In this document: positions 1 through 43,767 of the stretch, piece by piece
Layout: each line of letters starts with the position of its first letter
Numbering within the stretch: position 1 is the first letter of the stretch
Assembly (NCBI GenBank): GCA_043808565.1
Contig: JAZDEQ010000016.1
Location: 1 to 43,767 of the forward strand
Length of the DNA stretch: 43,767 nt
Origin: Candidatus Uhrbacteria bacterium
GTDB lineage: Bacteria > Patescibacteriota > Patescibacteriia > UBA9934 > GWF2-40-263
Direction: 5' to 3'
Position numbers and translations under genes: made by a program
Notes under the pieces: generated by a model
Databases searched by the model: none
Seen by the model: the letters and a program-made list of their open reading frames with translations, nothing else
What the model was told of the DNA's origin: nothing

Positions 1-126
1 ATCCTTATGAGAAAGATTACTCTTGCCCTCCTTAAACAGGACATAACCACCAAAGCCGGCATCAAAGCTAAACGCCACAAGGCCGGATGGGATGAAAACT
101 ATTTGTTAAAAACATTGGGGATTTAA
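1..126 (+). CDS. ISAs1-family transposase, C-terminal fragment (5' partial; not in the ORF track)
   Basis: Manual translation of frame +1; KAGWD motif; TAA at 124-126. Confidence 0.85.
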   Translation: MLMRKITLALLKQDITTKAGIKAKRHKAGWDENYLLKTLGI

Positions 127-140
127 GTGCGATTGCCCTG
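1..140 (+). mobile_element. Right end of an ISAs1-family insertion sequence (truncated by the window edge)
   Basis: Frame +1, 1..126, reads ILMRKITLALLKQDITTKAGIKAKRHKAGWDENYLLKTLGI*, matching the typical ISAs1 transposase C-terminus (LLK..K.GIK.KR.KAGWD..YL). It is followed by GTGCGATTGCCCTG (127-140), resembling the ISAs1 terminal IR (CAGGG... on the other strand). Confidence 0.85.
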
Positions 141-152
141 GGGGTGAGGGCA

Positions 153-181
153 TTGACTTTTTCCTCAAAAAGAGCTATCAT
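153..181 (+). promoter_or_regulatory. Sigma70-type promoter for the 255..1253 gene
   Basis: TTGACT (153-158), 17 nt, TATCAT (176-181); SD GGAGG at 245-249 before ATG 255. Confidence 0.65.
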
Positions 182-254
182 TAGCCGTTCGTCTCAGACC
201 GGATTGTCCGGTTTTTGACGGTGTTCCACTACCCTTTTCGGACCGGAGGTCCAA

Positions 255-1253
255 ATGTTCGGTTCGCATAAAGACACTTCTCGAACAATCGAATTCCTCA
301 CCATCTACTCCGCAATCCTAACGGCCATCATCATAGCCGGAATCCTGGTTACCATGGTCATAAAAAACGAACAGGGCAAGGAGTTCGACAGGATCACCAA
401 AGAGAAGGCAGCGGCCGAAGCCGGCCTGACCGCGGAAACGGCAAGGCTCAAGTCTATCGAAACGAGCATAGAGACGGTCAATGAAGAAACACGGGCCGAA
501 TTCGAAAAAATGACCCGTGACTTCGAGACGGTTCCGCACTGGTTGGCTGTAGTCAACTTCGGTATGTTCCCGGCTCTCCCCGAATTCGAAGATGTGGGAC
601 ACGAGGAAACCAATATTGGCATATTCACAAAAAGAGAACAGGGATTGCCGCTGGTTTACGTGACCAACACCGGCAACATGACCCTCAAGGTCTCATGGCC
701 CAACATCATAACGGCCATGATCAGACAATGTGCCGCAGACGACGAGTGCCCAGCCGACAACGGTAACCTGTACGACTTGGGAGTGTACTTCTACGCCAAC
801 AGCGGCACCCCTCGCGACAAAGCCCTCGTCCGAGCCCTTGTCGCAGTTGCAGAGAACGTGGTTCTGGTGAACCAGATCACCTACGCCTTCAACGAAGTTC
901 CAGACAAAGATCTGAAAGACGTCCTTCCAAAGGACAAAGCAACCAAGAACATCAACAGCGCCTGGAACGCTTCGAAGGCTGACCTTGCCACTCCTCCCGC
1001 TGACAAGTGGGCACCTGGCAATCACGGTTATGAGGGCTTCTTCCGACGACGTTATGGGTCAAACCCCGCCCTCATTCTTGTCTATAAGGCGGGGATCGCC
1101 CTCGCGGCCCACAAGTACGGGCTCGAGAACAGCGGCCAGATGCTGGCCGAAGCCATCGCTGATCTCGAGAAGACAACGACAGGCCTCGACCAAAACCAGA
1201 AGCAGTGGCTTCTGGACACTCTCAATTTCGCCGCCACCCATCCGGCCAAATAA
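255..1253 (+). CDS. Hypothetical membrane-anchored protein (N-terminal TM helix, coiled coil, globular C-domain)
   Basis: 332-aa ORF with SD; TM FLTIYSAILTAIIIAGILVTMVI; visibly GC-richer than neighbours. Confidence 0.8.
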   Translation: MFGSHKDTSRTIEFLTIYSAILTAIIIAGILVTMVIKNEQGKEFDRITKEKAAAEAGLTAETARLKSIETSIETVNEETRAEFEKMTRDFETVPHWLAVVNFGMFPALPEFEDVGHEETNIGIFTKREQGLPLVYVTNTGNMTLKVSWPNIITAMIRQCAADDECPADNGNLYDLGVYFYANSGTPRDKALVRALVAVAENVVLVNQITYAFNEVPDKDLKDVLPKDKATKNINSAWNASKADLATPPADKWAPGNHGYEGFFRRRYGSNPALILVYKAGIALAAHKYGLENSGQMLAEAIADLEKTTTGLDQNQKQWLLDTLNFAATHPAK

Positions 1254-1330
1254 CTTTCCCCCTCCGCCAAGGAGGGATGCTCACACGTGCCGCGTTCATC
1301 AGAACGCGGCATTGGTTTTTTTAAAAATAA

Positions 1331-1381
1331 ACTCCAACACTCCACGACTTCACGACTCCATCACTTCAACACTCCCAACTC
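1331..1381. repeat. Degenerate 8-mer tandem repeat (ACTCCAAC/ACTCCACG/ACTTCACG/ACTCCATC), about 6 units
   Basis: Read directly; the same octamer occurs on the opposite strand inside tgt (17842-17913). Confidence 0.8.
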
Positions 1382-1410
1382 TTGATTCCTTCCCAAAAAA
1401 ACGCTACACT
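1382..1410 (+). promoter_or_regulatory. Sigma70-type promoter of the rimK-like gene
   Basis: TTGATT (1382-1387), 17 nt, TACACT (1405-1410); ATG 9 nt downstream at 1420. Confidence 0.6.
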
Positions 1411-1419
1411 TTTCCCGTT

Positions 1420-2322
1420 ATGAACATCGGAATTCTCACCTTTGGCCGGCCGCCAACTCGCGAAACTGAACCACCGTATGAATCCAAGCGCTTGTTTGAA
1501 GCGGCCAAAGCCCGCGGTCATGAAGCGCGAGTTTTTTGCGAACCTTTTTTTGCTTTTCGGGAAATCAATGGTCAGCGAGAAATTTTTTATGATAACCAAC
1601 CCATGCCGCCATGCGATGTAATTATTGCTCGCACTAATTTAATTGAGGATCAAGGGCTCCACTCAGCCACCGTCGACCTTCTTTATACGGCTGGTTATAA
1701 AATTATTAATAGCGAAACAGTTGACACTTTAACTACTAAAAATAAACTGACTCGCAAACTTTTAATGTCTCAAGCGGCTATTCCCATGCCACGCTCGACA
1801 ATTATTCGAGATATCAGCACGGCCACGATTGAGGCGGAAAAAATCGGTTTTCCGATTATTTTAAAAACCCCAAATGGTTCTGGTGGTCGTGGCGTTTTTT
1901 TGGCGGAAAATTTAAAAACTCTTTTACCAATTGTTGACTACCTCACGGCTGGTCAAAAAATTCCGGTTCTTCTCGAGGAATTTATTAAAGAAGCTGAAGG
2001 TAAAGATCTTCGGGCTTTTGTGGTTGGTGATAAAATTATCGCGGCCATGGAACGCGCCGCCAAACTTGGTGATGTTCGTTCCAACATCCACGCTGGCGGC
2101 CAAGGTTATCTAGTCGAATTAACGGCCGAAGAAAAAGATCTAGCCATTCGCGCCGCTCGAGCCGTGGGTTTAGAAATTGCTGGCGTAGATATTATTCGCT
2201 CTAGTCGTGGACCACTAATTCTCGAGGTTAATGCTCGCCCTGGTTTTGAAGGCTTGGAAGCGGCTACTGGTGTTGATGTGGCTGGTGGTATAATTGAGTA
2301 TGTTACGAATTACGAAAAGTAA
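1420..2322 (+). CDS. rimK: RimK-family ATP-grasp alpha-L-glutamate ligase
   Basis: MNIGILT start; KTPNGSGGRGV, LEEFI, DLRAFVVG, RSNIHAGG, GVDIIRS, LEVNARPGFEG motifs. Start moved from 985 to ATG 1420. Confidence 0.9.
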   Translation: MNIGILTFGRPPTRETEPPYESKRLFEAAKARGHEARVFCEPFFAFREINGQREIFYDNQPMPPCDVIIARTNLIEDQGLHSATVDLLYTAGYKIINSETVDTLTTKNKLTRKLLMSQAAIPMPRSTIIRDISTATIEAEKIGFPIILKTPNGSGGRGVFLAENLKTLLPIVDYLTAGQKIPVLLEEFIKEAEGKDLRAFVVGDKIIAAMERAAKLGDVRSNIHAGGQGYLVELTAEEKDLAIRAARAVGLEIAGVDIIRSSRGPLILEVNARPGFEGLEAATGVDVAGGIIEYVTNYEK

Positions 2323-2416
2323 CGAATATACGAATCTTTGAACTCGGTAAATTTGTAACTATGCCTTCAAACAAAAAACCAAATTCGTATATTCGGCACT
2401 TTTCGTAATTCGTAAC
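2302..2416. repeat. MITE-like palindromic element, family A copy 1 (115 bp; inverted relative to copies 2 and 5)
   Basis: 34-bp TIR GTTACGAATTACGAAAAGT(AA/GC)CGAATATACGAAT; supplies the last codons and stop of rimK and ends 4 nt before the folD ATG. Confidence 0.95.
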
Positions 2417-2420
2417 AAAT

Positions 2421-3269
2421 ATGCGCCTCTTGGACGGCAAAACTTTAGCCAAAAAAATTCGCGCGACCGTAAAAAACGAAGTCGCTAGTCTGGCTACCAA
2501 ACCTGGCCTGGCCGTTATTTTGGTTGGCAGTGATCCAGCTTCGCATCTTTACGTTTCTTTAAAAGAAAAAGCTTGCTTGACGGCGGGTATAAATTTCACT
2601 AAATATCTTTTCCTGGCCCAAACAACTGAAGCTGAATTACTACAAAAAATTAATGAGCTAAATCAAGATCAAAAAATCAACGGTATTTTGGTTCAACTTC
2701 CCTTACCCAACCAAAACGCCGATAAAATTATTGCCGCCATTAATCCCAACAAAGACGTTGATGGTTTTCATCCAGAAAATCTGCGGCGACTTGAAGCTAA
2801 CGAAACCTGTTTGGTTTCACCAGTCGTTTTGGGGGTCATGGAACTTTTAAAAAAAACTGGTGAATCATTAAATAATAAAAAAGCTGTTCTGGTAATGAGC
2901 CAAATTTTTGCTCGACCATTTACAGCTGTTTTTAATCAACAAAAAATCCAGACAGAAATAGTTTCAGCTGATGACCCGAATATTTTTGCTAAAACAAAAA
3001 ACAGCGATATTTTAATTACTGCTGTTGGTCGGCCAAATTTAATTGTCAGTCAAGGATTAAAAAACGGAGCTATTGTTATTGACATTGGAACAACTCACCT
3101 CAATGGTAAAGTAGTTGGCGATGTTGACATATCTTCGATTGAATCGACGGACGGTTGGCTTACTCCTGTTCCGGGCGGGGTGGGACCAATGACGGTGGCT
3201 TTACTCCTGCGAAACGTTTTGGCTGCTTCAAAGCAACATAACTTGCCACCAACAGCGCCAAAAAATTAA
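2421..3269 (+). CDS. folD: Bifunctional methylenetetrahydrofolate dehydrogenase/cyclohydrolase
   Basis: LLDGK, PGLAVILVG, GILVQLPLP, KDVDGFHP, TPVPGGVGPMTV motifs. Confidence 0.97.
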   Translation: MRLLDGKTLAKKIRATVKNEVASLATKPGLAVILVGSDPASHLYVSLKEKACLTAGINFTKYLFLAQTTEAELLQKINELNQDQKINGILVQLPLPNQNADKIIAAINPNKDVDGFHPENLRRLEANETCLVSPVVLGVMELLKKTGESLNNKKAVLVMSQIFARPFTAVFNQQKIQTEIVSADDPNIFAKTKNSDILITAVGRPNLIVSQGLKNGAIVIDIGTTHLNGKVVGDVDISSIESTDGWLTPVPGGVGPMTVALLLRNVLAASKQHNLPPTAPKN

Positions 3270-3594
3270 ATGATTCGGCTGTATAAGCCGAAGTCGAAAA
3301 AGCCTCCAGGGCTCCAATGTTTGGGGTAATAGCCAAAACCAACATACTGCCCAAAAAATCCAAAGCGATCCAAACGATCGCGTTTTTTATTCTTTGAGAA
3401 AGTTTAATAGCAAAACCTGGACGGAAATACAGCCAGCCAAAAAACAGTGTAGCCAACGGAACATTAACCATGGCCATCATGAGAAAAGCATTATTATAAT
3501 CAAAAATCATCCAAGCCGAAACCGCCAACAAGTTAAGGCCGTAGATAAAAGCAAAGTTTATTAGCCAGAAAAGAAAAAGACGTTTGAAGTGCAT
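3160..3594 (-). CDS. Small hypothetical membrane protein (about 4 TM helices)
   Basis: 144-aa hydrophobic ORF; its 3' end overlaps folD convergently by 110 bp. Confidence 0.7.
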   Translation of the reverse strand: MHFKRLFLFWLINFAFIYGLNLLAVSAWMIFDYNNAFLMMAMVNVPLATLFFGWLYFRPGFAIKLSQRIKNAIVWIALDFLGSMLVLAITPNIGALEAFSTSAYTAESFNFLALLVASYVALKQPKRFAGVKPPSLVPPRPEQE

Positions 3595-3604
3595 ATTTTA
3601 TTTT

Positions 3605-3766
3605 GTTACGAATTACGAAAAGTGCCGAATATACGAATTGGGTTTTTTATCGAAAGGCACAAAGATAACAAACTGATCTAGAGGAATATTTTTTCATCTT
3701 CCTTTGTCATCATTATAACTTTTGAACTCCAAATTCGTATATTCGTTACTTTTCGTAATTCGTAAC
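3605..3766. repeat. Family A element copy 2 (162 bp)
   Basis: Same 34-bp TIRs and related internal sequence. Confidence 0.95.
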
Positions 3767-3770
3767 GTCT

Positions 3771-4928
3771 TTATAAACTAAATATTGTTTGTACAATACC
3801 ACCGACAAAAATCATCACTAACAACCAAACTAAAGGCCGAGGAACATTTAAACAGTGGTGGGTTTTGAAAAAAACATTATGACGCATTTTTTCATACACG
3901 GCAATCACCAAAAGACCAATCAGGCCGCCAAAAACTCCGCCTAAAAAACCAACCAAACCAACGAATTCTTTTATACCCAAAAATAAAAGACCAACAGGAA
4001 CAAAAGAGGCCAAGGCCCAGGAAATTTTTTGCGGCCAATGATAATCCAAATGAAAAATGTTTTGGGTTTCCATGCTGACAACAGAAAAAATAGAAATTAC
4101 CGTAATCAAACCAAATAAAGAACCGATCACGGCAAAAGTTTGACCAAATACCGAAGCCAAACCATCAAAAGCCGCTTGAGTGGTAGCCGAGCCAGTTATG
4201 CCGACCACGGCAAAAGTAAAAATCGCGTAAAGAAATAAAATAATTATTTGTCCGGTAAGAATCGCGTGGGCTAAATTTTTCTCCCGACCCTTATTTGATA
4301 AAACATCTTTCATTTCCGGAATAACTCCTAAACCTGAAAAAGCAAAAAAAATCACACCGTAAGGAATAAACCAATTAGCTAAATGAAAAGAAGAAATATT
4401 CGACCAGTCAATTGACGGTAAAGCCACTAGGGTAATAAAGGCAAAAAGAAACAGTAAAGCGCAAATAATAAAAAATTCTATTTTAGCTAATTTCTTAAGA
4501 CCGCGAAAAGTTAGCGCTGAAACTAAGACGGCAACAAAAATTTGGTAAATAATAATTGGCCCGCCAAAAATTGGTGAAACTAAACGAAATAAAAAATCCC
4601 CGCCAATCAACATTTGAGCCAACATGGCTCCCCAAACATAAAAAATAAAAATAATAGCCGCAAAATGCCCAGGAATTTTACCCAAATATTTTTTAACATA
4701 CCCAGCCAGTCGGTGTTTGCCGCTAGTTTGGGAAACTACTTCGGCATACATGAGATTTAAAAACAACAACAGAAAACCAATTATCAAAAGAAAAACCAAA
4801 CCCAAAGCCCAACCGCTTTGAGCAAAAGCAAATGGCAAACCAAAAACGCCCACGCCAACCACCCCACCAATCATGGTGCCAACCGCCCGCCACCAAGGCC
4901 AATCAATATGTCCAGGTAATTTTTTCAT
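3771..4928 (-). CDS. Aromatic amino acid / APC-superfamily permease (Trp_Tyr_perm-like)
   Basis: GTMIGGVVGVGVFGLPFAFAQSG and YGVIFFAFSG.GVIPEM motifs, about 11 TM helices. Start placed at ATG 4928 downstream of an extended -10. Confidence 0.88.
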   Translation of the reverse strand: MKKLPGHIDWPWWRAVGTMIGGVVGVGVFGLPFAFAQSGWALGLVFLLIIGFLLLFLNLMYAEVVSQTSGKHRLAGYVKKYLGKIPGHFAAIIFIFYVWGAMLAQMLIGGDFLFRLVSPIFGGPIIIYQIFVAVLVSALTFRGLKKLAKIEFFIICALLFLFAFITLVALPSIDWSNISSFHLANWFIPYGVIFFAFSGLGVIPEMKDVLSNKGREKNLAHAILTGQIIILFLYAIFTFAVVGITGSATTQAAFDGLASVFGQTFAVIGSLFGLITVISIFSVVSMETQNIFHLDYHWPQKISWALASFVPVGLLFLGIKEFVGLVGFLGGVFGGLIGLLVIAVYEKMRHNVFFKTHHCLNVPRPLVWLLVMIFVGGIVQTIFSL

Positions 4929-4934
4929 GTCATC

Positions 4935-4943
4935 ATTATAGCA
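4935..4943 (-). promoter_or_regulatory. Extended -10 promoter (TGcTATAAT), probably leaderless transcript
   Basis: Minus strand reads TGCTATAAT-GATGAC-ATG. Confidence 0.7.
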
Positions 4944-4957
4944 CAAATATTTATTTG

Positions 4958-5128
4958 GTTACGAATTACGAAAAGTGCCGAATATACGAATTTGGGTTTT
5001 ATTGAAAGACGAAAAGGTGACCAATGGAACGAGAAGAATATTTTTTCATCTTCCTTTTGTCACCTCTGCCACCATTGTAACCTTTAAGTCAAAAATTCGT
5101 ATATTCGGCACTTTTCGTAATTCGTAAC
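4958..5128. repeat. Family A element copy 3 (171 bp)
   Basis: Perfect 34-bp TIRs; lies between the divergent permease and dnaB genes. Confidence 0.95.
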
Positions 5129-5204
5129 AGCCTGATTTTGTACCCACAGTTTGCTCACAAGCTAACCTTGAAAACAGTTGCCATTGAGGTAAGATAGCCG
5201 TGCT

Positions 5205-6668
5205 ATGGCTGAACAAAGAATTCCACCCCAAAACCATGAAGCCGAACAGTGTTTGTTGGGCTGTCTTTTGATTGATCCTGAAGCTTTTTATAAAGTTGCT
5301 GACATTGCCCAAAGCGATGATTTTTATCGCGAAAGTCATCGAGCAATTTACGAGGCCATGATTGATCTTAATACCAAACACGAACCAATCGATCTACTCA
5401 CCCTTGGCAACCGTTTAGAAGAACTGGGGAAAATCCAAATCTGCGGTGGCCGTACCTATCTTGTAGAATTGGCCAACTCGGTTACGACAGCCGGCAATGT
5501 GGCTCACTACGCGCAAATCGTTCAAAAAAAATCCACCCTTCGCCGTCTGCTCTCGGCCGCCGGTGATATTATGGAAATGGGTTTTAATGAAGCTGAGGAC
5601 GTTGACGTGGTTATCGACAGTGCCGAGCGTAGTTTATTTGCTGTCTCCCAAAAATTTCTCCGCTCAACTTTTATTGATATTAAAAATGTTTTGTCCGAAG
5701 CTTTTGAACGTATTGATGAGCTTCATCGCAATCGCGGCCAGTTGCGCGGCGTACCCACGGGTTTTACTGAACTTGATAATCTCATGGCCGGTCTACAAAA
5801 ATCTGATTTGGTAATTTTAGCGGCTAGGCCTTCAGTTGGTAAAACTACCTTGGCCATGGATATTGCCCGCCATGTCGGCATCAAATGTAAAATTCCGGTT
5901 GGTCTTTTTTCTCTAGAAATGTCCAAAGAACAACTAGTTGATCGTATGATCTCATCTGAAGCTGGCGTGGACTTGTGGAAATTGCGCACCGGTCGGCTTT
6001 CAGAAAATAATGAGGATTTTCCGCGCATTGGCAATGCTTTAGGCAAACTTTCTGAGGCGCCAATTTTTATTGATGATTCGCCAACCCTTAATGTTATGCA
6101 AATTCGCGCTAAAGCCCGACGTTTGCAGGCCGAAAAAGGTTTGGGATTAATTATTGTCGATTATCTTCAACTTATTGAGAGTCGCAGTAAGGGCAATTCT
6201 GATAATCGAGTTCAAGAGGTTTCAGAAATTAGTCGTTCGCTCAAACAAGTAGCTCGCGAACTTAATATTCCGGTTCTGGCCTTGTCTCAATTGTCACGTA
6301 CGGTTGAACAAAGCAAACCAGCCATTCCCAAACTTTCTCACTTGCGCGATTCTGGTTCCATTGAACAGGATGCTGACGTGGTACTTTTCATTTATCGCAA
6401 GGCTGCTGACATGAACTATCGTCAAGAAGATTTATCACCTGAAGAAAAAAATCTGGCCGAAATCTACATTGCCAAACATCGCAATGGCCCGACAGGTATG
6501 ATAAGATTATTCTTCGATGGTCAACGCACCTGTTTTCGCAATTTAGAAATGCGCCGTTCTATGGCACCTAATCCCAATCAGCCTGATAATAATTTTCCCA
6601 GTCTCCCCACCCCACCACCGCCTATGTCCGCTCCGCCGCCAATCGATTCAATGAATAATGAATTTTAA
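5205..6668 (+). CDS. dnaB: Replicative DNA helicase
   Basis: PPQNHEAEQ, AARPSVGKT, FSLEMS, IIVDYLQL, LSQLSR, LRDSGSIEQDAD, KHRNGPTG motifs; no intein. Confidence 0.98.
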   Translation: MAEQRIPPQNHEAEQCLLGCLLIDPEAFYKVADIAQSDDFYRESHRAIYEAMIDLNTKHEPIDLLTLGNRLEELGKIQICGGRTYLVELANSVTTAGNVAHYAQIVQKKSTLRRLLSAAGDIMEMGFNEAEDVDVVIDSAERSLFAVSQKFLRSTFIDIKNVLSEAFERIDELHRNRGQLRGVPTGFTELDNLMAGLQKSDLVILAARPSVGKTTLAMDIARHVGIKCKIPVGLFSLEMSKEQLVDRMISSEAGVDLWKLRTGRLSENNEDFPRIGNALGKLSEAPIFIDDSPTLNVMQIRAKARRLQAEKGLGLIIVDYLQLIESRSKGNSDNRVQEVSEISRSLKQVARELNIPVLALSQLSRTVEQSKPAIPKLSHLRDSGSIEQDADVVLFIYRKAADMNYRQEDLSPEEKNLAEIYIAKHRNGPTGMIRLFFDGQRTCFRNLEMRRSMAPNPNQPDNNFPSLPTPPPPMSAPPPIDSMNNEF

Positions 6669-6802
6669 AAATTCCAATTTCTCTTCGAGAGCCTGAGAGC
6701 TCCTCAGAGCCTCGAACGGCCAAATTCCAATTTCCAAAAAGGAAAATCTTTAAAAAAATTAATAACCATTTTGGAATTTGGTATTTAAATATTGGAAATT
6801 CC
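6669..6802. repeat. Heptamer-based imperfect palindrome, family B copy 1 (AATTCCA/AATTTCC...TTGGAAT)
   Basis: Fills the dnaB-ybaB gap; contains an extra hairpin at 6684-6716; core related to the copies at 19003 and 36462. Confidence 0.7.
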
Positions 6803-6811
6803 AACAAAACT

Positions 6812-7111
6812 ATGTTCAACAAAATCAAAGCTATCAAAGACATGCGCACCCAAGCCAAAAAACTCCAAAACGGCTTGGCCGAAATTACGGCCGAAGGCGA
6901 AGCTGCCTGGGGCAAGGTTAAAATCAAAATCGACGGCAACCAACAAATTCTTGAGGTTAAAATCGATGAAGAATTATTAAAAGACAAAAATAAACTCCAA
7001 GACGCTATCAAAGAAGCCACCAATGATGCCGTCAAAAAAATCCAACGCCAAATGGCTTTTAAAATGAAAGAACTGGGCGGCTTAGATGCTCTCAAAAATC
7101 TTGGACTCTAA
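6812..7111 (+). CDS. ybaB: YbaB/EbfC-family nucleoid-associated protein
   Basis: 99 aa; GKVKIKIDGNQQILEVKIDE...LQDAIKEATNDA; upstream of recR. Confidence 0.92.
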   Translation: MFNKIKAIKDMRTQAKKLQNGLAEITAEGEAAWGKVKIKIDGNQQILEVKIDEELLKDKNKLQDAIKEATNDAVKKIQRQMAFKMKELGGLDALKNLGL

Positions 7112-7118
7112 ATATAGG

Positions 7119-7298
7119 GTTACGAATTACGAAAAGTACCGAATATACGAATGTGATTTTTATTGAAATACACAAAGACGACAAAGGCTACAAGGATGTG
7201 GTAAGAGTATTTTTTTCATTTTTGTTTTATCACCTTTATCACCATTGTAATCTTTGAACCCCAAATTCGTATATTCGGCACTTTTCGTAATTCGTAAC
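7119..7298. repeat. Family A element copy 4 (180 bp)
   Basis: 34-bp TIRs; fills the ybaB-recR gap and ends 4 nt before the recR ATG. Confidence 0.95.
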
Positions 7299-7302
7299 AA
7301 AT

Positions 7303-7899
7303 ATGCGGCGCTTTCCTGAACCAATTCAAAACCTGGCCGCGGCTTTTACCCGGCTGCCTGGCGTGGGGCCCAAAACTGCCCTGCGCTATGTTTTTGCTTT
7401 ACTACAATTACCCAAAGAAGAATTAACTCAAACTGCTCGGCTCATCCACGAGCTGGGCGAAAAAGTTCGGGTTTGTCCGAGTTGCTTCAGCTACACCCAA
7501 AACGAAATTTGCGACCTTTGTGCTGATCCGCGTCGCGACTCGGCGCTTCTTTGTTTAGTCGAAACCTCACGCGACATTTCTACCATCGAAGCCACTGGCG
7601 CCTATCAAGGCAAATATTTTGTCTTGGGCGGACTTTTAAATCCCATCGAAGGCCTGACCCCGGAAGTTTTACGTGTTCAACCGCTTTTCAAAAAATTACG
7701 TGAAGACAAAAATATTAAAGAAATCATTCTGGCTTTTTCACCCGATGTCCACGGCGAAACCACCATGATGTACTTGGCCAAACAACTTATACCTTTTGAA
7801 AAACAACTTACCCGTTTAGCTCGCGGCCTACCAGCCGGCGCCAGCCTCGAGTTTGCCGATGAAATCACTTTGGGCGCCGCCTTCAAAGGCCGCAATTAA
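7303..7899 (+). CDS. recR: Recombination mediator RecR
   Basis: LPGVGPKTA HhH, CxxC...CxxC zinc finger, TOPRIM domain (YFVLGG, RLARGLP). Confidence 0.97.
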   Translation: MRRFPEPIQNLAAAFTRLPGVGPKTALRYVFALLQLPKEELTQTARLIHELGEKVRVCPSCFSYTQNEICDLCADPRRDSALLCLVETSRDISTIEATGAYQGKYFVLGGLLNPIEGLTPEVLRVQPLFKKLREDKNIKEIILAFSPDVHGETTMMYLAKQLIPFEKQLTRLARGLPAGASLEFADEITLGAAFKGRN

Positions 7900-7937
7900 A
7901 AAAATACTCGCGGTAAATTAACTACGAGTATTTTTTT
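7898..7937. terminator. Bidirectional intrinsic terminator
   Basis: A7-TACTCG...CGAGTA-T7 hairpin between convergent genes. Confidence 0.75.
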
Positions 7938-7946
7938 ATTATTAGT

Positions 7947-10900
7947 TTAAGAAGCTTGCTTTGCTCTTGCTAAAACACTAGCTAAGTCTTCACTGCTGTC
8001 TGTGCTCGGCAAACGATCACAACTCTTAATATGGCCGCCCAAATACCGAATCAAAGTAACGGTATCATCACTATTATACTGGCGAACAAAAAGCGACGCC
8101 CCTTGAGCATTAAGAACAACTTTTCTAACCGCAGAAACAATGTTGTCTTCGCTATCAACAATTTTTTGATTCCAGGCAATGCCCCTTAAAAAAGCATCGC
8201 GATCTCCTTCAACAATCGGATATACTCCACCGCCAGTCTCACCTAAATCAATGTCTAAATTCTGTTTAGCTAAAATCGCTTGAACGTCAGAATTACCCTG
8301 ACCTTCTATAACCAAATTAAATCCTGTTGGCTTAAAAAAATGTTTTCCATCATCAATCTTATCAACAAAATCTTTAAAGCCTTGACCGGCGCGTTTGATA
8401 AAACCAAAATCAGATGACAATATTGGAATTGTTTCAGTTGTCGCTGCTTCGACTACTTTATCTATAATTGGTTGTTCTGACCCTGTGGGAATAAGGTGCT
8501 GATTGGAAACAGCGTGTCCGTCCTTAAACAAAATTAAATCCATTGAACCATCAGAATTTTCTTGTTGCAGTTGAACACCGCCATCGTGAAGTGATAATTC
8601 CACACGATCGGTTTCACCAACAAGCCCTCCTTGGCGATCAAAAATTTTTACTGCCCAACTTATATTTTCCTTATTGTCTTGAGTTGAATTAATACCACCA
8701 TCAATTAACTCTAAATTCTGAGCCGCGAGATTAGCAAGAATAGCATTTTTTTCTCCAACAAAATCGACCGGTGGCGGAGTATCGTCTGGTGAAATTGTAT
8801 ATTCACCACTGGCTATCTTGTTTAAAAGCTCTTTTTGAGTCTCATTACCAGTTCTGTATAAATCAGAATTAGGAATATCAGCCGAAGTTCTGGCTACTTC
8901 TCCACCACCTTGATGACCAACACTGCCTTCTGGACGAACTGCTCCTCCTGTTTCAGAATGAACCCCGCCTCCACCAACCGGATGTTCGGCCGGGAAAGTA
9001 TCGGCTCCGGTATGAGTATTATGAACGTAAATATATTTACTCATTAACTCATCGTGAGGAATTTCTTTGCCATTTTTGGCATTAAGAAAAACAAAAGCCG
9101 GCTGACCGTTTCGTTCTTGAATATCAACGGCCACATTTCCTCTGGCCTCAGTAGTTAATCTGAGTTCAGTGTCTTTGTCTGGAAAAACTTTGTCTCGGTG
9201 AGCCATTTCCAAAAGATTTTTTTGCAAACTTTTTCCCGCCCCCAATCCGCAGTGGCTGGTGTCGTGTTTAGCTCGCTCTAAAGCCAAAGCCAAAATGGCG
9301 TTTTTCCCTTCGCCTTCTTGAACAGTGGGGATAATTCCGTTTTTAATGGCTTCTTTGGCATTGTTCGCGGCTTCTAATTCCTGTGTCGCTTCTAAAACCG
9401 CACCGGCCTTAATTTCTTCTTGTAGAACCCTGAGGTCGGCCAAGGTTGCGTTGGCTTTTACATCAAAATTCTCTGGTAATTCTTTACCCAATCTTTGCTC
9501 TTGAATGTGTCTTAAGGCACTTAATTCGTCTTTAGATAAATCCTTAAGTTTTTCTCCAAAAAGGGCTTTCCCTTGATCAAGATGTGATGAACTATTTTCA
9601 GTCAAACCCCCAGCCGCTCCGCCGGCCGGCAACTGAGAACCGGCACCACCACCAAGCCGGCCAGCAGGTACCATTGTGCCCGGCGCACCTGTGGCCGGAG
9701 CAACAGTGTTGCTTGGCGAGGAAGCTTCGGCCGAGTCAGCCGCCTCAGCGGCGGATTCGCCAGCTAGTACGTCCATTTTTTCTCGACCAAAAGCATGAAA
9801 ACTAATCCGATGCAAGTTATCAAGAAAATTATCAGAAGCAAGTTTGGCAGAGCCTTCCAAATCTTCCAAAAGGCCATTGCCAACTAAAGCTGTTTGCCAT
9901 TCAATCAAAGCTCTGTCAATAGAAGAATGCAGGACTCCGCCGTGCTGAAAAGCATTAATTGGATGTTCCATTGCGGCAAGCACTTCACTGCCTCCGATTA
10001 ATGTAAAGCCAGCAAATCTACCAATGGTTCCCAAAGCCTTGGCAAATCTTAACCCTTTAGCGCCAATAAAATCTCCTTCACCTTCACGCGCAAGAGCTGA
10101 ATAAGTTTCTTTAAAACCATTTACGATAAGTTCTGTAAACCAGTCTCCTTTTCGTATACCAGCCTCTTTTTCCTTAGAAACTCGCTGATACCGCTCGTAA
10201 AAAGCCACGCCACCATAAGCTAAACTTCGAACACCTCTTAAGCCACTAATCATGGTCACAGTGTTTATGGTTTCTTTTAAAGCCGTTATACCCTTAACCC
10301 GAGTCTGAATATTTTCTTCAATAAGTTTGGCGATGGCTTTAGCACGATCAGCCTCTAATTTAGCTTGATTTGTATCTCTGTCTTGCAAAATCCCGTCTAT
10401 TTTGGCTTTCATTTCTGTTTTTTGCCTATCAGTTAAATAATGCGAAGCTTCAACTCTTTCTTTTAAAATTCTGGCTCTAGCCGCAACTTTATCTTCGCCG
10501 CTTTTTTCTATAATCTCTTTGTCTTCAATTTTAAAAATGCTTTTTAATTCCCTTTTTTCAAGAGTTGTAAAAATTTTCTGACTAATATACCTGGGCACGT
10601 CAATTGCCGCCTTTACACCCAACACACTAGCCACTCCGCCCAGTAAGGCTGCACCAATAGCTTTGACGTAATCTATGGGGGTTGTTGGTTTTTCTTTTTG
10701 TTCTTCCTCTAACAGCTCGCCCTTAACATGCTTACGCCAAAGCCGGCCAATAAAACCCGATGAACCTTTGGTTTCAGTTTTTGGTTTATCTGGAGCGGCT
10801 TTGGTTTCTGGCTCTGGTTCTTCATCTGGCTCCGCACCGGGTTCTGGTTCTGCGGCTTCTGGTGCCTCTGGTAATTCGGCTGGTTCGAGATGAAAAAAAC

Positions 10901-12185
10901 CACCATTTTCTGGATCAAAATCTGCACCATTTGAAAAATCAATAAGCGCGGCTGGCATTTTTTCAGGATCGTTTAATTGAATAACTCCATCAACTGGTGT
11001 GCCATAATCCTTGTCTGGATCATCTTTACTGTGCCCAAGAAAAAGCATTGCCTGCTCAACCCCTAAATCTTTTTTAAGTTTATCGACCGCGGCTTTTATT
11101 TTGGCTTTGTCTTTTATATCTCTTGGTTTAGACCACAATAACTCTTCGACAGTTGTTTCCTCTCTTTTTTTAATATCATCGATTTCAACTGTTGATTCAC
11201 CGATTGTATGAATAACCAGTGCCCGTTCATTATAAACAGTAAGCGGTAAACTTTCTTCCATTTCAGCCATAGTATCAACGAAGCCAGCCCCAAAATTAGC
11301 TATTAACCAATTTTTTGTATCTTCACTTTCGTTGGCAAATTTTAAAAATCCATGGATTCCTTCTTTTAAATCATCGTGGTTGCCCCTGACTGACTGAAAA
11401 TTATCGGGAAATTTAGCAATTAAATCAGCGACTATTTTTTCCACAGCCAAACCTCGGCCCATTTCTTTGGCCATAAGTTCATCTTTTTCGGCTTTTTCTT
11501 TAATTTCCAAATCAAGGAAATCCCTATCTGGTTTCGCTTGCAATTGTCTACGATAATTTTCTTCTGACAAACCTGGGTCTGAATTTAGATTTAAAAATTT
11601 TTTTCTAATTATAGAACTTGACGTTGAATTTCCATTTAAATCAGTATCTGGAACCACCCAATTACTAGGTTTTTCCGAATGCATCAAGTCGCCGGCAAGA
11701 ACTAAATTTATTTTTCCTTCACCTAATAACTCAAAAACCGTTTTATTGTCCATGTCTGGCATTCGGCAAGCCAAAGCCGCGGCCAGCATTTCTGGCCGAG
11801 CGTGAATATCACCCAAGACTAAAGTTTTTACATCAAGCATTCTTACCAAACCTTCTCGGGGTTTTAAAATATCGCGAGCTGCTTCAATGGCTGGTAAGTA
11901 ATGTTCTTTGTCTTTTAACTCCGGATTTTGAGCAAATTTTATAATATCAACTAATTCAGCGGGCATGGTTTCGGCCTGGGGTTCGGTTTCAGACCCTTCG
12001 ACTTCGTCGTCTTCTTCTTCGTCTGCCTCTTCTGCGGGATCATCAGAAACTTGTTCTGGGTTAGGCAAATGTCTTTTTCTAAAAATCCCTAAAAGGCGCT
12101 GAAAAAGACTGCTGGGTTTTTCAGCTTCTGGCTTTTTTTCTGGAGCCGAACTGGTTTCAGGACTTTGTTTAAAAGTTTCTGCCAT
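7947..12185 (-). CDS. Large (1412 aa) protein with an N-terminal calcineurin-like metallophosphoesterase domain, central hydrophobic helices and low-complexity linkers
   Basis: Motifs LGDIHA, LAGDLMH, RGNHD, VIH, LGHS in order; acidic/Pro-rich linkers; Gly/Ala-rich hydrophobic segments. Confidence 0.8.
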   Translation of the reverse strand: MAETFKQSPETSSAPEKKPEAEKPSSLFQRLLGIFRKRHLPNPEQVSDDPAEEADEEEDDEVEGSETEPQAETMPAELVDIIKFAQNPELKDKEHYLPAIEAARDILKPREGLVRMLDVKTLVLGDIHARPEMLAAALACRMPDMDNKTVFELLGEGKINLVLAGDLMHSEKPSNWVVPDTDLNGNSTSSSIIRKKFLNLNSDPGLSEENYRRQLQAKPDRDFLDLEIKEKAEKDELMAKEMGRGLAVEKIVADLIAKFPDNFQSVRGNHDDLKEGIHGFLKFANESEDTKNWLIANFGAGFVDTMAEMEESLPLTVYNERALVIHTIGESTVEIDDIKKREETTVEELLWSKPRDIKDKAKIKAAVDKLKKDLGVEQAMLFLGHSKDDPDKDYGTPVDGVIQLNDPEKMPAALIDFSNGADFDPENGGFFHLEPAELPEAPEAAEPEPGAEPDEEPEPETKAAPDKPKTETKGSSGFIGRLWRKHVKGELLEEEQKEKPTTPIDYVKAIGAALLGGVASVLGVKAAIDVPRYISQKIFTTLEKRELKSIFKIEDKEIIEKSGEDKVAARARILKERVEASHYLTDRQKTEMKAKIDGILQDRDTNQAKLEADRAKAIAKLIEENIQTRVKGITALKETINTVTMISGLRGVRSLAYGGVAFYERYQRVSKEKEAGIRKGDWFTELIVNGFKETYSALAREGEGDFIGAKGLRFAKALGTIGRFAGFTLIGGSEVLAAMEHPINAFQHGGVLHSSIDRALIEWQTALVGNGLLEDLEGSAKLASDNFLDNLHRISFHAFGREKMDVLAGESAAEAADSAEASSPSNTVAPATGAPGTMVPAGRLGGGAGSQLPAGGAAGGLTENSSSHLDQGKALFGEKLKDLSKDELSALRHIQEQRLGKELPENFDVKANATLADLRVLQEEIKAGAVLEATQELEAANNAKEAIKNGIIPTVQEGEGKNAILALALERAKHDTSHCGLGAGKSLQKNLLEMAHRDKVFPDKDTELRLTTEARGNVAVDIQERNGQPAFVFLNAKNGKEIPHDELMSKYIYVHNTHTGADTFPAEHPVGGGGVHSETGGAVRPEGSVGHQGGGEVARTSADIPNSDLYRTGNETQKELLNKIASGEYTISPDDTPPPVDFVGEKNAILANLAAQNLELIDGGINSTQDNKENISWAVKIFDRQGGLVGETDRVELSLHDGGVQLQQENSDGSMDLILFKDGHAVSNQHLIPTGSEQPIIDKVVEAATTETIPILSSDFGFIKRAGQGFKDFVDKIDDGKHFFKPTGFNLVIEGQGNSDVQAILAKQNLDIDLGETGGGVYPIVEGDRDAFLRGIAWNQKIVDSEDNIVSAVRKVVLNAQGASLFVRQYNSDDTVTLIRYLGGHIKSCDRLPSTDSSEDLASVLARAKQAS

Positions 12186-12191
12186 ATAATT

Positions 12192-12509
12192 TTAAGATAA
12201 AAGTTGGCTTTTTATTTGTTGAATTTTTTGAGTCACCTCAAGATCTTGAGCAATTTGATTTTCGGCTTTTAAGGCTGTGGTATCAATTTTTTGTTTGCGC
12301 ACCTCAAAAGCCTGGTTAATGGCCAGTAATTTTTTAGAAAAATTCGCTTCTTCTTCGTTATCAGCTTTATCCCAAGCCACCAAAAGCTCCATTAAATCAT
12401 CGAGCATTTGTTGGTCATGCGAAGATGATATTATGTCAATAATTTCGAGTTTGGTTTCTCGATCTAATTCACTGGTTTTTAAAATTTCGACAACTTCTTT
12501 AAGACTCAT
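12192..12509 (-). CDS. Small acidic helical hypothetical protein
   Basis: 105-aa ORF tightly packed (3-6 nt gaps) with its neighbours. Confidence 0.75.
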   Translation of the reverse strand: MSLKEVVEILKTSELDRETKLEIIDIISSSHDQQMLDDLMELLVAWDKADNEEEANFSKKLLAINQAFEVRKQKIDTTALKAENQIAQDLEVTQKIQQIKSQLLS

Positions 12510-12512
12510 ATT

Positions 12513-12857
12513 TTAACCGGCGTCATTAATAATTTTCTCTAAATCATCGAGTTGGCTCATGGCTTTGTCGTCGTTTTGCCGAACTTTTTCTTCATGAGCT
12601 TGCTGAATTTTTAGTAAATCTTTTTTAAAAGAATCAAACTCCTTGGCAATGCCAGAAGTTACATAGCGCTCGAGAATGATCATGAGCTTATCGATTTGCT
12701 CCAAGGTCATTTCAGGAATAAGCACGGCCCAAGCTTCTTTGACCTCTTGAGGCAAATCAGCGGCCGATAAAAGCAGGCCTAAACGCCGACCAAGATCTTT
12801 AAATTCCTGTTCAAAATTCTCTTCCTGGGGTTTTGTTGAAACAGCTGGATTAGACAT
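12513..12857 (-). CDS. Small acidic helical hypothetical protein
   Basis: 114-aa ORF, first gene of an apparent 3-gene operon. Confidence 0.75.
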   Translation of the reverse strand: MSNPAVSTKPQEENFEQEFKDLGRRLGLLLSAADLPQEVKEAWAVLIPEMTLEQIDKLMIILERYVTSGIAKEFDSFKKDLLKIQQAHEEKVRQNDDKAMSQLDDLEKIINDAG

Positions 12858-12872
12858 ATGATTTTGTTAATG

Positions 12873-12917
12873 GGTTGCTTCGTCCGCGTCGTATTAGCAC
12901 TGCTCCTCGCAATGACG
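12873..12917. repeat. Half copy of family C (…CTCCTCGCAATGACG) palindromic element
   Basis: Shares GCTCCTCGCAATGACG with 29655-29670 and 24064-24078. Confidence 0.8.
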
Positions 12918-12961
12918 AAGATTGAGTTATTTTTTGAAAATTGTGGATAACTCATTATATC

Positions 12962-12995
12962 AAAAAATCGCCCTTGACTACAAGGCGATTTTTTC
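12962..12995 (-). terminator. Intrinsic terminator of rplU, overlapping its stop codon
   Basis: AAAAAATCGCC...GGCGATTTTTT hairpin. Confidence 0.6.
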
Positions 12996-13292
12996 GATTT
13001 TGATTTGGGTAAATGGCTGACGATGACCAACATTGCGGCGATAGCGAACCTTTGGTTTGTATTTGACGACCGAAACCTTATCGGCCCGACCGTGCTCGAC
13101 GATCGAGGCTTCGACTTTGGCACCGGCCACCATTGGTTTGCCGACCTTGACTTCGGTGCCTTCTTCGTCGGCCACGAGCAAGGCTTCGAGCTCAAGCTTG
13201 GCACCTGGCTCCATTTCGAGTTTCTCAACTTTGAGAAGCTCGCCTTGGCGGACAATATATTGTTTGCCGCCGGTTTTAATAACTGCGAACAT
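12978..13292 (-). CDS. rplU: 50S ribosomal protein L21
   Basis: MFAVIKTGGKQY...GHRQPFT. Confidence 0.98.
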   Translation of the reverse strand: MFAVIKTGGKQYIVRQGELLKVEKLEMEPGAKLELEALLVADEEGTEVKVGKPMVAGAKVEASIVEHGRADKVSVVKYKPKVRYRRNVGHRQPFTQIKIEKIAL

Positions 13293-13372
13293 AATTTTGC
13301 GCTCGCGACTTTCTGAATTTAATCAGACGTGTCAGCGATCAGTGAGTTAATTAGTTGGATTAATGAATAACC

Positions 13373-13445
13373 TGACCTCACCGGGAATCGAACCCGGATT
13401 TGCGCCGTGAGAGGGCGCCGTCCTAAACCGTTAGACGATGAGGCC
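13373..13445 (-). tRNA. tRNA-Glu (anticodon CTC), CCA not encoded
   Basis: Minus strand GGCCTCATCGTCTAACGGTTTAGGACGGCGCCCTCTCACGGCGCAAATCCGGGTTCGATTCCCGGTGAGGTCA folds as a cloverleaf with GTTCGA T-loop. Confidence 0.96.
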
Positions 13446-13533
13446 GAATTTATCTCCTCAAACCCTTTTCAGCCCTTTCGTCCTCTAAAAACAACAGGAA
13501 TAAGATATCATATTGGAAAAAATCTGTCGAGGG

Positions 13534-13562
13534 TTGACAAAAGGCGTTTTTTATGCTAAGAT
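13534..13562 (+). promoter_or_regulatory. Strong sigma70 promoter
   Basis: TTGACA (13534-13539), 17 nt including TG, TAAGAT (13557-13562). Confidence 0.75.
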
Positions 13563-13651
13563 TAACCGTCGTTTTAAAAAAAATATTCAGCGATTTCCTC
13601 ACGGTTTTCGCATGAAATCGATCAACAACGTACAACACGGGAGAAAAAACC

Positions 13652-14146
13652 GTGAAAACAATCGGAAAAGCGCTTTCCTTCGCCGCCGTCCTCGCCTTCA
13701 TCGGCCTCCTGGGATTTTTCGCTGTCGGACGAGTCGCAGTGTGGCAGAAGTGGATCGATTCGCAGGACTCCACGACCATCGACAAAATGGGAGCGAATCT
13801 CAACACCCTTGACGTGACGTGTCGGAATCTCAACGCGGCCACCAGTTCAATGGAATTGGCCGACTCCACCCACAACATGGACGGAAGCCTCGTAGATCCA
13901 CGACCCTTTGAGGAAGCCGCGAACAAGGCCGAAGAAAAAATCGGCGACTGCCTCGCCGTGCGCGACCAGCTTCGCGAAGAGGCTGGATGGGGAATGATCA
14001 AGAGTGCCTTCTACGGCACTCTTGCCTACACCCATTATCGGCGCTGGTACTGCGCCGATTCGATCTACGACTCTCGCGCCAACTCGTATGTCGACTTGGA
14101 TCTCTTCCCCGAATGGGTATGGAACCTGTTCGAGGACGAAGTGTAA
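13652..14146 (+). CDS. Hypothetical exported/membrane-anchored protein
   Basis: GTG start after GGGAGA SD; N-terminal hydrophobic helix; GC-richer; followed by a GC-rich hairpin at 14151-14202. Confidence 0.75.
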   Translation: MKTIGKALSFAAVLAFIGLLGFFAVGRVAVWQKWIDSQDSTTIDKMGANLNTLDVTCRNLNAATSSMELADSTHNMDGSLVDPRPFEEAANKAEEKIGDCLAVRDQLREEAGWGMIKSAFYGTLAYTHYRRWYCADSIYDSRANSYVDLDLFPEWVWNLFEDEV

Positions 14147-14357
14147 CTTCAGGCCCCGCGGCCAGAAAGAGCTACTCCGCATGCTCGTCTGGTGCGGGGC
14201 CTCTTTCTATTTTTGTAGATCCTCTCCTCTAACTCCTCCCCTACATTAGGATTAAGGGGAGGAGGAAGTTGGTTGGTTATTTTTTTGAGGTTTAAAAAAT
14301 AAGGCCAAAATGTGCTTACAAATTTTTATCACATTTTGGCATTTCCCTCTCGCTCTG

Positions 14358-14438
14358 CCCCTCTCTCTTGTCTCTCCCCCGGGGAGAGAGGATTAAATTA
14401 AGCCCCTCTCCCCGGGGGAGAGGTTGGGTGAGGGGTTG
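14358..14438. repeat. Family D C/T-rich double-hairpin element, copy 1 (empty site)
   Basis: CCCCTCTCTCTTGTCTCTCCCCCGGGGAGAGAGGATTAAATTAAGCCCCTCTCCCCGGGGGAGAGGTTGGGTGAGGGG; near-identical copy at 30487-30597. Confidence 0.9.
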
Positions 14439-14472
14439 GAGCGGAGGGGTTAGGGGTGAGGATTTAAAAAAC

Positions 14473-15768
14473 CTAATTTTCCTCTTCAGGATTCAGACGG
14501 CGTGAGATTCGGAAATTCCGTAAATTTTCTTGTTCGTTATTATATGCCTCTTCGGCAGCATCAATTCTTTGCCAAAAAGTAGCATCAGCTCTCATTCTTT
14601 CAGTCAATTCGGCATCCAAAGTAACCTCTTCGGCTTTTTGTTCGGCTGTTGTTCTGGCCAGAACTCTCTCTTTGGCACGATCATATTTACCAAATCGACT
14701 GGGTTCATATAATTTACGCGGTGGTAGTTCTGATGGTTGAAGCGGGTATTGATCTTTCCAATCAAATCCACGATACGCTGGATCTTTTAAAACCGCCGCC
14801 ACCCGAGTTTCAACATCAACCACGGCTAAGGTAATTTGTTCACCCAATAACTCAAGGGCTTGTAATTCTATTTCGGTTATCTCCGTAGTTATTCTATCGA
14901 CCCGTTGTTTAAATTCCTCACCAATCGGCAGAGCTGAACGAATGGAATCAGAAAAACTATCCACCGTCGCAGCTGTACCCCGGCGATAGATAGCTCTTTC
15001 AAAAGCATCTTCTAACCTATATCTTAAATTATGTGCCAATCCTTTTATTTTTTCTAAACGAAAAGGAATTGACCGTTCTTCTTCAGCTCTTTTTCTTTCT
15101 TCAGCTTCTTTTCTTTCAGTAATTAATCGGCTTTCAAGTTCTTGTAATTTTTTTAAATTTTCCAAAATCAGCCGCAGACGATTTTCAACATAAGCCACTG
15201 ACTGTTCTAATTCTTGTCTGGCTTTAATAATCTCATTTTGCGGTTTGCCTGTTTCTAATTCTTCCAATTTTTTAAGCCGGCCTTGTAATTTTTTTAACAT
15301 TTCTCCAGCCACTTTGGCGGCTCGTTGAGTCCCACGAGTTAAAACAAACAAAGGATTATTTTCGAGACTTCGTAAAGCCTTTTCGTCACCTGTTAAAACA
15401 AAAGAACGGGAAAGACTGTCTTTATAAAAATTACGCCAAAAAAATACGCCATTAATATCACGATACTTAACCAAATCACATTCAGAAAAAATTTCATCAA
15501 GCTGTCTGTTAATCTCATCTAAACGAACCACGAGACGCCCACGAAAAGCTTCTGTTGTTTCCAGGGGTTCTGCTTCTACCTGAACGGTTTCACTAACCGA
15601 AATGGGCTCAGCCCGCCGCCTTCTGACTACTCCGTCGGCCACTTTTCTAATAACAAAACCTTCTTTGGTTTTATCTGGCTTGTCTCTTAAATCTTCGCCC
15701 AAGCCTTCATGGCTTCGCCCCCCCCAGGCACCCATACGGGTACCAATATCGGATTTTCTTTGGCTCAT
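14473..15768 (-). CDS. Hypothetical coiled-coil, charged protein
   Basis: 431-aa E/K/R-rich ORF; no recognisable motif. Confidence 0.75.
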   Translation of the reverse strand: MSQRKSDIGTRMGAWGGRSHEGLGEDLRDKPDKTKEGFVIRKVADGVVRRRRAEPISVSETVQVEAEPLETTEAFRGRLVVRLDEINRQLDEIFSECDLVKYRDINGVFFWRNFYKDSLSRSFVLTGDEKALRSLENNPLFVLTRGTQRAAKVAGEMLKKLQGRLKKLEELETGKPQNEIIKARQELEQSVAYVENRLRLILENLKKLQELESRLITERKEAEERKRAEEERSIPFRLEKIKGLAHNLRYRLEDAFERAIYRRGTAATVDSFSDSIRSALPIGEEFKQRVDRITTEITEIELQALELLGEQITLAVVDVETRVAAVLKDPAYRGFDWKDQYPLQPSELPPRKLYEPSRFGKYDRAKERVLARTTAEQKAEEVTLDAELTERMRADATFWQRIDAAEEAYNNEQENLRNFRISRRLNPEEEN

Positions 15769-15874
15769 AAAAATTAATTAAAACCACCCCCGCCGTCGCT
15801 TGTGGCAAGCTATGGCGGGCACAGCCTTCCCCCTCCTTTAAAAAAACAAGGAGGAGGGGATGGACGTTAGAAAT

Positions 15875-17155
15875 TTAACTCTCCAACCACTTCCCATACT
15901 GCCTTACCAATAACTCGCTAGCGCGCAATGGTTCGGCCATTAAATCTTTAACAACTTTTTCCATACGCATACTTTGTGAACCCTTAACCAAAACAATGTC
16001 ACCTTGCTTGATTTGTCGATCCATAAAACGACCAGCTTCAATAGAATTTGATAATTCGATAATTTTTGTTGCGTCCATGCCAGCCTCACGAGCCCCAGCG
16101 GCAATGCCTTTGGCTTTTTCGCCGACACAAACCAGCAAGTCAGCCACTGACACCGCTTGTAAACCAATGCTTCGATGCTCAGCTTCGGAGTGAGTTCCAA
16201 GTTCGCTCATATCACCCAAGACCGCAATTCGCGAGCGGTCTTCGCGAGGTGCAAAATGCGATAAAACCTTAAGAGCCGAAGCTGTGGAAGCTGGTGCGGC
16301 ATTGTAAGAATCATCGATGATCAAAGAGCCTTTAATGCCCGGCAATGGACACAAACGACCAACGACTGGCTGAACCTCGGCTAAAACCGGCAACATTTCT
16401 TCGGCCGTCAAACCAAAATGTTCGCCAACCGCAATGGCCGCCAAAGCGGCCGTAATTTGACTGCGACCCAAAGCATTTTTTAAAACCACTTCATAAGAAT
16501 TATTTTTAGTCCGAATCGAAAATTTAGTGGTGGCAAAAGTTTCGCCAGGTTCAAAAGAAAAATCTTCGCGAGTGTCAATGGTTAAATCCCTGCCCTGAAC
16601 AGCCGATGAACCAAAACCATAAGTTACCACTGGCGCTTTACTGACCATGGCAAAATTTCGAACTCGTTCGTCGTCACCACTCAAAACTGCCAAACCATTA
16701 GCTGATAAAGATTCAATCAATTTCCGTTTTTCTGCGGCCAATTTTTCCATGTCAGAACCGTATTTTTCCACATGAACCGAAGTAATAGGTGTAACAACTC
16801 CTACCTCTGGTGAAACTAAAGCGCAGAGCTCGGCAATGTCGCCAGGTTTATCGGCGCCAAATTCCAAAACCAAAACTTGAGGAAAAGGTTTTTCATTTTT
16901 TAATAAAACTTTAAGCCAACCAAAAATTGATCGCCCTGGACTTTTTTCACCAAGAATAGCGAGCGGCACACCAAATTCATTGTTGTAATTCTCCTCAGCC
17001 GCTCGGACATCAAATTTTGCTTTCAAAACCGCGGCAATGGCGTTTTTGGTTGAAGTTTTACCAACCGAACCAGTAATCGCCACCACCCGAGGTTTATATT
17101 TTCGAACTGCCCGTTTGGCTTTAAATTGAATTAAGGTTTGGATGAATTTTTTCAT
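15875..17155 (-). CDS. murF: UDP-N-acetylmuramoyl-tripeptide--D-Ala-D-Ala ligase
   Basis: AITGSVGKTSTK, NYNNEFGVPL, IIDDSYNA, VLGDMSELG, VLVKGS motifs. Confidence 0.95.
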   Translation of the reverse strand: MKKFIQTLIQFKAKRAVRKYKPRVVAITGSVGKTSTKNAIAAVLKAKFDVRAAEENYNNEFGVPLAILGEKSPGRSIFGWLKVLLKNEKPFPQVLVLEFGADKPGDIAELCALVSPEVGVVTPITSVHVEKYGSDMEKLAAEKRKLIESLSANGLAVLSGDDERVRNFAMVSKAPVVTYGFGSSAVQGRDLTIDTREDFSFEPGETFATTKFSIRTKNNSYEVVLKNALGRSQITAALAAIAVGEHFGLTAEEMLPVLAEVQPVVGRLCPLPGIKGSLIIDDSYNAAPASTASALKVLSHFAPREDRSRIAVLGDMSELGTHSEAEHRSIGLQAVSVADLLVCVGEKAKGIAAGAREAGMDATKIIELSNSIEAGRFMDRQIKQGDIVLVKGSQSMRMEKVVKDLMAEPLRASELLVRQYGKWLES

Positions 17156-17185
17156 AAGTGACGTAAATTAATAAAGCGAATCAAC

Positions 17186-17277
17186 TGTCTAAACCATGAT
17201 TTTCTTGATTACCCTGATTGCCTTGATTTTTAAAAAATCATGTAAATCCTTTAATCAAGGAAATCAAGGTTTAGACA
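17186..17277. repeat. 9-mer-unit imperfect palindrome (CTTGATT…/…AATCAAG) with outer TGTCTAAACC/GGTTTAGACA IR
   Basis: Read directly; occupies most of the tgt-murF gap. Confidence 0.8.
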
Positions 17278-17279
17278 TT

Positions 17280-18517
<1,238 letters not shown>

Positions 18518-18536
18518 TTAATAAACCGGCTTCAAC

Positions 18537-18567
18537 GTAAAAAACCGTCGAATTTCGACGGTTTTTA
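18537..18567 (-). terminator. Intrinsic terminator after the ftsL-like gene
   Basis: GTAAAAAACCGTCGAATTTCGACGGTTTTTAC hairpin. Confidence 0.7.
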
Positions 18568-18637
18568 CTTTCGTTTTATTTTGATTTTTTCCCAATCGGG
18601 TCAGACTGTGAACAATCCGAACCGCTGATGGATATAA

Positions 18638-18994
18638 TTATCGATTCAACGAAACTGTCGACGCTTGGTTATTCAAGAAAACCGGTGGGGTTTTAGTCTT
18701 GACCATACCGAGCATTGGCACTTTCATGGCCACGGTTTCGGCCGAACGGGTTTCGGCTAATTTAATCTGAAAATTTTGATTAGCCAGTTCCAATTGATTG
18801 ATAGTAGTTTCCAAATCACGAATTTGATAACCATTAGTGGCCGAGCGATTAACTTGCACCACATAAGTTAAAGACAAAGAAAGCGAGATAACAAAAAGAC
18901 AACAGTTAACCACAGCCATATGTCGCCACATAAAATTCGCTAAGTGACGAGTTTGTCGAACTGAAGAAAAAAGAGTTTGGCTAAAACGGGACAT
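18638..18994 (-). CDS. FtsL-like bitopic cell-division protein
   Basis: TM helix plus short coiled coil (GYQIRDLETTINQLELANQNFQIKLAE); third gene after mraZ-rsmH. Start placed at ATG 18994. Confidence 0.7.
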   Translation of the reverse strand: MSRFSQTLFSSVRQTRHLANFMWRHMAVVNCCLFVISLSLSLTYVVQVNRSATNGYQIRDLETTINQLELANQNFQIKLAETRSAETVAMKVPMLGMVKTKTPPVFLNNQASTVSLNR

Positions 18995-19002
18995 AAATTG
19001 GG

Positions 19003-19093
19003 AATGTCTAATGTCTAATTTCCAATGTCTAATGATGGTAGTCAAAAATTCTTAAAGAAATATTAACCGTCCTTCATTAGACATTAGAAATTC
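19003..19093. repeat. Family B heptamer palindrome copy 2 (AATGTCT…/…ATTAGACATTAG)
   Basis: Shares AAATTCTTAAAGAAATA and TCCTTCATTAGACATT with 36462-36556. Confidence 0.85.
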
Positions 19094-19096
19094 CTA

Positions 19097-19987
19097 CTAA
19101 TTAGGCATTAAAATTTTCTCAACCACTCGGAGTTTGGCACTGCGGGAACGGGGATTGCTTTTGACCTCCTCCTCGGTGGGCACGATAACGTGTTTATTAA
19201 TTATTTTTATTTCTTTTTGATTGAATTTTTTGAAAACCTTTTTTACTAAACCATCTTCTAAAGAATGAAAGGTAATAACTGCTAATCGTCCGCCGGGTTT
19301 TAAAATTTTAATTATTTCAGGTAAAGCTTTTTCTAATTCTTCAAGTTCATTATTAACCGTGATTCGTAAGGCTTGAAAAACTTTAGTCGCCGGATGGGTT
19401 TTCCCGCGACGCGGTGTCACGGTTTCAATCAATTCAGATAATTCTGTAGTGGTAGAAAATTCTTTTTGATGTCTGGCTTGACCAATGGCTCGAGCTAATT
19501 TTTTGGCGTTTTTTTCTTCACCATAAACCAAGAAAATTCGCGCCAATTCTATTTCTGACCAATGATTAATAATCTCAGTCGCCGTTAATTCACCGTTGGG
19601 ATCATACCTCATGTCAAGTGGTCCTTCAGTTTGGAAAGAAAATCCGCGGGTTGAATCAGCCACATGGACTGAGCTGAAACCCAAGTCCAAAAGCACGGCA
19701 GCAGCGGGAACAAATCCTTGATCATAAGCGAGTTTATTCAAGTTAAGATAAGAATCATTTGCGAAGACCACACGATCACCAAAGTCAACCAAATTTTTTT
19801 GAGCTAAAACTATTTGTCGCGGATCGCGATCAATGGCTAAAAGCCGACCATCTGGCGAAATTTTCGCCAAAATAATTTTGGCATGACCACCAAGACCAAC
19901 CGTGCCATCAATCACCGCATCGCCGTGCCGAAGATTAAGGAGCTCGATGGTTTCCTTTAACATTACTGGGGTGTGACTGAATGACAT
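19097..19987 (-). CDS. rsmH: 16S rRNA m4C1402 methyltransferase
   Basis: HTPVM, DGTVGLGGHA, DLGFSS, RGFSF, PLDMR, HPATKVFQALRI, TFHSLED, NPRSRSAKLR motifs. Confidence 0.97.
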   Translation of the reverse strand: MSFSHTPVMLKETIELLNLRHGDAVIDGTVGLGGHAKIILAKISPDGRLLAIDRDPRQIVLAQKNLVDFGDRVVFANDSYLNLNKLAYDQGFVPAAAVLLDLGFSSVHVADSTRGFSFQTEGPLDMRYDPNGELTATEIINHWSEIELARIFLVYGEEKNAKKLARAIGQARHQKEFSTTTELSELIETVTPRRGKTHPATKVFQALRITVNNELEELEKALPEIIKILKPGGRLAVITFHSLEDGLVKKVFKKFNQKEIKIINKHVIVPTEEEVKSNPRSRSAKLRVVEKILMPN

Positions 19988-19995
19988 AACAACAA

Positions 19996-20088
19996 GTAAA
20001 ACGTAGAACGTAGAAGTCGTAGAAAGCGTAGATTTTTTGTTTTATATTTTTACAAATCTACGTCTTCTACGATTTCTACGTTTTCTAC
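19996..20088. repeat. 9-mer-unit palindrome (CGTAGAAnn / nnTTCTACG)
   Basis: Fills the mraZ-rsmH gap; one arm recurs at 30355-30390. Confidence 0.85.
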
Positions 20089-20095
20089 AAACAAT

Positions 20096-20527
20096 TTAAA
20101 CTCCGAGCTCCCCCATTTGTTCGGCAATCTTTTCAGCGTCGGCTTCGGTGGTTTTTTTATATTCCTTCCACTTGGCCGCGTCCCAAACTTCCAGACGGTT
20201 GTAAAGACCAACGACTACCGCGTTCTTCTCTAACGTCGCGTATTGCCGAAGATATTCCGGCAAAATCACTCTTCCCTGTTTGTCTAATTCCACGTCCATG
20301 GCACCAGCCAACATGAGTCTGGCAAAGGCTCGAGAATTAGACTGCCCCAGGGGCAAACCGGCCAATTTATTGGCCAGCTTATCCCACTCCTCCTTGGGGA
20401 ACAGAAAAAGAGATGAATCAAGTCCACGTGTGATTACCGCTCCTTGAGCCAATTCAGCTCGAAACTTAACTGGCACGGCCAGTCGACCCTTTTCGTCTAC
20501 TGTGTGATGGTATTCACCGATGAACAT
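20096..20527 (-). CDS. mraZ: Division/cell-wall cluster transcriptional repressor MraZ
   Basis: MFIGEYHHTVDEKGRL...LDKQGRV motifs. Confidence 0.98.
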   Translation of the reverse strand: MFIGEYHHTVDEKGRLAVPVKFRAELAQGAVITRGLDSSLFLFPKEEWDKLANKLAGLPLGQSNSRAFARLMLAGAMDVELDKQGRVILPEYLRQYATLEKNAVVVGLYNRLEVWDAAKWKEYKKTTEADAEKIAEQMGELGV

Positions 20528-20568
20528 AACGCGATTTTGGTTTAAGGAAATTTTCCGAAGATTTAGTG

Positions 20569-20664
20569 AAAGGGATATAAGGGGTTAAAGGGGCTGAAGG
20601 GCGGTTTTAAGTTTAAAAATACTCTGCAACCCCTTTTTCCCCTTCGCTCCCTTCAACCCTTAAC
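20569..20664. repeat. 9-mer-unit palindrome (AAGGGGnnn / nnnCCCTT) in the mraZ 5' UTR
   Basis: Read directly. Confidence 0.7.
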
Positions 20665-20706
20665 TTTTTAAAACAAAAGCGAGCATCGGACATTTCAGTC
20701 CAATCC

Positions 20707-20757
20707 CCACTTTTTTCCACCTGCCCCCATTTTATTCCACTTCTAAACCTGCGTCAA
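20707..20757 (-). promoter_or_regulatory. mraZ promoter with overlapping MraZ operator
   Basis: TTGACG (20757-20752), 17 nt, TAAAAT (20734-20729); four (G/A)TGG boxes at exact 10-bp spacing (20707, 20717, 20727, 20737), as in known MraZ operators. Confidence 0.85.
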
Positions 20758-20842
20758 CAATCCATTTCAAAAACAAAAATCGCTTTGCTAAGCGAAAAAA
20801 CGTTTTTTAATAACAGGGGTGTGGATAATGTTGATTCCCCAC

Positions 20843-20928
20843 CGACGACGTAGAATCGACGATCGACAATTTTACGTCGTCGAAAACACCGTCGCACAAC
20901 CGAAGCGATCGCATCGGTTGTGCGACGG
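20843..20928. repeat. Two adjacent 40-bp palindromes centred on CGATCG
   Basis: 20843-20882 (3 mismatches) and 20889-20928 (1 mismatch). Confidence 0.85.
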
Positions 20929-20976
20929 ACTCTTACTTCTAGTACCAAAAATCAGCTAATTTACTATTTCATTTTT

Positions 20977-22092
20977 CTACTCAACCAAAACTGGCAAATC
21001 GCCTTGTTTAAGTCTTGTCACTTCGTCACGACATTTATTTTGAAAGTATTCGTCTGTGTTAAAATTTCTGGCAACAAAATTACAATAATTTTCCTCGCCC
21101 GTCTGCCAAGCAAATACTCGGTAGCAATTAGAAACCGTCCAATCATGAATTTCTTTTTGTTCGGCGTCTTGATCTTTTAAATTTAAACAATATTGTTCTG
21201 TAATTGGTGTTGTCAATTTTTGCACACAAGTATACAGCCCAGCAAATTCTCCTTCGTGCCCACTAAAAGATTTATCGAGGCAATAAAACGGGTCATCTTG
21301 CAGGGCGGCAGTCGTCACGGCACAGGCCAAGATAGCTCGAGAATAATGAAAAGGTTCGTGAGGTATTTTAAAAGACAAAATATCACGGCACGAACCGAAT
21401 TTATTTAATAACCACTCAGCTGATGGTTGGTAAAGATTATAATCAGGATATAAATCATCGGCCGCAGAAAGGAAACAATGAGAATTAATATCATCGGGCA
21501 GATTCATTTCAAAACAAGAAATATTATTTTTCTTGCCCCAAAAATAAAGATACTGACCCAGATAAAAACTGGCTTCGGGTGGTAAGTCGTGATCAGAAAT
21601 ATAGGTGGCAACTTTTTTATATTCAGACAAAGATAAATCTAAAAAATCTGTTTCTACCTCAGGCCTGTTTGAAAAATATCCAACATCAACTAAATGATAA
21701 ATGGCATCCTTGGCAGTAAGACCATAAAAATATGTTTTGTAAGGTTCAGAGTCACCACTAAGGCGACAAGTATTTGCTCGATAGACCGTCAAAAAACCAA
21801 GACTATCTGTTTCGTCTGAAGCTATTTTTTCAAAATTACAAACCGTCCTTTCCGAATCAGATGTTTCCAATGATATCACGGCATCGCAAAGTGATTCTTT
21901 AGTCGTCAAAGAATTTATAGAAAAATTCGTATATTGCTTATTGATTACTGGATACTCAAAACCTTTCTCACTACATATCGGTAAATTAATAGCGACCAAA
22001 AAAATCTTGACCGGATTGACCGGTTGATAAAGAAAATAAATTCCGACAACCACGGCTAGAAACAAACCGATAATAATTAAATATTTTTTCAT
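20977..22092 (-). CDS. Cys-rich membrane-anchored/secreted hypothetical protein
   Basis: MKKYLIIIGLFLAVVVGIYFLY N-terminal anchor; many spaced Cys residues. Confidence 0.8.
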   Translation of the reverse strand: MKKYLIIIGLFLAVVVGIYFLYQPVNPVKIFLVAINLPICSEKGFEYPVINKQYTNFSINSLTTKESLCDAVISLETSDSERTVCNFEKIASDETDSLGFLTVYRANTCRLSGDSEPYKTYFYGLTAKDAIYHLVDVGYFSNRPEVETDFLDLSLSEYKKVATYISDHDLPPEASFYLGQYLYFWGKKNNISCFEMNLPDDINSHCFLSAADDLYPDYNLYQPSAEWLLNKFGSCRDILSFKIPHEPFHYSRAILACAVTTAALQDDPFYCLDKSFSGHEGEFAGLYTCVQKLTTPITEQYCLNLKDQDAEQKEIHDWTVSNCYRVFAWQTGEENYCNFVARNFNTDEYFQNKCRDEVTRLKQGDLPVLVE

Positions 22093-22094
22093 AA

Positions 22095-24020
22095 TTACCA
22101 ATTCACTACACCGTTTTTTATTTCTTCTTGCAAACTTTCATCGCTCCAACTTGCCAATCTCTCCAAAGCCGCAGAATATTCTTCTTCAGTGGCTGGTCGA
22201 GGAAAATAACCGTCAATTTTGGCTGGTAAAAGTTCGACTGATTTCTCTTCTCCGTTCCAACCAAGACGGACTACCAGGGATTCGTTTTCATCTTCACCAA
22301 ATTGGTCAAAAATAAAATTTCCCAGTGAGTAAAAAATCAATCCGTCTTTATATTTTTCAATACCTTCCAAAACGTGCGGATGGTGACCGATAATTACGTC
22401 AGCTCCGGCGTCGATGGCGGCGTGGGCTAATTCGACTTGCTGGCTGGTTGGTTTATGTTGGTACTCATTACCCCAATGAAAAGAAACCAAAATCAGGTCA
22501 GCTTGATTTTTTAAAGGTGAAATAATTTCCGTCAAAGTCGTGGTAGCCATTTTCCAAATTGTCGTATCAAAAGCTAAAAAAGCCAGACGCTGCCCAGCGG
22601 CTTCGGCAAAAACTGGTGCCCCGTCGTTTCCATAACCACCAACCGGCTCAACTCCACCTGCCTTCAGATAAATCAACGATTCGTCCCAAGCCGCCCGACC
22701 GTAATCGCCGATATGATTATTGGTCACGGAAACATGGGTCATGCCAAAATAATTTAAAACATCAATCCGCGCTGGGTCGGCTTTAAAACGAATTTCTTTG
22801 CTACTTTCCATGGTCGAAGTAGACAAAACACTTTCAAGGTTAGCAAAAACCAAATCACTGTTTGCCAGTGATGGCGCAATTTTAGAAAAAGCCTCATCAA
22901 CTGAAACTCTTTTTAATTTACCGCCAACCGCTCGCGACAGCATTACATCGCCAACCAGAGAAATCATAAATGGTTTCTCGCGGGCTGGCGCAAAAAAAAT
23001 CATATAACTTGTCCCCGGTTCATTGGTTTCTCCAGTTACCTCTCCACTGTGACTGTGCCAAATCAATTCATTGTCCCAATTATTTTTTTCTGACCACAAA
23101 AGAAAACTATCTAAAACAAATGGCGAGTCTAAGAAAGTTTCATTTAAAACATCGATTTTGCCATAATCACGAAAGTTCATTAACTGCCGCACAGTCTCAT
23201 CGTTTTTAAAAGCGGCTTCAGTGGCCAAACCATGAGAAAAATCCAGACTAAAAATTATCAAAGCGTCAGCTGGTAAATTTTGTTCCAAAGTCGAAACCAA
23301 AGCTCGAGCTTCTTTTTCTCCAGCCTTTGATTTGGCAATAATTGGAACGATGGGCACATCTGGGAAGGTCTTGGCAATAAAAGGAATGAAAGTACCAACT
23401 GAATGTTCATTGTCAAAAGACGACGGTTCGTCCTTTACAATTCCGCTAGAAACCAAAGTCGAAACTATTTCGTCAGAAGTTTTCACTATACCAAAATCAG
23501 TTTGATAATCGTTTGAAGTTGTTTGAATTAGAGCGTCGCCTTGATTTTCATGAGCCGCACCAACAACAACAATGACCGATGGCTCGGGATTATTTTCTAT
23601 TATTTTTTGCCAATGTTCAGCGAGTTGTGAGGCCAGGAGAGTGTGGTGAGGGAGGATGGCGGATTTAATTTCCTCGCCGTTCATGCCCTCACTTCCCGAC
23701 TTCTCGTCAACCGCCTTACACCTCACCCCCTGCCCCTCTCCTTCGTCCGCCGTCGCCAGGGCTTTGGCGGACAAGCAAAGAGAAGTGGGAATCATATCGG
23801 CGGCGGCGGTGTAAATTTCTCGGAGGCCGCTGATTTGGGAAATGTCGATTAGAGGTTCGGGGTCTAACCCCCTCTGTATCTCCCCCTTGTTAAAACCTGG
23901 AAGGGGGAGATGAAAAATATTGATTATGGCTAAAATAAAAATAATCAAAAAACCAAAAAACAAACACCACGTTTTTTTGGTTTTAATTTTTTGAAGAAAA
24001 TTACATTTTAGATTGTCCAT
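22095..24020 (-). CDS. Membrane-anchored AmmeMemoRadiSam protein B (MEMO1-like) + CapA/PGA_cap metallophosphatase fusion
   Basis: ILPHH, EHS, SLDFSH (MEMO); GDVML, NLES, NNHIGDYG, HWGNEY, GHHPHV, YSLGNF (CapA). Start placed at ATG 24020. Confidence 0.88.
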   Translation of the reverse strand: MDNLKCNFLQKIKTKKTWCLFFGFLIIFILAIINIFHLPLPGFNKGEIQRGLDPEPLIDISQISGLREIYTAAADMIPTSLCLSAKALATADEGEGQGVRCKAVDEKSGSEGMNGEEIKSAILPHHTLLASQLAEHWQKIIENNPEPSVIVVVGAAHENQGDALIQTTSNDYQTDFGIVKTSDEIVSTLVSSGIVKDEPSSFDNEHSVGTFIPFIAKTFPDVPIVPIIAKSKAGEKEARALVSTLEQNLPADALIIFSLDFSHGLATEAAFKNDETVRQLMNFRDYGKIDVLNETFLDSPFVLDSFLLWSEKNNWDNELIWHSHSGEVTGETNEPGTSYMIFFAPAREKPFMISLVGDVMLSRAVGGKLKRVSVDEAFSKIAPSLANSDLVFANLESVLSTSTMESSKEIRFKADPARIDVLNYFGMTHVSVTNNHIGDYGRAAWDESLIYLKAGGVEPVGGYGNDGAPVFAEAAGQRLAFLAFDTTIWKMATTTLTEIISPLKNQADLILVSFHWGNEYQHKPTSQQVELAHAAIDAGADVIIGHHPHVLEGIEKYKDGLIFYSLGNFIFDQFGEDENESLVVRLGWNGEEKSVELLPAKIDGYFPRPATEEEYSAALERLASWSDESLQEEIKNGVVNW

Positions 24021-24037
24021 AAAATCGGAAGTTACTG

Positions 24038-24078
24038 GATTGCCACGTCGTTCCGAGGCGTCACTCCTCGCAATGACG
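24038..24078. repeat. Half copy of family C element
   Basis: GATTGCCACGTCG…CTCCTCGCAATGACG, as in 29599-29670. Confidence 0.85.
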
Positions 24079-24142
24079 GAGTGGTCGTGGATTGGCCGAA
24101 GAAAAAAACGAAAGAAGAGGGTCAAATCAGACCCTCTTCAGA

Positions 24143-27100
24143 TTATTCATTAATTGTCATCGCTGTTTCAATTGAATGATTGTTATCGTTCGGATCACGA
24201 ACCGAACGAATGTAGACTGGTTCGGCCATATAAGTACCTGGTGTTACAACACGAGCATAATAAGTCAGAGTGTAAGGCTCGCACCAATCACGACCAAACT
24301 CTTCGCTGTTGCTGACAAAGAAAGTCACGCGTTGGCTTTCAGCGACCGAAGGATAATTCACACACTTTTCTTCCCACAACCAATTTCCAACCGGGGTCAC
24401 CAGAGACAAACCAGACGGCAGAACATCAGTAATTTCAAAAGTCTCAAAAACATTTTTATCTGGCTCAGGAATTACTTCTTCTTTGAGTGGAACATCCCAA
24501 AGCGAATCACCTTGAGTTGTCTGTTCCGGACCAGTGTTATCAATAATCAAGTTTGGATTTTTAACTACCGGAACTTTAAATTTCACTTCGACCTTAACCA
24601 AATCGCCAGCCTTAATCGCTTGACCGGGCTGACCGCCAACAACTGAATAGCTTCGAGCTAAACCAAGTTTCTCATTAACCACCGCATTGTCATCAACCAA
24701 CGGCGAGTCAAAACGACTAACCGCCACCACACTGCCCTTTTGAACTTCAGGATTAAACGCAACTAATTCATCTGGCGATAACGCCAGGGTTACCGTTTCA
24801 TTATTTTCCAAAGTCAATTCCCGACGCTCACCCTCAAGCGTATAGGCAACTTTTACCTCACTGTCTTTCAAAGACTTAATCGCTTCTTTAATAAACAAAG
24901 CTTGATCAAGCACCAAAAGCGTACTGCCTTGGTATTGATTAGTCACATAATCATGCAAAGCGTCACGATCACTTTCACGTAAAGCCGCGGCCAAAATGGC
25001 CATTAAAGCCGTTTGTTCACCTTGGGTTTCAATATCATCGGCCGGCAAATAGGCATAACCAAAATCTTTATTCACGCCCTTAATCAAGTCTCGATAAATC
25101 GCTCGTGCTCCTTCATCAGCGCCAGAAAAATGCAAAGCTAAAGACAAGAATAATTTTTCATTTGTCGACAAATCATTTTCTGCGGTTAATCGCTGGACTT
25201 CAGATAAAACTGGTTCGCCCAGAGCGGCCATGGCGGCATAGGCCTTAATGGCTTCTTCACGGCCAACTTCCATGCCACTTTGTCGACTGTAGTAAAGCAT
25301 GTTACCAAAATAATTTTTAAGGCTATCTTGATCAAAAGGTGTACCGCCAGCCAGAGCTACCTTGACCGAAGTATCAAAATCCGTGTCACCGTAAGGCAAA
25401 AGTCTGACGCCCTGATCTTGATAAGATGAAACCGAAAATTCTGAATCAGAATTTTGTTCACCAAATTTTTCATTCAAAATTTTTGTGGCCACGGCTTGGG
25501 TCATAATTTCGTCAGCTCGGTTGCCAAAACTGCCAGCCAAATAACTTAACTCCGAATAATATTTTCCAGCTCCACCATCAATAAAAGTCACTTTGGTTAA
25601 ACCATTGGCCGAACCGGAAATTTTTTCTTGACCACCAAGTATTACACTGGAAACTACTGGCTTCACCAAATACGAAGGCAGAATTTCAATCGACCGAGTG
25701 ATCGTATCGGTTAAATTACCAGACGAACCAGTAATCGTTATCTCGTGTTGGCCTTCAGAAAGTTTTGGTAAGGTTAAGCCAACAGTTTTGGCGACCGTGG
25801 AAATTTCTTTTTTCTCAATATCAGCATCAGGAATCGAAATGGTATATTCGACCGGATCATTCAAACCAACGTTAACTCCAGCACTACGGATGAGAACCGT
25901 TGGTTGATCATCAACTAAATAATTTTCCCGCATAACTGGCACAACAAAGAATGGCATGGAAGCCTCAAGATTTATTTTAATGTCACCGGCCATTTTTTCT
26001 TGAGAATTTAAGGCTTGGGCCGTGACTCGCCAGGAAGTAATATTATCAGGCAGTTTGAAAGAATAATTCGCCCGACCATTTTTGTCGGTTTCAATAGTGA
26101 CAAAATCAGCAGTGTCTTTAAACAAAGCTCGTCCACGTTCGCCGCCACCACCACCTTCGGCCAGACTGGTGGTCGCAAAGTCTTTAATGTTTTCACTAAC
26201 CTTGGTCATCAAAACTCCAGAACTAACATTTTGATAAAGATCGCTCAACGGATGAACATCTTCACCCACCAAGGCATAAAAAGCTTCGTCAACAACATTT
26301 AAATTGACTTCAGCGACTACTGGCTGATCGTCTTTATTAGTCACGACAACGTTTAAACTAACATCTTCACCAGGTCGATAAGTTTCCTTGTCAGCCTTAA
26401 CTTCAACTTTTAATTCTTTTTCTGAATTGTCATACCAAACGTAAAGACCGTTAGCCGAACCTGATCCACCGCCATACCGATCATTAACTTGAGCATAAGC
26501 TTGACCATCAAAATACACTCCATAAACTTCAAGATTAGGAACCAAAGCTTGGTCAAAATTAAAAGAATAAGCACTACTTTTCATCACAGAAATCTGTTGA
26601 ATGCCTTGACGGGCTTGGAAGTAAAGAAAATTACCATTTTCTCCTAAAGAAAAGGGGGCGTCTTCTTTAAAAACCTGTAAATGAACCGGGTCGTTTATTT
26701 TATAACCGGGAAAGCCTGGGTTATTTTCTGCTTCTAAATTTTTCAATTGTAATGATTTGTCGTCTTTAGCTTCAATACCCCGATTCCAAAGATAGGCATC
26801 TAATTTATCGGTCTTTCCCGCTTCATCACTGGCTCGTAAAATAACTCGATAACTAGCTTCAGGGTTGGCTGAAAAAGTATAAAATGCTTCGCCGTTATTA
26901 TCAGTAATTAAAGAAAAATCTTTAATTTTATTTTCTATTCGATCGTATTGATATTGAGTGACAGTTTCCTTACGAATAAAATCATATGTTGTGCCTGATT
27001 CTGTTTTAACATAAGTAATTTCTCGAAGCTCGCCATTAATCAATTGACTCGGCTTAACAATGGGAGCAAAAATTTCGGCATCATAAGAATCAATTGCTTG

Positions 27101-29440
27101 AACATTTCTGGTGGTTACTTTAATTGTCCCAACCCCATCTTTGATTCCGGATGCGTCCCAATCTTCCTGAAGATAAACCTTAGGGCCAAAAACCATTAGG
27201 TTTGTGCTAGCCTGAATATTAGCCTCTTCGGCTCGGGCGGGATAAACATTTAACCAATAAGAATTTGGGTAACGGTAATCGATTGCCGAATAAGAAATCA
27301 TCACATTACCTCGGGCATTACCCGCCGCATCAAGAGTTAGTTCTTGATTGCCAGCTCCAGTTTCCACCACCACTGGTAAACCGTTAACCGGAGTGCCGTC
27401 GAAAAACTCTCCGTGAATCATATAGCCGACACTCTCGCCGGCAAAGACGGCGTCTTTGTCTGTTTCAATTGAAAGTGAAAAAGCTGGTTTAACATATTCA
27501 GAAACTGAAACACCTCGTGATCTAATGATTTCGTCATCAACTTTTACTTGAACATCATAATAACCAGCTGGCACAGCCTCGAGAGATAATTCGCCCTCAA
27601 AAGTTCCTTGATCAGAAACCTCAATCACTGTTTCGTCAAAAATCAAACGATTTTGATCCGAAAAATCACAACTAAATGGCGAGCACCAACCATTTTCACC
27701 AATAATCACCCGAACGGTTTTTGGTTTAGTGCCATTTGCACGATTTTCTACATAACCCCAAAGTTTAATAGTATCGTTTGGTTTATACATTGGTCGATCG
27801 GTATAAAGATATGACCAATTTTGTTCGTATGGTTGAACCAGTGGTGTGCTTGTCTGATTTTCAAAATTACGAAAATCATAATTACCATCTAGTGGTAAAA
27901 TAATCGCTTCAGAACCAATTCGAACTTCCAATAAATCACGTTGAGAATATTCTTCAGAAGATAAATCGGCCGGTGTATTTAAAGAAGCTAAACCATTTTC
28001 ATCAGTTGTTTTTAAAGTCTCATCAAAATCAATAAATTTAACACTGGTGCCGGCCAAAGGACCATGAGTTTCTGCACTATTCACCCAAACCAAGGTCTGA
28101 TTGATGGCTTTGGCAGCATAAGCTGTGACCTGACTCGACTCGATAAGCGCAAAATGTTTTTGTCCGTCGTAAGTAAAAACCGCGACATAATAACCTCGAG
28201 GTAGTGGGGCTGGGAACAAAAGATAATCACGATATTCGCTTTGAACACGACTGGCTTCAAAAGAGGCTGTCACCGGCATTTTCGCTAAATCAACCACCCC
28301 TTCGGCTGAAGTATAGGCTGTCCAATCAGCATCACGAGTTTTTTTATAGGCAACTAAATATTGTTGATAGTCAGAAGTCTCGGCCGCGGAAATAAATTGA
28401 TGAACTTCAACTTTAACCGGCGGATCTGGTTGGCCATCATTGCGCCAAATAGAATAATTTACCGCCACCGTGTCATTAGGTGTAGTAATAATATATTTGT
28501 CATCGAGCCAAAAAGAAAAGCCGGGGTTCGTATCGCCTTGATTGGTTTCAAAAGTAAAAGTGTAATCATTGCCCAAAGTTTCATCACTCCCTTTTAAGCC
28601 AAGCGCGCCAGATAAAGTGGCTGTATAAACGGTTTTGGTTTTTAATTTTTCCTCAGGCACAAAAACAAAAGTTTTACGAAACTGTTCTACATGACCTTTG
28701 ACTGCCGGCAAAATCGTAAAAGCTTTTTCGAAATCTTTTAAATTAATGTTTTCGTAATTAAAACTTATCTCAATGCCAGTTTCAATTGGCACTTCGCCTT
28801 GATGATTGCCTGGTAAAGTTCCAACGATACGAAAAGGACTCTTAACTTGAAAAGCCCAATTATATGGACGCTCAACCGTTTCTCCGGTTAGTGAAGTGGT
28901 CTCAGAGTTTAAAGAAAAAGTTACAACTTTAGCCACGGGTAAAGTTTCGTTAAAAGCAATTCGTACTTTATTAGCCGAAACTTGTTGCAGATCGTAATCA
29001 ACCCCAGTGTTGGTGACTAGATTTTTTTGAACAAAATTTGTGTCGATTTTATCTTTACTTTCTAAAAGAAAAGCAGAATTATTTTCCACGCCAAGCGAAT
29101 CAGCCGCTTCGGCAACTAAAGTAAAATTATCCTGGGCATAAACGGTTTTAATGCCAAAAAACGGTTGGAAAATTGTGGTGGTAATAACAGCGACCACCAG
29201 AACAGTTAAGCCAAAAGCGGCCCATTTGGCACCAAGTCTTTCCTTATCGAAAAAAGGCAAAGACCAACGAAATGTCTTAGACATAGAAACGGCCTGCCGG
29301 GCGGCTTGTAAGCGGGCAAAAAGCGCCTCTTTAAAGCCAGGCCGCGGCATAATATTTACAGATTTAAGGTGACGAGAAAAAACCTCGTCTAATTCTGTAA
29401 ACGAACCGTCGGTTTTTTTATTACGATTAAAAGGAAACAT
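24143..29440 (-). CDS. Membrane-anchored alpha-2-macroglobulin-family protein with N-terminal Ig-like (Big_5-like) domains; no thioester motif
   Basis: YLYTDRPMYKP (MG2), EYVKP, YRPGE..VVDEA, FKDTA.F..LPDNITSWRVTA (A2M), DVLPSGL, YYARVVTPG.Y.AEP; no CxEQ anywhere. Confidence 0.9.
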   Translation of the reverse strand: MFPFNRNKKTDGSFTELDEVFSRHLKSVNIMPRPGFKEALFARLQAARQAVSMSKTFRWSLPFFDKERLGAKWAAFGLTVLVVAVITTTIFQPFFGIKTVYAQDNFTLVAEAADSLGVENNSAFLLESKDKIDTNFVQKNLVTNTGVDYDLQQVSANKVRIAFNETLPVAKVVTFSLNSETTSLTGETVERPYNWAFQVKSPFRIVGTLPGNHQGEVPIETGIEISFNYENINLKDFEKAFTILPAVKGHVEQFRKTFVFVPEEKLKTKTVYTATLSGALGLKGSDETLGNDYTFTFETNQGDTNPGFSFWLDDKYIITTPNDTVAVNYSIWRNDGQPDPPVKVEVHQFISAAETSDYQQYLVAYKKTRDADWTAYTSAEGVVDLAKMPVTASFEASRVQSEYRDYLLFPAPLPRGYYVAVFTYDGQKHFALIESSQVTAYAAKAINQTLVWVNSAETHGPLAGTSVKFIDFDETLKTTDENGLASLNTPADLSSEEYSQRDLLEVRIGSEAIILPLDGNYDFRNFENQTSTPLVQPYEQNWSYLYTDRPMYKPNDTIKLWGYVENRANGTKPKTVRVIIGENGWCSPFSCDFSDQNRLIFDETVIEVSDQGTFEGELSLEAVPAGYYDVQVKVDDEIIRSRGVSVSEYVKPAFSLSIETDKDAVFAGESVGYMIHGEFFDGTPVNGLPVVVETGAGNQELTLDAAGNARGNVMISYSAIDYRYPNSYWLNVYPARAEEANIQASTNLMVFGPKVYLQEDWDASGIKDGVGTIKVTTRNVQAIDSYDAEIFAPIVKPSQLINGELREITYVKTESGTTYDFIRKETVTQYQYDRIENKIKDFSLITDNNGEAFYTFSANPEASYRVILRASDEAGKTDKLDAYLWNRGIEAKDDKSLQLKNLEAENNPGFPGYKINDPVHLQVFKEDAPFSLGENGNFLYFQARQGIQQISVMKSSAYSFNFDQALVPNLEVYGVYFDGQAYAQVNDRYGGGSGSANGLYVWYDNSEKELKVEVKADKETYRPGEDVSLNVVVTNKDDQPVVAEVNLNVVDEAFYALVGEDVHPLSDLYQNVSSGVLMTKVSENIKDFATTSLAEGGGGGERGRALFKDTADFVTIETDKNGRANYSFKLPDNITSWRVTAQALNSQEKMAGDIKINLEASMPFFVVPVMRENYLVDDQPTVLIRSAGVNVGLNDPVEYTISIPDADIEKKEISTVAKTVGLTLPKLSEGQHEITITGSSGNLTDTITRSIEILPSYLVKPVVSSVILGGQEKISGSANGLTKVTFIDGGAGKYYSELSYLAGSFGNRADEIMTQAVATKILNEKFGEQNSDSEFSVSSYQDQGVRLLPYGDTDFDTSVKVALAGGTPFDQDSLKNYFGNMLYYSRQSGMEVGREEAIKAYAAMAALGEPVLSEVQRLTAENDLSTNEKLFLSLALHFSGADEGARAIYRDLIKGVNKDFGYAYLPADDIETQGEQTALMAILAAALRESDRDALHDYVTNQYQGSTLLVLDQALFIKEAIKSLKDSEVKVAYTLEGERRELTLENNETVTLALSPDELVAFNPEVQKGSVVAVSRFDSPLVDDNAVVNEKLGLARSYSVVGGQPGQAIKAGDLVKVEVKFKVPVVKNPNLIIDNTGPEQTTQGDSLWDVPLKEEVIPEPDKNVFETFEITDVLPSGLSLVTPVGNWLWEEKCVNYPSVAESQRVTFFVSNSEEFGRDWCEPYTLTYYARVVTPGTYMAEPVYIRSVRDPNDNNHSIETAMTINE

Positions 29441-29442
29441 AT

Positions 29443-29483
29443 GTTACGAATTACGAATTTTTCCGAAATCACGAATCAACGAA
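29443..29483. repeat. Degenerate single arm of family A
   Basis: GTTACGAATTACGAA… starts 2 nt from the A2M start codon. Confidence 0.7.
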
Positions 29484-29530
29484 TTATTATGAATTTATTT
29501 TTTAAACTTAGACGGCGGTTCTCTGCCCGC

Positions 29531-29670
29531 CGTCATTGCGAGGAGCTCTGAGTTCGTAAGGCGACGCGGCAATCTAGTAATATCCAGACGCGGTTATTAG
29601 ATTGCCACGTCGCTCCACCTTCGCTAAAGCTACGGCGGACACGTCGGCGGCCTCGCTCCTCGCAATGACG
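29531..29670. repeat. Complete family C palindromic element with nested mini-hairpin
   Basis: 16-bp perfect TIR CGTCATTGCGAGGAGC; inner IR GCGACGCGGCAATCTA/TAGATTGCCACGTCGC. Confidence 0.9.
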
Positions 29671-29687
29671 AATAGTCAATAACGTTT

Positions 29688-30275
29688 TTATTTAAAACTC
29701 ATCAATTTATCACTCGCTAACTTTTCGCATTTACTTAAAGCCCGATGTAAAATTACGCCGGCATTGTTGGGGGTACACTTCAGGGTTTGGGCGATTTCTT
29801 CATACGAAGCTTCGGCATAATATTTCATGGTAATAACCAAACGTTCGCGCTCGGGTAAATTTTCTAAAACTCTTTCTAATTCTTCGCCAAGAATATTTTG
29901 ATCGGTTGACTCAATCACATTTTGCCGACTATCAGCCGGATCAAAAGATTTTTCTTCATCATCTAAAGAAGAAGCCTGGTGTTTCATTCGATAATGATCA
30001 GTAATCGTGTTGGTGGCAATACGATAAAGCCAGGCTGAAAATGATGGTCGCAAAACAAAGGTTTGGCGTTTAGCAAAAGCCTTTAAAAAAACTTCGGAAA
30101 CAATATCTTCGGCCGTGTGTTGATGGATAACACGACGAATGACAAAAGTATAAATCTTTTGAAAGTAACGTTCGTAAAGTTGACTAAAAGCCTGATCATC
30201 GCCCTTACTCATCCGAACCGCTAAATCATCATCATTTTCGGTTTCGCTTGCTGTTTCGTTTCGTAAATTTCCCAA
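29688..30275 (-). CDS. ECF (sigma-70 group 4) RNA polymerase sigma factor; start uncertain
   Basis: AFSQLYERY, AEDIVSEVF, FSAWLYRIATN, LPERERLVI, SYEEIA...LHRA motifs. TTG 30275 chosen over the ORF start at 30437. Confidence 0.92.
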   Translation of the reverse strand: MGNLRNETASETENDDDLAVRMSKGDDQAFSQLYERYFQKIYTFVIRRVIHQHTAEDIVSEVFLKAFAKRQTFVLRPSFSAWLYRIATNTITDHYRMKHQASSLDDEEKSFDPADSRQNVIESTDQNILGEELERVLENLPERERLVITMKYYAEASYEEIAQTLKCTPNNAGVILHRALSKCEKLASDKLMSFK

Positions 30276-30486
30276 TAATTCCGTAGCAAAAAAACAAAAA
30301 CGCCGCCAGACCTCTATTAGAGATAACGGTTTAATGATTGAATTATTACTGGATGTAGAAATCGTAGAAAGCGTAGAAAACGTAGATTTTTTGTTAAACA
30401 CGAAGAGTAAGCCATCATTCGCTCTTGTGTTAATCATCCTATCAAAAAATGCTTGGACTGGCTAATTATTTTTCTCACTCGTTAAC

Positions 30487-30597
30487 CCCCTCTCTCTTAT
30501 CTCTCCCCCGGGGAGAGAAGATTAAATTAAGCCCCTTTCCCTGGGGGAGAGGTTGGCCTGCCCGTCCGTAGCCCAGCGAAGGCGGGGTGAGGGGTTG
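30487..30597. repeat. Family D element copy 2 carrying a 30-bp insertion at 30557-30586
   Basis: Aligns to 14358-14438 apart from the insert and about 4 substitutions. Confidence 0.9.
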
Positions 30598-30602
30598 AGA
30601 GC

Positions 30603-32339
30603 CTAATTATTTTTCTCAATAAATTTTAAATAACAGCCATGACAAAAAACCCGACGATTAGGATATTGCTGACAACCAGTGACAGTAATTTCTTTTTGAC
30701 ATTCAGCGCAAGCGCGTTTTTCAAAAACACTTTGTTGACCGCTCATGGCCACTTCGTTTAAACGACGAATAAAGTGAGTATTGGGTGGGGCGATTCGCAG
30801 GGCGCGATAATGATCTAATTCCGGTTTAAGAAAACTAAAAGTCCGCTTGGCTTGTTCATCAAAAATTGGCACACCAATCCAATCATCAGTTAAATCATCA
30901 ATGGAATCAGGAATTTCGCTTCGCTGGCGTGGGGTTGAAGTTAGACGATCGATGCCCGTAGCACTTTCATCATTAGGATCAAAAACTAAACCACCAATTT
31001 TTTCTAATTCAGCCAGTATGGCCCCACAATAAATAACCGCTCCGCCTTCAGGCACATAAGTTGTGGCCAATGAAACCGGTAAATAATGACCGTACTCGCC
31101 CCGATTTAACAACTCCATTTTTATTTCATCCAAATATTTAAAATATTCTTCTTCAGTATATTGCTTATTTAAAATGCAAAACTTTTTATTTTTCAAACCA
31201 ATACAGCCAAAACAATCCTGACAATCAGTACACATTAAACAATATTCGCAATTCTCTAAACGAAAAGAGCGATAGGAAAATTTAGTGCGGCTAGAATTAG
31301 GACATGAGACGCACATGTAAACATCAGTATTATCAATTAAACCCCAACCATAAGCGCAACCCTGAGAATTACCGTACATCCAAGCGCTGTGCCAATTATC
31401 GACCGGGTTATCGGCTGAATCAAAACATTCCGTGCAACGAACAGCATTAGATAAATAATCACCGCTAGATTGTTCGGTATTAACATTAAAATTTTCTGGC
31501 CAAATACCTTGAGACAAAAGTAAATCATCAAACTTTTTTTGCCAAAATTCAGCTTCACTTCGTTTGCCAAGATCAATGGCTGCGAGACGTTTTTCATATT
31601 CATCCTTGGTTAATTGTTCGTTGAAAAACAAGTACTCACCATTTCGTCGATTGGTCGCGCCAAAACAATTTCGGCAATTACGACAATCAAAAAGAAAAGT
31701 CGAATTTAAACAATCGTACGAAGCTCGAACAAACCGACAGCGGTGCAAACGCTGACCGTGCAAGACATTGTGAGATTCAGTAATATTCGAACCAAGCCAA
31801 ACCACTGATGAATCTGAGATACCAAAACCGCCGGCCGAAAAAAATGACCGTTCTGACTTGCAAGCAAAAGTAAAATAACTATTGCGATCACCAAAAGAAA
31901 ATAAAGTAATGGAATTTTCCGGCTCAACTCGATTAAAAGTTGCCAAAAGCGGCACGCGGAGCTCAAGCGCTCGCAGTTGTTCAAAAAATGGCCGAGCCAA
32001 ATCCAAATTTTCAAAAGTATTAGAAAAATCTTTAGCGTGCCATTCTTTATCTGGCAAAACTCGCACTCCCGAAGCTGGATGATGAAAACTTAACACCGGC
32101 TTGCCAGTTTCAAAATGTTTATTCCACCAAAACTGAAAGCCACAATCATAATAAGCCATTTGTTTCCAAATAGTATTGGGTGAAAATTTAATCGGTGGTA
32201 CGTTAAATTTTTTGTAGATGTCGATTTCAGTTTGTTGCAACAGCCACTTTTCACCCATGAGTTCACAGGTCCGCTCACCGGATTTTAATTCAGTGAGGAT
32301 TTTGGCGACGGCCGCGTCGTAGTTGGGGGTTTTAAACAT
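30603..32339 (-). CDS. Cys-rich repeat hypothetical protein, paralog 1 (family common in CPR genomes)
   Basis: CxxC-rich blocks; CFGCIGLKNKKFCILNKQYTEEEY; GEYG motif. Confidence 0.85.
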   Translation of the reverse strand: MFKTPNYDAAVAKILTELKSGERTCELMGEKWLLQQTEIDIYKKFNVPPIKFSPNTIWKQMAYYDCGFQFWWNKHFETGKPVLSFHHPASGVRVLPDKEWHAKDFSNTFENLDLARPFFEQLRALELRVPLLATFNRVEPENSITLFSFGDRNSYFTFACKSERSFFSAGGFGISDSSVVWLGSNITESHNVLHGQRLHRCRFVRASYDCLNSTFLFDCRNCRNCFGATNRRNGEYLFFNEQLTKDEYEKRLAAIDLGKRSEAEFWQKKFDDLLLSQGIWPENFNVNTEQSSGDYLSNAVRCTECFDSADNPVDNWHSAWMYGNSQGCAYGWGLIDNTDVYMCVSCPNSSRTKFSYRSFRLENCEYCLMCTDCQDCFGCIGLKNKKFCILNKQYTEEEYFKYLDEIKMELLNRGEYGHYLPVSLATTYVPEGGAVIYCGAILAELEKIGGLVFDPNDESATGIDRLTSTPRQRSEIPDSIDDLTDDWIGVPIFDEQAKRTFSFLKPELDHYRALRIAPPNTHFIRRLNEVAMSGQQSVFEKRACAECQKEITVTGCQQYPNRRVFCHGCYLKFIEKNN

Positions 32340-32346
32340 ATATATT

Positions 32347-32506
32347 GTTACGAATTACGAAAAGTGCCGAATATACGAATGTGGTTTTTATTGAAAAGCA
32401 CAAGGGCCACAATGGAAACACGGGGAATTTTTTTATTTTCCTTTTATCACCATTGTAACTTTTGAACTCCAAATTCGTATATTCGTTACTTTTCGTAATT
32501 TGTAAC
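32347..32506. repeat. Family A element copy 5 (160 bp)
   Basis: 34-bp TIRs; fills the gap between the two paralogs; right end nearly identical to copy 2. Confidence 0.95.
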
Positions 32507-32509
32507 AGA

Positions 32510-34246
32510 TCAATTATTTTCTTCTAAGTATTTAAGATAACACGCTTGGCAATAAATTTTTCTTGTGGAATAAGTTTTGTTTTTAGCAACAAAAACATTT
32601 TTTTGACACTTACTACATTCCGATGTTTCAAAAGCCCAAGAATTGGCGCTTAAAAAAAGTTTTCTTACTCGACTAATAAAATGTGTAGTGGGCGGAGCGA
32701 TGCCTTCTTGTTTGTAAAAATCAATTTCTGGTTTTAAAAAAGTAAAACGGCGTTTAAATACCAGGTCATCAATCGCCACCCCAACCCAATCTTCTGATTT
32801 TAAGTCATTTATTTTGTCTGGAATTTCGTCTGGCTGTCTAACTTTGGTAGCTAAAGACAGTTGCTGACCAATAGCTCCATCTTGAGTTGGATCAAATATG
32901 TTAGCGTTAATTTTCTCACCAGTTTCAGTATCGGCCAGACAAAAGAAAGCGGCTCCTGATTCGGGAAAGTAAGATTGGGAAAACGAGGCGGGAAAATATT
33001 CTCCGTATTCACCGGCTTGTAACATTTGACATTTAATAGAATCAACAAGCGACCAATATTCTTCTTCTGTATACTGTTGATTTAAAATACAAAAACTTTT
33101 GCGTTTTAAACCAACACAACCAAAACAGTATTCACAGTCTTCACAATTCAAACAATATTCACAAGCGTGACACTGGCTACCCCAACCGACAAATTTACAA
33201 TCATTTGATTTACCGCACGGACAGCAAGAATAACAATTTTGTAAACCAGAACCACCGGTAAAAGCCGAATTTTCGGTGGGTAAAGATGAAAAAGCCGAAT
33301 AATAATTATTATTAGATTGAACCATTTGATAACAAAAACGGCTGTCTTTGCAATCTCTTAAATATTCACCAAGACAGTTTTGGCAGCCTTCATTAAAATT
33401 TTCTGGCCAAACACCTTGAGAAAAAATTAGTTCAGTAAAACGTTTATTTATTTGTTCGACAGTTTCGCGAGAGCTCAAATTAATTTTAGCTAGTTCAACT
33501 TCATAAGCTTCTTGGGTCAATTGTTGATTGAAGAAAATGTATTTCTTATTTCTCTGGTTAATTGCACCAAAACAAAATTCACAGTTTTGACAATCAAAAA
33601 GAAAAGCCGAATTAAGACAGTCAAAACATTCCCGAATGTATCGACAATTATGAATTCTCTGAGAGTGAACAATATTAAAAGAAGAAGTTACTTTTGAAGA
33701 GACGAAAAATTCGGCCGAATTTTCAATATCAAAAGACGCTGAACCAAAAAAACTTCCTTTGCTTCGACTGGCGCCAACAAAATAACTGTTTTGATCACCA
33801 TAAGAAGAGAAAACTAAAGAATTTTCTGGTTTTATGTAATTGCGAGTTGGCGCCAAAGGTATTTGAAGTTGAAGTTCTCTGAATTGTTTTAAAAAATTAA
33901 TCGTTTTGTTGTAATCTTTATTAATGGTGGAAAAATCACTTGCCGCGTATTCTTCATCGGTAATAACTTTTAATTTAGTGGCCGGGTGAACAACTGATAA
34001 AAGCGGGGCGTCAGTAATCGCATGTTTGTGCCACCAAAATTGATAAGCAACGGTAAAACTGGAAAGAATAGATAATCTTGCCCGGGGTGAATACTTAGAC
34101 GGCGGCACATTAAATTTTTTGTACCAACTGATTTCTTCTCCGTCCACGTTCCACTTCTCGTTTGTAAGAGCACAAATTTGCTCGCCGGGTTTTAATTCGT
34201 CGAGGATTTTTTTGATAGCAATGTCGTAATTCGGAGTTCGAGACAT
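32510..34246 (-). CDS. Cys-rich repeat hypothetical protein, paralog 2
   Basis: Colinear with paralog 1 (TPNYD, YKKFNVPP, QFWW, WPENFN, CFGC.GL..K.FCILN.QYTEEEY). Confidence 0.85.
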   Translation of the reverse strand: MSRTPNYDIAIKKILDELKPGEQICALTNEKWNVDGEEISWYKKFNVPPSKYSPRARLSILSSFTVAYQFWWHKHAITDAPLLSVVHPATKLKVITDEEYAASDFSTINKDYNKTINFLKQFRELQLQIPLAPTRNYIKPENSLVFSSYGDQNSYFVGASRSKGSFFGSASFDIENSAEFFVSSKVTSSFNIVHSQRIHNCRYIRECFDCLNSAFLFDCQNCEFCFGAINQRNKKYIFFNQQLTQEAYEVELAKINLSSRETVEQINKRFTELIFSQGVWPENFNEGCQNCLGEYLRDCKDSRFCYQMVQSNNNYYSAFSSLPTENSAFTGGSGLQNCYSCCPCGKSNDCKFVGWGSQCHACEYCLNCEDCEYCFGCVGLKRKSFCILNQQYTEEEYWSLVDSIKCQMLQAGEYGEYFPASFSQSYFPESGAAFFCLADTETGEKINANIFDPTQDGAIGQQLSLATKVRQPDEIPDKINDLKSEDWVGVAIDDLVFKRRFTFLKPEIDFYKQEGIAPPTTHFISRVRKLFLSANSWAFETSECSKCQKNVFVAKNKTYSTRKIYCQACYLKYLEENN

Positions 34247-34258
34247 AATCAAAATCGT

Positions 34259-34296
34259 TTTGCCATTTAAGGCTCGATCGAGCCTTAAATGGCAAA
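34259..34296. repeat. Perfect 38-bp palindrome centred on CGATCG
   Basis: TTTGCCATTTAAGGCTCGA|TCGAGCCTTAAATGGCAAA. Confidence 0.95.
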
Positions 34297-34303
34297 GAGT
34301 AAG

Positions 34304-35773
34304 CTAACGTTTAAACCAAATTTTCATCACTCGCCTGCAGGCTCGCCAAAATTTATGCTCTAACAGTGTAGCCCAAACCACGATGGCTGGAAAGACAATT
34401 ACGGCCCGAAAGATCCTTTGCCAACGCTTGGGCTCTATAAAGAGCCGCCAGAGCCATTCTAAGCCCATTTGGCGCATAAAATGCGGGGCACGAGGTCGGA
34501 AACCAGCAATCATATCTAAAGCGCCACCAATACCGATGGCGATTCGAACACCGGGGAGTTGAGGAAGAATTTTGGCAATAAATTTTTCCTGCTTTCCCTG
34601 CCCCAAAGCCACGGCTAAAATTTTTGGTTCGGTTTTAATAAGTTCGTCTATAATTGATTGAGTTGGCGATCCATTATTCGGCACGTCGCCGGGTTTGATA
34701 ATGACGATATTGGCATTTGGATATTTATTTTTTAGAACCTCGGCGGCTTTTTTAGTCACCTCTGGTCGTCCGCCAACAAGGGCCAGCCGTTCTCCGGTTT
34801 TTACGAGTCGGTCGATAGTATCGACGCCGGTGTGGCGGTGCTCAAGATAATCGTCGGTTAAAGCCGCAACGGCATATTCAAGACCAACACCATCAGGTAA
34901 GAATAAATCGGCTTGATTCAAAAGAGTTAAGAATTCTTTATCTTGTTTAGTTAAAAGAATAAATTCTGGGTTGGGAGTGACAATGGTTTTGGGTTCGGTT
35001 CCGTTAAGCCAATTCTGAAGAGTTTGATCGAGTTCTTGATCGGAGAAGTCGTTGATTTTGACATCGAAGATTGTGTGGAATTTCCTCATAATAACGTCGA
35101 ACGACGTTATTATGATTCCTGTTTTTTTTGATTCAAGGTAGTTTTTAAGCAGTAAAGGGATATTTTTTAGAGATTCTAGTGTAAAAAAACGATCAATCGT
35201 GGCATCATCAACATTTTTTTGTGGTTGGTAGTCGTTTAAAATATTTTGACAAAGCAAATCAATCAGACGTTCTTTTTCTGAAGGCCGCAGTTCGAATTTT
35301 TGAAAAATTTCCTCAAGACCAATATGAATCATTTCGTGAATAATAACACCAAGAAATTTTCTTTGATTATTTTGATTGATTATTATGTAGCCGCTGGGAT
35401 CGAAAGAACCGCCCGGGCCGTAAGCAGTTAAAAGAATTGTGTATTTATTTAATAATTTAAAGCCCCACTGTTTTTGCCATTCAGCCATTTTTTCATAGCC
35501 TTGTAAGATAATTGGTTGGCAATCAGAAATCTTTTTTAAGCTATTCGAAAAATCTAAATCAGGAAAAATTTCTTTTTTAAAAATATCAAATAATTCTTTT
35601 TCGTTTGTTTCGTTTATTTCTTTATTATTTTGATATAATTCAATAAATTCTTTTTGTTCAGGTAAATCGATTTTGTAATTGTTCTCTTTATAAAACTTGT
35701 CTTTTTTGTAAAGATTTTTTACATATTTAAAGGCCTCGTCAGTGGTTTGGGGGCGGATAATTAGGTTGGACAT
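34304..35773 (-). CDS. WecB/TagA/CpsF-family glycosyltransferase fused in-frame to an N-terminal HExxH (zincin-like) domain
   Basis: C-half (from ATG 35089): IVTPNPE, PDGVG, GVD, VALGQGKQE, GIGGALD, RAP..M..GLEWLWRL..EP.R. N-half: YGPGGSF…IIHEMIH. Confidence 0.8.
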   Translation of the reverse strand: MSNLIIRPQTTDEAFKYVKNLYKKDKFYKENNYKIDLPEQKEFIELYQNNKEINETNEKELFDIFKKEIFPDLDFSNSLKKISDCQPIILQGYEKMAEWQKQWGFKLLNKYTILLTAYGPGGSFDPSGYIIINQNNQRKFLGVIIHEMIHIGLEEIFQKFELRPSEKERLIDLLCQNILNDYQPQKNVDDATIDRFFTLESLKNIPLLLKNYLESKKTGIIITSFDVIMRKFHTIFDVKINDFSDQELDQTLQNWLNGTEPKTIVTPNPEFILLTKQDKEFLTLLNQADLFLPDGVGLEYAVAALTDDYLEHRHTGVDTIDRLVKTGERLALVGGRPEVTKKAAEVLKNKYPNANIVIIKPGDVPNNGSPTQSIIDELIKTEPKILAVALGQGKQEKFIAKILPQLPGVRIAIGIGGALDMIAGFRPRAPHFMRQMGLEWLWRLFIEPKRWQRIFRAVIVFPAIVVWATLLEHKFWRACRRVMKIWFKR

Positions 35774-35786
35774 AAAAAATATAGTG

Positions 35787-36319
35787 GGGTCATAATAGCG
35801 GCGGTCGTGGCTTTTTTGACCCCTTTTTTTCTTCAACTATAAAAACTTTTATCCATTTATCCAAACCTATTAAACAAAAAATTTCGGCCAAAAGATTTGC
35901 CGCGTCAAATTGTGAAATCCAAACACTTTTTTGAAGACGAATAAAACAAGAATCTTCTAAAAATATCCTTAAAGCTTCACGTATTTCTTTTTTTACCTCA
36001 GGAATATCAAAAACGACCATGCATTCCTTTCCACTGGGCAAAAGATCGGTTTGAGTTAATTCAAGTTTGAGGAATTCTATTAGACCTTTTTCCGTCAAAT
36101 AAAATTTCTTTTTTTTATTTCCAGTTTCAATAAAATTTCTTTTGATCAAACGCTTAACGTTATCCGATATGATTCTTTTGTCCTTTGTATAAACCCTCGA
36201 AGTGTTGCTGTGTCGACCAATGGAAATTAAAACTTCAGCCATTTTTGAGGTCGGCCTAATTTGATTAAATTTTATTTTTGGTTTACGCATAAAAGCCACG
36301 ATCGCCGTTATTATGACCC
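35787..36319 (-). mobile_element. Candidate IR-bounded single-gene cassette
   Basis: 29-bp inverted repeats (27/29 identical) at 35787-35815 and 36291-36319 bracket one gene. Confidence 0.5.
35790..36290 (-). CDS. PaaX-like protein: winged helix plus Cas2-like ferredoxin-fold domain
   Basis: RLIKRNFI…FYLTEKG (wHTH); MVVFDIPE..K.IREALR..L….F..LQKSVW (PaaX central/Cas2-like). Start placed at ATG 36290. Confidence 0.85.
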   Translation of the reverse strand: MRKPKIKFNQIRPTSKMAEVLISIGRHSNTSRVYTKDKRIISDNVKRLIKRNFIETGNKKKKFYLTEKGLIEFLKLELTQTDLLPSGKECMVVFDIPEVKKEIREALRIFLEDSCFIRLQKSVWISQFDAANLLAEIFCLIGLDKWIKVFIVEEKKGSKKPRPPLL

Positions 36320-36408
36320 ACAACCAAAATTCCTCTGCTGATCCATACAAGTTCCTTTCAAGTATTATTTCCTAAACAATTTTACCCAAAAACCCACTTA
36401 TTCACAAC

Positions 36409-36449
36409 TTGACTTTCCTAAATTGGCACTCTATACTTATGAGTGCTAA
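36409..36449 (+). promoter_or_regulatory. clpB promoter with CIRCE (HrcA operator)
   Basis: TTGACT (36409-14), 17 nt, TATACT (36432-37); TTGGCACTC-N9-GAGTGCTAA at 36423-36449, one mismatch to the CIRCE consensus. Confidence 0.92.
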
Positions 36450-36461
36450 TTTAAATTTTAA

Positions 36462-36556
36462 AATGTCTAATTTCTAATGTCTAATTACGGAATTTTGAAA
36501 TTCTTAAAGAAATAATAACAATCCTTCATTAGACATTCCCAATAATTAGAAATTTC
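36462..36556. repeat. Family B heptamer palindrome copy 3, in the clpB 5' UTR
   Basis: Homologous to 19003-19093. Confidence 0.85.
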
Positions 36557-36562
36557 TACACT

Positions 36563-39202
36563 ATGTTACCAAATAATTTTACCCATAAATCCCAAGAAGC
36601 CCTACAGCACGCTCATAATATTGCGGTTGATAATGGCCAGCCGGCCCTCGAACCCATTCATCTTTTAGCGGCTTTGGTTGGACAAGACGAAGGTGCGGTG
36701 CGAGCGGTTCTGGATAAAATTTTACCTGACCAGGCAGCTCTGCGAGCTAAGATAGATCATATCCTTGGTTCCCTGCCTCGTTCTGGTGATATCAATATGG
36801 GCGGCGGGATTGGCCAAATTATGCTCTCGCCAGGCATGGCCGCAGTTTTAGGCGAATCTGGTAAACGAGCTAAAATTTTTAAAGATGATTTTATTTCCAC
36901 CGAACATTTATTTTTAGCCCTGATCGCCGATAAAGCCATTGCTCGGCTTCTTGGAACTTTTGGGGTTAATGAAGAAAAAGTTATGGCCGCCCTAAAAGAC
37001 ATTCGCGGCACCCAACGAGTTGATTCGCCTGAACCAGAATCGCGTTATCAAGCTTTGGAAAAATACAGTCGCAATCTCACCGAAGTCGCGCGAGCTGGCA
37101 AACTCGATCCAGTCATTGGTCGTGATTCGGAAATTCGTCGGGTTATGCAAGTTTTGCTTCGGCGAACAAAAAATAATCCAGTTTTAATTGGTGAGGCTGG
37201 AGTCGGTAAAACGGCGATCGTCGAAGGATTAGCTCAACGTATTATCGTCGGTGATGTTCCGGAACTTTTAAAAGATAAAGAATTGGTTTCGCTTGATCTT
37301 GGCTCAATGATTGCTGGCACTAAATATCGCGGCGAGTTTGAAGATCGCTTGAAAGCGGTTTTAAAAGAAGTGGAAAATTCCAATGGCAAAATAATTTTGT
37401 TTATCGATGAACTTCACACTTTGATGGGTGCCGGAACTTCTGAAGGCAGTCCGCTTGATGCTAGCAACATGCTCAAACCAGCTCTGGCTCGTGGAGCCAT
37501 GCGGACGATTGGCGCTACGACCATTAAAGAATACCAAAAACACGTGGAAAAAGATCAAGCTTTTGAGCGGCGTTTTCAGCCGGTTTTAGTAGAAGAACCT
37601 TCGGTTGAAGACACCATCGCAATTCTTCGTGGCATCAAAGAAAAATACGAGCTTCATCACGGAATTCGTATTAGTGATCCGGCCATTATTGCGGCCTCGG
37701 AACTTTCTAGTCGCTATGTTGCCGATCGTTTTTTACCCGATAAAGCTATTGATTTAATGGACGAAGCGGCTTCGGCTTTGCGTATGCAAATTGATTCCCT
37801 GCCCGAGGCGTTGGATATTTTAAAACGCGATTTAATGCGCATGGAAATTGAACGCAAGGCTTTGGAAAAAGAAGAAGACAAAGAATCAAAAACGCGATTA
37901 AAAGAAATAGAAAAATTAATTGCCGATCAACGAGAAAAAGTTGATGCCCTTGAAGGTCGTTGGAAAAATGAAAAAGAAAAAATTGGCGACATTCATAATA
38001 TTAAGAGCCAAATGGAAACTTTGAAGGCCGAAGCTGAATTGGCCGAGCGTAAAGGTGATTTGGAAAAAGTTGCGGAAATTCGTTATGGCCAAATTCCCAC
38101 TGAGGAGAAAAAATTAAAAGTGGCGGAAAAAAATCTTTCTTCTTTACAACGTGAACGCGGTATCTTGAAAGAAGTTGTAGTTGAGGAAGATATTGCTACA
38201 GTAATTTCTCGCTGGACGCATATTCCGGTGGCTAAAATGTTAGAGTCTGAATTAAAAAAACTGGCGCGCATGGAAGAAGAATTAACCAAACGTGTGGTTG
38301 GTCAAAAAGAAGCCATTGCCGCGGTTTCCAATGCCTTGCGTCGTTCGCGAGCCGGAATTGGTGAAGAAAATCGACCAATTGGTTCTTTTGTTTTCCTTGG
38401 TCCGACTGGAGTTGGTAAAACCGAGCTGGCTCGAGCTTTGGCGGAATTTATGTTTAATGATGAAACCGCTTTGGTACGTTTGGACATGTCCGAATATATG
38501 GAAAAGCATGCCGTAGCCAAAATGATTGGCTCGCCACCTGGTTATGTTGGTTATGAGGAAGGCGGTCAGCTCACGGAAATTATTCGCCGCCGACCGTATT
38601 CAGTAATTCTTTTTGATGAAATCGAAAAAGCCCATCCCGATACTTTTAACATGTTGCTTCAAATTCTCGACGATGGACGTTTGACTGATGCCAAAGGCCG
38701 AAAAGTTAATTTCAAAAATACCGTTATCATCATGACTAGCAACATTGGTTCTGATATTCTACAAAATACCGGCAAAGAATTAGGTTCAATCGGTTTTTCC
38801 GATGGTTCTGGAACGACTGGCGAAGAAGCTGACCTAAAGGAACGAATCAACAATCTCCTCAAAGAACAATTCCGACCAGAATTTTTAAATCGTTTGGATG
38901 AAATCATTATGTTCCACTCATTGACCGAAGCTGAAATAGCCGAGATCGTCGAATTACAACTTAAACGTGTGGCTGTTCGTTTGCTCCGAGAAAAAGGCAT
39001 TGAATTAACCTTTTCCGCTTCAGCCAAAAAAGTTATTGCCGAAAAAGGCTACGATCCAGCCTTTGGTGCTCGTCCGCTCAAGCGAGTGATTCAAACCTTG
39101 ATTCTCAATCCTTTAGCCCTGAAAATTGTTAGTGGCGAAATTAAAGAAGGTGAAAAAATTAGTGTGGGGATTGATAAAGGCGGCGAGATAATTATTAAGT
39201 AA
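36563..39202 (+). CDS. clpB: ATP-dependent chaperone ClpB
   Basis: Two AAA+ modules ([16 protein letters not shown]), KYRGEFE, long coiled-coil M domain, GARPLKR. Confidence 0.97.
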
Positions 39203-39242
39203 TCCTTTACTTTTTAAGTTTTTCTGATAAGATAAAAGCAAT

Positions 39243-39632
39243 ATGAGACACAAAATTAACAAATTTTTTCGAGTATTTTTTCCGCAACAGAATCCCGTGG
39301 ATATTAAAAAAGAATATAAATTACCCGAATCAATAAATTTTTCTTTGCGTTTAACCCAAGACGGTTGGTTTGTTTTAACTATGCCTGATCACCCTGGGCT
39401 TGTGACTGAAGCAGAAAATTCTAAACAACTTATCGAAATGGTTAATGACGCCATTTTGACTTATTATGACGTTCCTAGACGTGGCGCGGGTATTGTATAC
39501 GATAGATTAAATATTGAAGATACTGTTTTGAATTATTACGATTTTTCTAAAGTGGATACAATACATGATTATTTAAATATCGGTGACACAGTTAGACAAT
39601 ACCAAGGTCAGCTTCAAACTCAAAAAGCGTAA
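39243..39632 (+). CDS. HicB-like antitoxin
   Basis: DGWFVLTMPDHPGLVTEAEN….EMVNDAI resembles the HicB partial RNase H fold. Confidence 0.7.
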   Translation: MRHKINKFFRVFFPQQNPVDIKKEYKLPESINFSLRLTQDGWFVLTMPDHPGLVTEAENSKQLIEMVNDAILTYYDVPRRGAGIVYDRLNIEDTVLNYYDFSKVDTIHDYLNIGDTVRQYQGQLQTQKA

Positions 39633-39640
39633 TTATTGTT

Positions 39641-39898
39641 ATGGGAGAATTAAATTTTAATACCAAACAGTGTCTTCGGGCTTTAAAACGTTTGGGTTTT
39701 TACCTTGGCAATAAGCGCCTTGGTCGACACGATAAATTTTATCCGCCAAAATTAATAGCCGATAAATTGTCTGGAACCCAACCAAGATTTATCATAATTC
39801 CGAGACATACAGATTTGCATTGTCAACCGGAAATTATTTCAGAATTACGCGTTATGGGCGGCGATGAACTGGTTCAGAAATTTAAAGAAAATTTATAA
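39641..39898 (+). CDS. HicA-like toxin (dsRBD-fold mRNA interferase)
   Basis: LRALKRLGF…GRHDKF…IIIPRH pattern; basic 85-aa protein next to the HicB-like gene. Confidence 0.65.
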   Translation: MGELNFNTKQCLRALKRLGFYLGNKRLGRHDKFYPPKLIADKLSGTQPRFIIIPRHTDLHCQPEIISELRVMGGDELVQKFKENL

Positions 39899-39953
39899 AA
39901 AAATCCCGGCAACAATTGTAAAATTTTTTGCCAGGATTTTTAAATTCTGGAAA

Positions 39954-40664
39954 TTATTTTTTCAAAAAATAAATTTCGCCAGTCTGTGGCAGCTTAAATT
40001 TTTTAACCAGATATTCAATCATTTTTATAATTTTAATACTGCGATTTTTATTTATAGAAACATTTACCTCTTTATATAATTTCCAAAAAATTCGATCAAT
40101 TATTTGTATTCTTTGCTCAATATCTCTTGGTCTTGGTTGCCATTCTTTATGAAGTTTAAAAAAGAATTTTGTAACATTTTGAATTACATAATTTTGAAAA
40201 TAATAGCCATCAAAATTTTTCTCGATCAAGTTTTTTAAATCACCAGTGTAAGTTTTAAAAGCATAACCAATTTCAATAGTGTCATTTTTTGTTATCTTTT
40301 TTGGTCCATTTTTCCAAATTTTTTGGGCCGTTGTTTGAAGCTTTTTTAAGTTGCCAAATTTATCGAATAAAATTTGACCACTGGCTAAAATATAAAGTTC
40401 GGCATTAGCCACTCGTTCATTAGTTAAATCTTTTTCTTTAATAACTTTGGCCGTGGCGCAACAAATATCAATGAGATAATTTTTATATTGCCAAATTTTA
40501 TAATAAGCTTTTCCTTGGGAAATCAGAACCGTAAAATCATAATCACTATTGGCTGAATGCGTACCTTTTAACCGACTACCACTAAAAATAACGCCTTCAC
40601 AAAAAGGAATTTTTTTAAGATAAGTAGAGATTATTTCTAAATTTTGATTTAATTGGTCGCTCAT
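39954..40664 (-). CDS. Nucleotidyltransferase-domain protein (Pol beta superfamily)
   Basis: FSGSRLKG….SDYDF motif plus helical C-domain. Confidence 0.85.
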   Translation of the reverse strand: MSDQLNQNLEIISTYLKKIPFCEGVIFSGSRLKGTHSANSDYDFTVLISQGKAYYKIWQYKNYLIDICCATAKVIKEKDLTNERVANAELYILASGQILFDKFGNLKKLQTTAQKIWKNGPKKITKNDTIEIGYAFKTYTGDLKNLIEKNFDGYYFQNYVIQNVTKFFFKLHKEWQPRPRDIEQRIQIIDRIFWKLYKEVNVSINKNRSIKIIKMIEYLVKKFKLPQTGEIYFLKK

Positions 40665-40687
40665 ATTTTTATTTCAATGACCACAAA

Positions 40688-41230
40688 TTAAAACCTAAAA
40701 AACGAACTATCATCAAGTATTTGCCAGGCTGAGTATTCTTTTAGTAAATAGGAACGACTGTGTTCGCCATATTCTTGTGGGGAGATAAAGGCTTGATCAA
40801 TTAAATAGGCCGTTAAAAAACCACCGACCATTATTAAAAGCATTTTTAAAAAATCTTTTCGGGCAAAAATTAGACAGAAAATTATTTGAATAAAAGTTGT
40901 GACCACGACAATAAAACATACTGCTAGCCATAAAGCCGCTGGTCCACCACTCAAGCCAGACGGAGCAAAAAAACAAAAGCCCACCAAATATCCAAAAAAT
41001 ATATGCATTGGCCAGATAAGGGGCGAGACGGCTTTTTTATGCACCAGGCTCCAAAAAGAAAATATAACTGCCAAGGCTAAAGAAATACAAATAATAAGTG
41101 TTAAAAAACTTTGAAATTCTTTAAAGAGCAGACAAGCAACAGTAAAAACAATGTACATTAGAATAAGCAAAATTTCGCTTAAGTGAAGCTTTTTAATCTT
41201 TTTAAAAGTTTTGTTTAGTTGGTTATTCAT
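40688..41230 (-). CDS. Hypothetical membrane protein (about 5 TM helices)
   Basis: Hydrophobic 180-aa ORF. Confidence 0.75.
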   Translation of the reverse strand: MNNQLNKTFKKIKKLHLSEILLILMYIVFTVACLLFKEFQSFLTLIICISLALAVIFSFWSLVHKKAVSPLIWPMHIFFGYLVGFCFFAPSGLSGGPAALWLAVCFIVVVTTFIQIIFCLIFARKDFLKMLLIMVGGFLTAYLIDQAFISPQEYGEHSRSYLLKEYSAWQILDDSSFFRF

Positions 41231-41265
41231 ATTTTTTATTTACCTTCAACATTTTAATTCCTAAA

Positions 41266-42060
41266 TTAATTTCCGAAAGTCATAAAATTTGAACTTTCGT
41301 ATTTTTTTACACAGCGATAAAAAATTTTAATGGCTAAAACAATCCAAACCAAAGCTAGAAAACCTATCAGCAGAAGTTTATCCAATGAAACATTTCTAAT
41401 AATTTCAACCGGCAAAGAGCCGAGTAAAAGTGACGGGATGGCGAAAGTGAAAATAAAACGCAAGGTGCCTTGAAAAGCTCCGCCATGAAACATAGAGGGT
41501 GACATAAATAATTCGAATAATCCGCTTGTTACCGAGTTGGCGTCAGTAAAAAGAAAACTGGTTGAGTAAATCGCTATGGCAGCGGCTAAAAATACGATAG
41601 CGGAAATAATTATCAATAAAAGTATCAACAAAATTTGAACGAAACCGGCTTGGATTACAAAAGCATAAATAAATAAGCAAACCACGCCAAAAACAATATC
41701 ACCAAGAGATGCAACACTGATCGAAGAAGTCGCAACTCGCATCAATAAATTTTTTGGCGAAAGCATAAAACGATCGAAAGAGCCTGAAGCAGTATAATCA
41801 GCCAATTTTCTTATACCAGAACCGACTGACAAAACCAAACCATAACTCAAAGCCACAAAACCTTGTAAACCAATAATATCAACTGCCGTCCAACCGCCAA
41901 TGACACCCACAGATTTTACAAAAAAGACCCACAAGAAAATGAAAGCCGTGTTATTAATGGCCATGCCAATAATATTCATCAAAAAACTTGTCCGCAGTTC
42001 AGCACTGTTTTGCAGATTCTTTTTTATCGAATATAAAGCGAAGGATAATTCGTTATTCAT
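41266..42060 (-). CDS. ABC-2 family transporter permease (DUF990-like)
   Basis: IGGW, G.FDRFMLSP motifs, 6 TM helices; start placed at ATG 42060. Confidence 0.88.
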   Translation of the reverse strand: MNNELSFALYSIKKNLQNSAELRTSFLMNIIGMAINNTAFIFLWVFFVKSVGVIGGWTAVDIIGLQGFVALSYGLVLSVGSGIRKLADYTASGSFDRFMLSPKNLLMRVATSSISVASLGDIVFGVVCLFIYAFVIQAGFVQILLILLLIIISAIVFLAAAIAIYSTSFLFTDANSVTSGLFELFMSPSMFHGGAFQGTLRFIFTFAIPSLLLGSLPVEIIRNVSLDKLLLIGFLALVWIVLAIKIFYRCVKKYESSNFMTFGN

Positions 42061-42064
42061 AAAA

Positions 42065-42865
42065 TCAACCACCGTTTACCGAAACTTTTTGTTTAGCTTT
42101 TTCAAACATAAAATAAACAACCAAACCGGAAATCAAAATCCAAAATAATTGGATACCGATAAGTTGAAACCAGTCAGTTAACCAAGTTTGATTAACTGTA
42201 TGAGTTACAAATTGCGAAGCACCGAACGGACTGTATAAAGCGATCTTATATAAAAAAACTGTAAAAAGAGCGACCGGCAAATAAGAACCACCCAAAATCA
42301 TCACCGCTTTATCGACAATCCAAAAAACCGGATTAACGTCTTCCAGCCAAAAAGCCAACAAACCAACAATGGAATATAAAAAGAGCGAAAGGATGGCGCC
42401 GAATAAAAAAGTTAAAATCAAGGTTGGTAGAAAAAGACTGAAGGCCATAGTCGAAGGAAAGCCGATGGTTAGAGCGAGGACAATCGTGGCCAGTAAAGTA
42501 ATAACCACAAAAGAATACAATCCGGAACCGACCTGCCACCATATGCGATACCACAAATAAGATATTGGTTTACTAAACAATACTTCAACATTTCCCGATT
42601 GAATATCTTGCATAATACTCCGAGAAATATCTCGCAAACGCAAAATTGAAAAAGAAAAATAAAAAAAGATACTCCAGGCGGCAAAAGAAAAAGTTGTACC
42701 GTTAATTACTCCGTCGTTTAAACTAAAAACGTACCAATATAAAATTAGCAGAATTCCGCAACGAGCAATAACTGAGACCGTATCAACAATAAGTCGGTTG
42801 GGATATTGAATACGATCTTTAATGAGAGTTTTTAATATTTTTTTCGCCAATCTAATTTCCTTCAT
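42065..42865 (-). CDS. ABC-2 family transporter permease (DUF990-like)
   Basis: [24 protein letters not shown], terminal VNGG motifs. Confidence 0.88.
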
Positions 42866-43767
42866 AAATATGGCGAATGACAGTTTCTAAACTGGCATTG
42901 TAAACATCAATATCTTCAACTTCAAAAAGATCAAGCAATTTTTTTAAAGATTTTTGAAGATTTATTTTATTTAAGTCAACAATGACTGTAACCTTATTTT
43001 TATCTTTTACCGAATAACGTATTCCGTTTGGTAGTTCTGGGAAAATATCAAAATTTGTTTTAGCAATAAGATCAATGTATTTTTCATAAACAAAAGTTTT
43101 GGCTAATTCTTGGGTTGGTAAATCTTTGATTACGATTCCGTCATTAATCACAATGGTTCGATTACAAAGAGATTCAATATCACCAACGTCATGTGAGGTT
43201 AAAAAGATGGTGGTGTTTTCTTCTTTGTTGATTTTTAACAACAAATCTCGGAGAGATTTTTTGGCCACGACATCAAGACCGATTGTCGGCTCATCAAGAA
43301 GGATTGTTTTTGGTTTATGGATTAATGAGGCGGCCACTTCGGCTCTCATGCGTTGGCCAAGTGAAAGTTTACGAACCGGTTGAGTAACAAACGAGCCTAA
43401 ATCAAACAACTCAATGAGTTCAGTAATTCGCGTTTTGATTTCTTTTTCTGGCAAGTCGTACATAACGCCAAAAAATTCCAATGAATCAGTAAGGGGTAAA
43501 TTTGGAAAAAGTTGCGAGCGTTGACCAAAAACCGTGCCGATTTGATAAGCCAGTTTTTTTCTATCTTTAGTTGGATCAAGCCCAAGAATATTTATTTTGC
43601 CCGAAGTTGGAAAAAGAATACCGGTTAACATTTTGATAGTAGTTGACTTTCCGGCTCCGTTAGGACCAATAAAGGCAATGCGTTCGCCGTGTTTAACCGA
43701 AAAAGAAATGTCATTAACTGCCACGATTTCTTTAGTCTCCGGAGAAAAAAGATTCTTTAACCAACCC
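42852..43767 (-). CDS. ABC transporter ATP-binding protein (5' truncated by the window edge)
   Basis: [31 protein letters not shown] motifs; frame stays open to the window end. Confidence 0.95.

Follow-up and report, generated by a model that had tools for sequence, protein, structure and literature searches.

The family A elements of the window (the whole stretch of 43,767 nucleotides that was analysed) are probably gene-less hairpin miniatures of a small inverted-repeat cassette encoding a GxxExxY/PDDEXK_3 nuclease-fold protein, a reading to which we give roughly two chances in three. The same 34-nt arms were found on a nuclease gene and on the gene-less copies. The elements are lineage-specific, recently amplified insertions without target-site duplication into very short A/T-rich spacers, and their closeness to start codons results from the filling of these gaps. 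We hold these last points with high confidence.

Five full copies, none assigned to a strand, were recovered in the window with the positions and lengths that the original prediction gave them, four of them clustered within 5 kb. Copy 1 (2302..2416, 115 bp) had a short interior and a hairpin fold (DNA z-score -10); the stop codon of the upstream gene (2320-2322) fell within its left arm and the ATG of folD followed at 2421. Ten nt separated the left arm of copy 2 (3605..3766, 162 bp, long interior) from a minus-strand start codon (3592-3594), and 4 nt its right arm from a minus-strand stop codon (3771-3773). Copy 3 (4958..5128, 171 bp), with 36-nt arms that were 100% complementary, occupied the divergent gap between a permease-like gene and dnaB, and copy 4 (7119..7298, 180 bp) followed the ybaB stop codon (7109-7111) and preceded the recR ATG (7303). 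The sequence CGTAACAAATATGCG was present at both folD and recR, so the two sites do read identically, as had been noted. To the left of copy 5 (32347..32506, 160 bp), 7 nt from the arm, was the start codon of a minus-strand gene, and to its right the next gene on that strand ended. Paralogous gene copies on contigs C63, C64, C71 and C79 carried the element at the same position. At up to 3 mismatches the 34-nt arm matched the window 10 times, compared with 0 matches in 100 dinucleotide-preserving shuffles.

A single arm on the plus strand (29443..29484), reading GTTACGAATTACGAAT... and then CCGAAATCACGAATCAACGAAT, was indeed partnerless, as predicted, but belonged to a sister subfamily. It scored weakly against the family A model (E 0.027) and its inner half matched family 10, a small sister family whose arms read CCGAAATCACGAATCAACGAAT. 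A minus-strand start codon was located 2 nt away from it and an unrelated GC-rich hairpin (29526-29675) came after it.

Family A arms (34-39 nt, 90-100% complementary) were composed of ACGAA(T) units, and alignments showed them to be near-identical and far better conserved than the interiors, in agreement with the earlier description. Just outside GTTAC, the left flank had a T or G and the right flank an A or C, and the inverted repeat is thus longer by one base. No direct target-site duplication was visible in the flanks of the 28 inverted pairs identified genome-wide, again as had been claimed, and filled sites differed from empty ones by the element and a few A/T bases. One long interior was common to 14 of the 28 pairs, the remaining interiors being short, unrelated or nested. 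The reported 9-bp steps hold for the lengths 162, 171 and 180, but each step is composite (+10-1 from copy 2 to copy 3, +8+1 from copy 3 to copy 4) and they form no general rule, the 28 pairs ranging from 90 to 255 bp and including lengths of 160, 167 and 170. G-T pairs in the arms suggested a strand asymmetry, judged by eye only and inconsistent with gene direction. A small ORF on the minus strand of the long interior (MKKYSSRS...) was dropped because copy 5 reads ATA instead of ATG. Integron attC sites carry an inverse core and then a core (RYYYAAC ... GTTRRRY) at cassette boundaries beside an integrase. They were rejected as a match, the family A termini GTTAC...GTAAC having the opposite arrangement and the flanking genes being syntenic housekeeping genes.

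The genome from which the window derives (G000, 1.17 Mb, Patescibacteria-type) was scanned with BLAST and nhmmer. The scan detected 90 arms at E<=1e-3, the 28 inverted pairs among them. In total, about 217 long hairpin elements were present and at least five hairpin families coexisted. Nested insertions of other repeats in hairpin centres were common (e.g. C24_5750, C81_5188) and several contigs terminated inside family A elements. Placement against start codons, which the original prediction emphasised, was recovered for 35 of 82 strong arms (<=20 nt from the start of a long ORF, 31 of these ATG), with no Shine-Dalgarno sequence between arm and start codon. It was nearly equalled, however, by arms adjoining a stop codon only (31/82); 14 arms adjoined neither and two were at a contig edge. 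Arms are found near start codons because the elements fill whole, very short intergenic gaps.

Family A elements are lineage-specific insertions that were amplified recently. In the sister species G003, a compact empty site was found at all five junctions compared. The genes flanking copy 1 overlap there, and 1 nt separates the stop of ybaB from the start of recR, a junction singled out for checking by the original prediction. The copy 2 gap was a short element-free spacer in both G002 and G003 (11 nt in the latter), and the permease-dnaB gap of copy 3 was empty, at about 40 nt, in G003 and G001. The ybaB-recR junction held other unit families in G001, G002 and G004. Occupation of the same junctions by differing repeat families in different species would require either strong site preference or turnover, and counts against the main reading. 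Family A was found in four of 41 genomes, all of one genus, and in none of 36 genomes of other genera. G003 had no family A match, and two long hairpins were present in the 60 kb of it that was sampled. The exact 34-nt arm had no match among species-representative genomes, a collection that may omit close relatives. An 18-mer of the arm matched 28 loci there, six of them with an arm match of at least 35 nt, where by our own estimate about 17 chance matches of an 18-mer are expected.

These distributions bear on a role in the host, in which a regulator would bind the arms as arrays, or the hairpin would act at gene starts as a signal for translation, termination or mRNA processing. We consider such a role very improbable. 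It would account for the 35 arms near start codons without an intervening Shine-Dalgarno sequence and for the long hairpin into which every family A element folds, and elements inside operons such as ybaB-recR would be transcribed. However, the positions are not conserved, and nearly as many arms adjoin only a stop codon. Relative to the adjoining start codon, the long interior had no consistent orientation. At gathering score, Rfam matched only a tRNA in the window and none of the elements, and a consensus promoter scan flagged copy 1 alone, with no consistent outward promoter; a TATATT box in the arm was considered and rejected, as neither a -35 element nor a TG extension accompanied it consistently. 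The structured mRNA element at the ribosome-binding position, offered by the original prediction as one of two readings, is therefore disfavoured by the adjoining stop codons, by the empty junctions in G003 and other families in three sister species, and by the lack of an Rfam match. Expression of the downstream gene may incidentally be affected by the elements. Roughly 217 hairpins lie inside gene pairs that would otherwise overlap or be tightly coupled (ybaB-recR, for example), which raises the question of how the downstream genes are still expressed.

The other reading, a non-autonomous element, was supported by the empty orthologous sites, the lack of target-site duplication and a gene-bearing partner with the same arms. 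A search for copies enclosing an ORF, possibly a small nuclease, had been proposed, and G000 proved to have, at two loci, a full-length form (about 490 bp) made of family A arms and one ORF for a 129-aa protein; G004 has it at one locus. For the G000 copies, the ends of contigs C21 and C47 were each linked to the starts of C5 and C17 by an overlap of 111 identical bases. From its profile matches, the ORF between the arms (L002:1543-1932) is clearly assigned to the GxxExxY/PDDEXK_3 family (PF13366: E 1e-25, 90.8 bits, cut-off 22; TIGR04256: E 6e-25, 87.9 bits, cut-off 35). Residues D73, E83 and K85 (D...E-x-K core) were invariant or nearly so in 60 sequences. The structural model (pLDDT 92.1) has a PD-(D/E)XK fold, its nearest solved folds being Cas4 SSO0001, lambda-exonuclease types and Hjc, and no sequence relative with a solved structure was found at E<=1. 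Seven PF13366 matches were detected in G000. The five intact genes were all bracketed by inverted repeats of short units, and an A-like arm stood beside each of the two decayed genes. Inverted repeats likewise bracketed both GxxExxY genes of G003 (48 nt, 81%; 35 nt, 89%). We know of no GxxExxY protein with known activity. No description of nuclease cassettes of this type with gene-less hairpin copies was found in the literature searched. The excerpts available on the family (PF13366, TIGR04256) describe neither flanking arrays nor gene-less copies, and its function is entered as ‘Unknown’ in the excerpted part of PMC3424549.

The hairpins could instead be primary, spread or kept by other means, with the GxxExxY gene a homing-type parasite of their centres; the arms or the hairpin would be its target and the gene-less copies unoccupied targets. 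The gene is always central between the arms, gene-bearing copies are far fewer (two of roughly 45 family A elements in G000), and other repeats commonly nest in hairpin centres. The gene-less interior is also not recognisably derived from the full-length element. Alignments of the long interior to the ends of that element, considering it as a deletion product, scored weakly and showed no clear similarity there; a simple internal deletion is thus only a candidate origin. Nevertheless, we regard such parasitism as unlikely. No other mobiliser was associated with the arms, and both G003 cassettes have arms, yet no family A copy was found in that species. Moreover, the site of the full-length element in G004 corresponds to a hairpin-free 3-nt spacer in G000, and so arms and gene must have arrived together at least once.

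If the elements are miniatures of the nuclease cassette, the mobilising enzyme may be the cassette-encoded nuclease itself, a proposal for which we see an even chance. Each arm, as an array of three to four ACGAA(T) units, would be recognised by this protein, which would cleave the GTTAC termini or their close vicinity. The host would then finish the move by repairing or replicating the hairpin-forming DNA, and the gene-less copies would depend in trans on protein from the two full-length copies. Against nuclease-driven movement, a hydrolytic nuclease of 129 aa alone cannot account for integration, and possession of the gene is no predictor of amplification, as G003 has two bracketed cassettes and no family A match.

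Enzymes of the IS200/IS605 and RAYT types leave no target-site duplication. A further rival is a Y1 HUH transposase mobilising inverted doublets in the manner of REPINs, with a RAYT-like gene (C40:6229-6801) and the IS200 TnpA on C31 as candidates. G000 has one IS200-type TnpA (NF033573, 128.9 bits) and one 190-aa RAYT-like protein, whose best NCBIfam match was the REP-associated tyrosine transposase (55.9 bits). IS200-type genes were present in the four repeat-rich species (five matches in G001, seven in G002, two weak or partial in G004, and the strong match together with the RAYT-like gene in G000), and G003 had only one weak match. However, the RAYT-like score falls below the curated cut-off of 80, G003 has a weak RAYT-like match too, and the nearest family A arm is 1.6 kb from the RAYT-like gene. 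No arm was found near the IS200 copy (C31:13202-13627) and its tnpA flanks lacked ACGAAT units; an IS200/IS605-derived miniature was rejected, as family A and this copy have no ends in common. The single arms were not palindromes (DNA fold z-scores of 0.38 and 1.21, no better than shuffles), and one RAYT-like gene faces at least five hairpin families. We thus consider mobilisation of this kind improbable. The likeness lies in doublet and single arms with variable spacers, which recall the REPINs and REPs in the excerpts of PMC3116915 and PMC3337134. As far as the excerpts of Bertels & Rainey 2011 (PMC3116915) go, family A resembles the REPIN/RAYT system in its extragenic inverted doublets and lone arms, in lineage-specific families, in lacking target-site duplications and in the single-copy RAYT-like gene of G000. 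It differs from that system in its non-palindromic single arms, in a RAYT-like gene not flanked by repeats, in several families for one such gene, and in that the gene enclosed by arms is GxxExxY.

Compared with MITEs and their autonomous insertion sequences (e.g. the Correia elements of Neisseria), family A is likewise small, gene-less, multi-copy and intergenic, has terminal inverted repeats in common with a gene-bearing partner, has empty sites in relatives and can fold as a hairpin over its whole length. Terminal inverted repeats, small size, absence of an ORF, dispersed copies and presence/absence polymorphism were thus all found, as was a partner with the same termini whose ORF encodes the putative mobilising enzyme; a target-site duplication was not. 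Unlike MITEs, family A has a partner that encodes only a 129-aa PD-(D/E)XK-fold protein and no DDE, serine, tyrosine or HUH transposase, its arms are arrays of a 6-7-nt unit, and its interiors are not homologous in all copies. According to the excerpts of PMC2996986, the multicopy intergenic sequences of Geobacter bemidjiensis comprise palindromic and short direct-repeat families, are non-random in intergenic regions and occupy 12% of gaps; of the occupied gaps, 31% contain several sequences at once. The excerpts do not connect them with a nuclease gene, and the comparison with family A is one of description.

Flanking arrays were also examined at 80 GxxExxY loci from many phyla, of which 75 were testable, with 263 shifted positions in the same loci as controls. 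A flanking inverted-repeat score of at least 16 was reached by 27 of the 75 loci and by none of the 263 control positions (medians 13 and 8), and 16 loci scored at least 20. Unit type tracked protein clade (ACGAAT-like, CGCGGA/GCAGAC-like and AGGATT/TGATT-like), though relatives share labels and this test is not independent. We tentatively suggest, with slightly less than even confidence, that GxxExxY/PDDEXK_3 proteins serve as the enzymes of a class of prokaryotic mobile elements that is widespread but undescribed. Its ends would be short-unit arrays read by the nuclease, it would move into intergenic spacers without target-site duplication and produce bursts of gene-less hairpin copies, and several unit families would compete for the same junctions in this genus of Patescibacteria. 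This would provide a large protein family (PF13366/TIGR04256), found from Bacteroidota to Patescibacteria, with a role that can be tested and, if true, would account for common intergenic hairpin repeats that fragment metagenome assemblies. Should the units form a simple recognition code of the nuclease, pairs of protein and unit might have practical interest as programmable DNA binders. As a separate observation, family A arms 2 kb apart in G000 (C6:34694-36677) enclosed two ORFs (317 and 212 aa) that matched no Pfam family at cut-off and included no obvious transposase.

All five full copies of family A predicted in the window (2302-2416, 3605-3766, 4958-5128, 7119-7298 and 32347-32506), as well as the lone arm at 29443, were reproduced in its sequence, which confirms the repeats as an observation. 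The 34-nt arm (GTTACGAATTACGAAAAGTGCCGAATATACGAAT), the terminal inverted repeat of the family, had 10 matches in the window at up to three mismatches and none in 100 dinucleotide-preserving shuffles of it. In the five window copies, the two arms of one element were 90-100% complementary across 35-39 nt. A single arm was not self-folding (DNA z-scores 0.38 and 1.21), and the fold of the whole element was much more stable than that of shuffled sequences (-31.7 kcal/mol and z -10 for copy 1). With a ViennaRNA script, long hairpins were obtained for 28 of 28 paired elements in the genome, the control being mononucleotide shuffles and thus rough only. The sole Rfam match over the window was a tRNA away from the family-A elements. 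As predicted, no target-site duplication was seen at these elements, and the base flanking the terminal GTTAC externally was T or G at the left and A or C at the right. The claimed 9-bp length steps held only locally: the series of 162, 171 and 180 bp is genuine, but its steps are composite (+10-1, then +8+1), and lengths across the genome did not follow a 9-bp rule.

The assembly of the window's own genome (G000; 1,165,426 bp, 84 contigs, 41% G+C), in which the window is contig C16, was searched with a profile built from ten window arms. At E<=1e-3, 90 family-A arms were recovered, forming 28 inverted pairs of 90-255 bp and 34 unpaired arms, several of the latter at contig ends or with a decayed partner. 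Among the 28 pairs the arms were near-identical but the interiors were not; 14 pairs had one long, partly self-complementary interior in common, and the interiors of the remaining pairs were short, unrelated or nested. Clustering of the hairpins in this genome placed family A as the largest group, with 32 members, the next families having 11, 9, 7 and 6. Long hairpin elements numbered 217 (18.6 per 100 kb), compared with 2 in 60 kb sampled from the sister species G003. Contigs C5, C17, C21, C47, C63, C64, C66, C71, C75, C79, C81 and C82 start or end within family-A elements, which are among the main reasons for breaks in the G000 assembly. Running downward from window position 32339 is a gene of about 231 aa (starting MSKTPNYD...) that belongs to a multi-copy family, with paralogues on C63, C64, C71 and C79; the pair 31142-31251 and 33055-33164 was recorded alongside it. 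Since a family-A element lies at the identical position upstream of these gene copies, some copies of the element spread by segmental duplication and not by insertion.

Family A was found in four of 41 genomes, the window's own included, all from one genus, and 36 genomes of other genera gave no match. Within the genus, the sister species G004 had many arms (32 match rows, 85-100% identity), G001 and G002 had a few weak matches, and G003 had none. The gene order from folD to recR was conserved in all four relatives, and orthologous sites were compared at five window junctions and, in reverse, at four G004 sites. G003 was empty at 5/5 junctions, among them the ybaB-recR gap, which had been proposed as a place to look for an empty site and where stop and start are 1 nt apart. 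The permease-dnaB gap was also empty in G001, and the gap of copy 2 was a short spacer without an element in both G002 and G003. The other junctions in G001, G002 and G004 carried different inverted-repeat families at the identical sites, including CGTAGAA arrays, GGAGT-type arrays, TTACGGAT arrays and GC-rich nested hairpins. In G000, the four G004 sites corresponded to a 3-nt spacer, a short empty gap, a different hairpin and an element of a GTTAC-TAATCT family. Family A is therefore a set of insertions and not a fixed motif; sites that are empty in some relatives and differently occupied in others contradict a conserved regulatory role. Repeated occupancy of one junction by different families possibly reflects site preference, a small number of tolerant spacers, or turnover in which elements nest and are deleted.

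The original prediction had also stressed placement against start codons and offered a structured mRNA element affecting translation as one reading. Adjacency was classified for 82 strong arms (E<=1e-5). A long ORF started within 20 nt beyond the arm in 35 of them (31 with ATG; distances 3-20 nt), only a stop codon adjoined the arm in 31 (from 16 nt outside to within the arm), 14 adjoined neither, and 2 were at contig edges. The adjacency is genuine but is matched by adjacency to stop codons; the elements thus occupy the entire spacer, touching whichever gene end is present. In the window, folD and recR each follow a stem of 34 bp. The same junctions are nearly gapless in G003, where folD is overlapped by the upstream gene and a single nucleotide separates the ybaB stop from the recR start. 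Because the spacers are very short and arms adjoin both starts and stops, start-codon adjacency is a by-product of insertion and no evidence for a role like that of an RBS. With the spacers filled in this way and their occupants differing among relatives, the translation reading is not supported.

A small nuclease had been guessed as the autonomous partner, and one was found. A single 129-aa ORF lies in G004 between family-A arms spaced 490 bp apart and clearly belongs to PF13366 PDDEXK_3 (E 1e-25, 90.8 bits) and TIGR04256 GxxExxY (E 6e-25, 87.9 bits); the G000 site of this full-length element is the 3-nt spacer. Two loci of G000 each carry a full-length nuclease-bearing copy. The ends of C21 and C47 each share 111 identical bases with the starts of C5 and C17, so that two left flanks are joined to two right flanks, and the right flanks differ (an enolase-like gene and another gene). 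All seven PF13366 matches in G000 were in inverted-repeat or arm contexts: family-A arms on C5 and C17, A-like TACGAAT arms on C25 (25/27 complementary), ATGATT-unit arms on C6 (20/22), CTTGATT-unit arms on C67 (18/20), and two decayed genes, on C17 and C59, with an A-like arm alongside. The relatives G001, G002, G003 and G004 had 3, 3, 2 and 4 matches, respectively. Both G003 genes lie between A-like arms, one pair matching at 81% over 48 nt and the other, which ends in GTTAC, at 89% over 35 nt. With PF13366 genes in all five species, the cassette is common to 5/5, and the burst of gene-less family-A copies was observed only in G000 and G004. Gene-less copies, empty sites in relatives and a gene-bearing partner together support the reading of family A as a non-autonomous element with a small nuclease partner. 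Alternatively, the nuclease gene may invade pre-existing hairpins by homing, which is favoured by the lack of clear likeness between the gene-less interior and the full-length element.

The AlphaFold model of the nuclease (pLDDT 92.1) was nearest, among solved folds, to Cas4 SSO0001, lambda-exonuclease types and the archaeal junction resolvase Hjc, so the protein has a generic PD-(D/E)XK core; it had no sequence relatives with a solved structure. Its role as an enzyme, like the mechanism of movement, is something we infer. Mobilisation by a RAYT-like or IS200 protein was also considered, as G000 encodes one intact IS200-type TnpA (C31:13202-13627) and one 190-aa RAYT-like Y1 protein (C40:6229-6801), the latter in an operon-like gene row. 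However, the RAYT-like protein scored below the curated cut-off, neither gene is flanked by family-A arms, single arms are not palindromes, and one RAYT-like gene stands against at least five hairpin families. A further locus outside the window, C6:34694-36677, has family-A arms 2 kb apart, with GGAGT-family arms inside, that enclose one ORF of 317 aa and one of 212 aa, neither matching a Pfam family at cut-off; this may be a composite form or one that carries cargo.

The association of nuclease gene and arms extended beyond the genus. Searching species-representative genomes with five GxxExxY proteins gave 524 relatives, and the flanks of the best 80 of these (from Bacteroidota, Patescibacteria groups, Chloroflexota, Gemmatimonadota, Fibrobacterota and others) were analysed, 75 loci having sufficient flank. 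The best inverted repeat bracketing the gene (+1 per match, -2 per mismatch) had a median score of 13, reaching at least 16 at 27 and at least 20 at 16 of the 75 loci, compared with a median of 8 and none reaching 16 among 263 shifted control positions at the same loci. Arms beyond family A were likewise arrays of short units, and unit type tracked the protein tree: ACGAAT, AACGAA and ACGGAA in the family-A clade, CGCGGA, GCAGAC, GCGGAT and CGCTAAT in a second clade, and AGGATT, TGATT and ATGATT in a clade of 41 rows. This agreement is consistent with recognition of the units by the protein, but is no proof of it because relatives share labels. Full-length family-A arm matches also occurred at two loci (L139 and L149) in a record labelled uncultured Gammaproteobacteria (SRP329715_co1_47); either horizontal spread or the mis-binning of a Patescibacteria contig could account for them.

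In the literature searched, we found no account of GxxExxY genes that lie between unit arrays or of their copies lacking the gene. In the excerpts available, PF13366 is tabulated as 'Unknown' (PMC3424549) and GxxExxY has one incidental mention (PMC8934634). The Geobacter bemidjiensis genome paper (PMC2996986), likewise in excerpt, describes non-random multicopy intergenic sequences without a link to GxxExxY genes.

Several other repeat families were present in the window. An inverted-repeat element of AATTCCAAT-type units (6670-6806) fills the dnaB-ybaB gap and stops 6 nt short of the ybaB ATG; in G003 this gap is empty, and G001, G002 and G004 have hairpins of other kinds there. Hairpins of AATGTCTAAT units were located at 19010-19102 and 36462-36554 (11 genome-wide), CGTAGAA 9-nt arrays at 20009-20041 and 30354-30395 (9 genome-wide), and CTCTCCCCCGGGGAGAG hairpins at 14342-14427 and 30471-30556 (3 genome-wide). 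Relatives of a GC-rich CGTCATTGCGAGGAGC hairpin (29526-29675) were frequently nested within other elements. Before the permease-like gene (4928-4957, minus strand), TGCTATAAT is followed by 6 nt and the ATG, and looks like the extended -10 promoter of a leaderless mRNA. Upstream of dnaB, TTGAAA-16-TAAGAT ends 10 nt before the ATG. Genes with a short leader or none may be common in this genome.

Follow-up and report, generated by a model that had tools for sequence, protein, structure and literature searches.

An ECF sigma factor gene and a gene for an alpha-2-macroglobulin (A2M)-like protein were identified in the window, as the whole analysed stretch of 43,767 nt from Candidatus Uhrbacteria bacterium (GCA_043808565.1) is called here (Table 1). 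The two genes probably form a cognate sigma/anti-sigma pair in which the A2M-like protein itself is the anti-sigma factor. About 50 conserved N-terminal residues (two predicted helices, residues 13–48, with the invariant F36 and L40) are modelled to wedge between sigma regions 2 and 4. This module would hold the sigma factor at the membrane. The transmembrane (TM) helix would connect it with an A2M body of 1670 residues that lacks the thioester and lies on the cell surface. The initial annotation, made from the sequence alone, had proposed that the A2M scaffold may have been recruited as the sensor outside the cell for an anti-sigma factor. The proposal was supported, with three of four checks passed and none of the contrary findings named beforehand obtained.

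Table 1. Coordinates of the features of the sigma/A2M locus in the window.
Feature	Position	Strand	Basis or remark
ECF-type promoter-like motif GTAAT-N16-CGTT, 5' of the sigma gene	30325..30349	-	Positional conservation only
ECF sigma gene	29688..30275	-	TTG start; alternative ATG 30212; longest frame 29688..30437
Dispersed hairpin repeat between sigma and A2M genes	29495..29690	.	Nested inverted repeats
A2M-like ORF	24143..29440	-	1765 aa
Cytoplasmic N-terminal domain, residues 1–72, proposed sigma-binding (anti-sigma) module	29225..29440	-	Conservation and complex model
N-terminal core, residues 13–48	29297..29404	-	Model interface
Single TM helix, about residues 73–95	29156..29224	-	Hydrophobicity scan of homologues and sequence
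V-Y-A-Q-D-N-F motif, residues 100–106, just outside the membrane	29123..29143	-	Alignment A1
Extracytoplasmic A2M-like body	24143..29122	-	Pfam, profile, AF2, Foldseek
Big_5	28544..28840	-	Pfam, above cut-off
MG2	27533..27811	-	Pfam, above cut-off
A2M_BRD	26270..26704	-	Pfam, above cut-off
Bait-position loop AEGGGGGERGR, residues 1094–1104	26129..26161	-	Between A2M_BRD and A2M
A2M/MG7	25934..26092	-	Pfam, above cut-off
G-N-R-A-D-E, residues 1306–1311, at the expected G-C-x-E-Q place	25508..25525	-	Alignment and AF2 model
Helical TED-like domain	about 24872..25558	-	Followed by a C-terminal MG10-like domain
Memo and PGA_cap (CapA-like) fusion gene, downstream of A2M	22095..24125	-	Pfam, tblastn

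The sigma ORF matched Pfam Sigma70_r2 (E = 2.1e-15, residues 87–151) and Sigma70_r4_2 (E = 2.3e-13, residues 185–237), and no match to region 3 or region 1 was found in Pfam at E ≤ 0.01. It reached 107.7 bits against the NCBIfam model TIGR02937 (sigma70-ECF), which has a cut-off of 42.9. The ORF has the build of an ECF (group IV) sigma-70 factor, with regions 2 and 4 only in about 170–200 residues. Only two Sigma70_r2 matches were present in the 1.17-Mb genome. The second was a 456-aa frame on contig C76, and the gene in the window is the sole ECF-type sigma factor of the genome. ECF (group IV) sigma factors typically recognise their own promoter of the AAC ... CGT type and are autoregulated. 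Among 24 orthologous upstream regions, 21, that of the window being one, had GTAA[TC]-N16-CGTT 66–128 nt before the sigma domain; the spacer sequence varied among them. Genome-wide, 13 matches were counted and 21 were expected from shuffles, and no regulon was assigned. As the motif was not enriched, the support for a promoter is its positional conservation. TTG 30275 was regarded as a more plausible start of the sigma gene than ATG 30437; the conserved promoter-like motif (30349..30325) falls inside the longer frame.

The sigma gene lies upstream of the A2M-like gene on the same minus strand. It had been annotated as directly upstream and co-oriented; position and orientation were correct, but the genes are not contiguous, being separated by 247 bp containing a repeat. 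The outer arms of this repeat (29531-29546/29655-29670) comprise 16 nt with 100% identity and the inner arms (29561-29580/29594-29613) 20 nt with 90%. It had 29 matches in its own genome, the best other copy being located on contig C23 with 90% identity over 176 nt. Rfam searches of 29300-30800, including the repeat, gave sub-threshold matches only and no family at threshold. Since a repeat with a strong hairpin separates the genes, co-transcription of sigma and A2M is uncertain in the window. The gap in relatives was −41 to +129 bp, as opposed to 247 bp in the window, and therefore leaves no space for a separate anti-sigma gene. On the other side, tblastn placed the Memo/PGA_cap gene (Pfam PGA_cap 3e-62, Memo 9.6e-17) directly 3' of the A2M gene and in the same orientation in 40 of 67 loci, some of which lack a sigma gene. 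It is a conserved partner of the A2M-like family. Pfam scans of four neighbouring ORFs returned Memo/PGA_cap, sigma or no family, and no PBP1c partner (pbpC neighbour, a mark of type I A2Ms) was among them.

The A2M-like protein starts with about 72 residues followed by a single TM helix. This agrees with the roughly 70 residues noted initially; the peptide quoted there was found again, and the statement that the N-terminus is not a lipoprotein signal was confirmed by the lack of a lipobox. A real start close to the TM helix was not indicated, as the N-terminus is conserved and the ATG of relatives abuts or overlaps the sigma stop codon. Conservation extended over 25 aligned sequences, with F36 and L40 conserved in at least 90%. 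A profile of the domain retrieved 23 matches from 1.84 billion representatives, all of them A2M-like proteins, so the putative sigma-binding module is confined to this A2M family.

The search of the N-terminus against known anti-sigma domains was negative in Pfam, in PDB sequences and in hhalign comparisons with zinc-finger domains. Residues 1–70 and 1–110 had no Pfam match at E ≤ 10, and the matches of the N-terminal profile to PDB sequences were at chance level, the best being a KAT6B fragment with E = 0.0016. Residues 1–100 contain no Cys and no Hx3Cx2C motif, and the N-terminus has neither the zinc motif nor the profile of class I anti-sigma domains (ASDI/ZAS, zf-HC2, RskA). The genome as a whole yielded no zf-HC2 match. 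Class II anti-sigma domains (CnrY/NepR-like) bind sigma through a short helical peptide and have no zinc site. The short core of the window protein (about residues 13–48) would be compatible with this class. Protein Atlas clusters listed for residues 1–100 included zf-HC2, DUF4179, DUF5667 and RsgI_M and were taken as a lead only.

These negative results fit a different and very improbable explanation, in which the A2M-like protein has no anti-sigma function. It would then be a membrane-anchored surface protease inhibitor and a target of the sigma factor, and its N-terminus a tail with another role or none. No known anti-sigma family is matched, the Protein Atlas scores for residues 1–100 were at most 0.80, which shuffled proteins reached a third of the time, and adjacency of the genes could mean regulation only. 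The predicted complex argues against it. Modelling of the sigma factor with A2M residues 1–70, a check suggested at the outset, was passed with ipSAE values of 0.71, 0.72 and 0.69, and the best of three controls had 0.00. Of 157 solved complexes, 116 attained the ipSAE mark applied, as did 2 of 215 mismatched pairs. The score may partly mirror the model's memory of solved sigma/anti-sigma complexes, and alignments of our own served as input. The runs shared at least 81% of contacts, with a partner pLDDT of at least 63. Residues 13–48 of the N-terminus faced residues 11–52 (region 2) and 109–179 (region 4) of the modelled sigma chain, corresponding to P0002 residues 81–122 and 179–249. Binding between regions 2 and 4 that occludes the core-binding surfaces, as in class I anti-sigma factors, is thus seen in the model only. 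In the model, the N-terminus behaves as an anti-sigma domain, though it is no detectable member of a known one.

The distribution of the gene pair also speaks against a tail without anti-sigma function. Among 67 related loci from Patescibacteria and Bacillota, 52 had a complete 5' end and were counted for pairing. An intact ECF sigma ORF on the same strand, ending at the A2M start, was present in 26 of the 28 loci whose product has 45 or more residues ahead of the TM helix, and in 0 of the 24 loci with a short signal-anchor (signal-peptide-type) N-terminus. Conservation of the sigma–A2M neighbourhood, which the initial annotation had named as a check, was therefore observed and tracks the N-terminal domain. 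In the same 26 loci the long-N-terminus gene is adjacent to and co-oriented with the sigma gene, as is characteristic of class I anti-sigma factors. Exceptions were two loci, L009, with sigma fragments only, and L039, with a different N-terminus. No other candidate anti-sigma gene was found beside the sigma gene. In a quick tree, long and short forms were interleaved outside the Uhrbacteria clade. The no-sigma label changed four times, at least three of these changes being forced by starred branches, which implies that the N-terminal domain and the sigma gene were gained or lost together.

In Chloroflexota, one clade of this A2M family has a classical zinc-finger anti-sigma N-terminus. Hx3Cx2C occurred within the first 90 residues in 63 of 119 Chloroflexota A2M homologues. 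Of 25 N-termini scanned, 21 matched Pfam zf-HC2 at E ≤ 0.01, two of them above the cut-off; P0067 scored 22.8 bits (cut-off 22.2). In 8 of 13 HC2-type loci with upstream DNA, a sigma ORF runs up to the A2M start, compared with 0 of 32 loci without HC2, which is again at odds with an A2M-like protein that is merely a sigma target. Sigma70_r2 was present in all 12 upstream Chloroflexota ORFs tested; 5 of the 13 ZAS-type loci had no adjacent sigma gene. The ZAS-type clade is independent support for the anti-sigma reading. The zf-HC2 fusions of Chloroflexota, for example P0067, P0090 and P0115, share Big_5, MG2, BRD, A2M and bMG10 and the same topology with the window protein, as well as, in the 8 of 13 loci, an ECF sigma gene directly upstream. 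They differ in their recognisable zinc-finger N-terminus of about 95 residues, whereas that of the window protein is shorter and looks unrelated. hhalign of the two types of N-terminus gave a probability of 0.8% and E = 0.07 over 13 columns; a derivation of the CPR module from a ZAS domain by degeneration was dropped on this result. Both types have a common P-x-x-[FL]-[KR]-x-x-[IL] look. Some of the fusions are named 'Ig-like domain-containing protein' at source (Candidatus Limnocylindrales).

The extracytoplasmic part was affiliated with the A2M superfamily, with MG, bait-region, CUB/TED-like and C-terminal MG domains in order. The family profile retrieved E. coli ECAM/YfhM (5a42, E = 4.7e-26) from PDB sequences. 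The protein alone gave no phmmer match to PDB sequences at E ≤ 0.001, so that the profile was needed, and the whole protein matched no NCBIfam family. The AF2 model of residues 1170–1765 had a pLDDT of 87.9. Its best Foldseek fold matches were 5a42, 4ziu and 4u48 with E values of about 1e-20 to 1e-22, among them 5a42 with 5.3e-22 and 4ziu with TMq 0.58 and TMt 0.55. The part of ECAM matched extends from MG7 to the C-terminus. The model was closer to native-state ECAM (TMq 0.58–0.59) than to protease-activated forms (0.32–0.33), which indicates that the trap architecture is kept.

The thioester motif CxEQ was found in 0 of 70 family proteins checked, the window protein P0001 included. The sequence reported initially at the expected position, YLAGSFGNRADEI, was located at residues 1300–1312 (25505..25543), and CxEQ is absent there as stated. 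The family consensus at this site is G-[DN..]-R-[AVIL]-D-[EQ], and in the AF2 model it forms the loop joining helices 1 and 2 of the helical domain. We infer that the G-N-R-A-D-E site is equivalent to CxEQ. The segment AEGGGGGERGR lies between BRD and A2M and aligns with the ECAM segment between MG6/BRD and MG7. Its description as bait-like was upheld for the position but not for the character, since the loop is among the best conserved stretches of the family, unlike a promiscuous bait. In alignment A1, G1098, G1099 and R1104 were invariant, and A1094, E1095, G1097 and G1100 were at least 90% conserved. Such conservation is hard to reconcile with a bait of broad spectrum and would fit better with a cut by a specific protease or with a structural role of the loop. 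A Hint domain was inserted inside the G-run of the loop in 10 of 31 aligned homologues (2 of the 10 checked with Pfam), which suggests that chain cleavage at the bait loop matters.

The A2M-like protein might also be a true anti-sigma factor that responds to a signal other than a protease, such as host-cell contact, a glycan or damage to its own envelope, with the A2M fold serving only as a large binding scaffold. This is unlikely, even though several observations are in line with it: the thioester is missing throughout the family, the loop is conserved rather than hypervariable, the name of the conserved Memo/PGA_cap (CapA-like) partner links it to the synthesis of capsule or envelope polymers, and an attached life on hosts is assumed for CPR bacteria (PMC8080830). 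The preserved trap architecture stands against a mere scaffold, as does the self-cleaving Hint domain, which in some homologues is inserted precisely at the bait loop. Moreover, thioester-less MagD still traps protease after bait cleavage (PMC5764988).

Tentatively, and at somewhat less than even confidence, the leading candidate for the trigger of the anti-sigma factor is that the A2M body is attacked by a protease or changes its conformation. Protease sensing by the protein is itself something we infer. The single-pass ECF anti-sigma factors RseA, RsiW and RsiV are released by regulated proteolysis. Release would most likely follow this usual route, with an event in the ectodomain permitting a cut near the membrane. 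The candidate for this cut is the conserved V-Y-A|Q-D-N-F of signal-peptidase type, with A102 as the putative site-1 cleavage position. An M50 site-2 protease would then cut within the membrane and cytoplasmic proteases would destroy the N-terminal piece. Genes for an S26 signal peptidase and an M50 site-2 protease are present in the genome. The liberated sigma factor probably activates GTAAT-N16-CGTT as its own promoter and thereby the A2M and Memo/PGA_cap genes, and after the trigger the cell would replace a consumed surface protease trap.

The same motif could be explained by secretion. The N-terminus and TM helix would then act as a cleavable signal peptide of excessive length with an additional affinity for the sigma factor, signal peptidase would cut it constitutively at V-Y-A|Q upon export of the A2M body, a site-2 protease would clear the remnant, and the sigma factor would report A2M export flux or surface-coat homeostasis instead of an outside protease. 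The motif is nearly invariant as [VA]-[YF]-A|Q-D-N-F, with A at −1 in 30 of 31 sequences of alignment A1, V or A at −3 in 28 of 31 and F106 in 30 of 31. It also occurs in homologues with a signal anchor only, which suggests an ancestral cleaved signal peptide. Both peptidases required are encoded, and signal peptidase is the site-1 protease of the anti-sigma factor RsiP according to PMC8844934. The motif lies, however, 11 residues from the hydrophobic core of the TM helix in the window and 15–25 residues in several homologues, which is long and unusual for signal peptidase and weighs against the regulated route at this site as well. The motif may simply be the strand with which the first folded domain begins. 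Constitutive release combined with autoregulation would furthermore lead to runaway expression unless another brake exists. Secretion-coupled release was considered quite unlikely, and a regulated cut following an event at the A2M body was preferred.

The system resembles the single-pass ECF anti-sigma factors RseA, RsiW, RsiV and RsiP in several respects. The A2M gene is located downstream of the ECF sigma gene, the protein is N-in with one TM helix, sigma regions 2 and 4 enclose its short helical N-terminus in the model, and a site-2 protease and a signal peptidase are encoded in the genome. In contrast to zf-HC2/ASD anti-sigma factors, the N-terminus has no Hx3Cx2C and no similarity in Pfam or hhalign, and its core comprises only about 36 residues. 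The sensor differs from RseA-type proteins as well, since a 1670-residue A2M-like body is about ten times the usual ectodomain size. Among bacterial A2Ms, the type I proteins (E. coli ECAM/YfhM, Salmonella A2M) were the best sequence-profile and fold matches, but the window protein has R-x-D-[EQ] in place of CxEQ and no lipoprotein signal. Absence of the thioester was already known for the type II A2Ms MagD and YfaS, which are inner-membrane associated, mag being a six-gene operon (PMC5764988). With MagD of P. aeruginosa and YfaS of E. coli, as described there, the window protein shares the order MG, bait-region, TED-like and MG10 without CxEQ as well as membrane association. Unlike these, it is not part of a six-gene mag-type operon but has an ECF sigma gene and Memo/PGA_cap as neighbours. 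It further carries an additional Big_5 domain and an N-terminal TM anchor behind a cytoplasmic domain, and its family occurs in monoderm-like CPR bacteria, Bacillota and Chloroflexota.

No description of such a fusion was found in literature searches combining anti-sigma with alpha-2-macroglobulin/A2M, ECF or CPR. Papers naming both an anti-sigma factor and a macroglobulin dealt with unrelated topics, as far as title and abstract tell. The terms 'macroglobulin', 'A2M' and 'Parcubacteria' were absent from the main text and part of one supplement of the ECF re-classification paper and from the main text of the class I anti-sigma coevolution paper. A broader reading, considered doubtful, is that A2M-like proteins are a widespread undescribed class of anti-sigma factors with bait-loop cleavage as the transmembrane signal. 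The class would span at least three phyla (Patescibacteria, Bacillota and Chloroflexota) and at least two sigma-binding N-termini. Once a foreign protease, or a self-cleaving Hint domain inserted there, had cut the bait loop, the A2M body would flip, and the flip would expose the membrane-proximal cut site and free the sigma factor via intramembrane proteolysis. If true, bacteria would possess an analogue of complement-like 'attack sensing' with a direct connection to transcription.

The role of bacterial A2Ms is poorly understood, and with a version wired to a sigma factor it could be read out directly, for the first time, when an A2M is 'used'. The family offers a new minimal sigma-binding peptide, dissimilar to known anti-sigma domains, and a natural experiment in which one ectodomain occurs in ZAS-type, CPR-type and sigma-less forms. 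CPR bacteria have very few regulators. With one alternative sigma factor in the genome, its input is probably central to how this bacterium senses its host or environment, and the gene pair suggests a route, so far undescribed, by which bacteria perceive what happens at their surface.

P0001, the A2M-like protein of the window and the only one encoded in the genome, matched Big_5 (residues 201-299), MG2 (544-636), A2M_BRD (913-1057) and A2M (1117-1169) above the Pfam cut-offs and bMG3 below its cut-off. Homologue searches returned 69 proteins at E ≤ 0.001, and the closest named ones belonged to Candidatus Uhrbacteria and Patescibacteria. One hydrophobic helix was present at about residues 73-95 and no lipobox in the N-terminus, as the initial annotation had proposed with about 70 residues before a single TM helix and no lipoprotein signal. 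CPR members shared a conserved N-terminus with the consensus ..RNE....SL......F.R.A.S....PRPGFKEAL..RL.EAR. (ELDEVFSRHLKSVNIMPRPGFKEALFARLQAA at residues 16-47 of P0001), followed by the TM helix and a [VA]-[YF]-A-Q-D-N-F motif. In related loci, the A2M start codon adjoined or overlapped the sigma stop codon. The true start is therefore not near the TM helix, which removes the initial concern that a cytoplasmic domain might not exist. The sigma gene, described initially as directly upstream, was indeed the neighbouring ORF but not contiguous, with a gap of 247 bp versus -41 to +129 bp in relatives. The repeat found there was GC-rich, MITE/REP-like and without a match to an Rfam family; other copies were located at C23:9491-9663 (another contig) and 27 further places in the 1.17-Mb genome.

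Coordinates of the features in the window
Feature	Position	Strand	Remarks
Memo + PGA_cap (CapA-like) fusion gene	22095..24125	minus	
A2M-like protein P0001	24143..29440	minus	ORF, 1765 aa
YLAGSFGNRADEI	25505..25543		P0001 residues 1300-1312
Bait-position loop AEGGGGGERGR	26129..26161		P0001 residues 1094-1104
Nested-hairpin dispersed repeat	29495..29690		between sigma and A2M genes, fills gap; 29 matches in own genome
ECF sigma ORF P0002 (longest frame)	29688..30437	minus	next ORF upstream of P0001, co-oriented; Pfam Sigma70_r2 and Sigma70_r4_2
First 54 codons of longest sigma ORF	30276..30437	minus	
Promoter-like motif GTAA[TC]-N16-CGTT	30349..30325	minus	inside longest sigma ORF
GC-rich palindrome	30501..30551		25-nt arms, 80% complementary
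ORF, about 580 aa	30603..32339	minus	upstream of sigma gene
ORF, about 580 aa	32510..34252	minus	upstream of sigma gene

P0002 matched NCBIfam TIGR02937 (sigma70-ECF) with 107.7 bits (cut-off 42.9). In the genome, which comprised 84 contigs and was rated 100% complete, Sigma70_r2 was matched only by P0002 and by a 456-aa frame that lies on a different contig and presumably encodes the housekeeping sigma factor. In 21 of 24 loci, the promoter-like motif preceded the sigma domain at a conserved distance, with varying spacers. Since it lies within the long ORF in the window, the sigma start is most likely TTG 30275 or ATG 30212. The first 54 codons of this ORF contain the motif, had no counterpart in the sigma alignment and are probably untranslated. 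A genome-wide scan gave 13 motif matches versus 21 expected, the information content being too low to define a regulon. The palindrome immediately 5' to the sigma promoter region reached only sub-threshold scores with Rfam whalefall-1 (19.3 and 17.5 bits; gathering score 37). For the two ORFs farther upstream, no Pfam family was found above cut-off and counterparts were present in none of the 67 related loci.

These loci were obtained by a scan with one genome per species, in which 351 stretches matched, 340 of them relatives; the top 80 were retained. Sigma genes were detected by tblastn and an HMM from 28 phmmer hits. In 15 loci the A2M gene was cut off at its 5' end, leaving 52 for the tally. 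A long N-terminus (≥45 residues before the TM helix) was present in 28 of the 52, and in 26 of these 28 an intact ECF sigma ORF on the same strand ended at the A2M start. The exceptions were L039, with a different 70-residue N-terminus, and the Uhrbacteria locus L009, with sigma fragments only. Upstream of the A2M gene with N-terminal module in L009 (1678-1823), tblastn found only two short sigma fragments in different frames, the result of either decay of the sigma gene or an assembly error. The remaining 24 loci, from Clostridia, Saccharibacteria, Paceibacterota and others, had a short signal-anchor-type N-terminus and no upstream sigma gene (0/24), each with 1.5-6 kb of upstream DNA. Four of them were classed by hand: L032, whose longest frame has a TM helix at residue 84 and an internal Met giving a signal-peptide-like start, and L033, L047 and L048, which were below the hydrophobicity threshold and signal-peptide-like by appearance. 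The sigma-A2M neighbourhood, whose conservation had been put forward as a check, was thus retained in nearly all loci with the long N-terminus and absent with the short one. Two Bacillota loci, L054 and L058, combined a long N-terminus with a Pfam-confirmed sigma gene. In a quick maximum-likelihood tree of the C-terminal 596 residues (42 sequences), the Uhrbacteria clade was uniformly sigma-coupled and sigma-coupled and sigma-less forms were interleaved elsewhere. The no-sigma label changed four times, at least three of them forced by starred branches, with some joins involving long branches. This indicates several events in which the N-terminal domain and the sigma gene were gained or lost together. 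Several contigs among L006, L007, L010, L016, L022, L023, L028, L039, L060 and L063 were titled 'uncultured Gammaproteobacteria bacterium'; their A2Ms fell within Uhrbacteria/Patescibacteria clades, and the record taxonomy looks wrong.

Complex prediction combined sigma residues 71-249 (alignment of 24 rows) with A2M residues 1-70 (25 rows). An interaction was predicted, as the initial annotation had anticipated, with ipSAE values of 0.71, 0.72 and 0.69 and 0.00 for the best of three controls. In the benchmark, 116 of 157 solved complexes passed, as did 2 of 215 mismatched pairs, a calibration that is only rough with our own alignments, and a pass can stem from resemblance to solved complexes. 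Runs shared at least 81% of contacts, with partner pLDDT of at least 63. The confident interface joined A2M residues 13-48 to residues 11-52 (region 2) and 109-179 (region 4) of the sigma chain. The tightest modelled contacts were F36, K37, L40 and F41, including the two family residues conserved at ≥90%, F36 and L40. The modelled complex has the geometry of an anti-sigma factor. The expected resemblance to anti-sigma domains did not materialise: the CPR-type N-terminus gave no Pfam match of any kind at E ≤ 10 and only chance-level matches in PDB sequence-profile searches. Its profile matched 23 of 1.84 billion representative proteins (E ≤ 0.001), all A2M-like with about 1700 aa or truncated pieces running into the same ectodomain; the module is therefore restricted to this A2M family. 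Feature matches of the N-terminus in the Protein Atlas pointed to the anti-sigma-type clusters zf-HC2, DUF4179, DUF5667 and RsgI_M, with scores ≤0.80 that serve as a lead only. Overall, the ECF sigma factor and the A2M-like protein probably form a sigma/anti-sigma pair.

Independent support came from another phylum. Two distant P0001 homologues started with a zinc-finger anti-sigma signature (zf-HC2; P0067 22.8 bits, P0061 19.6 bits, cut-off 22.2). A search with P0067 found 152 proteins, some named Candidatus Limnocylindrales or Chloroflexota. Among the best 120, 119 were examined and 63 had Hx3Cx2C within the first 90 residues; Pfam zf-HC2 matched 21 of 25 scanned at E ≤ 0.01, two above cut-off. 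One of the 119, P0128 (Chloroflexota), was the only one with a CxEQ string somewhere in its sequence. Of 60 metagenome loci, 15 had the HC2 N-terminus, 13 of them with enough upstream DNA. A Pfam-confirmed ECF sigma ORF ended exactly at the A2M start in eight of these 13. The other five had no match to the CPR-derived sigma HMM (E ≤ 0.001) among upstream ORFs, the nearest large ORF being on the opposite strand in four. In the 32 complete loci that lack HC2, this HMM detected no upstream sigma gene. CPR-type and ZAS-type (zinc-finger) N-termini showed no significant similarity in hhalign (probability 0.8%, E 0.07, 13 columns). One ectodomain family therefore occurs with at least two sigma-binding modules that look different.

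The ectodomain resembled E. coli ECAM/YfhM, which the family profile matched over MG domains, bait segment and MG10 (E 4.7e-26). The AlphaFold2 model of residues 1170-1765 (mean pLDDT 87.9, pTM 0.83) matched native ECAM and Salmonella A2M in Foldseek (E 5e-22 to 2.5e-20, TMq 0.58-0.59), whereas protease-activated A2M forms fitted less well (TMq 0.32-0.33). A helical TED-like domain was present at model residues 126-354, with G-N-R-A-D-E (residues 1306-1311) in the loop that joins its first and second helices. The missing thioester held across the family: CxEQ was absent from P0001, which reads YLAGSFGNRADEI where initially placed, and from all 70 family proteins checked. The family-wide R-[AVIL]-D-[EQ] at this site appears to replace C-x-E-Q. 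Type II bacterial A2Ms without thioester are already known, one trapping protease after bait cleavage (PMC5764988), so the missing thioester is not new in itself. The loop AEGGGGGERGR was present as annotated, but the term bait-like required correction, as few other parts of the family are so well conserved (G1098, G1099 and R1104 invariant; A1094, E1095, G1097 and G1100 ≥90%).

In eight homologues (P0029, P0030, P0031, P0033, P0035, P0043, P0045 and P0048), a Hint/bacterial-intein-like domain of about 130 residues was inserted inside the glycine run of this loop (..AEGGG/C....VHN/[QEAD]KG..; PT-HINT in P0029, Pfam E 2e-14). The position following HN holds none of Cys, Ser or Thr, which in intein chemistry leads to cleavage rather than splicing, so the bait-loop Hint should cleave. 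It would then provide a self-cutting bait and a transient thioester within a thioester-less A2M. The Memo/PGA_cap fusion gene lay directly downstream of the A2M gene in 40 of 67 loci, also in sigma-less Clostridia, Saccharibacteria and Paceibacterota. Bacterial A2Ms have two other kinds of conserved partner, PBP1c and the mag operon, and this gene adds a third.

An M50 site-2 protease and an S26 signal peptidase were encoded in the genome, and zf-HC2 had no match there. Signal peptidase cleavage sites follow the small-x-small rule. V-Y-A/Q-D-N-F (residues 100-106) fits this rule as a candidate cleavage site, with A at -1 in 30 and V or A at -3 in 28 of 31 sequences. For the anti-sigma factor RsiP, the site-1 protease is reported to be signal peptidase (PMC8844934). 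The motif is 11 residues beyond the hydrophobic core in P0001 and farther in some homologues, which counts against a signal-peptidase site; it may be no more than the start of the first folded domain. In the proposed mechanism, residues 13-48 would clamp the sigma factor, as modelled, site-1 and then site-2 proteolysis would release it, and the sigma gene would be autoregulated via its own promoter. Given the pairing, proteolytic attack on, or a conformational change of, the A2M body is our tentative candidate for the signal. A non-protease ligand or envelope cue is rather unlikely, and constitutive, export-coupled sigma release more so.

Literature searches on anti-sigma factors with alpha-2-macroglobulin/A2M, ECF or CPR yielded no description of such a protein. 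Macroglobulin was unmentioned in the main text and part of one supplement of the ECF re-classification paper and in the main text of the class I anti-sigma survey, whose supplements could list the Pfam domains joined to anti-sigma domains and might thereby include the Chloroflexota ZAS-A2M proteins already. In the relevant passages of a CPR genome paper, the only role given to A2M-domain membrane proteins was protection from host proteases (PMC8080830). What we regard as new is the sensor domain of this probable anti-sigma factor, together with its module predicted by modelling to bind the sigma factor.

Follow-up and report, generated by a model that had tools for sequence, protein, structure and literature searches.

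Two copies of the repeat family D lie in the window, by which we mean the whole 43,767-nt stretch of DNA analysed here, and the second of them is split by a 30-nt hairpin module (Table 1). Copy 1 reads GAGGTTGG|GTGAGGGG and copy 2 reads GAGGTTGG, the 30-mer and then GTGAGGGG. An earlier note on this DNA had described copy 2 as copy 1 plus an inserted 30-mer, and the empty point in copy 1 does match the insertion point exactly. The module carries a CCTG tag and an outer stem, CCCG(T)CC/GGCGGG, in which one T is bulged and which encloses the loop GTAGCCCAGCGAA. At this site the congeners do not preserve synteny between the sigma-factor gene and the ORF downstream of it.

The same note had placed a second copy, identical at 29 of 30 positions, in the tgt gene. 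This copy is indeed there, with one base changed (it begins CTTG), and the two are the only matches to the 30-mer in the window at up to three mismatches, compared with 0.00 expected from 100 shuffles. It interrupts an array of octamers in a loop of the encoded protein, and the periodicity of the array returns once the module is taken out, again as had been proposed: GTGATGGA GTCATGGA GTGGTGG|A GTGGTGGA GTGATGGA.

Table 1. Features of the window that bear on the hairpin module, with positions counted from its first base; ^ marks an insertion point
Feature	Position	Strand	Description
30-nt hairpin module	30557..30586	+	within family D copy 2; reads CCTGCCCGTCCGTAGCCCAGCGAAGGCGGG
Second module copy, 29/30	17866..17895	+	inside tgt, in frame, antisense to the gene
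Family D copy 2, host repeat	30484..30599	+	split by the module at GAGGTTGG^GTGAGGGG
Family D copy 1	14358..14440	+	empty site between 14427 and 14428
Octamer array (GTGRTGGA)n in tgt loop	17843..17914	+	module lies after ..GTGG and before AGTG
tgt (queuine tRNA-ribosyltransferase), 399 aa	17280..18479	-	Pfam TGT, 1e-142
Long-loop member of the hairpin family	15789..15824	-	CCCGCC ATAGC-TTG-CCA-CAA-GCGAC GGCGGG; tag GCTGTG
Member with 14-nt loop	23746..23775	-	TCCGCC AAAGCCCTGGCGAC GGCGGA; tag CTTG
Member of the hairpin family	29614..29645	-	TCCGCC GTAGCTTTAGCGAA GGTGGA; tag GACGTG
CGTC-tagged (NTS/SRM-like) inverted doublet	29530..29670	.	CGTCATTGCGAG...GCAATC / GATTGC...CTCGCAATGACG; hosts the 29614..29645 copy

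Three related hairpins, each nested in a different palindrome, had also been noticed in the window, and with slightly adjusted coordinates they hold up. They are loop-length variants of the module on the minus strand, each within another palindrome. The long-loop member at 15789..15824 folds as DNA with an energy of -10.4 kcal/mol (z -3.84). The host of the member at 23746..23775 is the loop of a CTCTCC/GGAGAG palindrome, entered at G^CGAAGG, while the member at 29614..29645 occupies one arm of a CGTC-tagged hairpin doublet whose second arm is empty. Hairpins of this CGTC-tagged, NTS/SRM-like type are defined in parts of PMC3733652 and PMC11893778.

The window belongs to a genome (G000) of 1,165,426 bases in 84 contigs, with 41% G+C and a rated completeness of 100%; the genomes of its relatives measure 0.7-1.3 Mb. 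A Hamming scan of the genome, which answers the earlier note's suggestion of a genome-wide search, recovered exact 30-mers in three unrelated contexts, namely family D (the window copy, C16:30557), an octamer array in a methyltransferase gene (C63:14802) and the loop of a CGTC-type hairpin (C67:36418), together with a copy at C41:9575 that has two mismatches. The loop motif [AG][AT]AGC[CT]C[AG]GC[AG]A[ACT] is far more widespread, with 50 matches in the genome versus 3 for the reversed motif, and 44 of the 50 have at least four Watson-Crick pairs out of six in the stem. Under a wider definition, which allows 2-12 nt between AGC and GCRA and requires a 6-bp stem, the 1.17-Mb genome holds 89 copies compared with 3 in the reversed-motif control. 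Their loops measure 13 nt (41 copies), 14 nt (19), 19 nt (20) or other lengths (9), and the family as a whole spans loop lengths of 13-21 nt. The 19-nt loops read AGC-TCG-CCA-CGA-GCG, AGC-TTG-CCA-CAA-GCG and similar, from which it follows that the 'loop' is an inner stem-loop, separated by a GWA/GAM internal loop.

The module is thus built in two tiers. An unpaired 5' tag, C(C/T)TG or CGTG, is followed by a covarying outer stem of 6 bp; inside this lie a 3x3 internal loop, with GWA opposite GAM, an inner stem GC..GC of 2-6 bp, and an apical loop of 3-4 nt. Covariation is seen in both stems. The inner stem alternates between TCG/CGA, TTG/CAA and TCTG/CAGA, and the 26 distinct outer stems have 96.8% standard pairs, compared with 80.3 +/- 2.0% (maximum 87.2%) in 1000 partner shuffles. 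Pair 3 of the outer stem occurs as all four Watson-Crick types (G-C 10, C-G 5, T-A 4, A-T 2). In eight of the 44 copies, the 30-mer included, a single base is bulged out just past the second pair, counted from the loop.

With DNA parameters, ViennaRNA predicts the two-tier fold. The short form of the 30-mer folds no better than shuffled sequences (z -0.99, or -0.1 to +1.5 with flanks), and the long variant described above is the only one to beat them; with a folding energy that lacks significance in the short form, it is covariation that carries the case for structure. A described RNA family was considered as the identity of the module and rejected, as no Rfam family fits: a search of the window at the gathering threshold returned tRNA only, and ten cross-phylum loci searched at E<=1 gave two sub-threshold chance matches.

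The places in which the module resides provide the main evidence that it has inserted. At the family D site, GGYTGG^GTGAGGGG, nine of 11 copies are empty and two are filled, one in the window and one on contig C79. The D part of the filled window copy (70 nt) is 97% identical to the empty copy on C26 and about 86% identical to the one on C79. The two filled copies are therefore not each other's closest relatives, which argues for two separate hits on one site. Octamer arrays were entered in one common phase in all five cases (the tgt of this genome, C63, C25, the tgt of the congener G004 and contig C19 of the same congener).

The module also nests in its own copies, at ..CCCRG^CGAA. There are six such cases in this genome (C25, C57:12520, C63:12349, C83, C79 and C21:6331, the last being a triple nest) and one at L036, a locus titled Uhrbacteria, and the self-nested copies share the loop position inside host copies that have different stems. 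Other palindromes host the module at their apex or loop, at G^CG(A/G), on C28 (CTTG^CGAAGG), at 23746-23775 of the window and at locus L111 (CTCCGG^CGGGAG). The loops of CGTC-tagged, NTS-like hairpins do so on C12, at C32:38531, C46:4620 and C67:36418, and at 29614-29645 of the window. The commonest site of all is G^CG(A/G)(A/G), which is used both where the module nests in itself and where it enters the apex of another palindrome. Complementarity of the flanks over at least 8 nt is found for 7.5-8.8% of copies, compared with about 1% in permuted controls (0.9% in the control for the upper value).

Two further sites are of a different kind. A 3' remnant of a tRNA-Thr gene carries the module in its anticodon loop: the intact neighbouring tRNA-Thr reads TTTTGTAAACC, and the remnant (TTTTG, 38 nt, TAAACC) has those 38 nt between the G and the T. 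The other site is in gatB, where a 30-nt copy at AATGA^GGAAGC is absent from all four congeners and from the outgroup G005, and is therefore a derived insertion in unique DNA. It is one of seven short-loop copies, out of 44, that lie in frame in Pfam-confirmed genes, where the Pfam domains flank or surround the copy, four in sense and three in antisense; the hosts are tgt, fmt, gatB, dnaG, dprA and the genes for an M16 peptidase and a tRNA U5-methyltransferase. In flexible loops of proteins the module can be read through because its length is a multiple of three and five of its six frames are open.

That a REP-sized module was inserted, as the earlier note held, is the simplest reading of the three contexts of the exact 30-mer, the empty D sites and the absence of the gatB copy from congeners. 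The note's further claim, that the element targets other repeats, stands in part: many hosts are indeed repeats, but unique coding DNA, in gatB, was entered as well. Its sites are unpaired loops and junctions where a G precedes the element, and not repeats alone. Some of its spread is second-hand. Composites of a D-like unit with the hairpin, or of a CGTC-type hairpin with the 30-mer, are present in multiple copies in the congeners G001 and G004 with conserved junctions, so part of the spread is hitch-hiking, and some share of the copies did not insert afresh but arose through gene conversion or when the host repeat was copied.

All nine site types examined permit a reading in which a G closes the left flank, and nothing longer is fixed. 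For gatB this reading (AATG^) takes a shift of 1 nt, within an ambiguity of 2 nt. The target consensus beyond this single G is weak, and many junctions are ambiguous by 1-2 bases. A 2-bp duplication had been suggested from the terminal GG, which we could not support as a rule. The GG overlap is itself ambiguous, and target duplication is absent from the two informative junctions, those of the tRNA remnant (TTTTG^...GGCGGA^TAAACC) and of the self-nested copy at C63:12349 (CCCGG^CTTG...GGTGGA^CGAAGG); the overlap is for this reason not evidence of duplication.

The family is abundant in one genus and patchy elsewhere. A 17-nt loop pattern has 30, 33, 11, 6 and 23 matches in the five genomes of the genus. 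It has none in 36 further genomes from that family and order, and the loop motif is absent from all 400 genomes of a sample drawn from the whole phylum. A 25-nt pattern, searched against a collection with one genome per species, matched 50 stretches in other species from many phyla, among them Patescibacteria, Verrucomicrobiota, Bacteroidota and Acidobacteriota, and many of these stretches have the GCCTG(C) tag as well. The same pattern matched at least 122 stretches in metagenome contigs and had no exact match in viral contigs. The composite repeats recur in titled records, which are MAGs of Patescibacteria/Uhrbacteria. Among 120 distinct cross-phylum copies, the pentamer upstream is CCTGC in 24, GCCTG in nine and CTTGC in seven, which is far above chance and makes many of these copies true relatives; some cross-phylum matches in very GC-rich genomes may be due to chance. 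A non-exhaustive search of the literature turned up no account of elements like these in Patescibacteria.

A module of about 30 nt, structured and directional, has thus found its way into many unrelated sites, its own loop and unique coding DNA among them, with no consistent target duplication, and has bloomed in one genus. In our view the 30-mer is probably a copy from a family of non-autonomous, selfish hairpin modules of about 26-40 nt that has inserted widely and is moved by something acting in trans. A putative enzyme, encoded elsewhere in the genome, would recognize the module as folded single-strand DNA and would cut it out or copy it. The enzyme would then join the module into single-stranded loops that lie exposed, 3' of a G; having landed in another repeat, the module could also spread passively with that host. 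The distinct stems of G000 hold 13 G.T pairs and four A.C pairs, an excess that fits a single-strand form of the module but is absent from the cross-phylum sample (19 versus 15).

By analogy, the best reading would be a trans-mobilized, non-autonomous mini-element whose closest counterparts in behaviour are the small dispersed repeats (SDRs) of the Nostocaceae. SDR1-8, which are 21-27 nt long, were reportedly described by Elhai et al. in 2008 in Genome Res 18:1484, where they are said to have been proposed to spread via an RNA intermediate and reverse transcription. We know of no enzyme for the cyanobacterial SDRs. Both kinds of element are very small (21-27 nt versus about 26-40 nt) and have a shared structure with compensatory changes. 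Both occur inside short tandem arrays, of heptamers for the SDRs and octamers for the module, both are nested in other small elements and in their own copies, and both insert precisely at a fixed target base. The hosts differ, a heterocystous cyanobacterium in one case and a Patescibacteria-like bacterium in the other, and the likeness is one of behaviour. The module, unlike the SDRs, is scattered through other phyla as well and is found within essential genes, in frame. According to passages of PMC4390886, SDR5 sits between the third and fourth base of HIP1, and those of PMC5861425 report SDR-like repeats in Nostocaceae only; further passages on SDRs are found in PMC13756078 and PMC3116915.

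For the putative trans-acting enzyme we considered several gene families. None of the RAYT/IS200, Ssn-type GIY-YIG, DUF559 and reverse-transcriptase genes is linked to the module. All 80 metagenome loci that carry the hairpin (191 kb, 302 ORFs) were searched with GIY-YIG, DUF559 and Y1 profiles, which gave one DUF559 gene, one small GIY-YIG gene and no Y1 gene. Among the genes neighbouring these loci nothing is enriched, and the Pfam matches, obtained with 101 of the 302 ORFs, from 29 loci, are to ordinary housekeeping families. DUF559 has five genes in G000 and is present in all five genomes of the genus and in 16 of the 36 others; it was rejected as a linked gene, as its neighbours are family-D-like repeats and not the hairpin.

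An Ssn-type single-domain GIY-YIG ssDNA nuclease could instead have the module as its cognate repeat; cutting 5' of the hairpin would then drive the spread of the module or give it a role in the handling of transforming DNA, though we regard this as unlikely. Passages of PMC11893778 describe NTS/SRM repeats as recognized in the form of single-stranded DNA by SsnA GIY-YIG ssDNA nucleases. The module is directional in the same way as CGTC REPs, the NTS (dRS3) of Neisseria and SRMs, as these appear in parts of PMC3733652 and PMC11893778, with an unpaired 5' tag ahead of a hairpin. Small GIY-YIG genes are at hand, three in G000 (87-100 aa) and 5-8 in congeners, and true CGTC-type hairpins coexist with the module and often host it in their loops. 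One GIY-YIG gene of G004, at locus L079, even has hairpins on both sides within 250 nt. Adjacency of gene and repeat is, however, not the rule: none of the three GIY-YIG loci of G000 has a hairpin within 1.4 kb, seven in-genus loci have three hairpins between them against about 1.7 expected, and small GIY-YIG genes are carried by 30 of the 36 hairpin-free relatives, while the single such gene in the 80 metagenome loci also speaks against a link. Stem composition, the loop length of 13-21 nt and the tag are all unlike those of the CGTC families set out in parts of PMC3733652. The published SRM pattern, HGTCWY..RNCYNB, has five matches, which is the level of chance given 5, 8 and 2 matches in three shuffled genomes, and the module itself does not match it.

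It is quite improbable, in our judgement, that a RAYT or an IS200-like HUH-Y1 transposase acts on the hairpin and moves the module as an element of the REP/REPIN type. IS200/IS605 elements insert 3' of a short fixed sequence without target duplication, and their hairpins are recognized on one strand. The module may resemble them, and miniatures derived from them, in that the two informative junctions lack a duplication and that insertion can be read as 3' of a G at every site type examined. It differs in being one hairpin instead of two different ends, in having a single G as its target, and in the absence of a strand bias and of a linked TnpA. A mechanism of the IS608 type, which uses single-stranded DNA of the lagging strand, would predict an orientation bias, and the unbiased orientation of the module counts against it: relative to the dominant coding strand the copies divide 45 to 29 (p 0.08), and relative to local GC skew they divide 39 to 42, both measures being proxies only in a genome of 84 contigs. 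IS200/IS605 transposition is mentioned in the discussion of PMC11893778.

The likeness to REPs is real enough in form. Size and hairpin are compatible, REPs being 20-40-nt imperfect palindromes of high copy number, some in inverted doublets, according to passages of PMC3116915, and inverted doublets of the module exist as well, for example in the tgt of G001 and G004. Some REPs lie in genes or within other palindromes, as noted in parts of PMC3733652. In both, a GTAG-like tetranucleotide adjoins a stem. As with GTAG-tagged REPs, the stem-loop in question, here the inner one, is immediately preceded on its 5' side by GTAG (or ATAG or GAAG); in the module, however, this tetranucleotide belongs to the internal loop, and the outer tag is C(C/T)TG or CGTG. 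The units that move are singletons and not doublets, and the copies in genes contrast with the extragenic position of REPs.

The earlier note had advised looking for a RAYT or IS200-like transposase gene flanked by the hairpin, and this expectation was not borne out. G000 does have one strong Y1_Tnp gene (C31:13202-13627), but its own terminal hairpins are unrelated to the module. None of eight Y1 loci in G000, G001 and G002 has a family hairpin within about 0.8 kb, and the two pattern matches near Y1 loci are AT-rich chance matches only. G003 has hairpins but no Y1 match, while Y1 genes are found in 27 of the 36 hairpin-free relatives. With no link in the genome itself, in 41 relatives or at the eight Y1 loci, no module-flanked RAYT and no Y1 gene in the metagenome loci, a RAYT or IS200 transposase was rejected as the mover.

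Spread via an RNA intermediate and reverse transcription, of the kind proposed for the SDRs, appears very improbable for the module. The distinct stems of G000 contain 13 G.T (that is, G.U) pairs compared with four A.C pairs, and the genome has four RVT_1 matches, two of them full-length. The G.T excess is, however, absent from the cross-phylum sample, as noted above, and G.T wobbles are also tolerated in DNA hairpins. The copies in genes run both ways, as counted above. The two full-length reverse-transcriptase loci have no family hairpin, and the reverse transcriptases of G000 score below the group II intron cut-off, with no evident link to the module.

The last alternative, that nothing moves by itself and the filled and empty forms reflect deletion from fixed composites or gene conversion, draws on the multi-copy composites with conserved junctions in G001 and G004 and on the tendency of hairpins to favour slippage and deletion, but it is strained by the gatB copy, whose site in unique coding DNA is bare in the congeners and the outgroup, and by the anticodon-loop copy of the tRNA remnant, and we hold it to be extremely improbable given also the fixed loop position inside copies with different stems and the exact 30-mer in three unrelated hosts.

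On the reading that we prefer, a selfish hairpin module moved in trans, as little as 30 bases of DNA can act as a mobile element. Should mobility at this scale be real, transposable DNA would have its lower size limit at a single hairpin. We offer, as a tentative and rather doubtful extension, that the module may represent a distinct class of mobile DNA: a two-tier hairpin of about 30 nt, acted on in trans by neither RAYT nor Ssn, which would enter single-stranded loops (those of other hairpins and its own, a tRNA anticodon loop and protein-coding loops) without duplication, cross phyla and bloom in single lineages. The family is in any case clean material for an enzyme hunt, with exact copies, filled and empty sites and self-nesting at a fixed base, and the sharp boundary of presence and absence between the genus and its relatives is useful for the same hunt. 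Nucleases and transposases specific to hairpins in single-stranded DNA are sought-after tools, as passages of PMC11893778 indicate.

The copies inside genes have a consequence for the proteins as well. The alignment of Tgt to solved structures covers residues 2-172 and 212-398, and residues 173-211, which are encoded by the array and the hairpin, have no counterpart there and replace a connection of about eight residues. Ogata et al. reportedly described in 2000 the Rickettsia palindromic elements (RPEs), and these resemble the module in being palindromic selfish DNA that occupies housekeeping genes in frame and adds a translated surface loop to their products. RPEs are several times longer than the module and belong to another lineage, and nesting in their own loop is, to our knowledge, not a described hallmark. 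Two of them, RPE-4 and RPE-6, are CGTC elements according to passages of PMC3733652.

Seen in this light, the odd loops rich in proline, glycine and arginine in the Tgt, Fmt, GatB, DnaG and DprA proteins of CPR bacteria would be translated selfish DNA. Such translated modules would account for length differences between orthologues and explain an annotation problem in the ultra-small CPR genomes. In the genus, G003 and G002 have a bare tgt loop, that of G000, G001 and G004 bears hairpins that differ among the three and lie at different places, and the fmt loop has a different repeat in each species.

Family-D-like repeats (CCCCTCTCC..GGAGAGG..GGTGAGGGG) border the free-standing DUF559 genes of G000, the window's own genome, on one side or on both. 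This arrangement looks similar to the repeat-gene-repeat layout described for ssnA, a single-domain GIY-YIG ssDNA nuclease gene, and its Neisseria repeat NTS, and it suggests that family D, the separate repeat family hosting the 30-mer in the window, is the DUF559-associated repeat. A DUF559 (Vsr-like endonuclease) domain is also found in frame within the leuS ORF (aa 267-370), after the catalytic core and before the editing domain, with translated CCCCTCTCC/GGAGAGGGG-type repeats on both sides (..SPGPSPEGRG.. and ..LPSGEGLGEV..). The same ORF contains a NUDIX domain at aa 532-648.

Locations of the genes, ORFs and gene remnant discussed in the text
Feature	Location	Strand	Details
Free-standing DUF559 gene	G000:C67:33594-34132
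Free-standing DUF559 gene	G000:C81:931-1248
Free-standing DUF559 gene	G000:C41:7729-8049
leuS ORF	G000:C69:10337-14572 (L275)		1411 aa
Small GIY-YIG gene	L079 (G004:C11:657-3911), locus 1501-1755
tRNA-Thr(TGT) gene, 3' remnant	L115:282-383 (G000:C21:4481-4582)
1765-aa ORF	window 24143-29440	-	alpha-2-macroglobulin, MG2, bacterial Ig-like domains
676-aa ORF	window 22095-24125	-	Memo-like and PGA_cap domains joined

The hairpin family to which the 30-mer belongs occurs beside one small GIY-YIG gene. Among the seven in-genus loci of such genes, only this one, in the congener G004 (L079), has family hairpins on either side, at distances of ~250 nt and ~140 nt, both in the same orientation as the gene.

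Near-identical copies of the hairpin at G000:C14:3708 and G000:C48:3034 are each followed by arrays of GATTAGTA-like units, so that the family is associated with short tandem arrays of two kinds, these and the octamers. A 38-nt hairpin module occupies the anticodon loop of the tRNA-Thr(TGT) remnant, which adjoins an intact copy of the gene and received no ARAGORN call.

Different small repeats occupy the same protein loops of gatB and fmt in different species. In G003, gatB (L257) holds another palindrome (..CCATGCACCGGACGGTGCATGG..); the fmt loop of that species (L264) holds a repeat of the CAGTCCCT type, that of G004 (L262) octamers, and that of G001 (L263) octamers and an inverted hairpin doublet.

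Within the window, the hairpin at 23746-23775 corresponds to about aa 118-127 of the 676-aa ORF, ahead of its first domain, and it may therefore either be translated or lie upstream of the true start. The 1765-aa ORF is large for a 1.2-Mb genome.

Follow-up and report, generated by a model that had tools for sequence, protein, structure and literature searches.

A palindromic repeat paired with a mini-PaaX gene lies in frame between an HExxH gene and TagA, probably after loss of a stop codon, in a Patescibacteria genome

Palindromic repeats of Rickettsia insert in frame into genes, and the attC sites of integrons carry the end boxes RYYYAAC ... GTTRRRY. In Patescibacteria, we know of few recognisable regulators and of almost no described cis-elements. 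PaaX, the repressor of phenylacetate catabolism (PF07848/PF20803/PF08223; PDB 8a39, 3kfw), has a winged helix followed by a Cas2-like middle domain and a C-terminal PaaX_C domain, and it controls paa genes in response to phenylacetyl-CoA. REP elements and RAYT transposases typically occur in more than 100 copies per genome, according to the abstract of one study (PMC2817692). A full-text literature search, at the level of abstracts, returned nothing on PaaX- or Cas2-like genes paired with palindromes in these bacteria. Here, a locus with such a pair is described from a window (the whole stretch of DNA analysed, 43,767 nucleotides) of a 1.17-Mb Patescibacteria genome. The locus is probably best explained by a resident palindrome of one repeat family (family 1), paired with the adjacent mini-PaaX gene, and by a stop loss that joined an AT-rich HExxH gene to a TagA gene.

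The palindrome at 35086..35115 (no strand assigned) is a perfect family-1 dyad repeat of 30 bp (14+2+14), with the arms TCATAATAACGTCG-AA-CGACGTTATTATGA. The two arms are 14 nt each, 100% complementary and separated by 2 nt. On the minus strand, the left arm carries TCA-TAA-TAA in the +1 frame and the right arm carries the ATG of TagA (35089..35087). A sequence-only reading of this DNA had matched the arms to the inverted repeat of a PaaX cassette at 13/14 positions, and this match was found again at 36316..36303 (-); the match to 35790-35803 (+) is 12/14. With at most two mismatches, the window contains six occurrences of the arm 14-mer where 1.08 would be expected, a count attained by 0 of 100 shuffles. 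Because 35086-35115 belongs to the same repeat family as both repeats flanking the PaaX-like gene, it can be regarded as a copy without cargo, in agreement with the earlier proposal of a cargo-less family member. The palindrome as RNA folds at -19.3 kcal/mol (z -3.67). Rfam at the gathering threshold gave one tRNA and nothing else in the window. A promoter-like TTGAAT-16-CATAAT site uses the left arm of the palindrome; the scan found 11 such sites in total against 8.0 ± 3.3 expected, and therefore this site is only a lead.

A minus-strand open reading frame at 34304..35836 includes the palindrome in frame. It encodes 510 aa in full, or 489 codons from the ATG at 35773, confirming as an open reading frame the earlier claim that the palindrome joins TagA in frame to an AT-rich HEMIH domain. 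The HExxH frame runs through 10 palindrome codons, which read IIITSFDVIM and are open in two of the three frames, and then enters TagA at TagA's own ATG. HExxH, palindrome and TagA are read as one gene because no stop codon occurs in frame. An A8 run (T8 on the plus strand), located from sequence and frame at 35122..35129 (-), lies 7 nt upstream of the palindrome. Together with the preceding codon it forms an A-AAA-AAA heptamer in the zero frame, and with one base less it would bring the left-arm TAA TAA into frame. One missing stop codon beside an 8-base A-run thus accounts for the join, and nothing more is needed.

Searched separately, the two halves are separate genes elsewhere. The downstream half (34304..35089, minus strand) encodes a WecG/TagA-family glycosyltransferase of 261 aa from the palindrome ATG. 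Its match to Pfam PF03808 (E 4.9e-44; 150.5 bits against a cut-off of 27.4) covers profile positions 1-167 of 168 and residues 309-475 of the 510-aa frame. TagA is a core gene, present in 40 of 41 genomes, and 37 of the 39 other best matches are open frames of 244-374 aa; long TagA open frames occur in two relatives, G005 (915 aa) and G031 (763 aa). The earlier placement of the native TagA start at 35089, inside the palindrome, stands, as this ATG aligns with residue 1 of stand-alone homologs: the N-terminus is MRKFHTIF here, MKIHNIF in the relative G001 and MRKFHLIF in the metagenome contig L081. Between the TagA stop and the next gene lies a CGATCG-centred palindrome of another family (34256..34299, no strand assigned; CCATTTAAGG arms). 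This family also flanks a mini-PaaX paralog on contig C23.

Sequence comparison identified the upstream half (35116..35773, minus strand) as an HExxH (HEMIH) peptidase-like accessory gene of 219 codons that lacks an in-frame stop. Its G+C content is 29.8%, against 44.9% in the TagA part. Four of the 41 genomes gave homologs, in frames of 177, 218 and 207 aa that are always stand-alone and away from TagA, and the gene is absent at the orthologous position in G001, G002 and G004. This is a sporadic, AT-rich accessory gene. A gluzincin-type zinc metallopeptidase would have, besides HExxH, a downstream Glu and a thermolysin-like catalytic fold; residues H146, E147, H150, E166 and E168 are invariant in seven HExxH sequences. 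The AlphaFold2 model has a mean pLDDT of 87.6; its fold matches are to M1-peptidase/LTA4H only and are weak (E 0.055 or worse). Among the relatives listed, HExxH proteins carry PDZ or trypsin-like peptidase domains. The gene does lie between two motifs, as claimed earlier, with family copies at 35790-35819 and 35086-35115.

The ends of the HExxH homologs fall within 4 residues of the junction. The sequence-only reading had proposed a new fusion protein; what the data show is an open reading frame, whose HExxH part stops at the same point as the homologs. Two large protein libraries gave no fused form among the matches listed. With the 489-aa query, the best 120 of 226 matches cover 39-57% of the query, all in the TagA half. 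Among the best 150 of 595 HExxH relatives, only two have enough sequence after the domain for a TagA part, both without PF03808. No fused relative was found among the matches listed, and within that set the fused reading frame, as read from the DNA, is specific to this genome. Annotators who meet a 489- or 510-aa "fusion" here would do best to record two genes with a repeat across their junction, unless reads or peptides prove the contrary.

The TagA locus was compared among relatives. In G004, a homologous palindrome lies 7 nt before the TagA ATG, after a different gene. This genome keeps the TagA palindrome, and a mini-PaaX search of it gave no match. In G001, no palindrome occurs before TagA. 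Contig L081 has the order mini-PaaX ortholog (63% identity), palindrome, 52 nt, identical palindrome, TagA. The two identical L081 copies are 43 nt each and flank only these 52 nt, which gave only short AT-rich matches to the HExxH gene. The palindrome was earlier taken for an excision scar, but it precedes TagA in both G004 and L081, which lack a complete HExxH gene; it thus belongs to the mini-PaaX/TagA locus as a resident element rather than being a trace of HExxH. By these alignments, 35086-35115 resides at the 5' end of a core TagA gene. In L081, the segment preceding the second palindrome agrees in length and frame with the one here but contains no homopolymer, so the in-frame relation may predate a recent slip, on a short alignment (14/22 positions).

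The mini-PaaX gene (35790..36290, minus strand) encodes 166 aa with a predicted winged helix and a Cas2-like domain. It matches Pfam PaaX_M PF20803 (E 1.9e-12; 47.5 bits, cut-off 24) and NCBIfam cas2 (E 4e-6), and an identical 166-aa record is present in the protein collection. The top Foldseek match is PaaX 8a39 (E 2.1e-3, probability 0.99). The N-terminal part has no Pfam match to PF07848 at E ≤0.01; its model consists of helices and a two-strand wing, with weak MarR-type matches. PaaX_C (PF08223) gave no Pfam match in mini-PaaX, which ends about 15 residues past the Cas2-like domain. The Asp of the Cas2 motif is invariant across mini-PaaX orthologs. A homodimer model scored 0.50 against 0.00 for the best control, passing a mark that 20 of 30 solved pairs attained, as did 1 of 23 single chains; runs share no fewer than 76% of their contacts, with a partner pLDDT of at least 81. 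This pass may stem from likeness to solved Cas2 or PaaX dimers. Type-B family copies lie at both ends of the gene. The one at 36287..36316 (-), at the 5' end, contains the mini-PaaX ATG, and a diverged copy at 35790..35819 (+), inverted relative to it, overlaps the end of the gene (final codons and TGA stop). Family-1 palindromes also code for the C-terminal tails of mini-PaaX orthologs, and the arms are conserved among orthologs of 55-65% identity. Further upstream is a shared control region (36379..36449, minus strand), with a promoter-like TTGTGA-17-TAAAAT site at 36379-36407 and an inverted repeat at 36423-36449 that we take to be CIRCE-like from its consensus. In G001, this stretch, shared promoter included, abuts TagA directly.

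The pairing of mini-PaaX genes with palindromes recurs beyond this locus. Each of the four mini-PaaX paralogs in this genome has its own arm family. CGATCG/CGGCCG-centred zero-loop palindromes were found downstream of 18/37, upstream of 10/37 and on both sides of 6/37 mini-PaaX loci drawn from many genomes, against 15, 7 and 0 of 920 ORFs in a background from this genome alone. The arms match in all six loci with palindromes on both sides. Palindromes of any kind are enriched about twofold near mini-PaaX (21/37 upstream and 23/37 downstream, against 263/920 and 348/920); only the CGATCG-type zero-loop class is strongly enriched. Cognate palindromes are also dispersed, with 8 copies in G021, 4 in G010 and 13 in G011, and genomes carry between 0 and 9 mini-PaaX genes in a sporadic pattern. 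Other paralogs have cognate palindromes between convergent genes and in tight operon spacers too, and such positions are a poor fit to an operator role. Family 1 is, judged by its arms, cognate to the mini-PaaX gene next to it. Thermus TTHA0973, whose operator is AACG..CGTT, was considered as a PaaX-like lead and rejected, as literature passages give it as TetR-like. A recurring protein-plus-palindrome pair across an order offers a direct handle for binding assays.

The sequence-only reading had suggested scanning the genome for further palindromes, and 12 related family-1 elements were found. Eleven of them are intergenic, the exception being 35086-35115. Their outer arms read TCAYAATAACG / CGTTATTRTGA around a CGATCG or CGAACG centre, and the 11-mer TCATAATAACG occurs seven times genome-wide. 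The family-1 core pattern was found in only 4 of 41 related genomes, and a reversed control gave 0 matches. All families together amount to 178 long palindromes in the genome, against 16 in a shuffled control. Two family copies enclose each of three genes: a nucleotidyltransferase gene on contig C77, the HExxH gene and the mini-PaaX gene. At a site upstream of AspRS (91% identical protein), this genome holds a solo copy where G001 and G004 have an empty site. At the rnpA|yidD site, the copy is short here, long in G004 and reduced to a half in G001, and in one nested insertion a second small hairpin sits exactly at the dyad centre. Solo family-1 copies are gained and lost between close relatives. 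The locus and its family thus show solo-copy gain and loss, a hairpin at a dyad centre and one copy that joins two genes into one frame. Family-1 neighbours include rnpA|yidD, AspRS and LepA, and a G001 copy is flanked by TyrRS|ArgRS. A functional regulon was rejected, since these neighbours have housekeeping roles with no relation to one another. The idea that CGATCG is in HIP1-like excess was also rejected: for GCGATCGC, 20 occurrences compare with 14.7 expected, and CGATCG is outside the 8 most over-represented 6-mer palindromes.

Under the preferred reading, stop loss beside a resident palindrome, the ancestral HExxH gene would have ended at the left-arm TAA TAA, and this stop would have been lost through a change of one base in the neighbouring A8 run or through an error at that place. 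A mini-PaaX dimer may recognise the palindrome as DNA, as a putative operator or roadblock before TagA, and the palindrome as RNA could form a hairpin that buries the TagA start codon. Family 1 may spread and decay in the manner of REP elements.

The join could instead be an assembly or sequencing error, with a true run one base shorter, an HExxH gene stopping at TAA TAA and TagA starting 20 nt later. This would leave two ordinary genes with a repeat in their spacer. The shift adjoins an 8-base homopolymer, the HExxH homologs end at the junction, the 11 other family copies are all intergenic, and the protein collection gave the 166-aa neighbour rather than the fused protein, which is weak evidence. 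However, only 14 of the 2029 A/T runs of at least 7 bases are placed such that a change of one base would merge two long frames, which gives no general hint of homopolymer errors, and L081 has the same spacing without a homopolymer. We consider such an error unlikely. Programmed recoding, in which heptamer, spacer and hairpin would set the ratio of HExxH to fusion protein by frameshifting or transcriptional slippage, is highly improbable. The zero-frame A-AAA-AAA heptamer, the 7-nt spacer (within the range of 5-9 nt) and the 14-bp hairpin do have the features of a -1 frameshift site, but the -1 frame runs on for about 40 codons that match no homolog, it is the +1 frame that has the stop, and L081 has no heptamer. 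Moreover, the same hairpin occurs at 11 intergenic places, and A-runs of 8 are common (384 in the genome).

In another reading, the palindrome is a scar or non-autonomous remnant of a mobile cassette, HExxH is a second captured cassette, and the product is a new functional two-domain protein. The three genes that lie between family copies, the sporadic and AT-rich HExxH gene, the turnover of solo copies and the L081 pair with its short spacer would all suit this, and TagA tolerates N-terminal additions elsewhere, e.g., the 610-aa form P0041. Against it, relatives without a complete HExxH gene have the palindrome before TagA, the HExxH homologs in G004 are not flanked by family 1, no fused relative was found among the matches listed, and one missing stop codon explains the join. 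No recombinase, transposase or integrase was found at the locus; two Phage_integrase matches lie on contigs C4 and C18 only, and the sole Y1_Tnp match (C31:13235-13588) has no palindrome within about 430 nt. This reading is quite improbable. Somewhat unlikely is a selfish system of the REP/RAYT kind, in which the Cas2-like domain of mini-PaaX would cut or move mobile palindromes, with effects on neighbouring genes as a by-product. It would account for the one-to-one pairing of paralogs and arm families, the dispersed copies, their positions between convergent genes and in operon spacers, the empty site, truncated copy and nested insertion, the sporadic gene copy number and the invariant Asp. 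On the other side, mini-PaaX has no HUH or Y1 motifs, its closest fold is the repressor PaaX 8a39, copy numbers are low, and arm conservation at 55-65% ortholog identity suits a binding site under selection.

The locus shares features with several known systems. As in Rickettsia palindromic elements, a palindromic repeat lies inside a protein-coding frame; the 30-bp element here is much shorter and bridges two genes rather than lying inside one. Integron attC sites and Xer-dependent dif modules likewise have accessory genes bracketed by imperfect palindromes with conserved ends, a variable centre and short and long forms. However, the attC end consensus does not fit here beyond AAC/GTT in the arms, and a single recombinase would not read arms that differ between paralog families in one genome. 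PaaX shares with mini-PaaX the Cas2-like middle domain, in mini-PaaX after a predicted winged helix, the best PDB fold match, a predicted dimer and palindromic DNA beside its own gene. Unlike PaaX, mini-PaaX has no PaaX_C and no paa genes nearby, its putative sites lie at either end of the gene and are also dispersed through the genome, and many paralogs occur per genome. In abstracts on REP/REPIN-RAYT systems (Nunvar 2010, PMC2817692; Bertels and Rainey 2011, PMC3116915), short palindromes are likewise dispersed in intergenic spacers, a small gene is bracketed by its own palindrome type with one repeat family per paralog, and copies are gained, lost and decay between relatives. Compared with those accounts, the bracketed gene here encodes a protein with a predicted winged helix and a Cas2-like domain where they have a Y1/HUH transposase, the dyads are long, nearly perfect and centred on a CGATCG-type sequence, and there are 4-13 copies per genome, not hundreds. 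By analogy, and with considerable doubt, mini-PaaX and the CGATCG-centred palindromes could form a protein-guided mobile repeat system of ultra-small bacteria, an analogue of RAYT/REPIN that inserts at gene boundaries. If so, palindromes with a stop arm and a start arm would couple, uncouple or fuse genes, and the HExxH-TagA frame would be a gene fusion by a repeat caught in the act.

The palindrome at 35086-35115 belongs to a repeat family, termed family 1, and lies where the HExxH and TagA frames meet. It is perfect, with arms of 14 nt and a centre of 2 nt. The sequence-only reading had described this 30-bp palindrome and likened its arm to the PaaX-flanking repeat at 13 of 14 positions; both points were borne out (36316..36303), and the second flanking repeat (35790-35803) matches at 12 of 14. 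Allowing up to two mismatches, the 14-mer arm occurs 6 times in the window versus 1.08 expected, and none of 100 shuffles gave 6. The window is contig C16 of genome G000 (1.165 Mb, 84 contigs, 41% GC), and Patescibacteria are the named relatives of its proteins. The motif recurs in this genome, where whole-genome scans found 12 related elements. These comprise five 30-nt short forms (C16:35086, C31:12401, C57:2986, C77:7117, and C77:8117), three 59-60-nt forms with a small hairpin in the centre (C54:1988, C58:5652, and C22:307), and four diverged "type B" copies (C16:35790, C16:36287, C58:5594, and C67:37740). Intergenic positions account for 11 of the 12 copies, many of them just 5-30 nt from a start or stop codon, and the copy at 35086-35115 is the sole one covered by a long frame. 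The family-1 core pattern was detected in 4 of 41 related genomes (four sites in G000, two in G001, and one each in G004 and G012) and in one further species of the genome collection; a reversed control of the pattern gave no matches in the same 41 genomes. Long palindromes of all kinds number 178 in G000 versus 16 after shuffling. A general excess of CGATCG in G000 was considered and rejected, CGATCG itself not being over-represented. At C77:7117-8146 (L027, L080), two family-1 palindromes bracket a nucleotidyltransferase-domain gene (275 aa) located between lepA and an HD-domain gene, and a 56-nt palindrome of another family adjoins one of them.

The palindrome is enclosed by a minus-strand ORF at 34304..35836 (ATG at 35773). 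Its C-terminal part (34304..35089) is a full-length WecG/TagA domain according to Pfam, and no Pfam family was named for its N-terminal part, which contains the HExxH frame (35116..35773). The right palindrome arm holds an ATG (35089..35087) that aligns with residue 1 of the stand-alone TagA proteins of relatives, in agreement with the earlier suggestion that the palindrome holds the native TagA start. Searched separately, TagA and HExxH homologs turn up as separate genes. TagA is present in 40 of the 41 genomes, and the open frames at its other best matches are 244-374 aa long in 37 of 39 cases, the remaining two being long (915 and 763 aa). HExxH homologs occur in 4 of the 41 genomes, in frames of 177, 218, and 207 aa distant from TagA. 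A word-indexed search of 5.8 billion proteins returned five stand-alone HExxH homologs (239-258 aa), and an exhaustive search of 1.84 billion representatives returned 595 matches; among the 150 listed, lengths of 200-280 aa and a C-terminal position of the domain predominate. Pfam analysis of 13 of these 150 identified PDZ, trypsin-like peptidase, GNAT, and other domains, and never TagA. The 489-aa query gave 226 matches, and all 120 listed span 39–57% of the query, corresponding to the TagA half, with no fusion among those listed. In an alignment of seven sequences, the HExxH homologs stop at most 4 residues from the junction, and H146, E147, H150, E166, and E168 are invariant. The AlphaFold2 model of the HExxH part is confident (mean pLDDT 87.6) and weakly resembles M1-type peptidase catalytic domains (E 0.055 or worse). 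The G+C contents of the HExxH part and mini-PaaX are 29.8 and 32.3%, and those of TagA and ClpB are 44.9 and 43.0%. Other Patescibacteria have TagA homologs (P0041, P0051, P0053, P0059, and others) joined to other domains, including an unnamed N-terminal part, tRNA-synthetase domains, and a C-terminal NUDIX domain.

On the minus strand, two of the three frames through the palindrome are open and the third reads TCA-TAA-TAA. The TagA ATG sets one open frame, and the HExxH frame enters in the same one. As assembled, an A8 run (35122-35129) lies 7 nt upstream of the palindrome; if it were one base shorter, TAA TAA would fall in frame three codons past the run, which is where the HExxH homologs end. 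Only 14 of the 2029 homopolymer runs of at least 7 bases in G000 could join two long frames by a one-base change, and thus there is no general sign of homopolymer errors in this genome. As RNA, the palindrome folds at -19.3 kcal/mol (z -3.67), and the heptamer, spacer, and hairpin have the look of a frameshift site, most likely by coincidence. The open frame spanning HExxH and TagA is lineage-specific. Of the chimeric gene proposed previously, the in-frame join at the palindrome stands; the gene itself is best viewed as a pair of genes, linked across a repeat because a stop codon is missing.

In G000, the region upstream of the mini-PaaX gene (35790..36290, minus strand) contains a CIRCE-like repeat together with a promoter-like stretch. 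This control stretch adjoins TagA directly in G001; in G004 an unrelated gene of 263 aa comes next, and then a homologous palindrome located 7 nt upstream of the TagA start codon. In G002, TagA lies downstream of a mini-PaaX gene (54% identity), and a CGATCG palindrome overlaps the mini-PaaX stop. In the metagenome relative L081 (TagA 65% identical), the order is the final part of a mini-PaaX ortholog (63%), then a family-1 palindrome with 13 nt of the TagA start, 52 nt of spacer, an identical 43-nt copy, and TagA. The 43-nt direct duplication (L081:361-497) thus comprises the palindrome and the first 13 nt of TagA, and a single frame spans both copies and TagA, as in G000. Based on these four arrangements, the palindrome is a resident of the mini-PaaX/TagA junction, with a variable interior between two copies. 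The 52 nt may be remnants of the HExxH gene, judging from short AT-rich matches. The sequence-only interpretation is partly supported: a family member free of cargo and an HExxH gene between two copies hold up, and an excision scar is not supported, as the palindrome also precedes TagA in G004 and L081, which lack a complete HExxH gene. G001, G004, and several further relatives retain the CIRCE-like inverted repeat between clpB and the mini-PaaX/TagA genes (36423-36449; TTAGCACTC-N9-GAGTGCCAA).

Mini-PaaX (166 aa) contains a Cas2-like PaaX_M domain with a weak cas2 match, and in fold comparison its model matches E. coli PaaX (8a39) best, with Rv0674 and Cas2 proteins next. The gene is sporadic and multi-copy: 21 of the 41 genomes together contain 75 matches (four in G000, up to nine in G010). 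Palindromes are paired with mini-PaaX genes. All four G000 paralogs have flanking palindromes with arms particular to each. Of 37 mini-PaaX loci, 18 have a zero-loop palindrome with a CGATCG or CGGCCG centre downstream (≤150 nt after the stop), 10 have one upstream (≤200 nt before the start), and 6 have them on both sides; inner arms match at all six two-sided loci. The corresponding background, from one genome only, is 15, 7, and 0 of 920 G000 ORFs. Palindromes of any kind are about twofold enriched near mini-PaaX genes, and no more. The C-terminal tails of orthologs of the C16 mini-PaaX are translated family-1 palindromes. Cognate palindromes are also scattered in G021 (8 copies), G010 (4), and G011 (13), some between convergent genes and in the eno-pgk spacer. 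A homodimer model of mini-PaaX scored 0.50 versus 0.00 for the best control (a mark reached by 20 of the 30 solved pairs and by one of the 23 single chains), with agreement between runs in at least 76% of contacts and partner pLDDT of at least 81. The modelled interface includes the final strand of the Cas2-like domain, and resemblance to solved dimers of Cas2 or PaaX may account for the pass. The literature searched, at abstract level, contains no description of PaaX/Cas2-like genes paired with palindromes in these bacteria. Two more CGATCG-centred palindromes in the window (34256-34299 and 20889-20928) have the arm families that flank the C23 and C79 mini-PaaX paralogs.

Copies of these palindromes turn over among relatives. 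Upstream of the AspRS gene (91% identical), G001 and G004 keep the spacer without the palindrome present in G000, and it is also missing in G002. The rnpA-yidD spacer has a short form in G000, a long form with an inserted hairpin in G004, a half copy in G001, and nothing in G002 and G003. The GC-rich hairpin (29-30 nt) sits exactly at the dyad centre, between CGA and TCG, in two different arm families. It was noted in this position at C54:1988-2046 and C58:5652-5710, on contigs C52, C48, C79, and C33, and at locus L102 (G004); its core, TCCGCCGAAGCCCRGCGAAGGYGGA, has 23 copies with ≤6 mismatches. The lone G000 Y1 transposase gene has no flanking palindromes, and the two tyrosine recombinase genes are on contigs other than C16.

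Other repeats were also noticed. A second inverted-repeat type (AATGTCTAAT ... ATTAGACATT) lies upstream of clpB (36476-36537) and again 17 kb apart (19017-19092), and a long inverted repeat of a separate family (CTCTCCCCCGGGGAGAG ...) has two copies (14372-14422 and 30501-30551). A 30-nt imperfect palindrome, ATTTTTTCTTTCAAAGTGGGAAGAAAAAAT, has 17 copies in G000, often less than about 100 nt from contig ends (e.g., C35:82, C36:82, C49:10, C50:12, C52:12, and C58:11), and looks like a repeat that breaks assembly.

A mini-PaaX dimer might recognise the dyad, which would then act as an operator or roadblock ahead of TagA, and on read-through transcripts the RNA hairpin could hide the TagA start codon. 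A promoter-like site with the left arm as -10 box, which would yield transcripts without the left arm, is a lead only, because the scan gave 11 sites versus 8.0 expected. The element is classed with REP-like repeats, with a PaaX-type protein as its partner.

Follow-up and report, generated by a model that had tools for sequence, protein, structure and literature searches.

PaaX, the phenylacetyl-CoA-responsive repressor of the paa operons (E. coli W, PDB 8a39; Pfam PaaX, PaaX_M and PaaX_C), has an N-terminal winged helix followed by a Cas2-like central domain and a C-terminal effector domain, and is expected to bind a palindromic site near its own operon. Cas2 of CRISPR adaptation modules (TIGR01573, PF09827; for example PDB 6jhz and 5zyf) has a ferredoxin-like fold with a conserved beta-1 Asp and is partnered with Cas1 next to a CRISPR array. 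In REP/REPIN systems, a resident gene encoding a REP-associated tyrosine transposase (RAYT, an HUH/Y1 enzyme) is flanked by copies of a palindrome, and tens to hundreds of copies carrying a GTAG head are scattered in intergenic DNA. Finally, MITEs and other small intercistronic palindromic elements (Correia, RPE and ERIC types) are short palindromic insertions at gene junctions that can supply stop or start codons and are polymorphic between relatives.

Here we analyzed a gene of Candidatus Uhrbacteria bacterium that shares features with each of these systems. It lies in a stretch of 43,767 nucleotides (the window; contig JAZDEQ010000016.1, assembly GCA_043808565.1, hereafter G000, 1.17 Mb in 84 contigs). 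Literature searches on PaaX and Cas2 winged-helix proteins with palindromes in Patescibacteria or the Candidate Phyla Radiation (CPR), and on REP-like intergenic palindromic repeats in Patescibacteria, listed no paper on this gene-palindrome arrangement, as judged from listings and abstract openings.

An inverted repeat brackets a small gene

A sequence-only reading had noticed that a PaaX/Cas2-like gene is bracketed by 29-bp inverted repeats matching at 27/29, with the start codon abutting one repeat and the stop codon inside the other, and without cas1 or an array in the window. It proposed either a minimal mobile cassette, whose small protein recognises its own ends, or an autoregulatory looping operator pair. 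We first asked whether the repeat is real, and this observation was confirmed. A repeat search gave arms at 35787-35818 and 36288-36319, 32 nt long, 91% complementary and 469 nt apart. The 29-mer with up to 3 mismatches occurs only at these two places in the window, while 100 dinucleotide shuffles gave a mean of 0.00 matches. The gene lies on the minus strand (35790-36290), from ATG 36290 to the TGA at 35792-35790, inside the other arm. The longest ORF starts at TTG 36350, but close homologs begin with MRKPKIKFNQI, which supports ATG 36290.

One correction is needed, as the arms are not private to this gene. An identical 29-mer lies on another contig of the assembly (C58:5591-5619) with no gene inside, and a 4-mismatch copy lies at C67:37744-37772. 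Read with their flanks, these copies define a ~37-nt quasi-palindromic unit, GGGTCATAATAACGGCGATCGTGGCTTTTATGACCCC, which we call F1'. The downstream arm is a complete 38-nt copy (35786-35823, plus strand; GGGGTCA...CGGTCG...TGACCCC), which encodes the C-terminal tail SKKPRPPLL, absent from the paralogs, as well as the stop codon, and ends 13 nt before the ATG of the next ORF (35773). The upstream arm (36288-36319, minus strand; GGGTCA...CGATCG...TTTTATG) contains the start codon (36290-36288) and is a truncated copy lacking the terminal ACCCC. F1' is a decayed relative (24 of 30 positions) of a perfect 30-nt palindrome, F1, TCAYAATAACGTCG-NN-CGACGTTATTRTGA, present at window 35086-35115 and on contigs C31, C57 and C77. 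So the inverted repeat consists of two oppositely oriented copies of a dispersed element and not of a pair of transposon ends.

The gene product has a predicted winged-helix and Cas2-like fold

The gene encodes a 166-aa protein that we call mini-PaaX. Pfam searches gave PaaX_M (PF20803, E 1.5e-12, 47.9 bits against a cut-off of 24, residues 90-160), a sub-threshold Cas2 hit (PF09827, 21.8 bits against 23.8) and a weak winged-helix hit (HTH_45, E 0.022). No hit to the PaaX N-terminal domain (PF07848) was obtained at E up to 0.1, nor to PaaX_C (PF08223), and the protein ends about 10 residues after the Cas2-like domain. The NCBIfam Cas2 model TIGR01573 scored 27 bits against a cut-off of 24.5, but over only 39 residues (91-129), and PADLOC gave only partial Cas2 hits. 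An AlphaFold2 model built on 26 sequences (mean pLDDT 88.5, pTM 0.76) shows a winged-helix-like N-terminal half. Foldseek against the PDB placed E. coli PaaX 8a39 first (E 8.1e-3, prob 0.99, 164 aligned columns), followed by many Cas2 chains at prob 0.98-1.00. A phmmer search of the single protein against PDB sequences returned nothing at E up to 1, while a profile of the 26 sequences reached Cas2 6jhz (E 7.8e-4), with shared FD.P and QKSV motifs, D95 aligning with the FDLP of 6jhz. Among the 26 sequences D95, R104, Q120, S122, V123 and W124 are invariant, and K121 is conserved in at least 90%. No Cas1 (PF01867) was found in the whole assembly, which is rated 100% complete, and no CRISPR array was noticed near the gene.

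We also modelled a homodimer, which passed its controls, with an ipSAE of 0.58 against a best control of 0.01. That mark was reached by 20 of 30 proteins solved as pairs and by 1 of 23 solved as single chains; the runs agree in at least 66% of contacts and partner pLDDT is at least 75. The predicted interface lies in the Cas2-fold domain (residues 91-95, 119-123, 131-139 and 148-159). As Cas2 dimers are solved, this pass may only reflect likeness to them.

Neighbouring genes and palindromes

Downstream of mini-PaaX lies a 219-codon ORF with an HEMIH motif (35117-35773, minus strand), with no Pfam family at E up to 0.1. It lies between two palindromes, is specific to this genome at this locus (absent there from G001-G004, which are same-genus genomes, and from G006, of another genus), and was found in 4 of 31 genomes, lying elsewhere in G004. 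We considered whether this ORF could itself be a palindrome-bounded cassette and rejected it, as its G004 homolog has no CGATCG palindromes nearby. The ORF reads in frame through a perfect F1 palindrome (35086-35115, TCATAATAACGTCG-AA-CGACGTTATTATGA, hairpin z -6.24), which overlaps the start codon (ATG 35089-35087) of a WecG/TagA-family glycosyltransferase gene (34304-35089, minus strand; Pfam Glyco_tran_WecG, E 4.5e-44). WecG is the next conserved gene of the operon, and its orthologs start at the equivalent Met. The junction between WecG and the following gene, encoding a Cys-rich protein of 580 aa, is filled by a palindrome of another family, F3 (34259-34296, TTTGCCATTTAAGGCTCGATCGAGCCTTAAATGGCAAA, z -8.59). 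A palindrome of the F2 family lies at 20889-20928 (CCGTCGCACAACCGAAGCGATCGCATCGGTTGTGCGACGG). Upstream, a promoter-like site, TTGTGA-17-TAAAAT (36379-36407, minus strand; 9 of 12 consensus matches), is conserved in G001, G004 and the metagenomic locus L095. Its promoter function is inferred only; in G001 the site lies 6 nt from the WecG ATG, while here it would give an ~80-nt leader containing the upstream arm. A search for sequencing runs covering 34900-36600 listed none, nor any holding RNA, and an exact scan of metagenome contigs with a 26-base pattern merging the two arms gave no match.

Most mini-PaaX genes lie between copies of their own palindrome

We asked whether the arrangement is general. 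G000 carries three paralogs of the gene, 33-38% identical, each flanked on both sides by its own family of CGATCG-centred palindromes: GTCGCACAAC... at C79 (the F2 family), GCCATTTAAGG... at C23 (the F3 family) and TTTTTRAACGATCG at C55. When inverted similarity between the two flanks was scored for 998 roughly called ORFs of G000, the four mini-PaaX genes ranked 8, 32, 36 and 99. A scan of one genome per species returned 24 homologous loci from Uhr-, Saccharibacteria, Berkel-, Curtiss-, Jorgensen- and other CPR groups. Results showed that 18 of the 24 have a flank score of at least 14, against 42 of the 998 background ORFs (4.2%), and dropping two near-duplicate loci leaves 16 of 22.

The best dyads upstream and downstream of each gene are visibly the same sequence, 30-46 nt long, with centres CGATCG, CCATGG, CATATG, CGTACG or CCGGCCGG, mostly self-complementary hexamers, while the arms differ from locus to locus. 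The upstream dyad usually ends within about 15 nt of the start codon or covers it, and the downstream dyad lies 0-36 nt after the stop or covers it. Half-site distance correlates with protein distance (Mantel r 0.26, permutation p 2e-4). This test used 24 of 26 loci, as L010 and L019 were dropped for weak dyads and the window's site was entered by hand, and relatedness inflates such tests, as kin are not independent.

The gene is an old resident while solo palindromes are insertion-polymorphic

To see whether the cassette is mobile, thirty relatives were searched with the region and the same-genus genomes were examined in detail. G001 has a precise empty site, where the WecG start codon is followed after 6 nt by the conserved block ATTTTACCCAAAAACC..., which in the window begins at 36379. 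In G006, WecG also lies next to clpB, and G003 and G004 carry unrelated genes in the gap. G004 keeps, right beside WecG, a palindrome whose half-site matches the window's at 16 of 18 positions by our reading, which points to loss of the gene there rather than insertion. On the contrary, G002 has a 53%-identical homolog next to WecG, at a contig end, and three metagenomic loci (L095, L096 and L097) with 51-63%-identical orthologs keep the order mini-PaaX, WecG, 580-aa gene, with divergent clpB upstream as well in L095, whereas in L096 the 580-aa gene was not matched. Each has its own related palindromes abutting the start and overlapping the stop, and in L095 and L096 the flanking copies are direct and not inverted. 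L097 carries F1-type copies over the stop of the gene, before WecG and before the 580-aa gene, the one before WecG being orthologous to window 35086-35115. The C-terminal tails of close homologs, such as ...NKVDRPY..., are translations of their palindromes; among these homologs, the tail of P0003 is encoded in L097, P0005 is the protein of L095, and L096 carries a near relative of P0007. The gene is therefore an old resident at the head of the WecG operon that has been lost in some lineages. The family is nevertheless patchy, with 0-9 copies in 31 relatives, 18 of 31 having at least one, and 4, 2, 4, 0 and 0 copies within the genus.

The solo palindromes behave differently. The 40-nt palindrome at C57:2981-3020 is exactly absent from the same junction in G001 and G004. 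The one at C31:12400-12431 sits between rnpA-like and yidD-like genes, which overlap (ATGA) in G003 and are 5 nt apart in G002, and the one at window 34259-34296 is absent from G001. At two further places, C79:3797 and window 20889, the flanking genes are multi-copy or rearranged in the congeners, so that the comparison could not be interpreted. The F1 and F3 families have 6 sites each in G000 and none in G001-G004, a G001 family has 3 sites in G001 only, and a G002 palindrome occurs once, in G002 only. Identical 30-mers occur at three unlinked loci. In addition, a 366-kb contig of G003, a genome in which no homolog was found, holds no CGATCG-centred palindrome of at least 11 pairs, against 10 in the 1.165 Mb of G000, although overall hairpin density (186 against 190 per Mb) and CGATCG frequency (300 against 278 per Mb) are alike. 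About 3 would be expected in this single contig (Poisson P about 0.04), so this is only weak support for a dependence on the protein. Against a strict dependence, G004, where no homolog was found, has one such palindrome, and G001 has two of that type with no evident cognate paralog.

A putative autoregulatory protein and its cognate palindromes

The interpretation given by the sequence-only reading was partly supported. Absence of flanking repeats in homologs and a fixed position without empty alleles had been named as grounds for rejecting it, and neither holds in full, since homologs generally carry the repeats and relatives with an empty or replaced site exist (G001 and G006; G003 and G004). 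That the protein recognises the repeats at its own ends is supported indirectly, the minimal mobile cassette bounded by terminal inverted repeats is not supported, and the autoregulatory operator pair is the reading that we favour, with DNA looping itself remaining hypothetical.

The locus is one member of a large Patescibacteria family of small genes for winged-helix plus Cas2-fold proteins. We propose, with moderate confidence, that the protein dimerises through its Cas2-fold domain and that the dimer sits on the dyad, with one winged helix reading each arm. By binding the site that covers its own start codon and the site that covers its stop codon, just ahead of the next cistron, it would repress or gate transcription of its own operon (mini-PaaX, the HExxH ORF, WecG and the 580-aa protein) from the conserved upstream promoter, and would bind the related F1 palindromes at other gene junctions. 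Four observations lead us to favour sequence-specific binding of duplex DNA by a dimer: the dyad centres are themselves self-complementary, which fits a two-fold symmetric dimer on duplex DNA better than a hairpin loop, the arms are paralog-specific, the nearest characterised relative is a repressor, and a dimer through the Cas2-fold domain is predicted. Our analysis establishes the repeat, the fold at the level of the models and profiles described above, the family-wide association between gene and palindrome, the paralog-specific palindrome families, the synteny of orthologs and the insertion polymorphism of solo palindromes, while DNA binding, the geometry of the dimer, repression and use of the promoter are inferred. 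Some data do not sit easily with this view. If TTGTGA-17-TAAAAT is the promoter, the upstream site would lie at about +53 to +84 and not over the -35/-10 boxes, so that repression would have to work as a roadblock. Moreover, solo palindromes are precise insertions into very tight junctions such as rnpA/yidD, which looks more like selfish spread than a designed regulon, D95, at the Cas2 catalytic position, would not be needed by a pure repressor though it may be structural, orphan palindromes exist in G004 and G001, and the arms here are poor palindromes, so dimer binding to them would be asymmetric.

The main alternative, which we consider less likely but cannot set aside, is a REP/RAYT-like system in which the protein copies or maintains its palindromes, the Cas2-fold domain acting as a nuclease at the CGATCG centre and the winged helix giving arm specificity. 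The gene would then be a vertically inherited resident and the solo palindromes its non-autonomous satellites. The layout, the precise presence or absence of solo copies between congeners, the species-specific families, the variable copy number of the gene, the weak contrast with G003 and the invariant D95 speak for it, as does a 28-nt module nested at the centre of palindromes of two families. On the contrary, no strand-transfer chemistry is known for the Cas2 fold, copy numbers are tiny (about 4-10 per family), no clear target-site duplication was seen, orphan palindromes persist in G004 without a detected gene, and orthologous sites are conserved at operon junctions, which suggests a host function. 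The single Y1 transposase gene of G000, of IS200 type (C31:13235-13588), has unrelated ends (GGCTGGTGGC... / CCACCAGC...) and is an unlikely mobiliser, though not excluded. The two roles, regulation and spread, are not exclusive. In its boldest form, which we likewise consider less likely but cannot set aside, a Cas2-fold protein with a winged-helix reader would be the dedicated partner, and possibly the nuclease or propagator, of its own mobile palindromes, a non-HUH counterpart of the REP/RAYT relationship in genome-reduced CPR bacteria and a possible living analogue of the ancestral link between Cas2 and palindromic repeats that preceded CRISPR adaptation modules.

An RNA-level element is unlikely. 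In this view the palindromes would act as hairpins in the polycistronic mRNA, affecting stability, processing or start-codon occlusion, the protein would be an RNA-binding or RNase factor of the Cas2/VapD type, and the two arms could also pair over a long range and enclose the ORF. The sites lie in transcribed junctions and overlap start and stop codons, they form strong hairpins (z from -3.75 to -8.59, the downstream arm having a local hairpin of -15.3 kcal/mol at z -3.75), the stem of the nested 28-nt module covaries (A-T, G-C, C-G and T-A), and some Cas2 and VapD proteins are RNases. However, a hairpin loop does not require self-complementary centres, the upstream arm cannot fold locally (z +1.06), both arm mismatches would be A-C rather than G-U on the mRNA strand, and the direct copies in L095 and L096 show that long-range pairing is not general. 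An Rfam search gave no family at the gathering score except a tRNA elsewhere, with only chance-level hits (E 0.3-0.8) on the palindromes.

A minimal transposon moving as a whole is very unlikely and already largely refuted. The unit is tight, an empty site exists in G001 and G006 and the family is patchy, but there is no second copy of the unit, orthologs are syntenic with WecG, and with clpB where the contig reaches it (L095), flanking copies are direct in L095 and L096, the indel against G001 (about 35090-36378) is larger than the unit and includes the HExxH ORF and a third palindrome, no duplication was seen at its boundaries, G004 keeps a relic palindrome, and no transposase family or fold was found. 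Coincidence, although the genome holds 221 hairpins or palindromes of at least 11 pairs, is refuted by the family-wide association. Only 4 copies of this variant exist and 2 of them flank this gene, and the same holds for all 4 paralogs and for 18 of 24 distant homologs, against 4.2% of background ORFs.

If the protein binds its palindromes, the family would be a ready-made set of many orthogonal protein/DNA-site pairs, each a small protein with a 30-40-bp site that co-diverges with it, from organisms whose regulation is almost unknown. If it also spreads them, this would be a new kind of repeat-and-partner system and would bear on the origin of the role of Cas2 beside palindromic CRISPR repeats. 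These data also matter for annotation, as such genes are easily mislabelled Cas2 or PaaX and the palindromes change gene ends, here supplying a start codon, a stop codon and a 9-residue tail and fusing two ORFs.

Comparison with known systems

Compared with PaaX family repressors (TIGR02277; PF07848, PF20803 and PF08223), the protein shares the order of a winged helix followed by a Cas2-like domain, matches the central domain above its cut-off, has PaaX as its best structural match and is likewise expected to bind a palindromic site near its own operon, but it is about half the size (166 aa against a 305-residue chain), lacks the effector domain and a hit to the N-terminal model, and has no paa genes nearby, its neighbours being WecG/TagA, the HExxH ORF, the 580-aa protein and clpB. 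Its sites are 30-40-bp palindromes on both sides of the gene, are paralog-specific and also occur as insertion-polymorphic solo copies. With Cas2 it shares the predicted ferredoxin-like fold, the beta-1 Asp, the FD.P and QKSV motifs and a predicted dimer through this domain, but it carries an added N-terminal winged helix, its Pfam Cas2 score is below the cut-off and no Cas1 partner was found in the assembly. As for REP/REPIN sequences and their RAYT genes, a resident single gene is flanked by copies of a palindrome with solo copies scattered in intergenic DNA, the repeat is specific to the gene lineage and inheritance is vertical with losses, but the protein is not an HUH/Y1 enzyme, the elements lack the GTAG head and there are only a few copies per family. 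Finally, like MITEs and the Correia, RPE and ERIC elements, the palindromes are short insertions at gene junctions that can supply stop or start codons and are polymorphic between relatives, but here each family is tied to a cognate small DNA-binding-type gene that is itself flanked by the element, and no transposase partner is evident.

Other repeats and palindromes

We also noted other repeated sequences in the assembly under study (G000). Besides the palindromes associated with the mini-PaaX genes, a 28-nt hairpin module, GTCCRCCGWAGCYCRGCGAAGGYGGA, was found at 23 sites (for example contig C54:2006-2033, C58:5665-5692 and C79:16906-16933), with a stem position that covaries (A-T, G-C, C-G, T-A). 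This module is often nested at the centre of palindromes of different families, including the one located upstream of the mini-PaaX paralog on contig C79. In addition, other families of palindromes with zero loop were identified, having GTAGGG...CCCTAC ends and centres CCTAGG, TGGCCA or AATT (C30:7366-7417, C36:4802-4851, C40:6474-6505, C37:19454-19483 and others). These families are also present in the same-genus genome G003 (C1:345751-345782), in which no mini-PaaX gene was found.

By scoring inverted repeats in the flanks of ORFs, we found that the highest score in the genome belongs to the ORF at window 3771-4946, which is associated with a 38-nt repeat, CCAAATTCGTATATTCGTTACTTTTCGTAATTCGTAAC. 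A second copy with the same ends lies at C81:4272-5180 of G000, and this ORF is probably an insertion sequence. We also found the only Y1 (IS200-type) transposase gene of the assembly at C31:13235-13588, with GGCTGGTGGC / CCACCAGC hairpin ends. A stretch of ~130 nt just upstream of this gene is repeated many times in the same-genus genomes G004 and G001, mostly at contig ends.

Genes and putative control elements around WecG and clpB

Among the genes of the WecG region, the minus-strand ORF at window 35117-35773 consists of 219 codons, contains an HEMIH (HExxH) motif and matches no Pfam family. This ORF has no stop of its own and runs in frame through the palindrome into WecG. Homologs were found in only 4 of the 31 genomes searched and, in G004, the homolog lies at another locus and is about 177 aa. 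The 580-aa Cys-rich protein encoded at window 32510-34252 (minus strand) also matches no Pfam family and, together with the one at G000 C67:37782-39497, belongs to a multi-copy family with the N-terminus MS.TPNYD, of which many tandem copies occur in G001 C85, in G004 C79 and in C61 of G002, another genome of the same genus. In G003, the gap between WecG and clpB holds instead an ORF of 414 aa (positions 2361-3605 of locus L040, a locus that spans G003 C1:142500-148500), whose G+C content is much higher than that of its surroundings, to judge by its sequence, and which looks like foreign DNA.

The leader of clpB (window ~36462-36556) holds a repeat of ~95 nt (TGTCTAATTTCTAATGTCTAATT...), of which about 10 further copies were found in G000, on contigs C4, C15, C28, C38, C55, C61 and C80 and at window ~19010, together with copies in the congeners. 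Moreover, the promoter-like site of clpB, TTGACT-17-TATACT (36409-36437), overlaps an inverted repeat resembling CIRCE, TTGGCACTC-N9-GAGTGCTAA (36423-36449). The same arrangement is conserved upstream of clpB in G001, G002, G003 and G004, in G006, a genome from another genus, and in the metagenomic locus L095, suggesting HrcA control of clpB.
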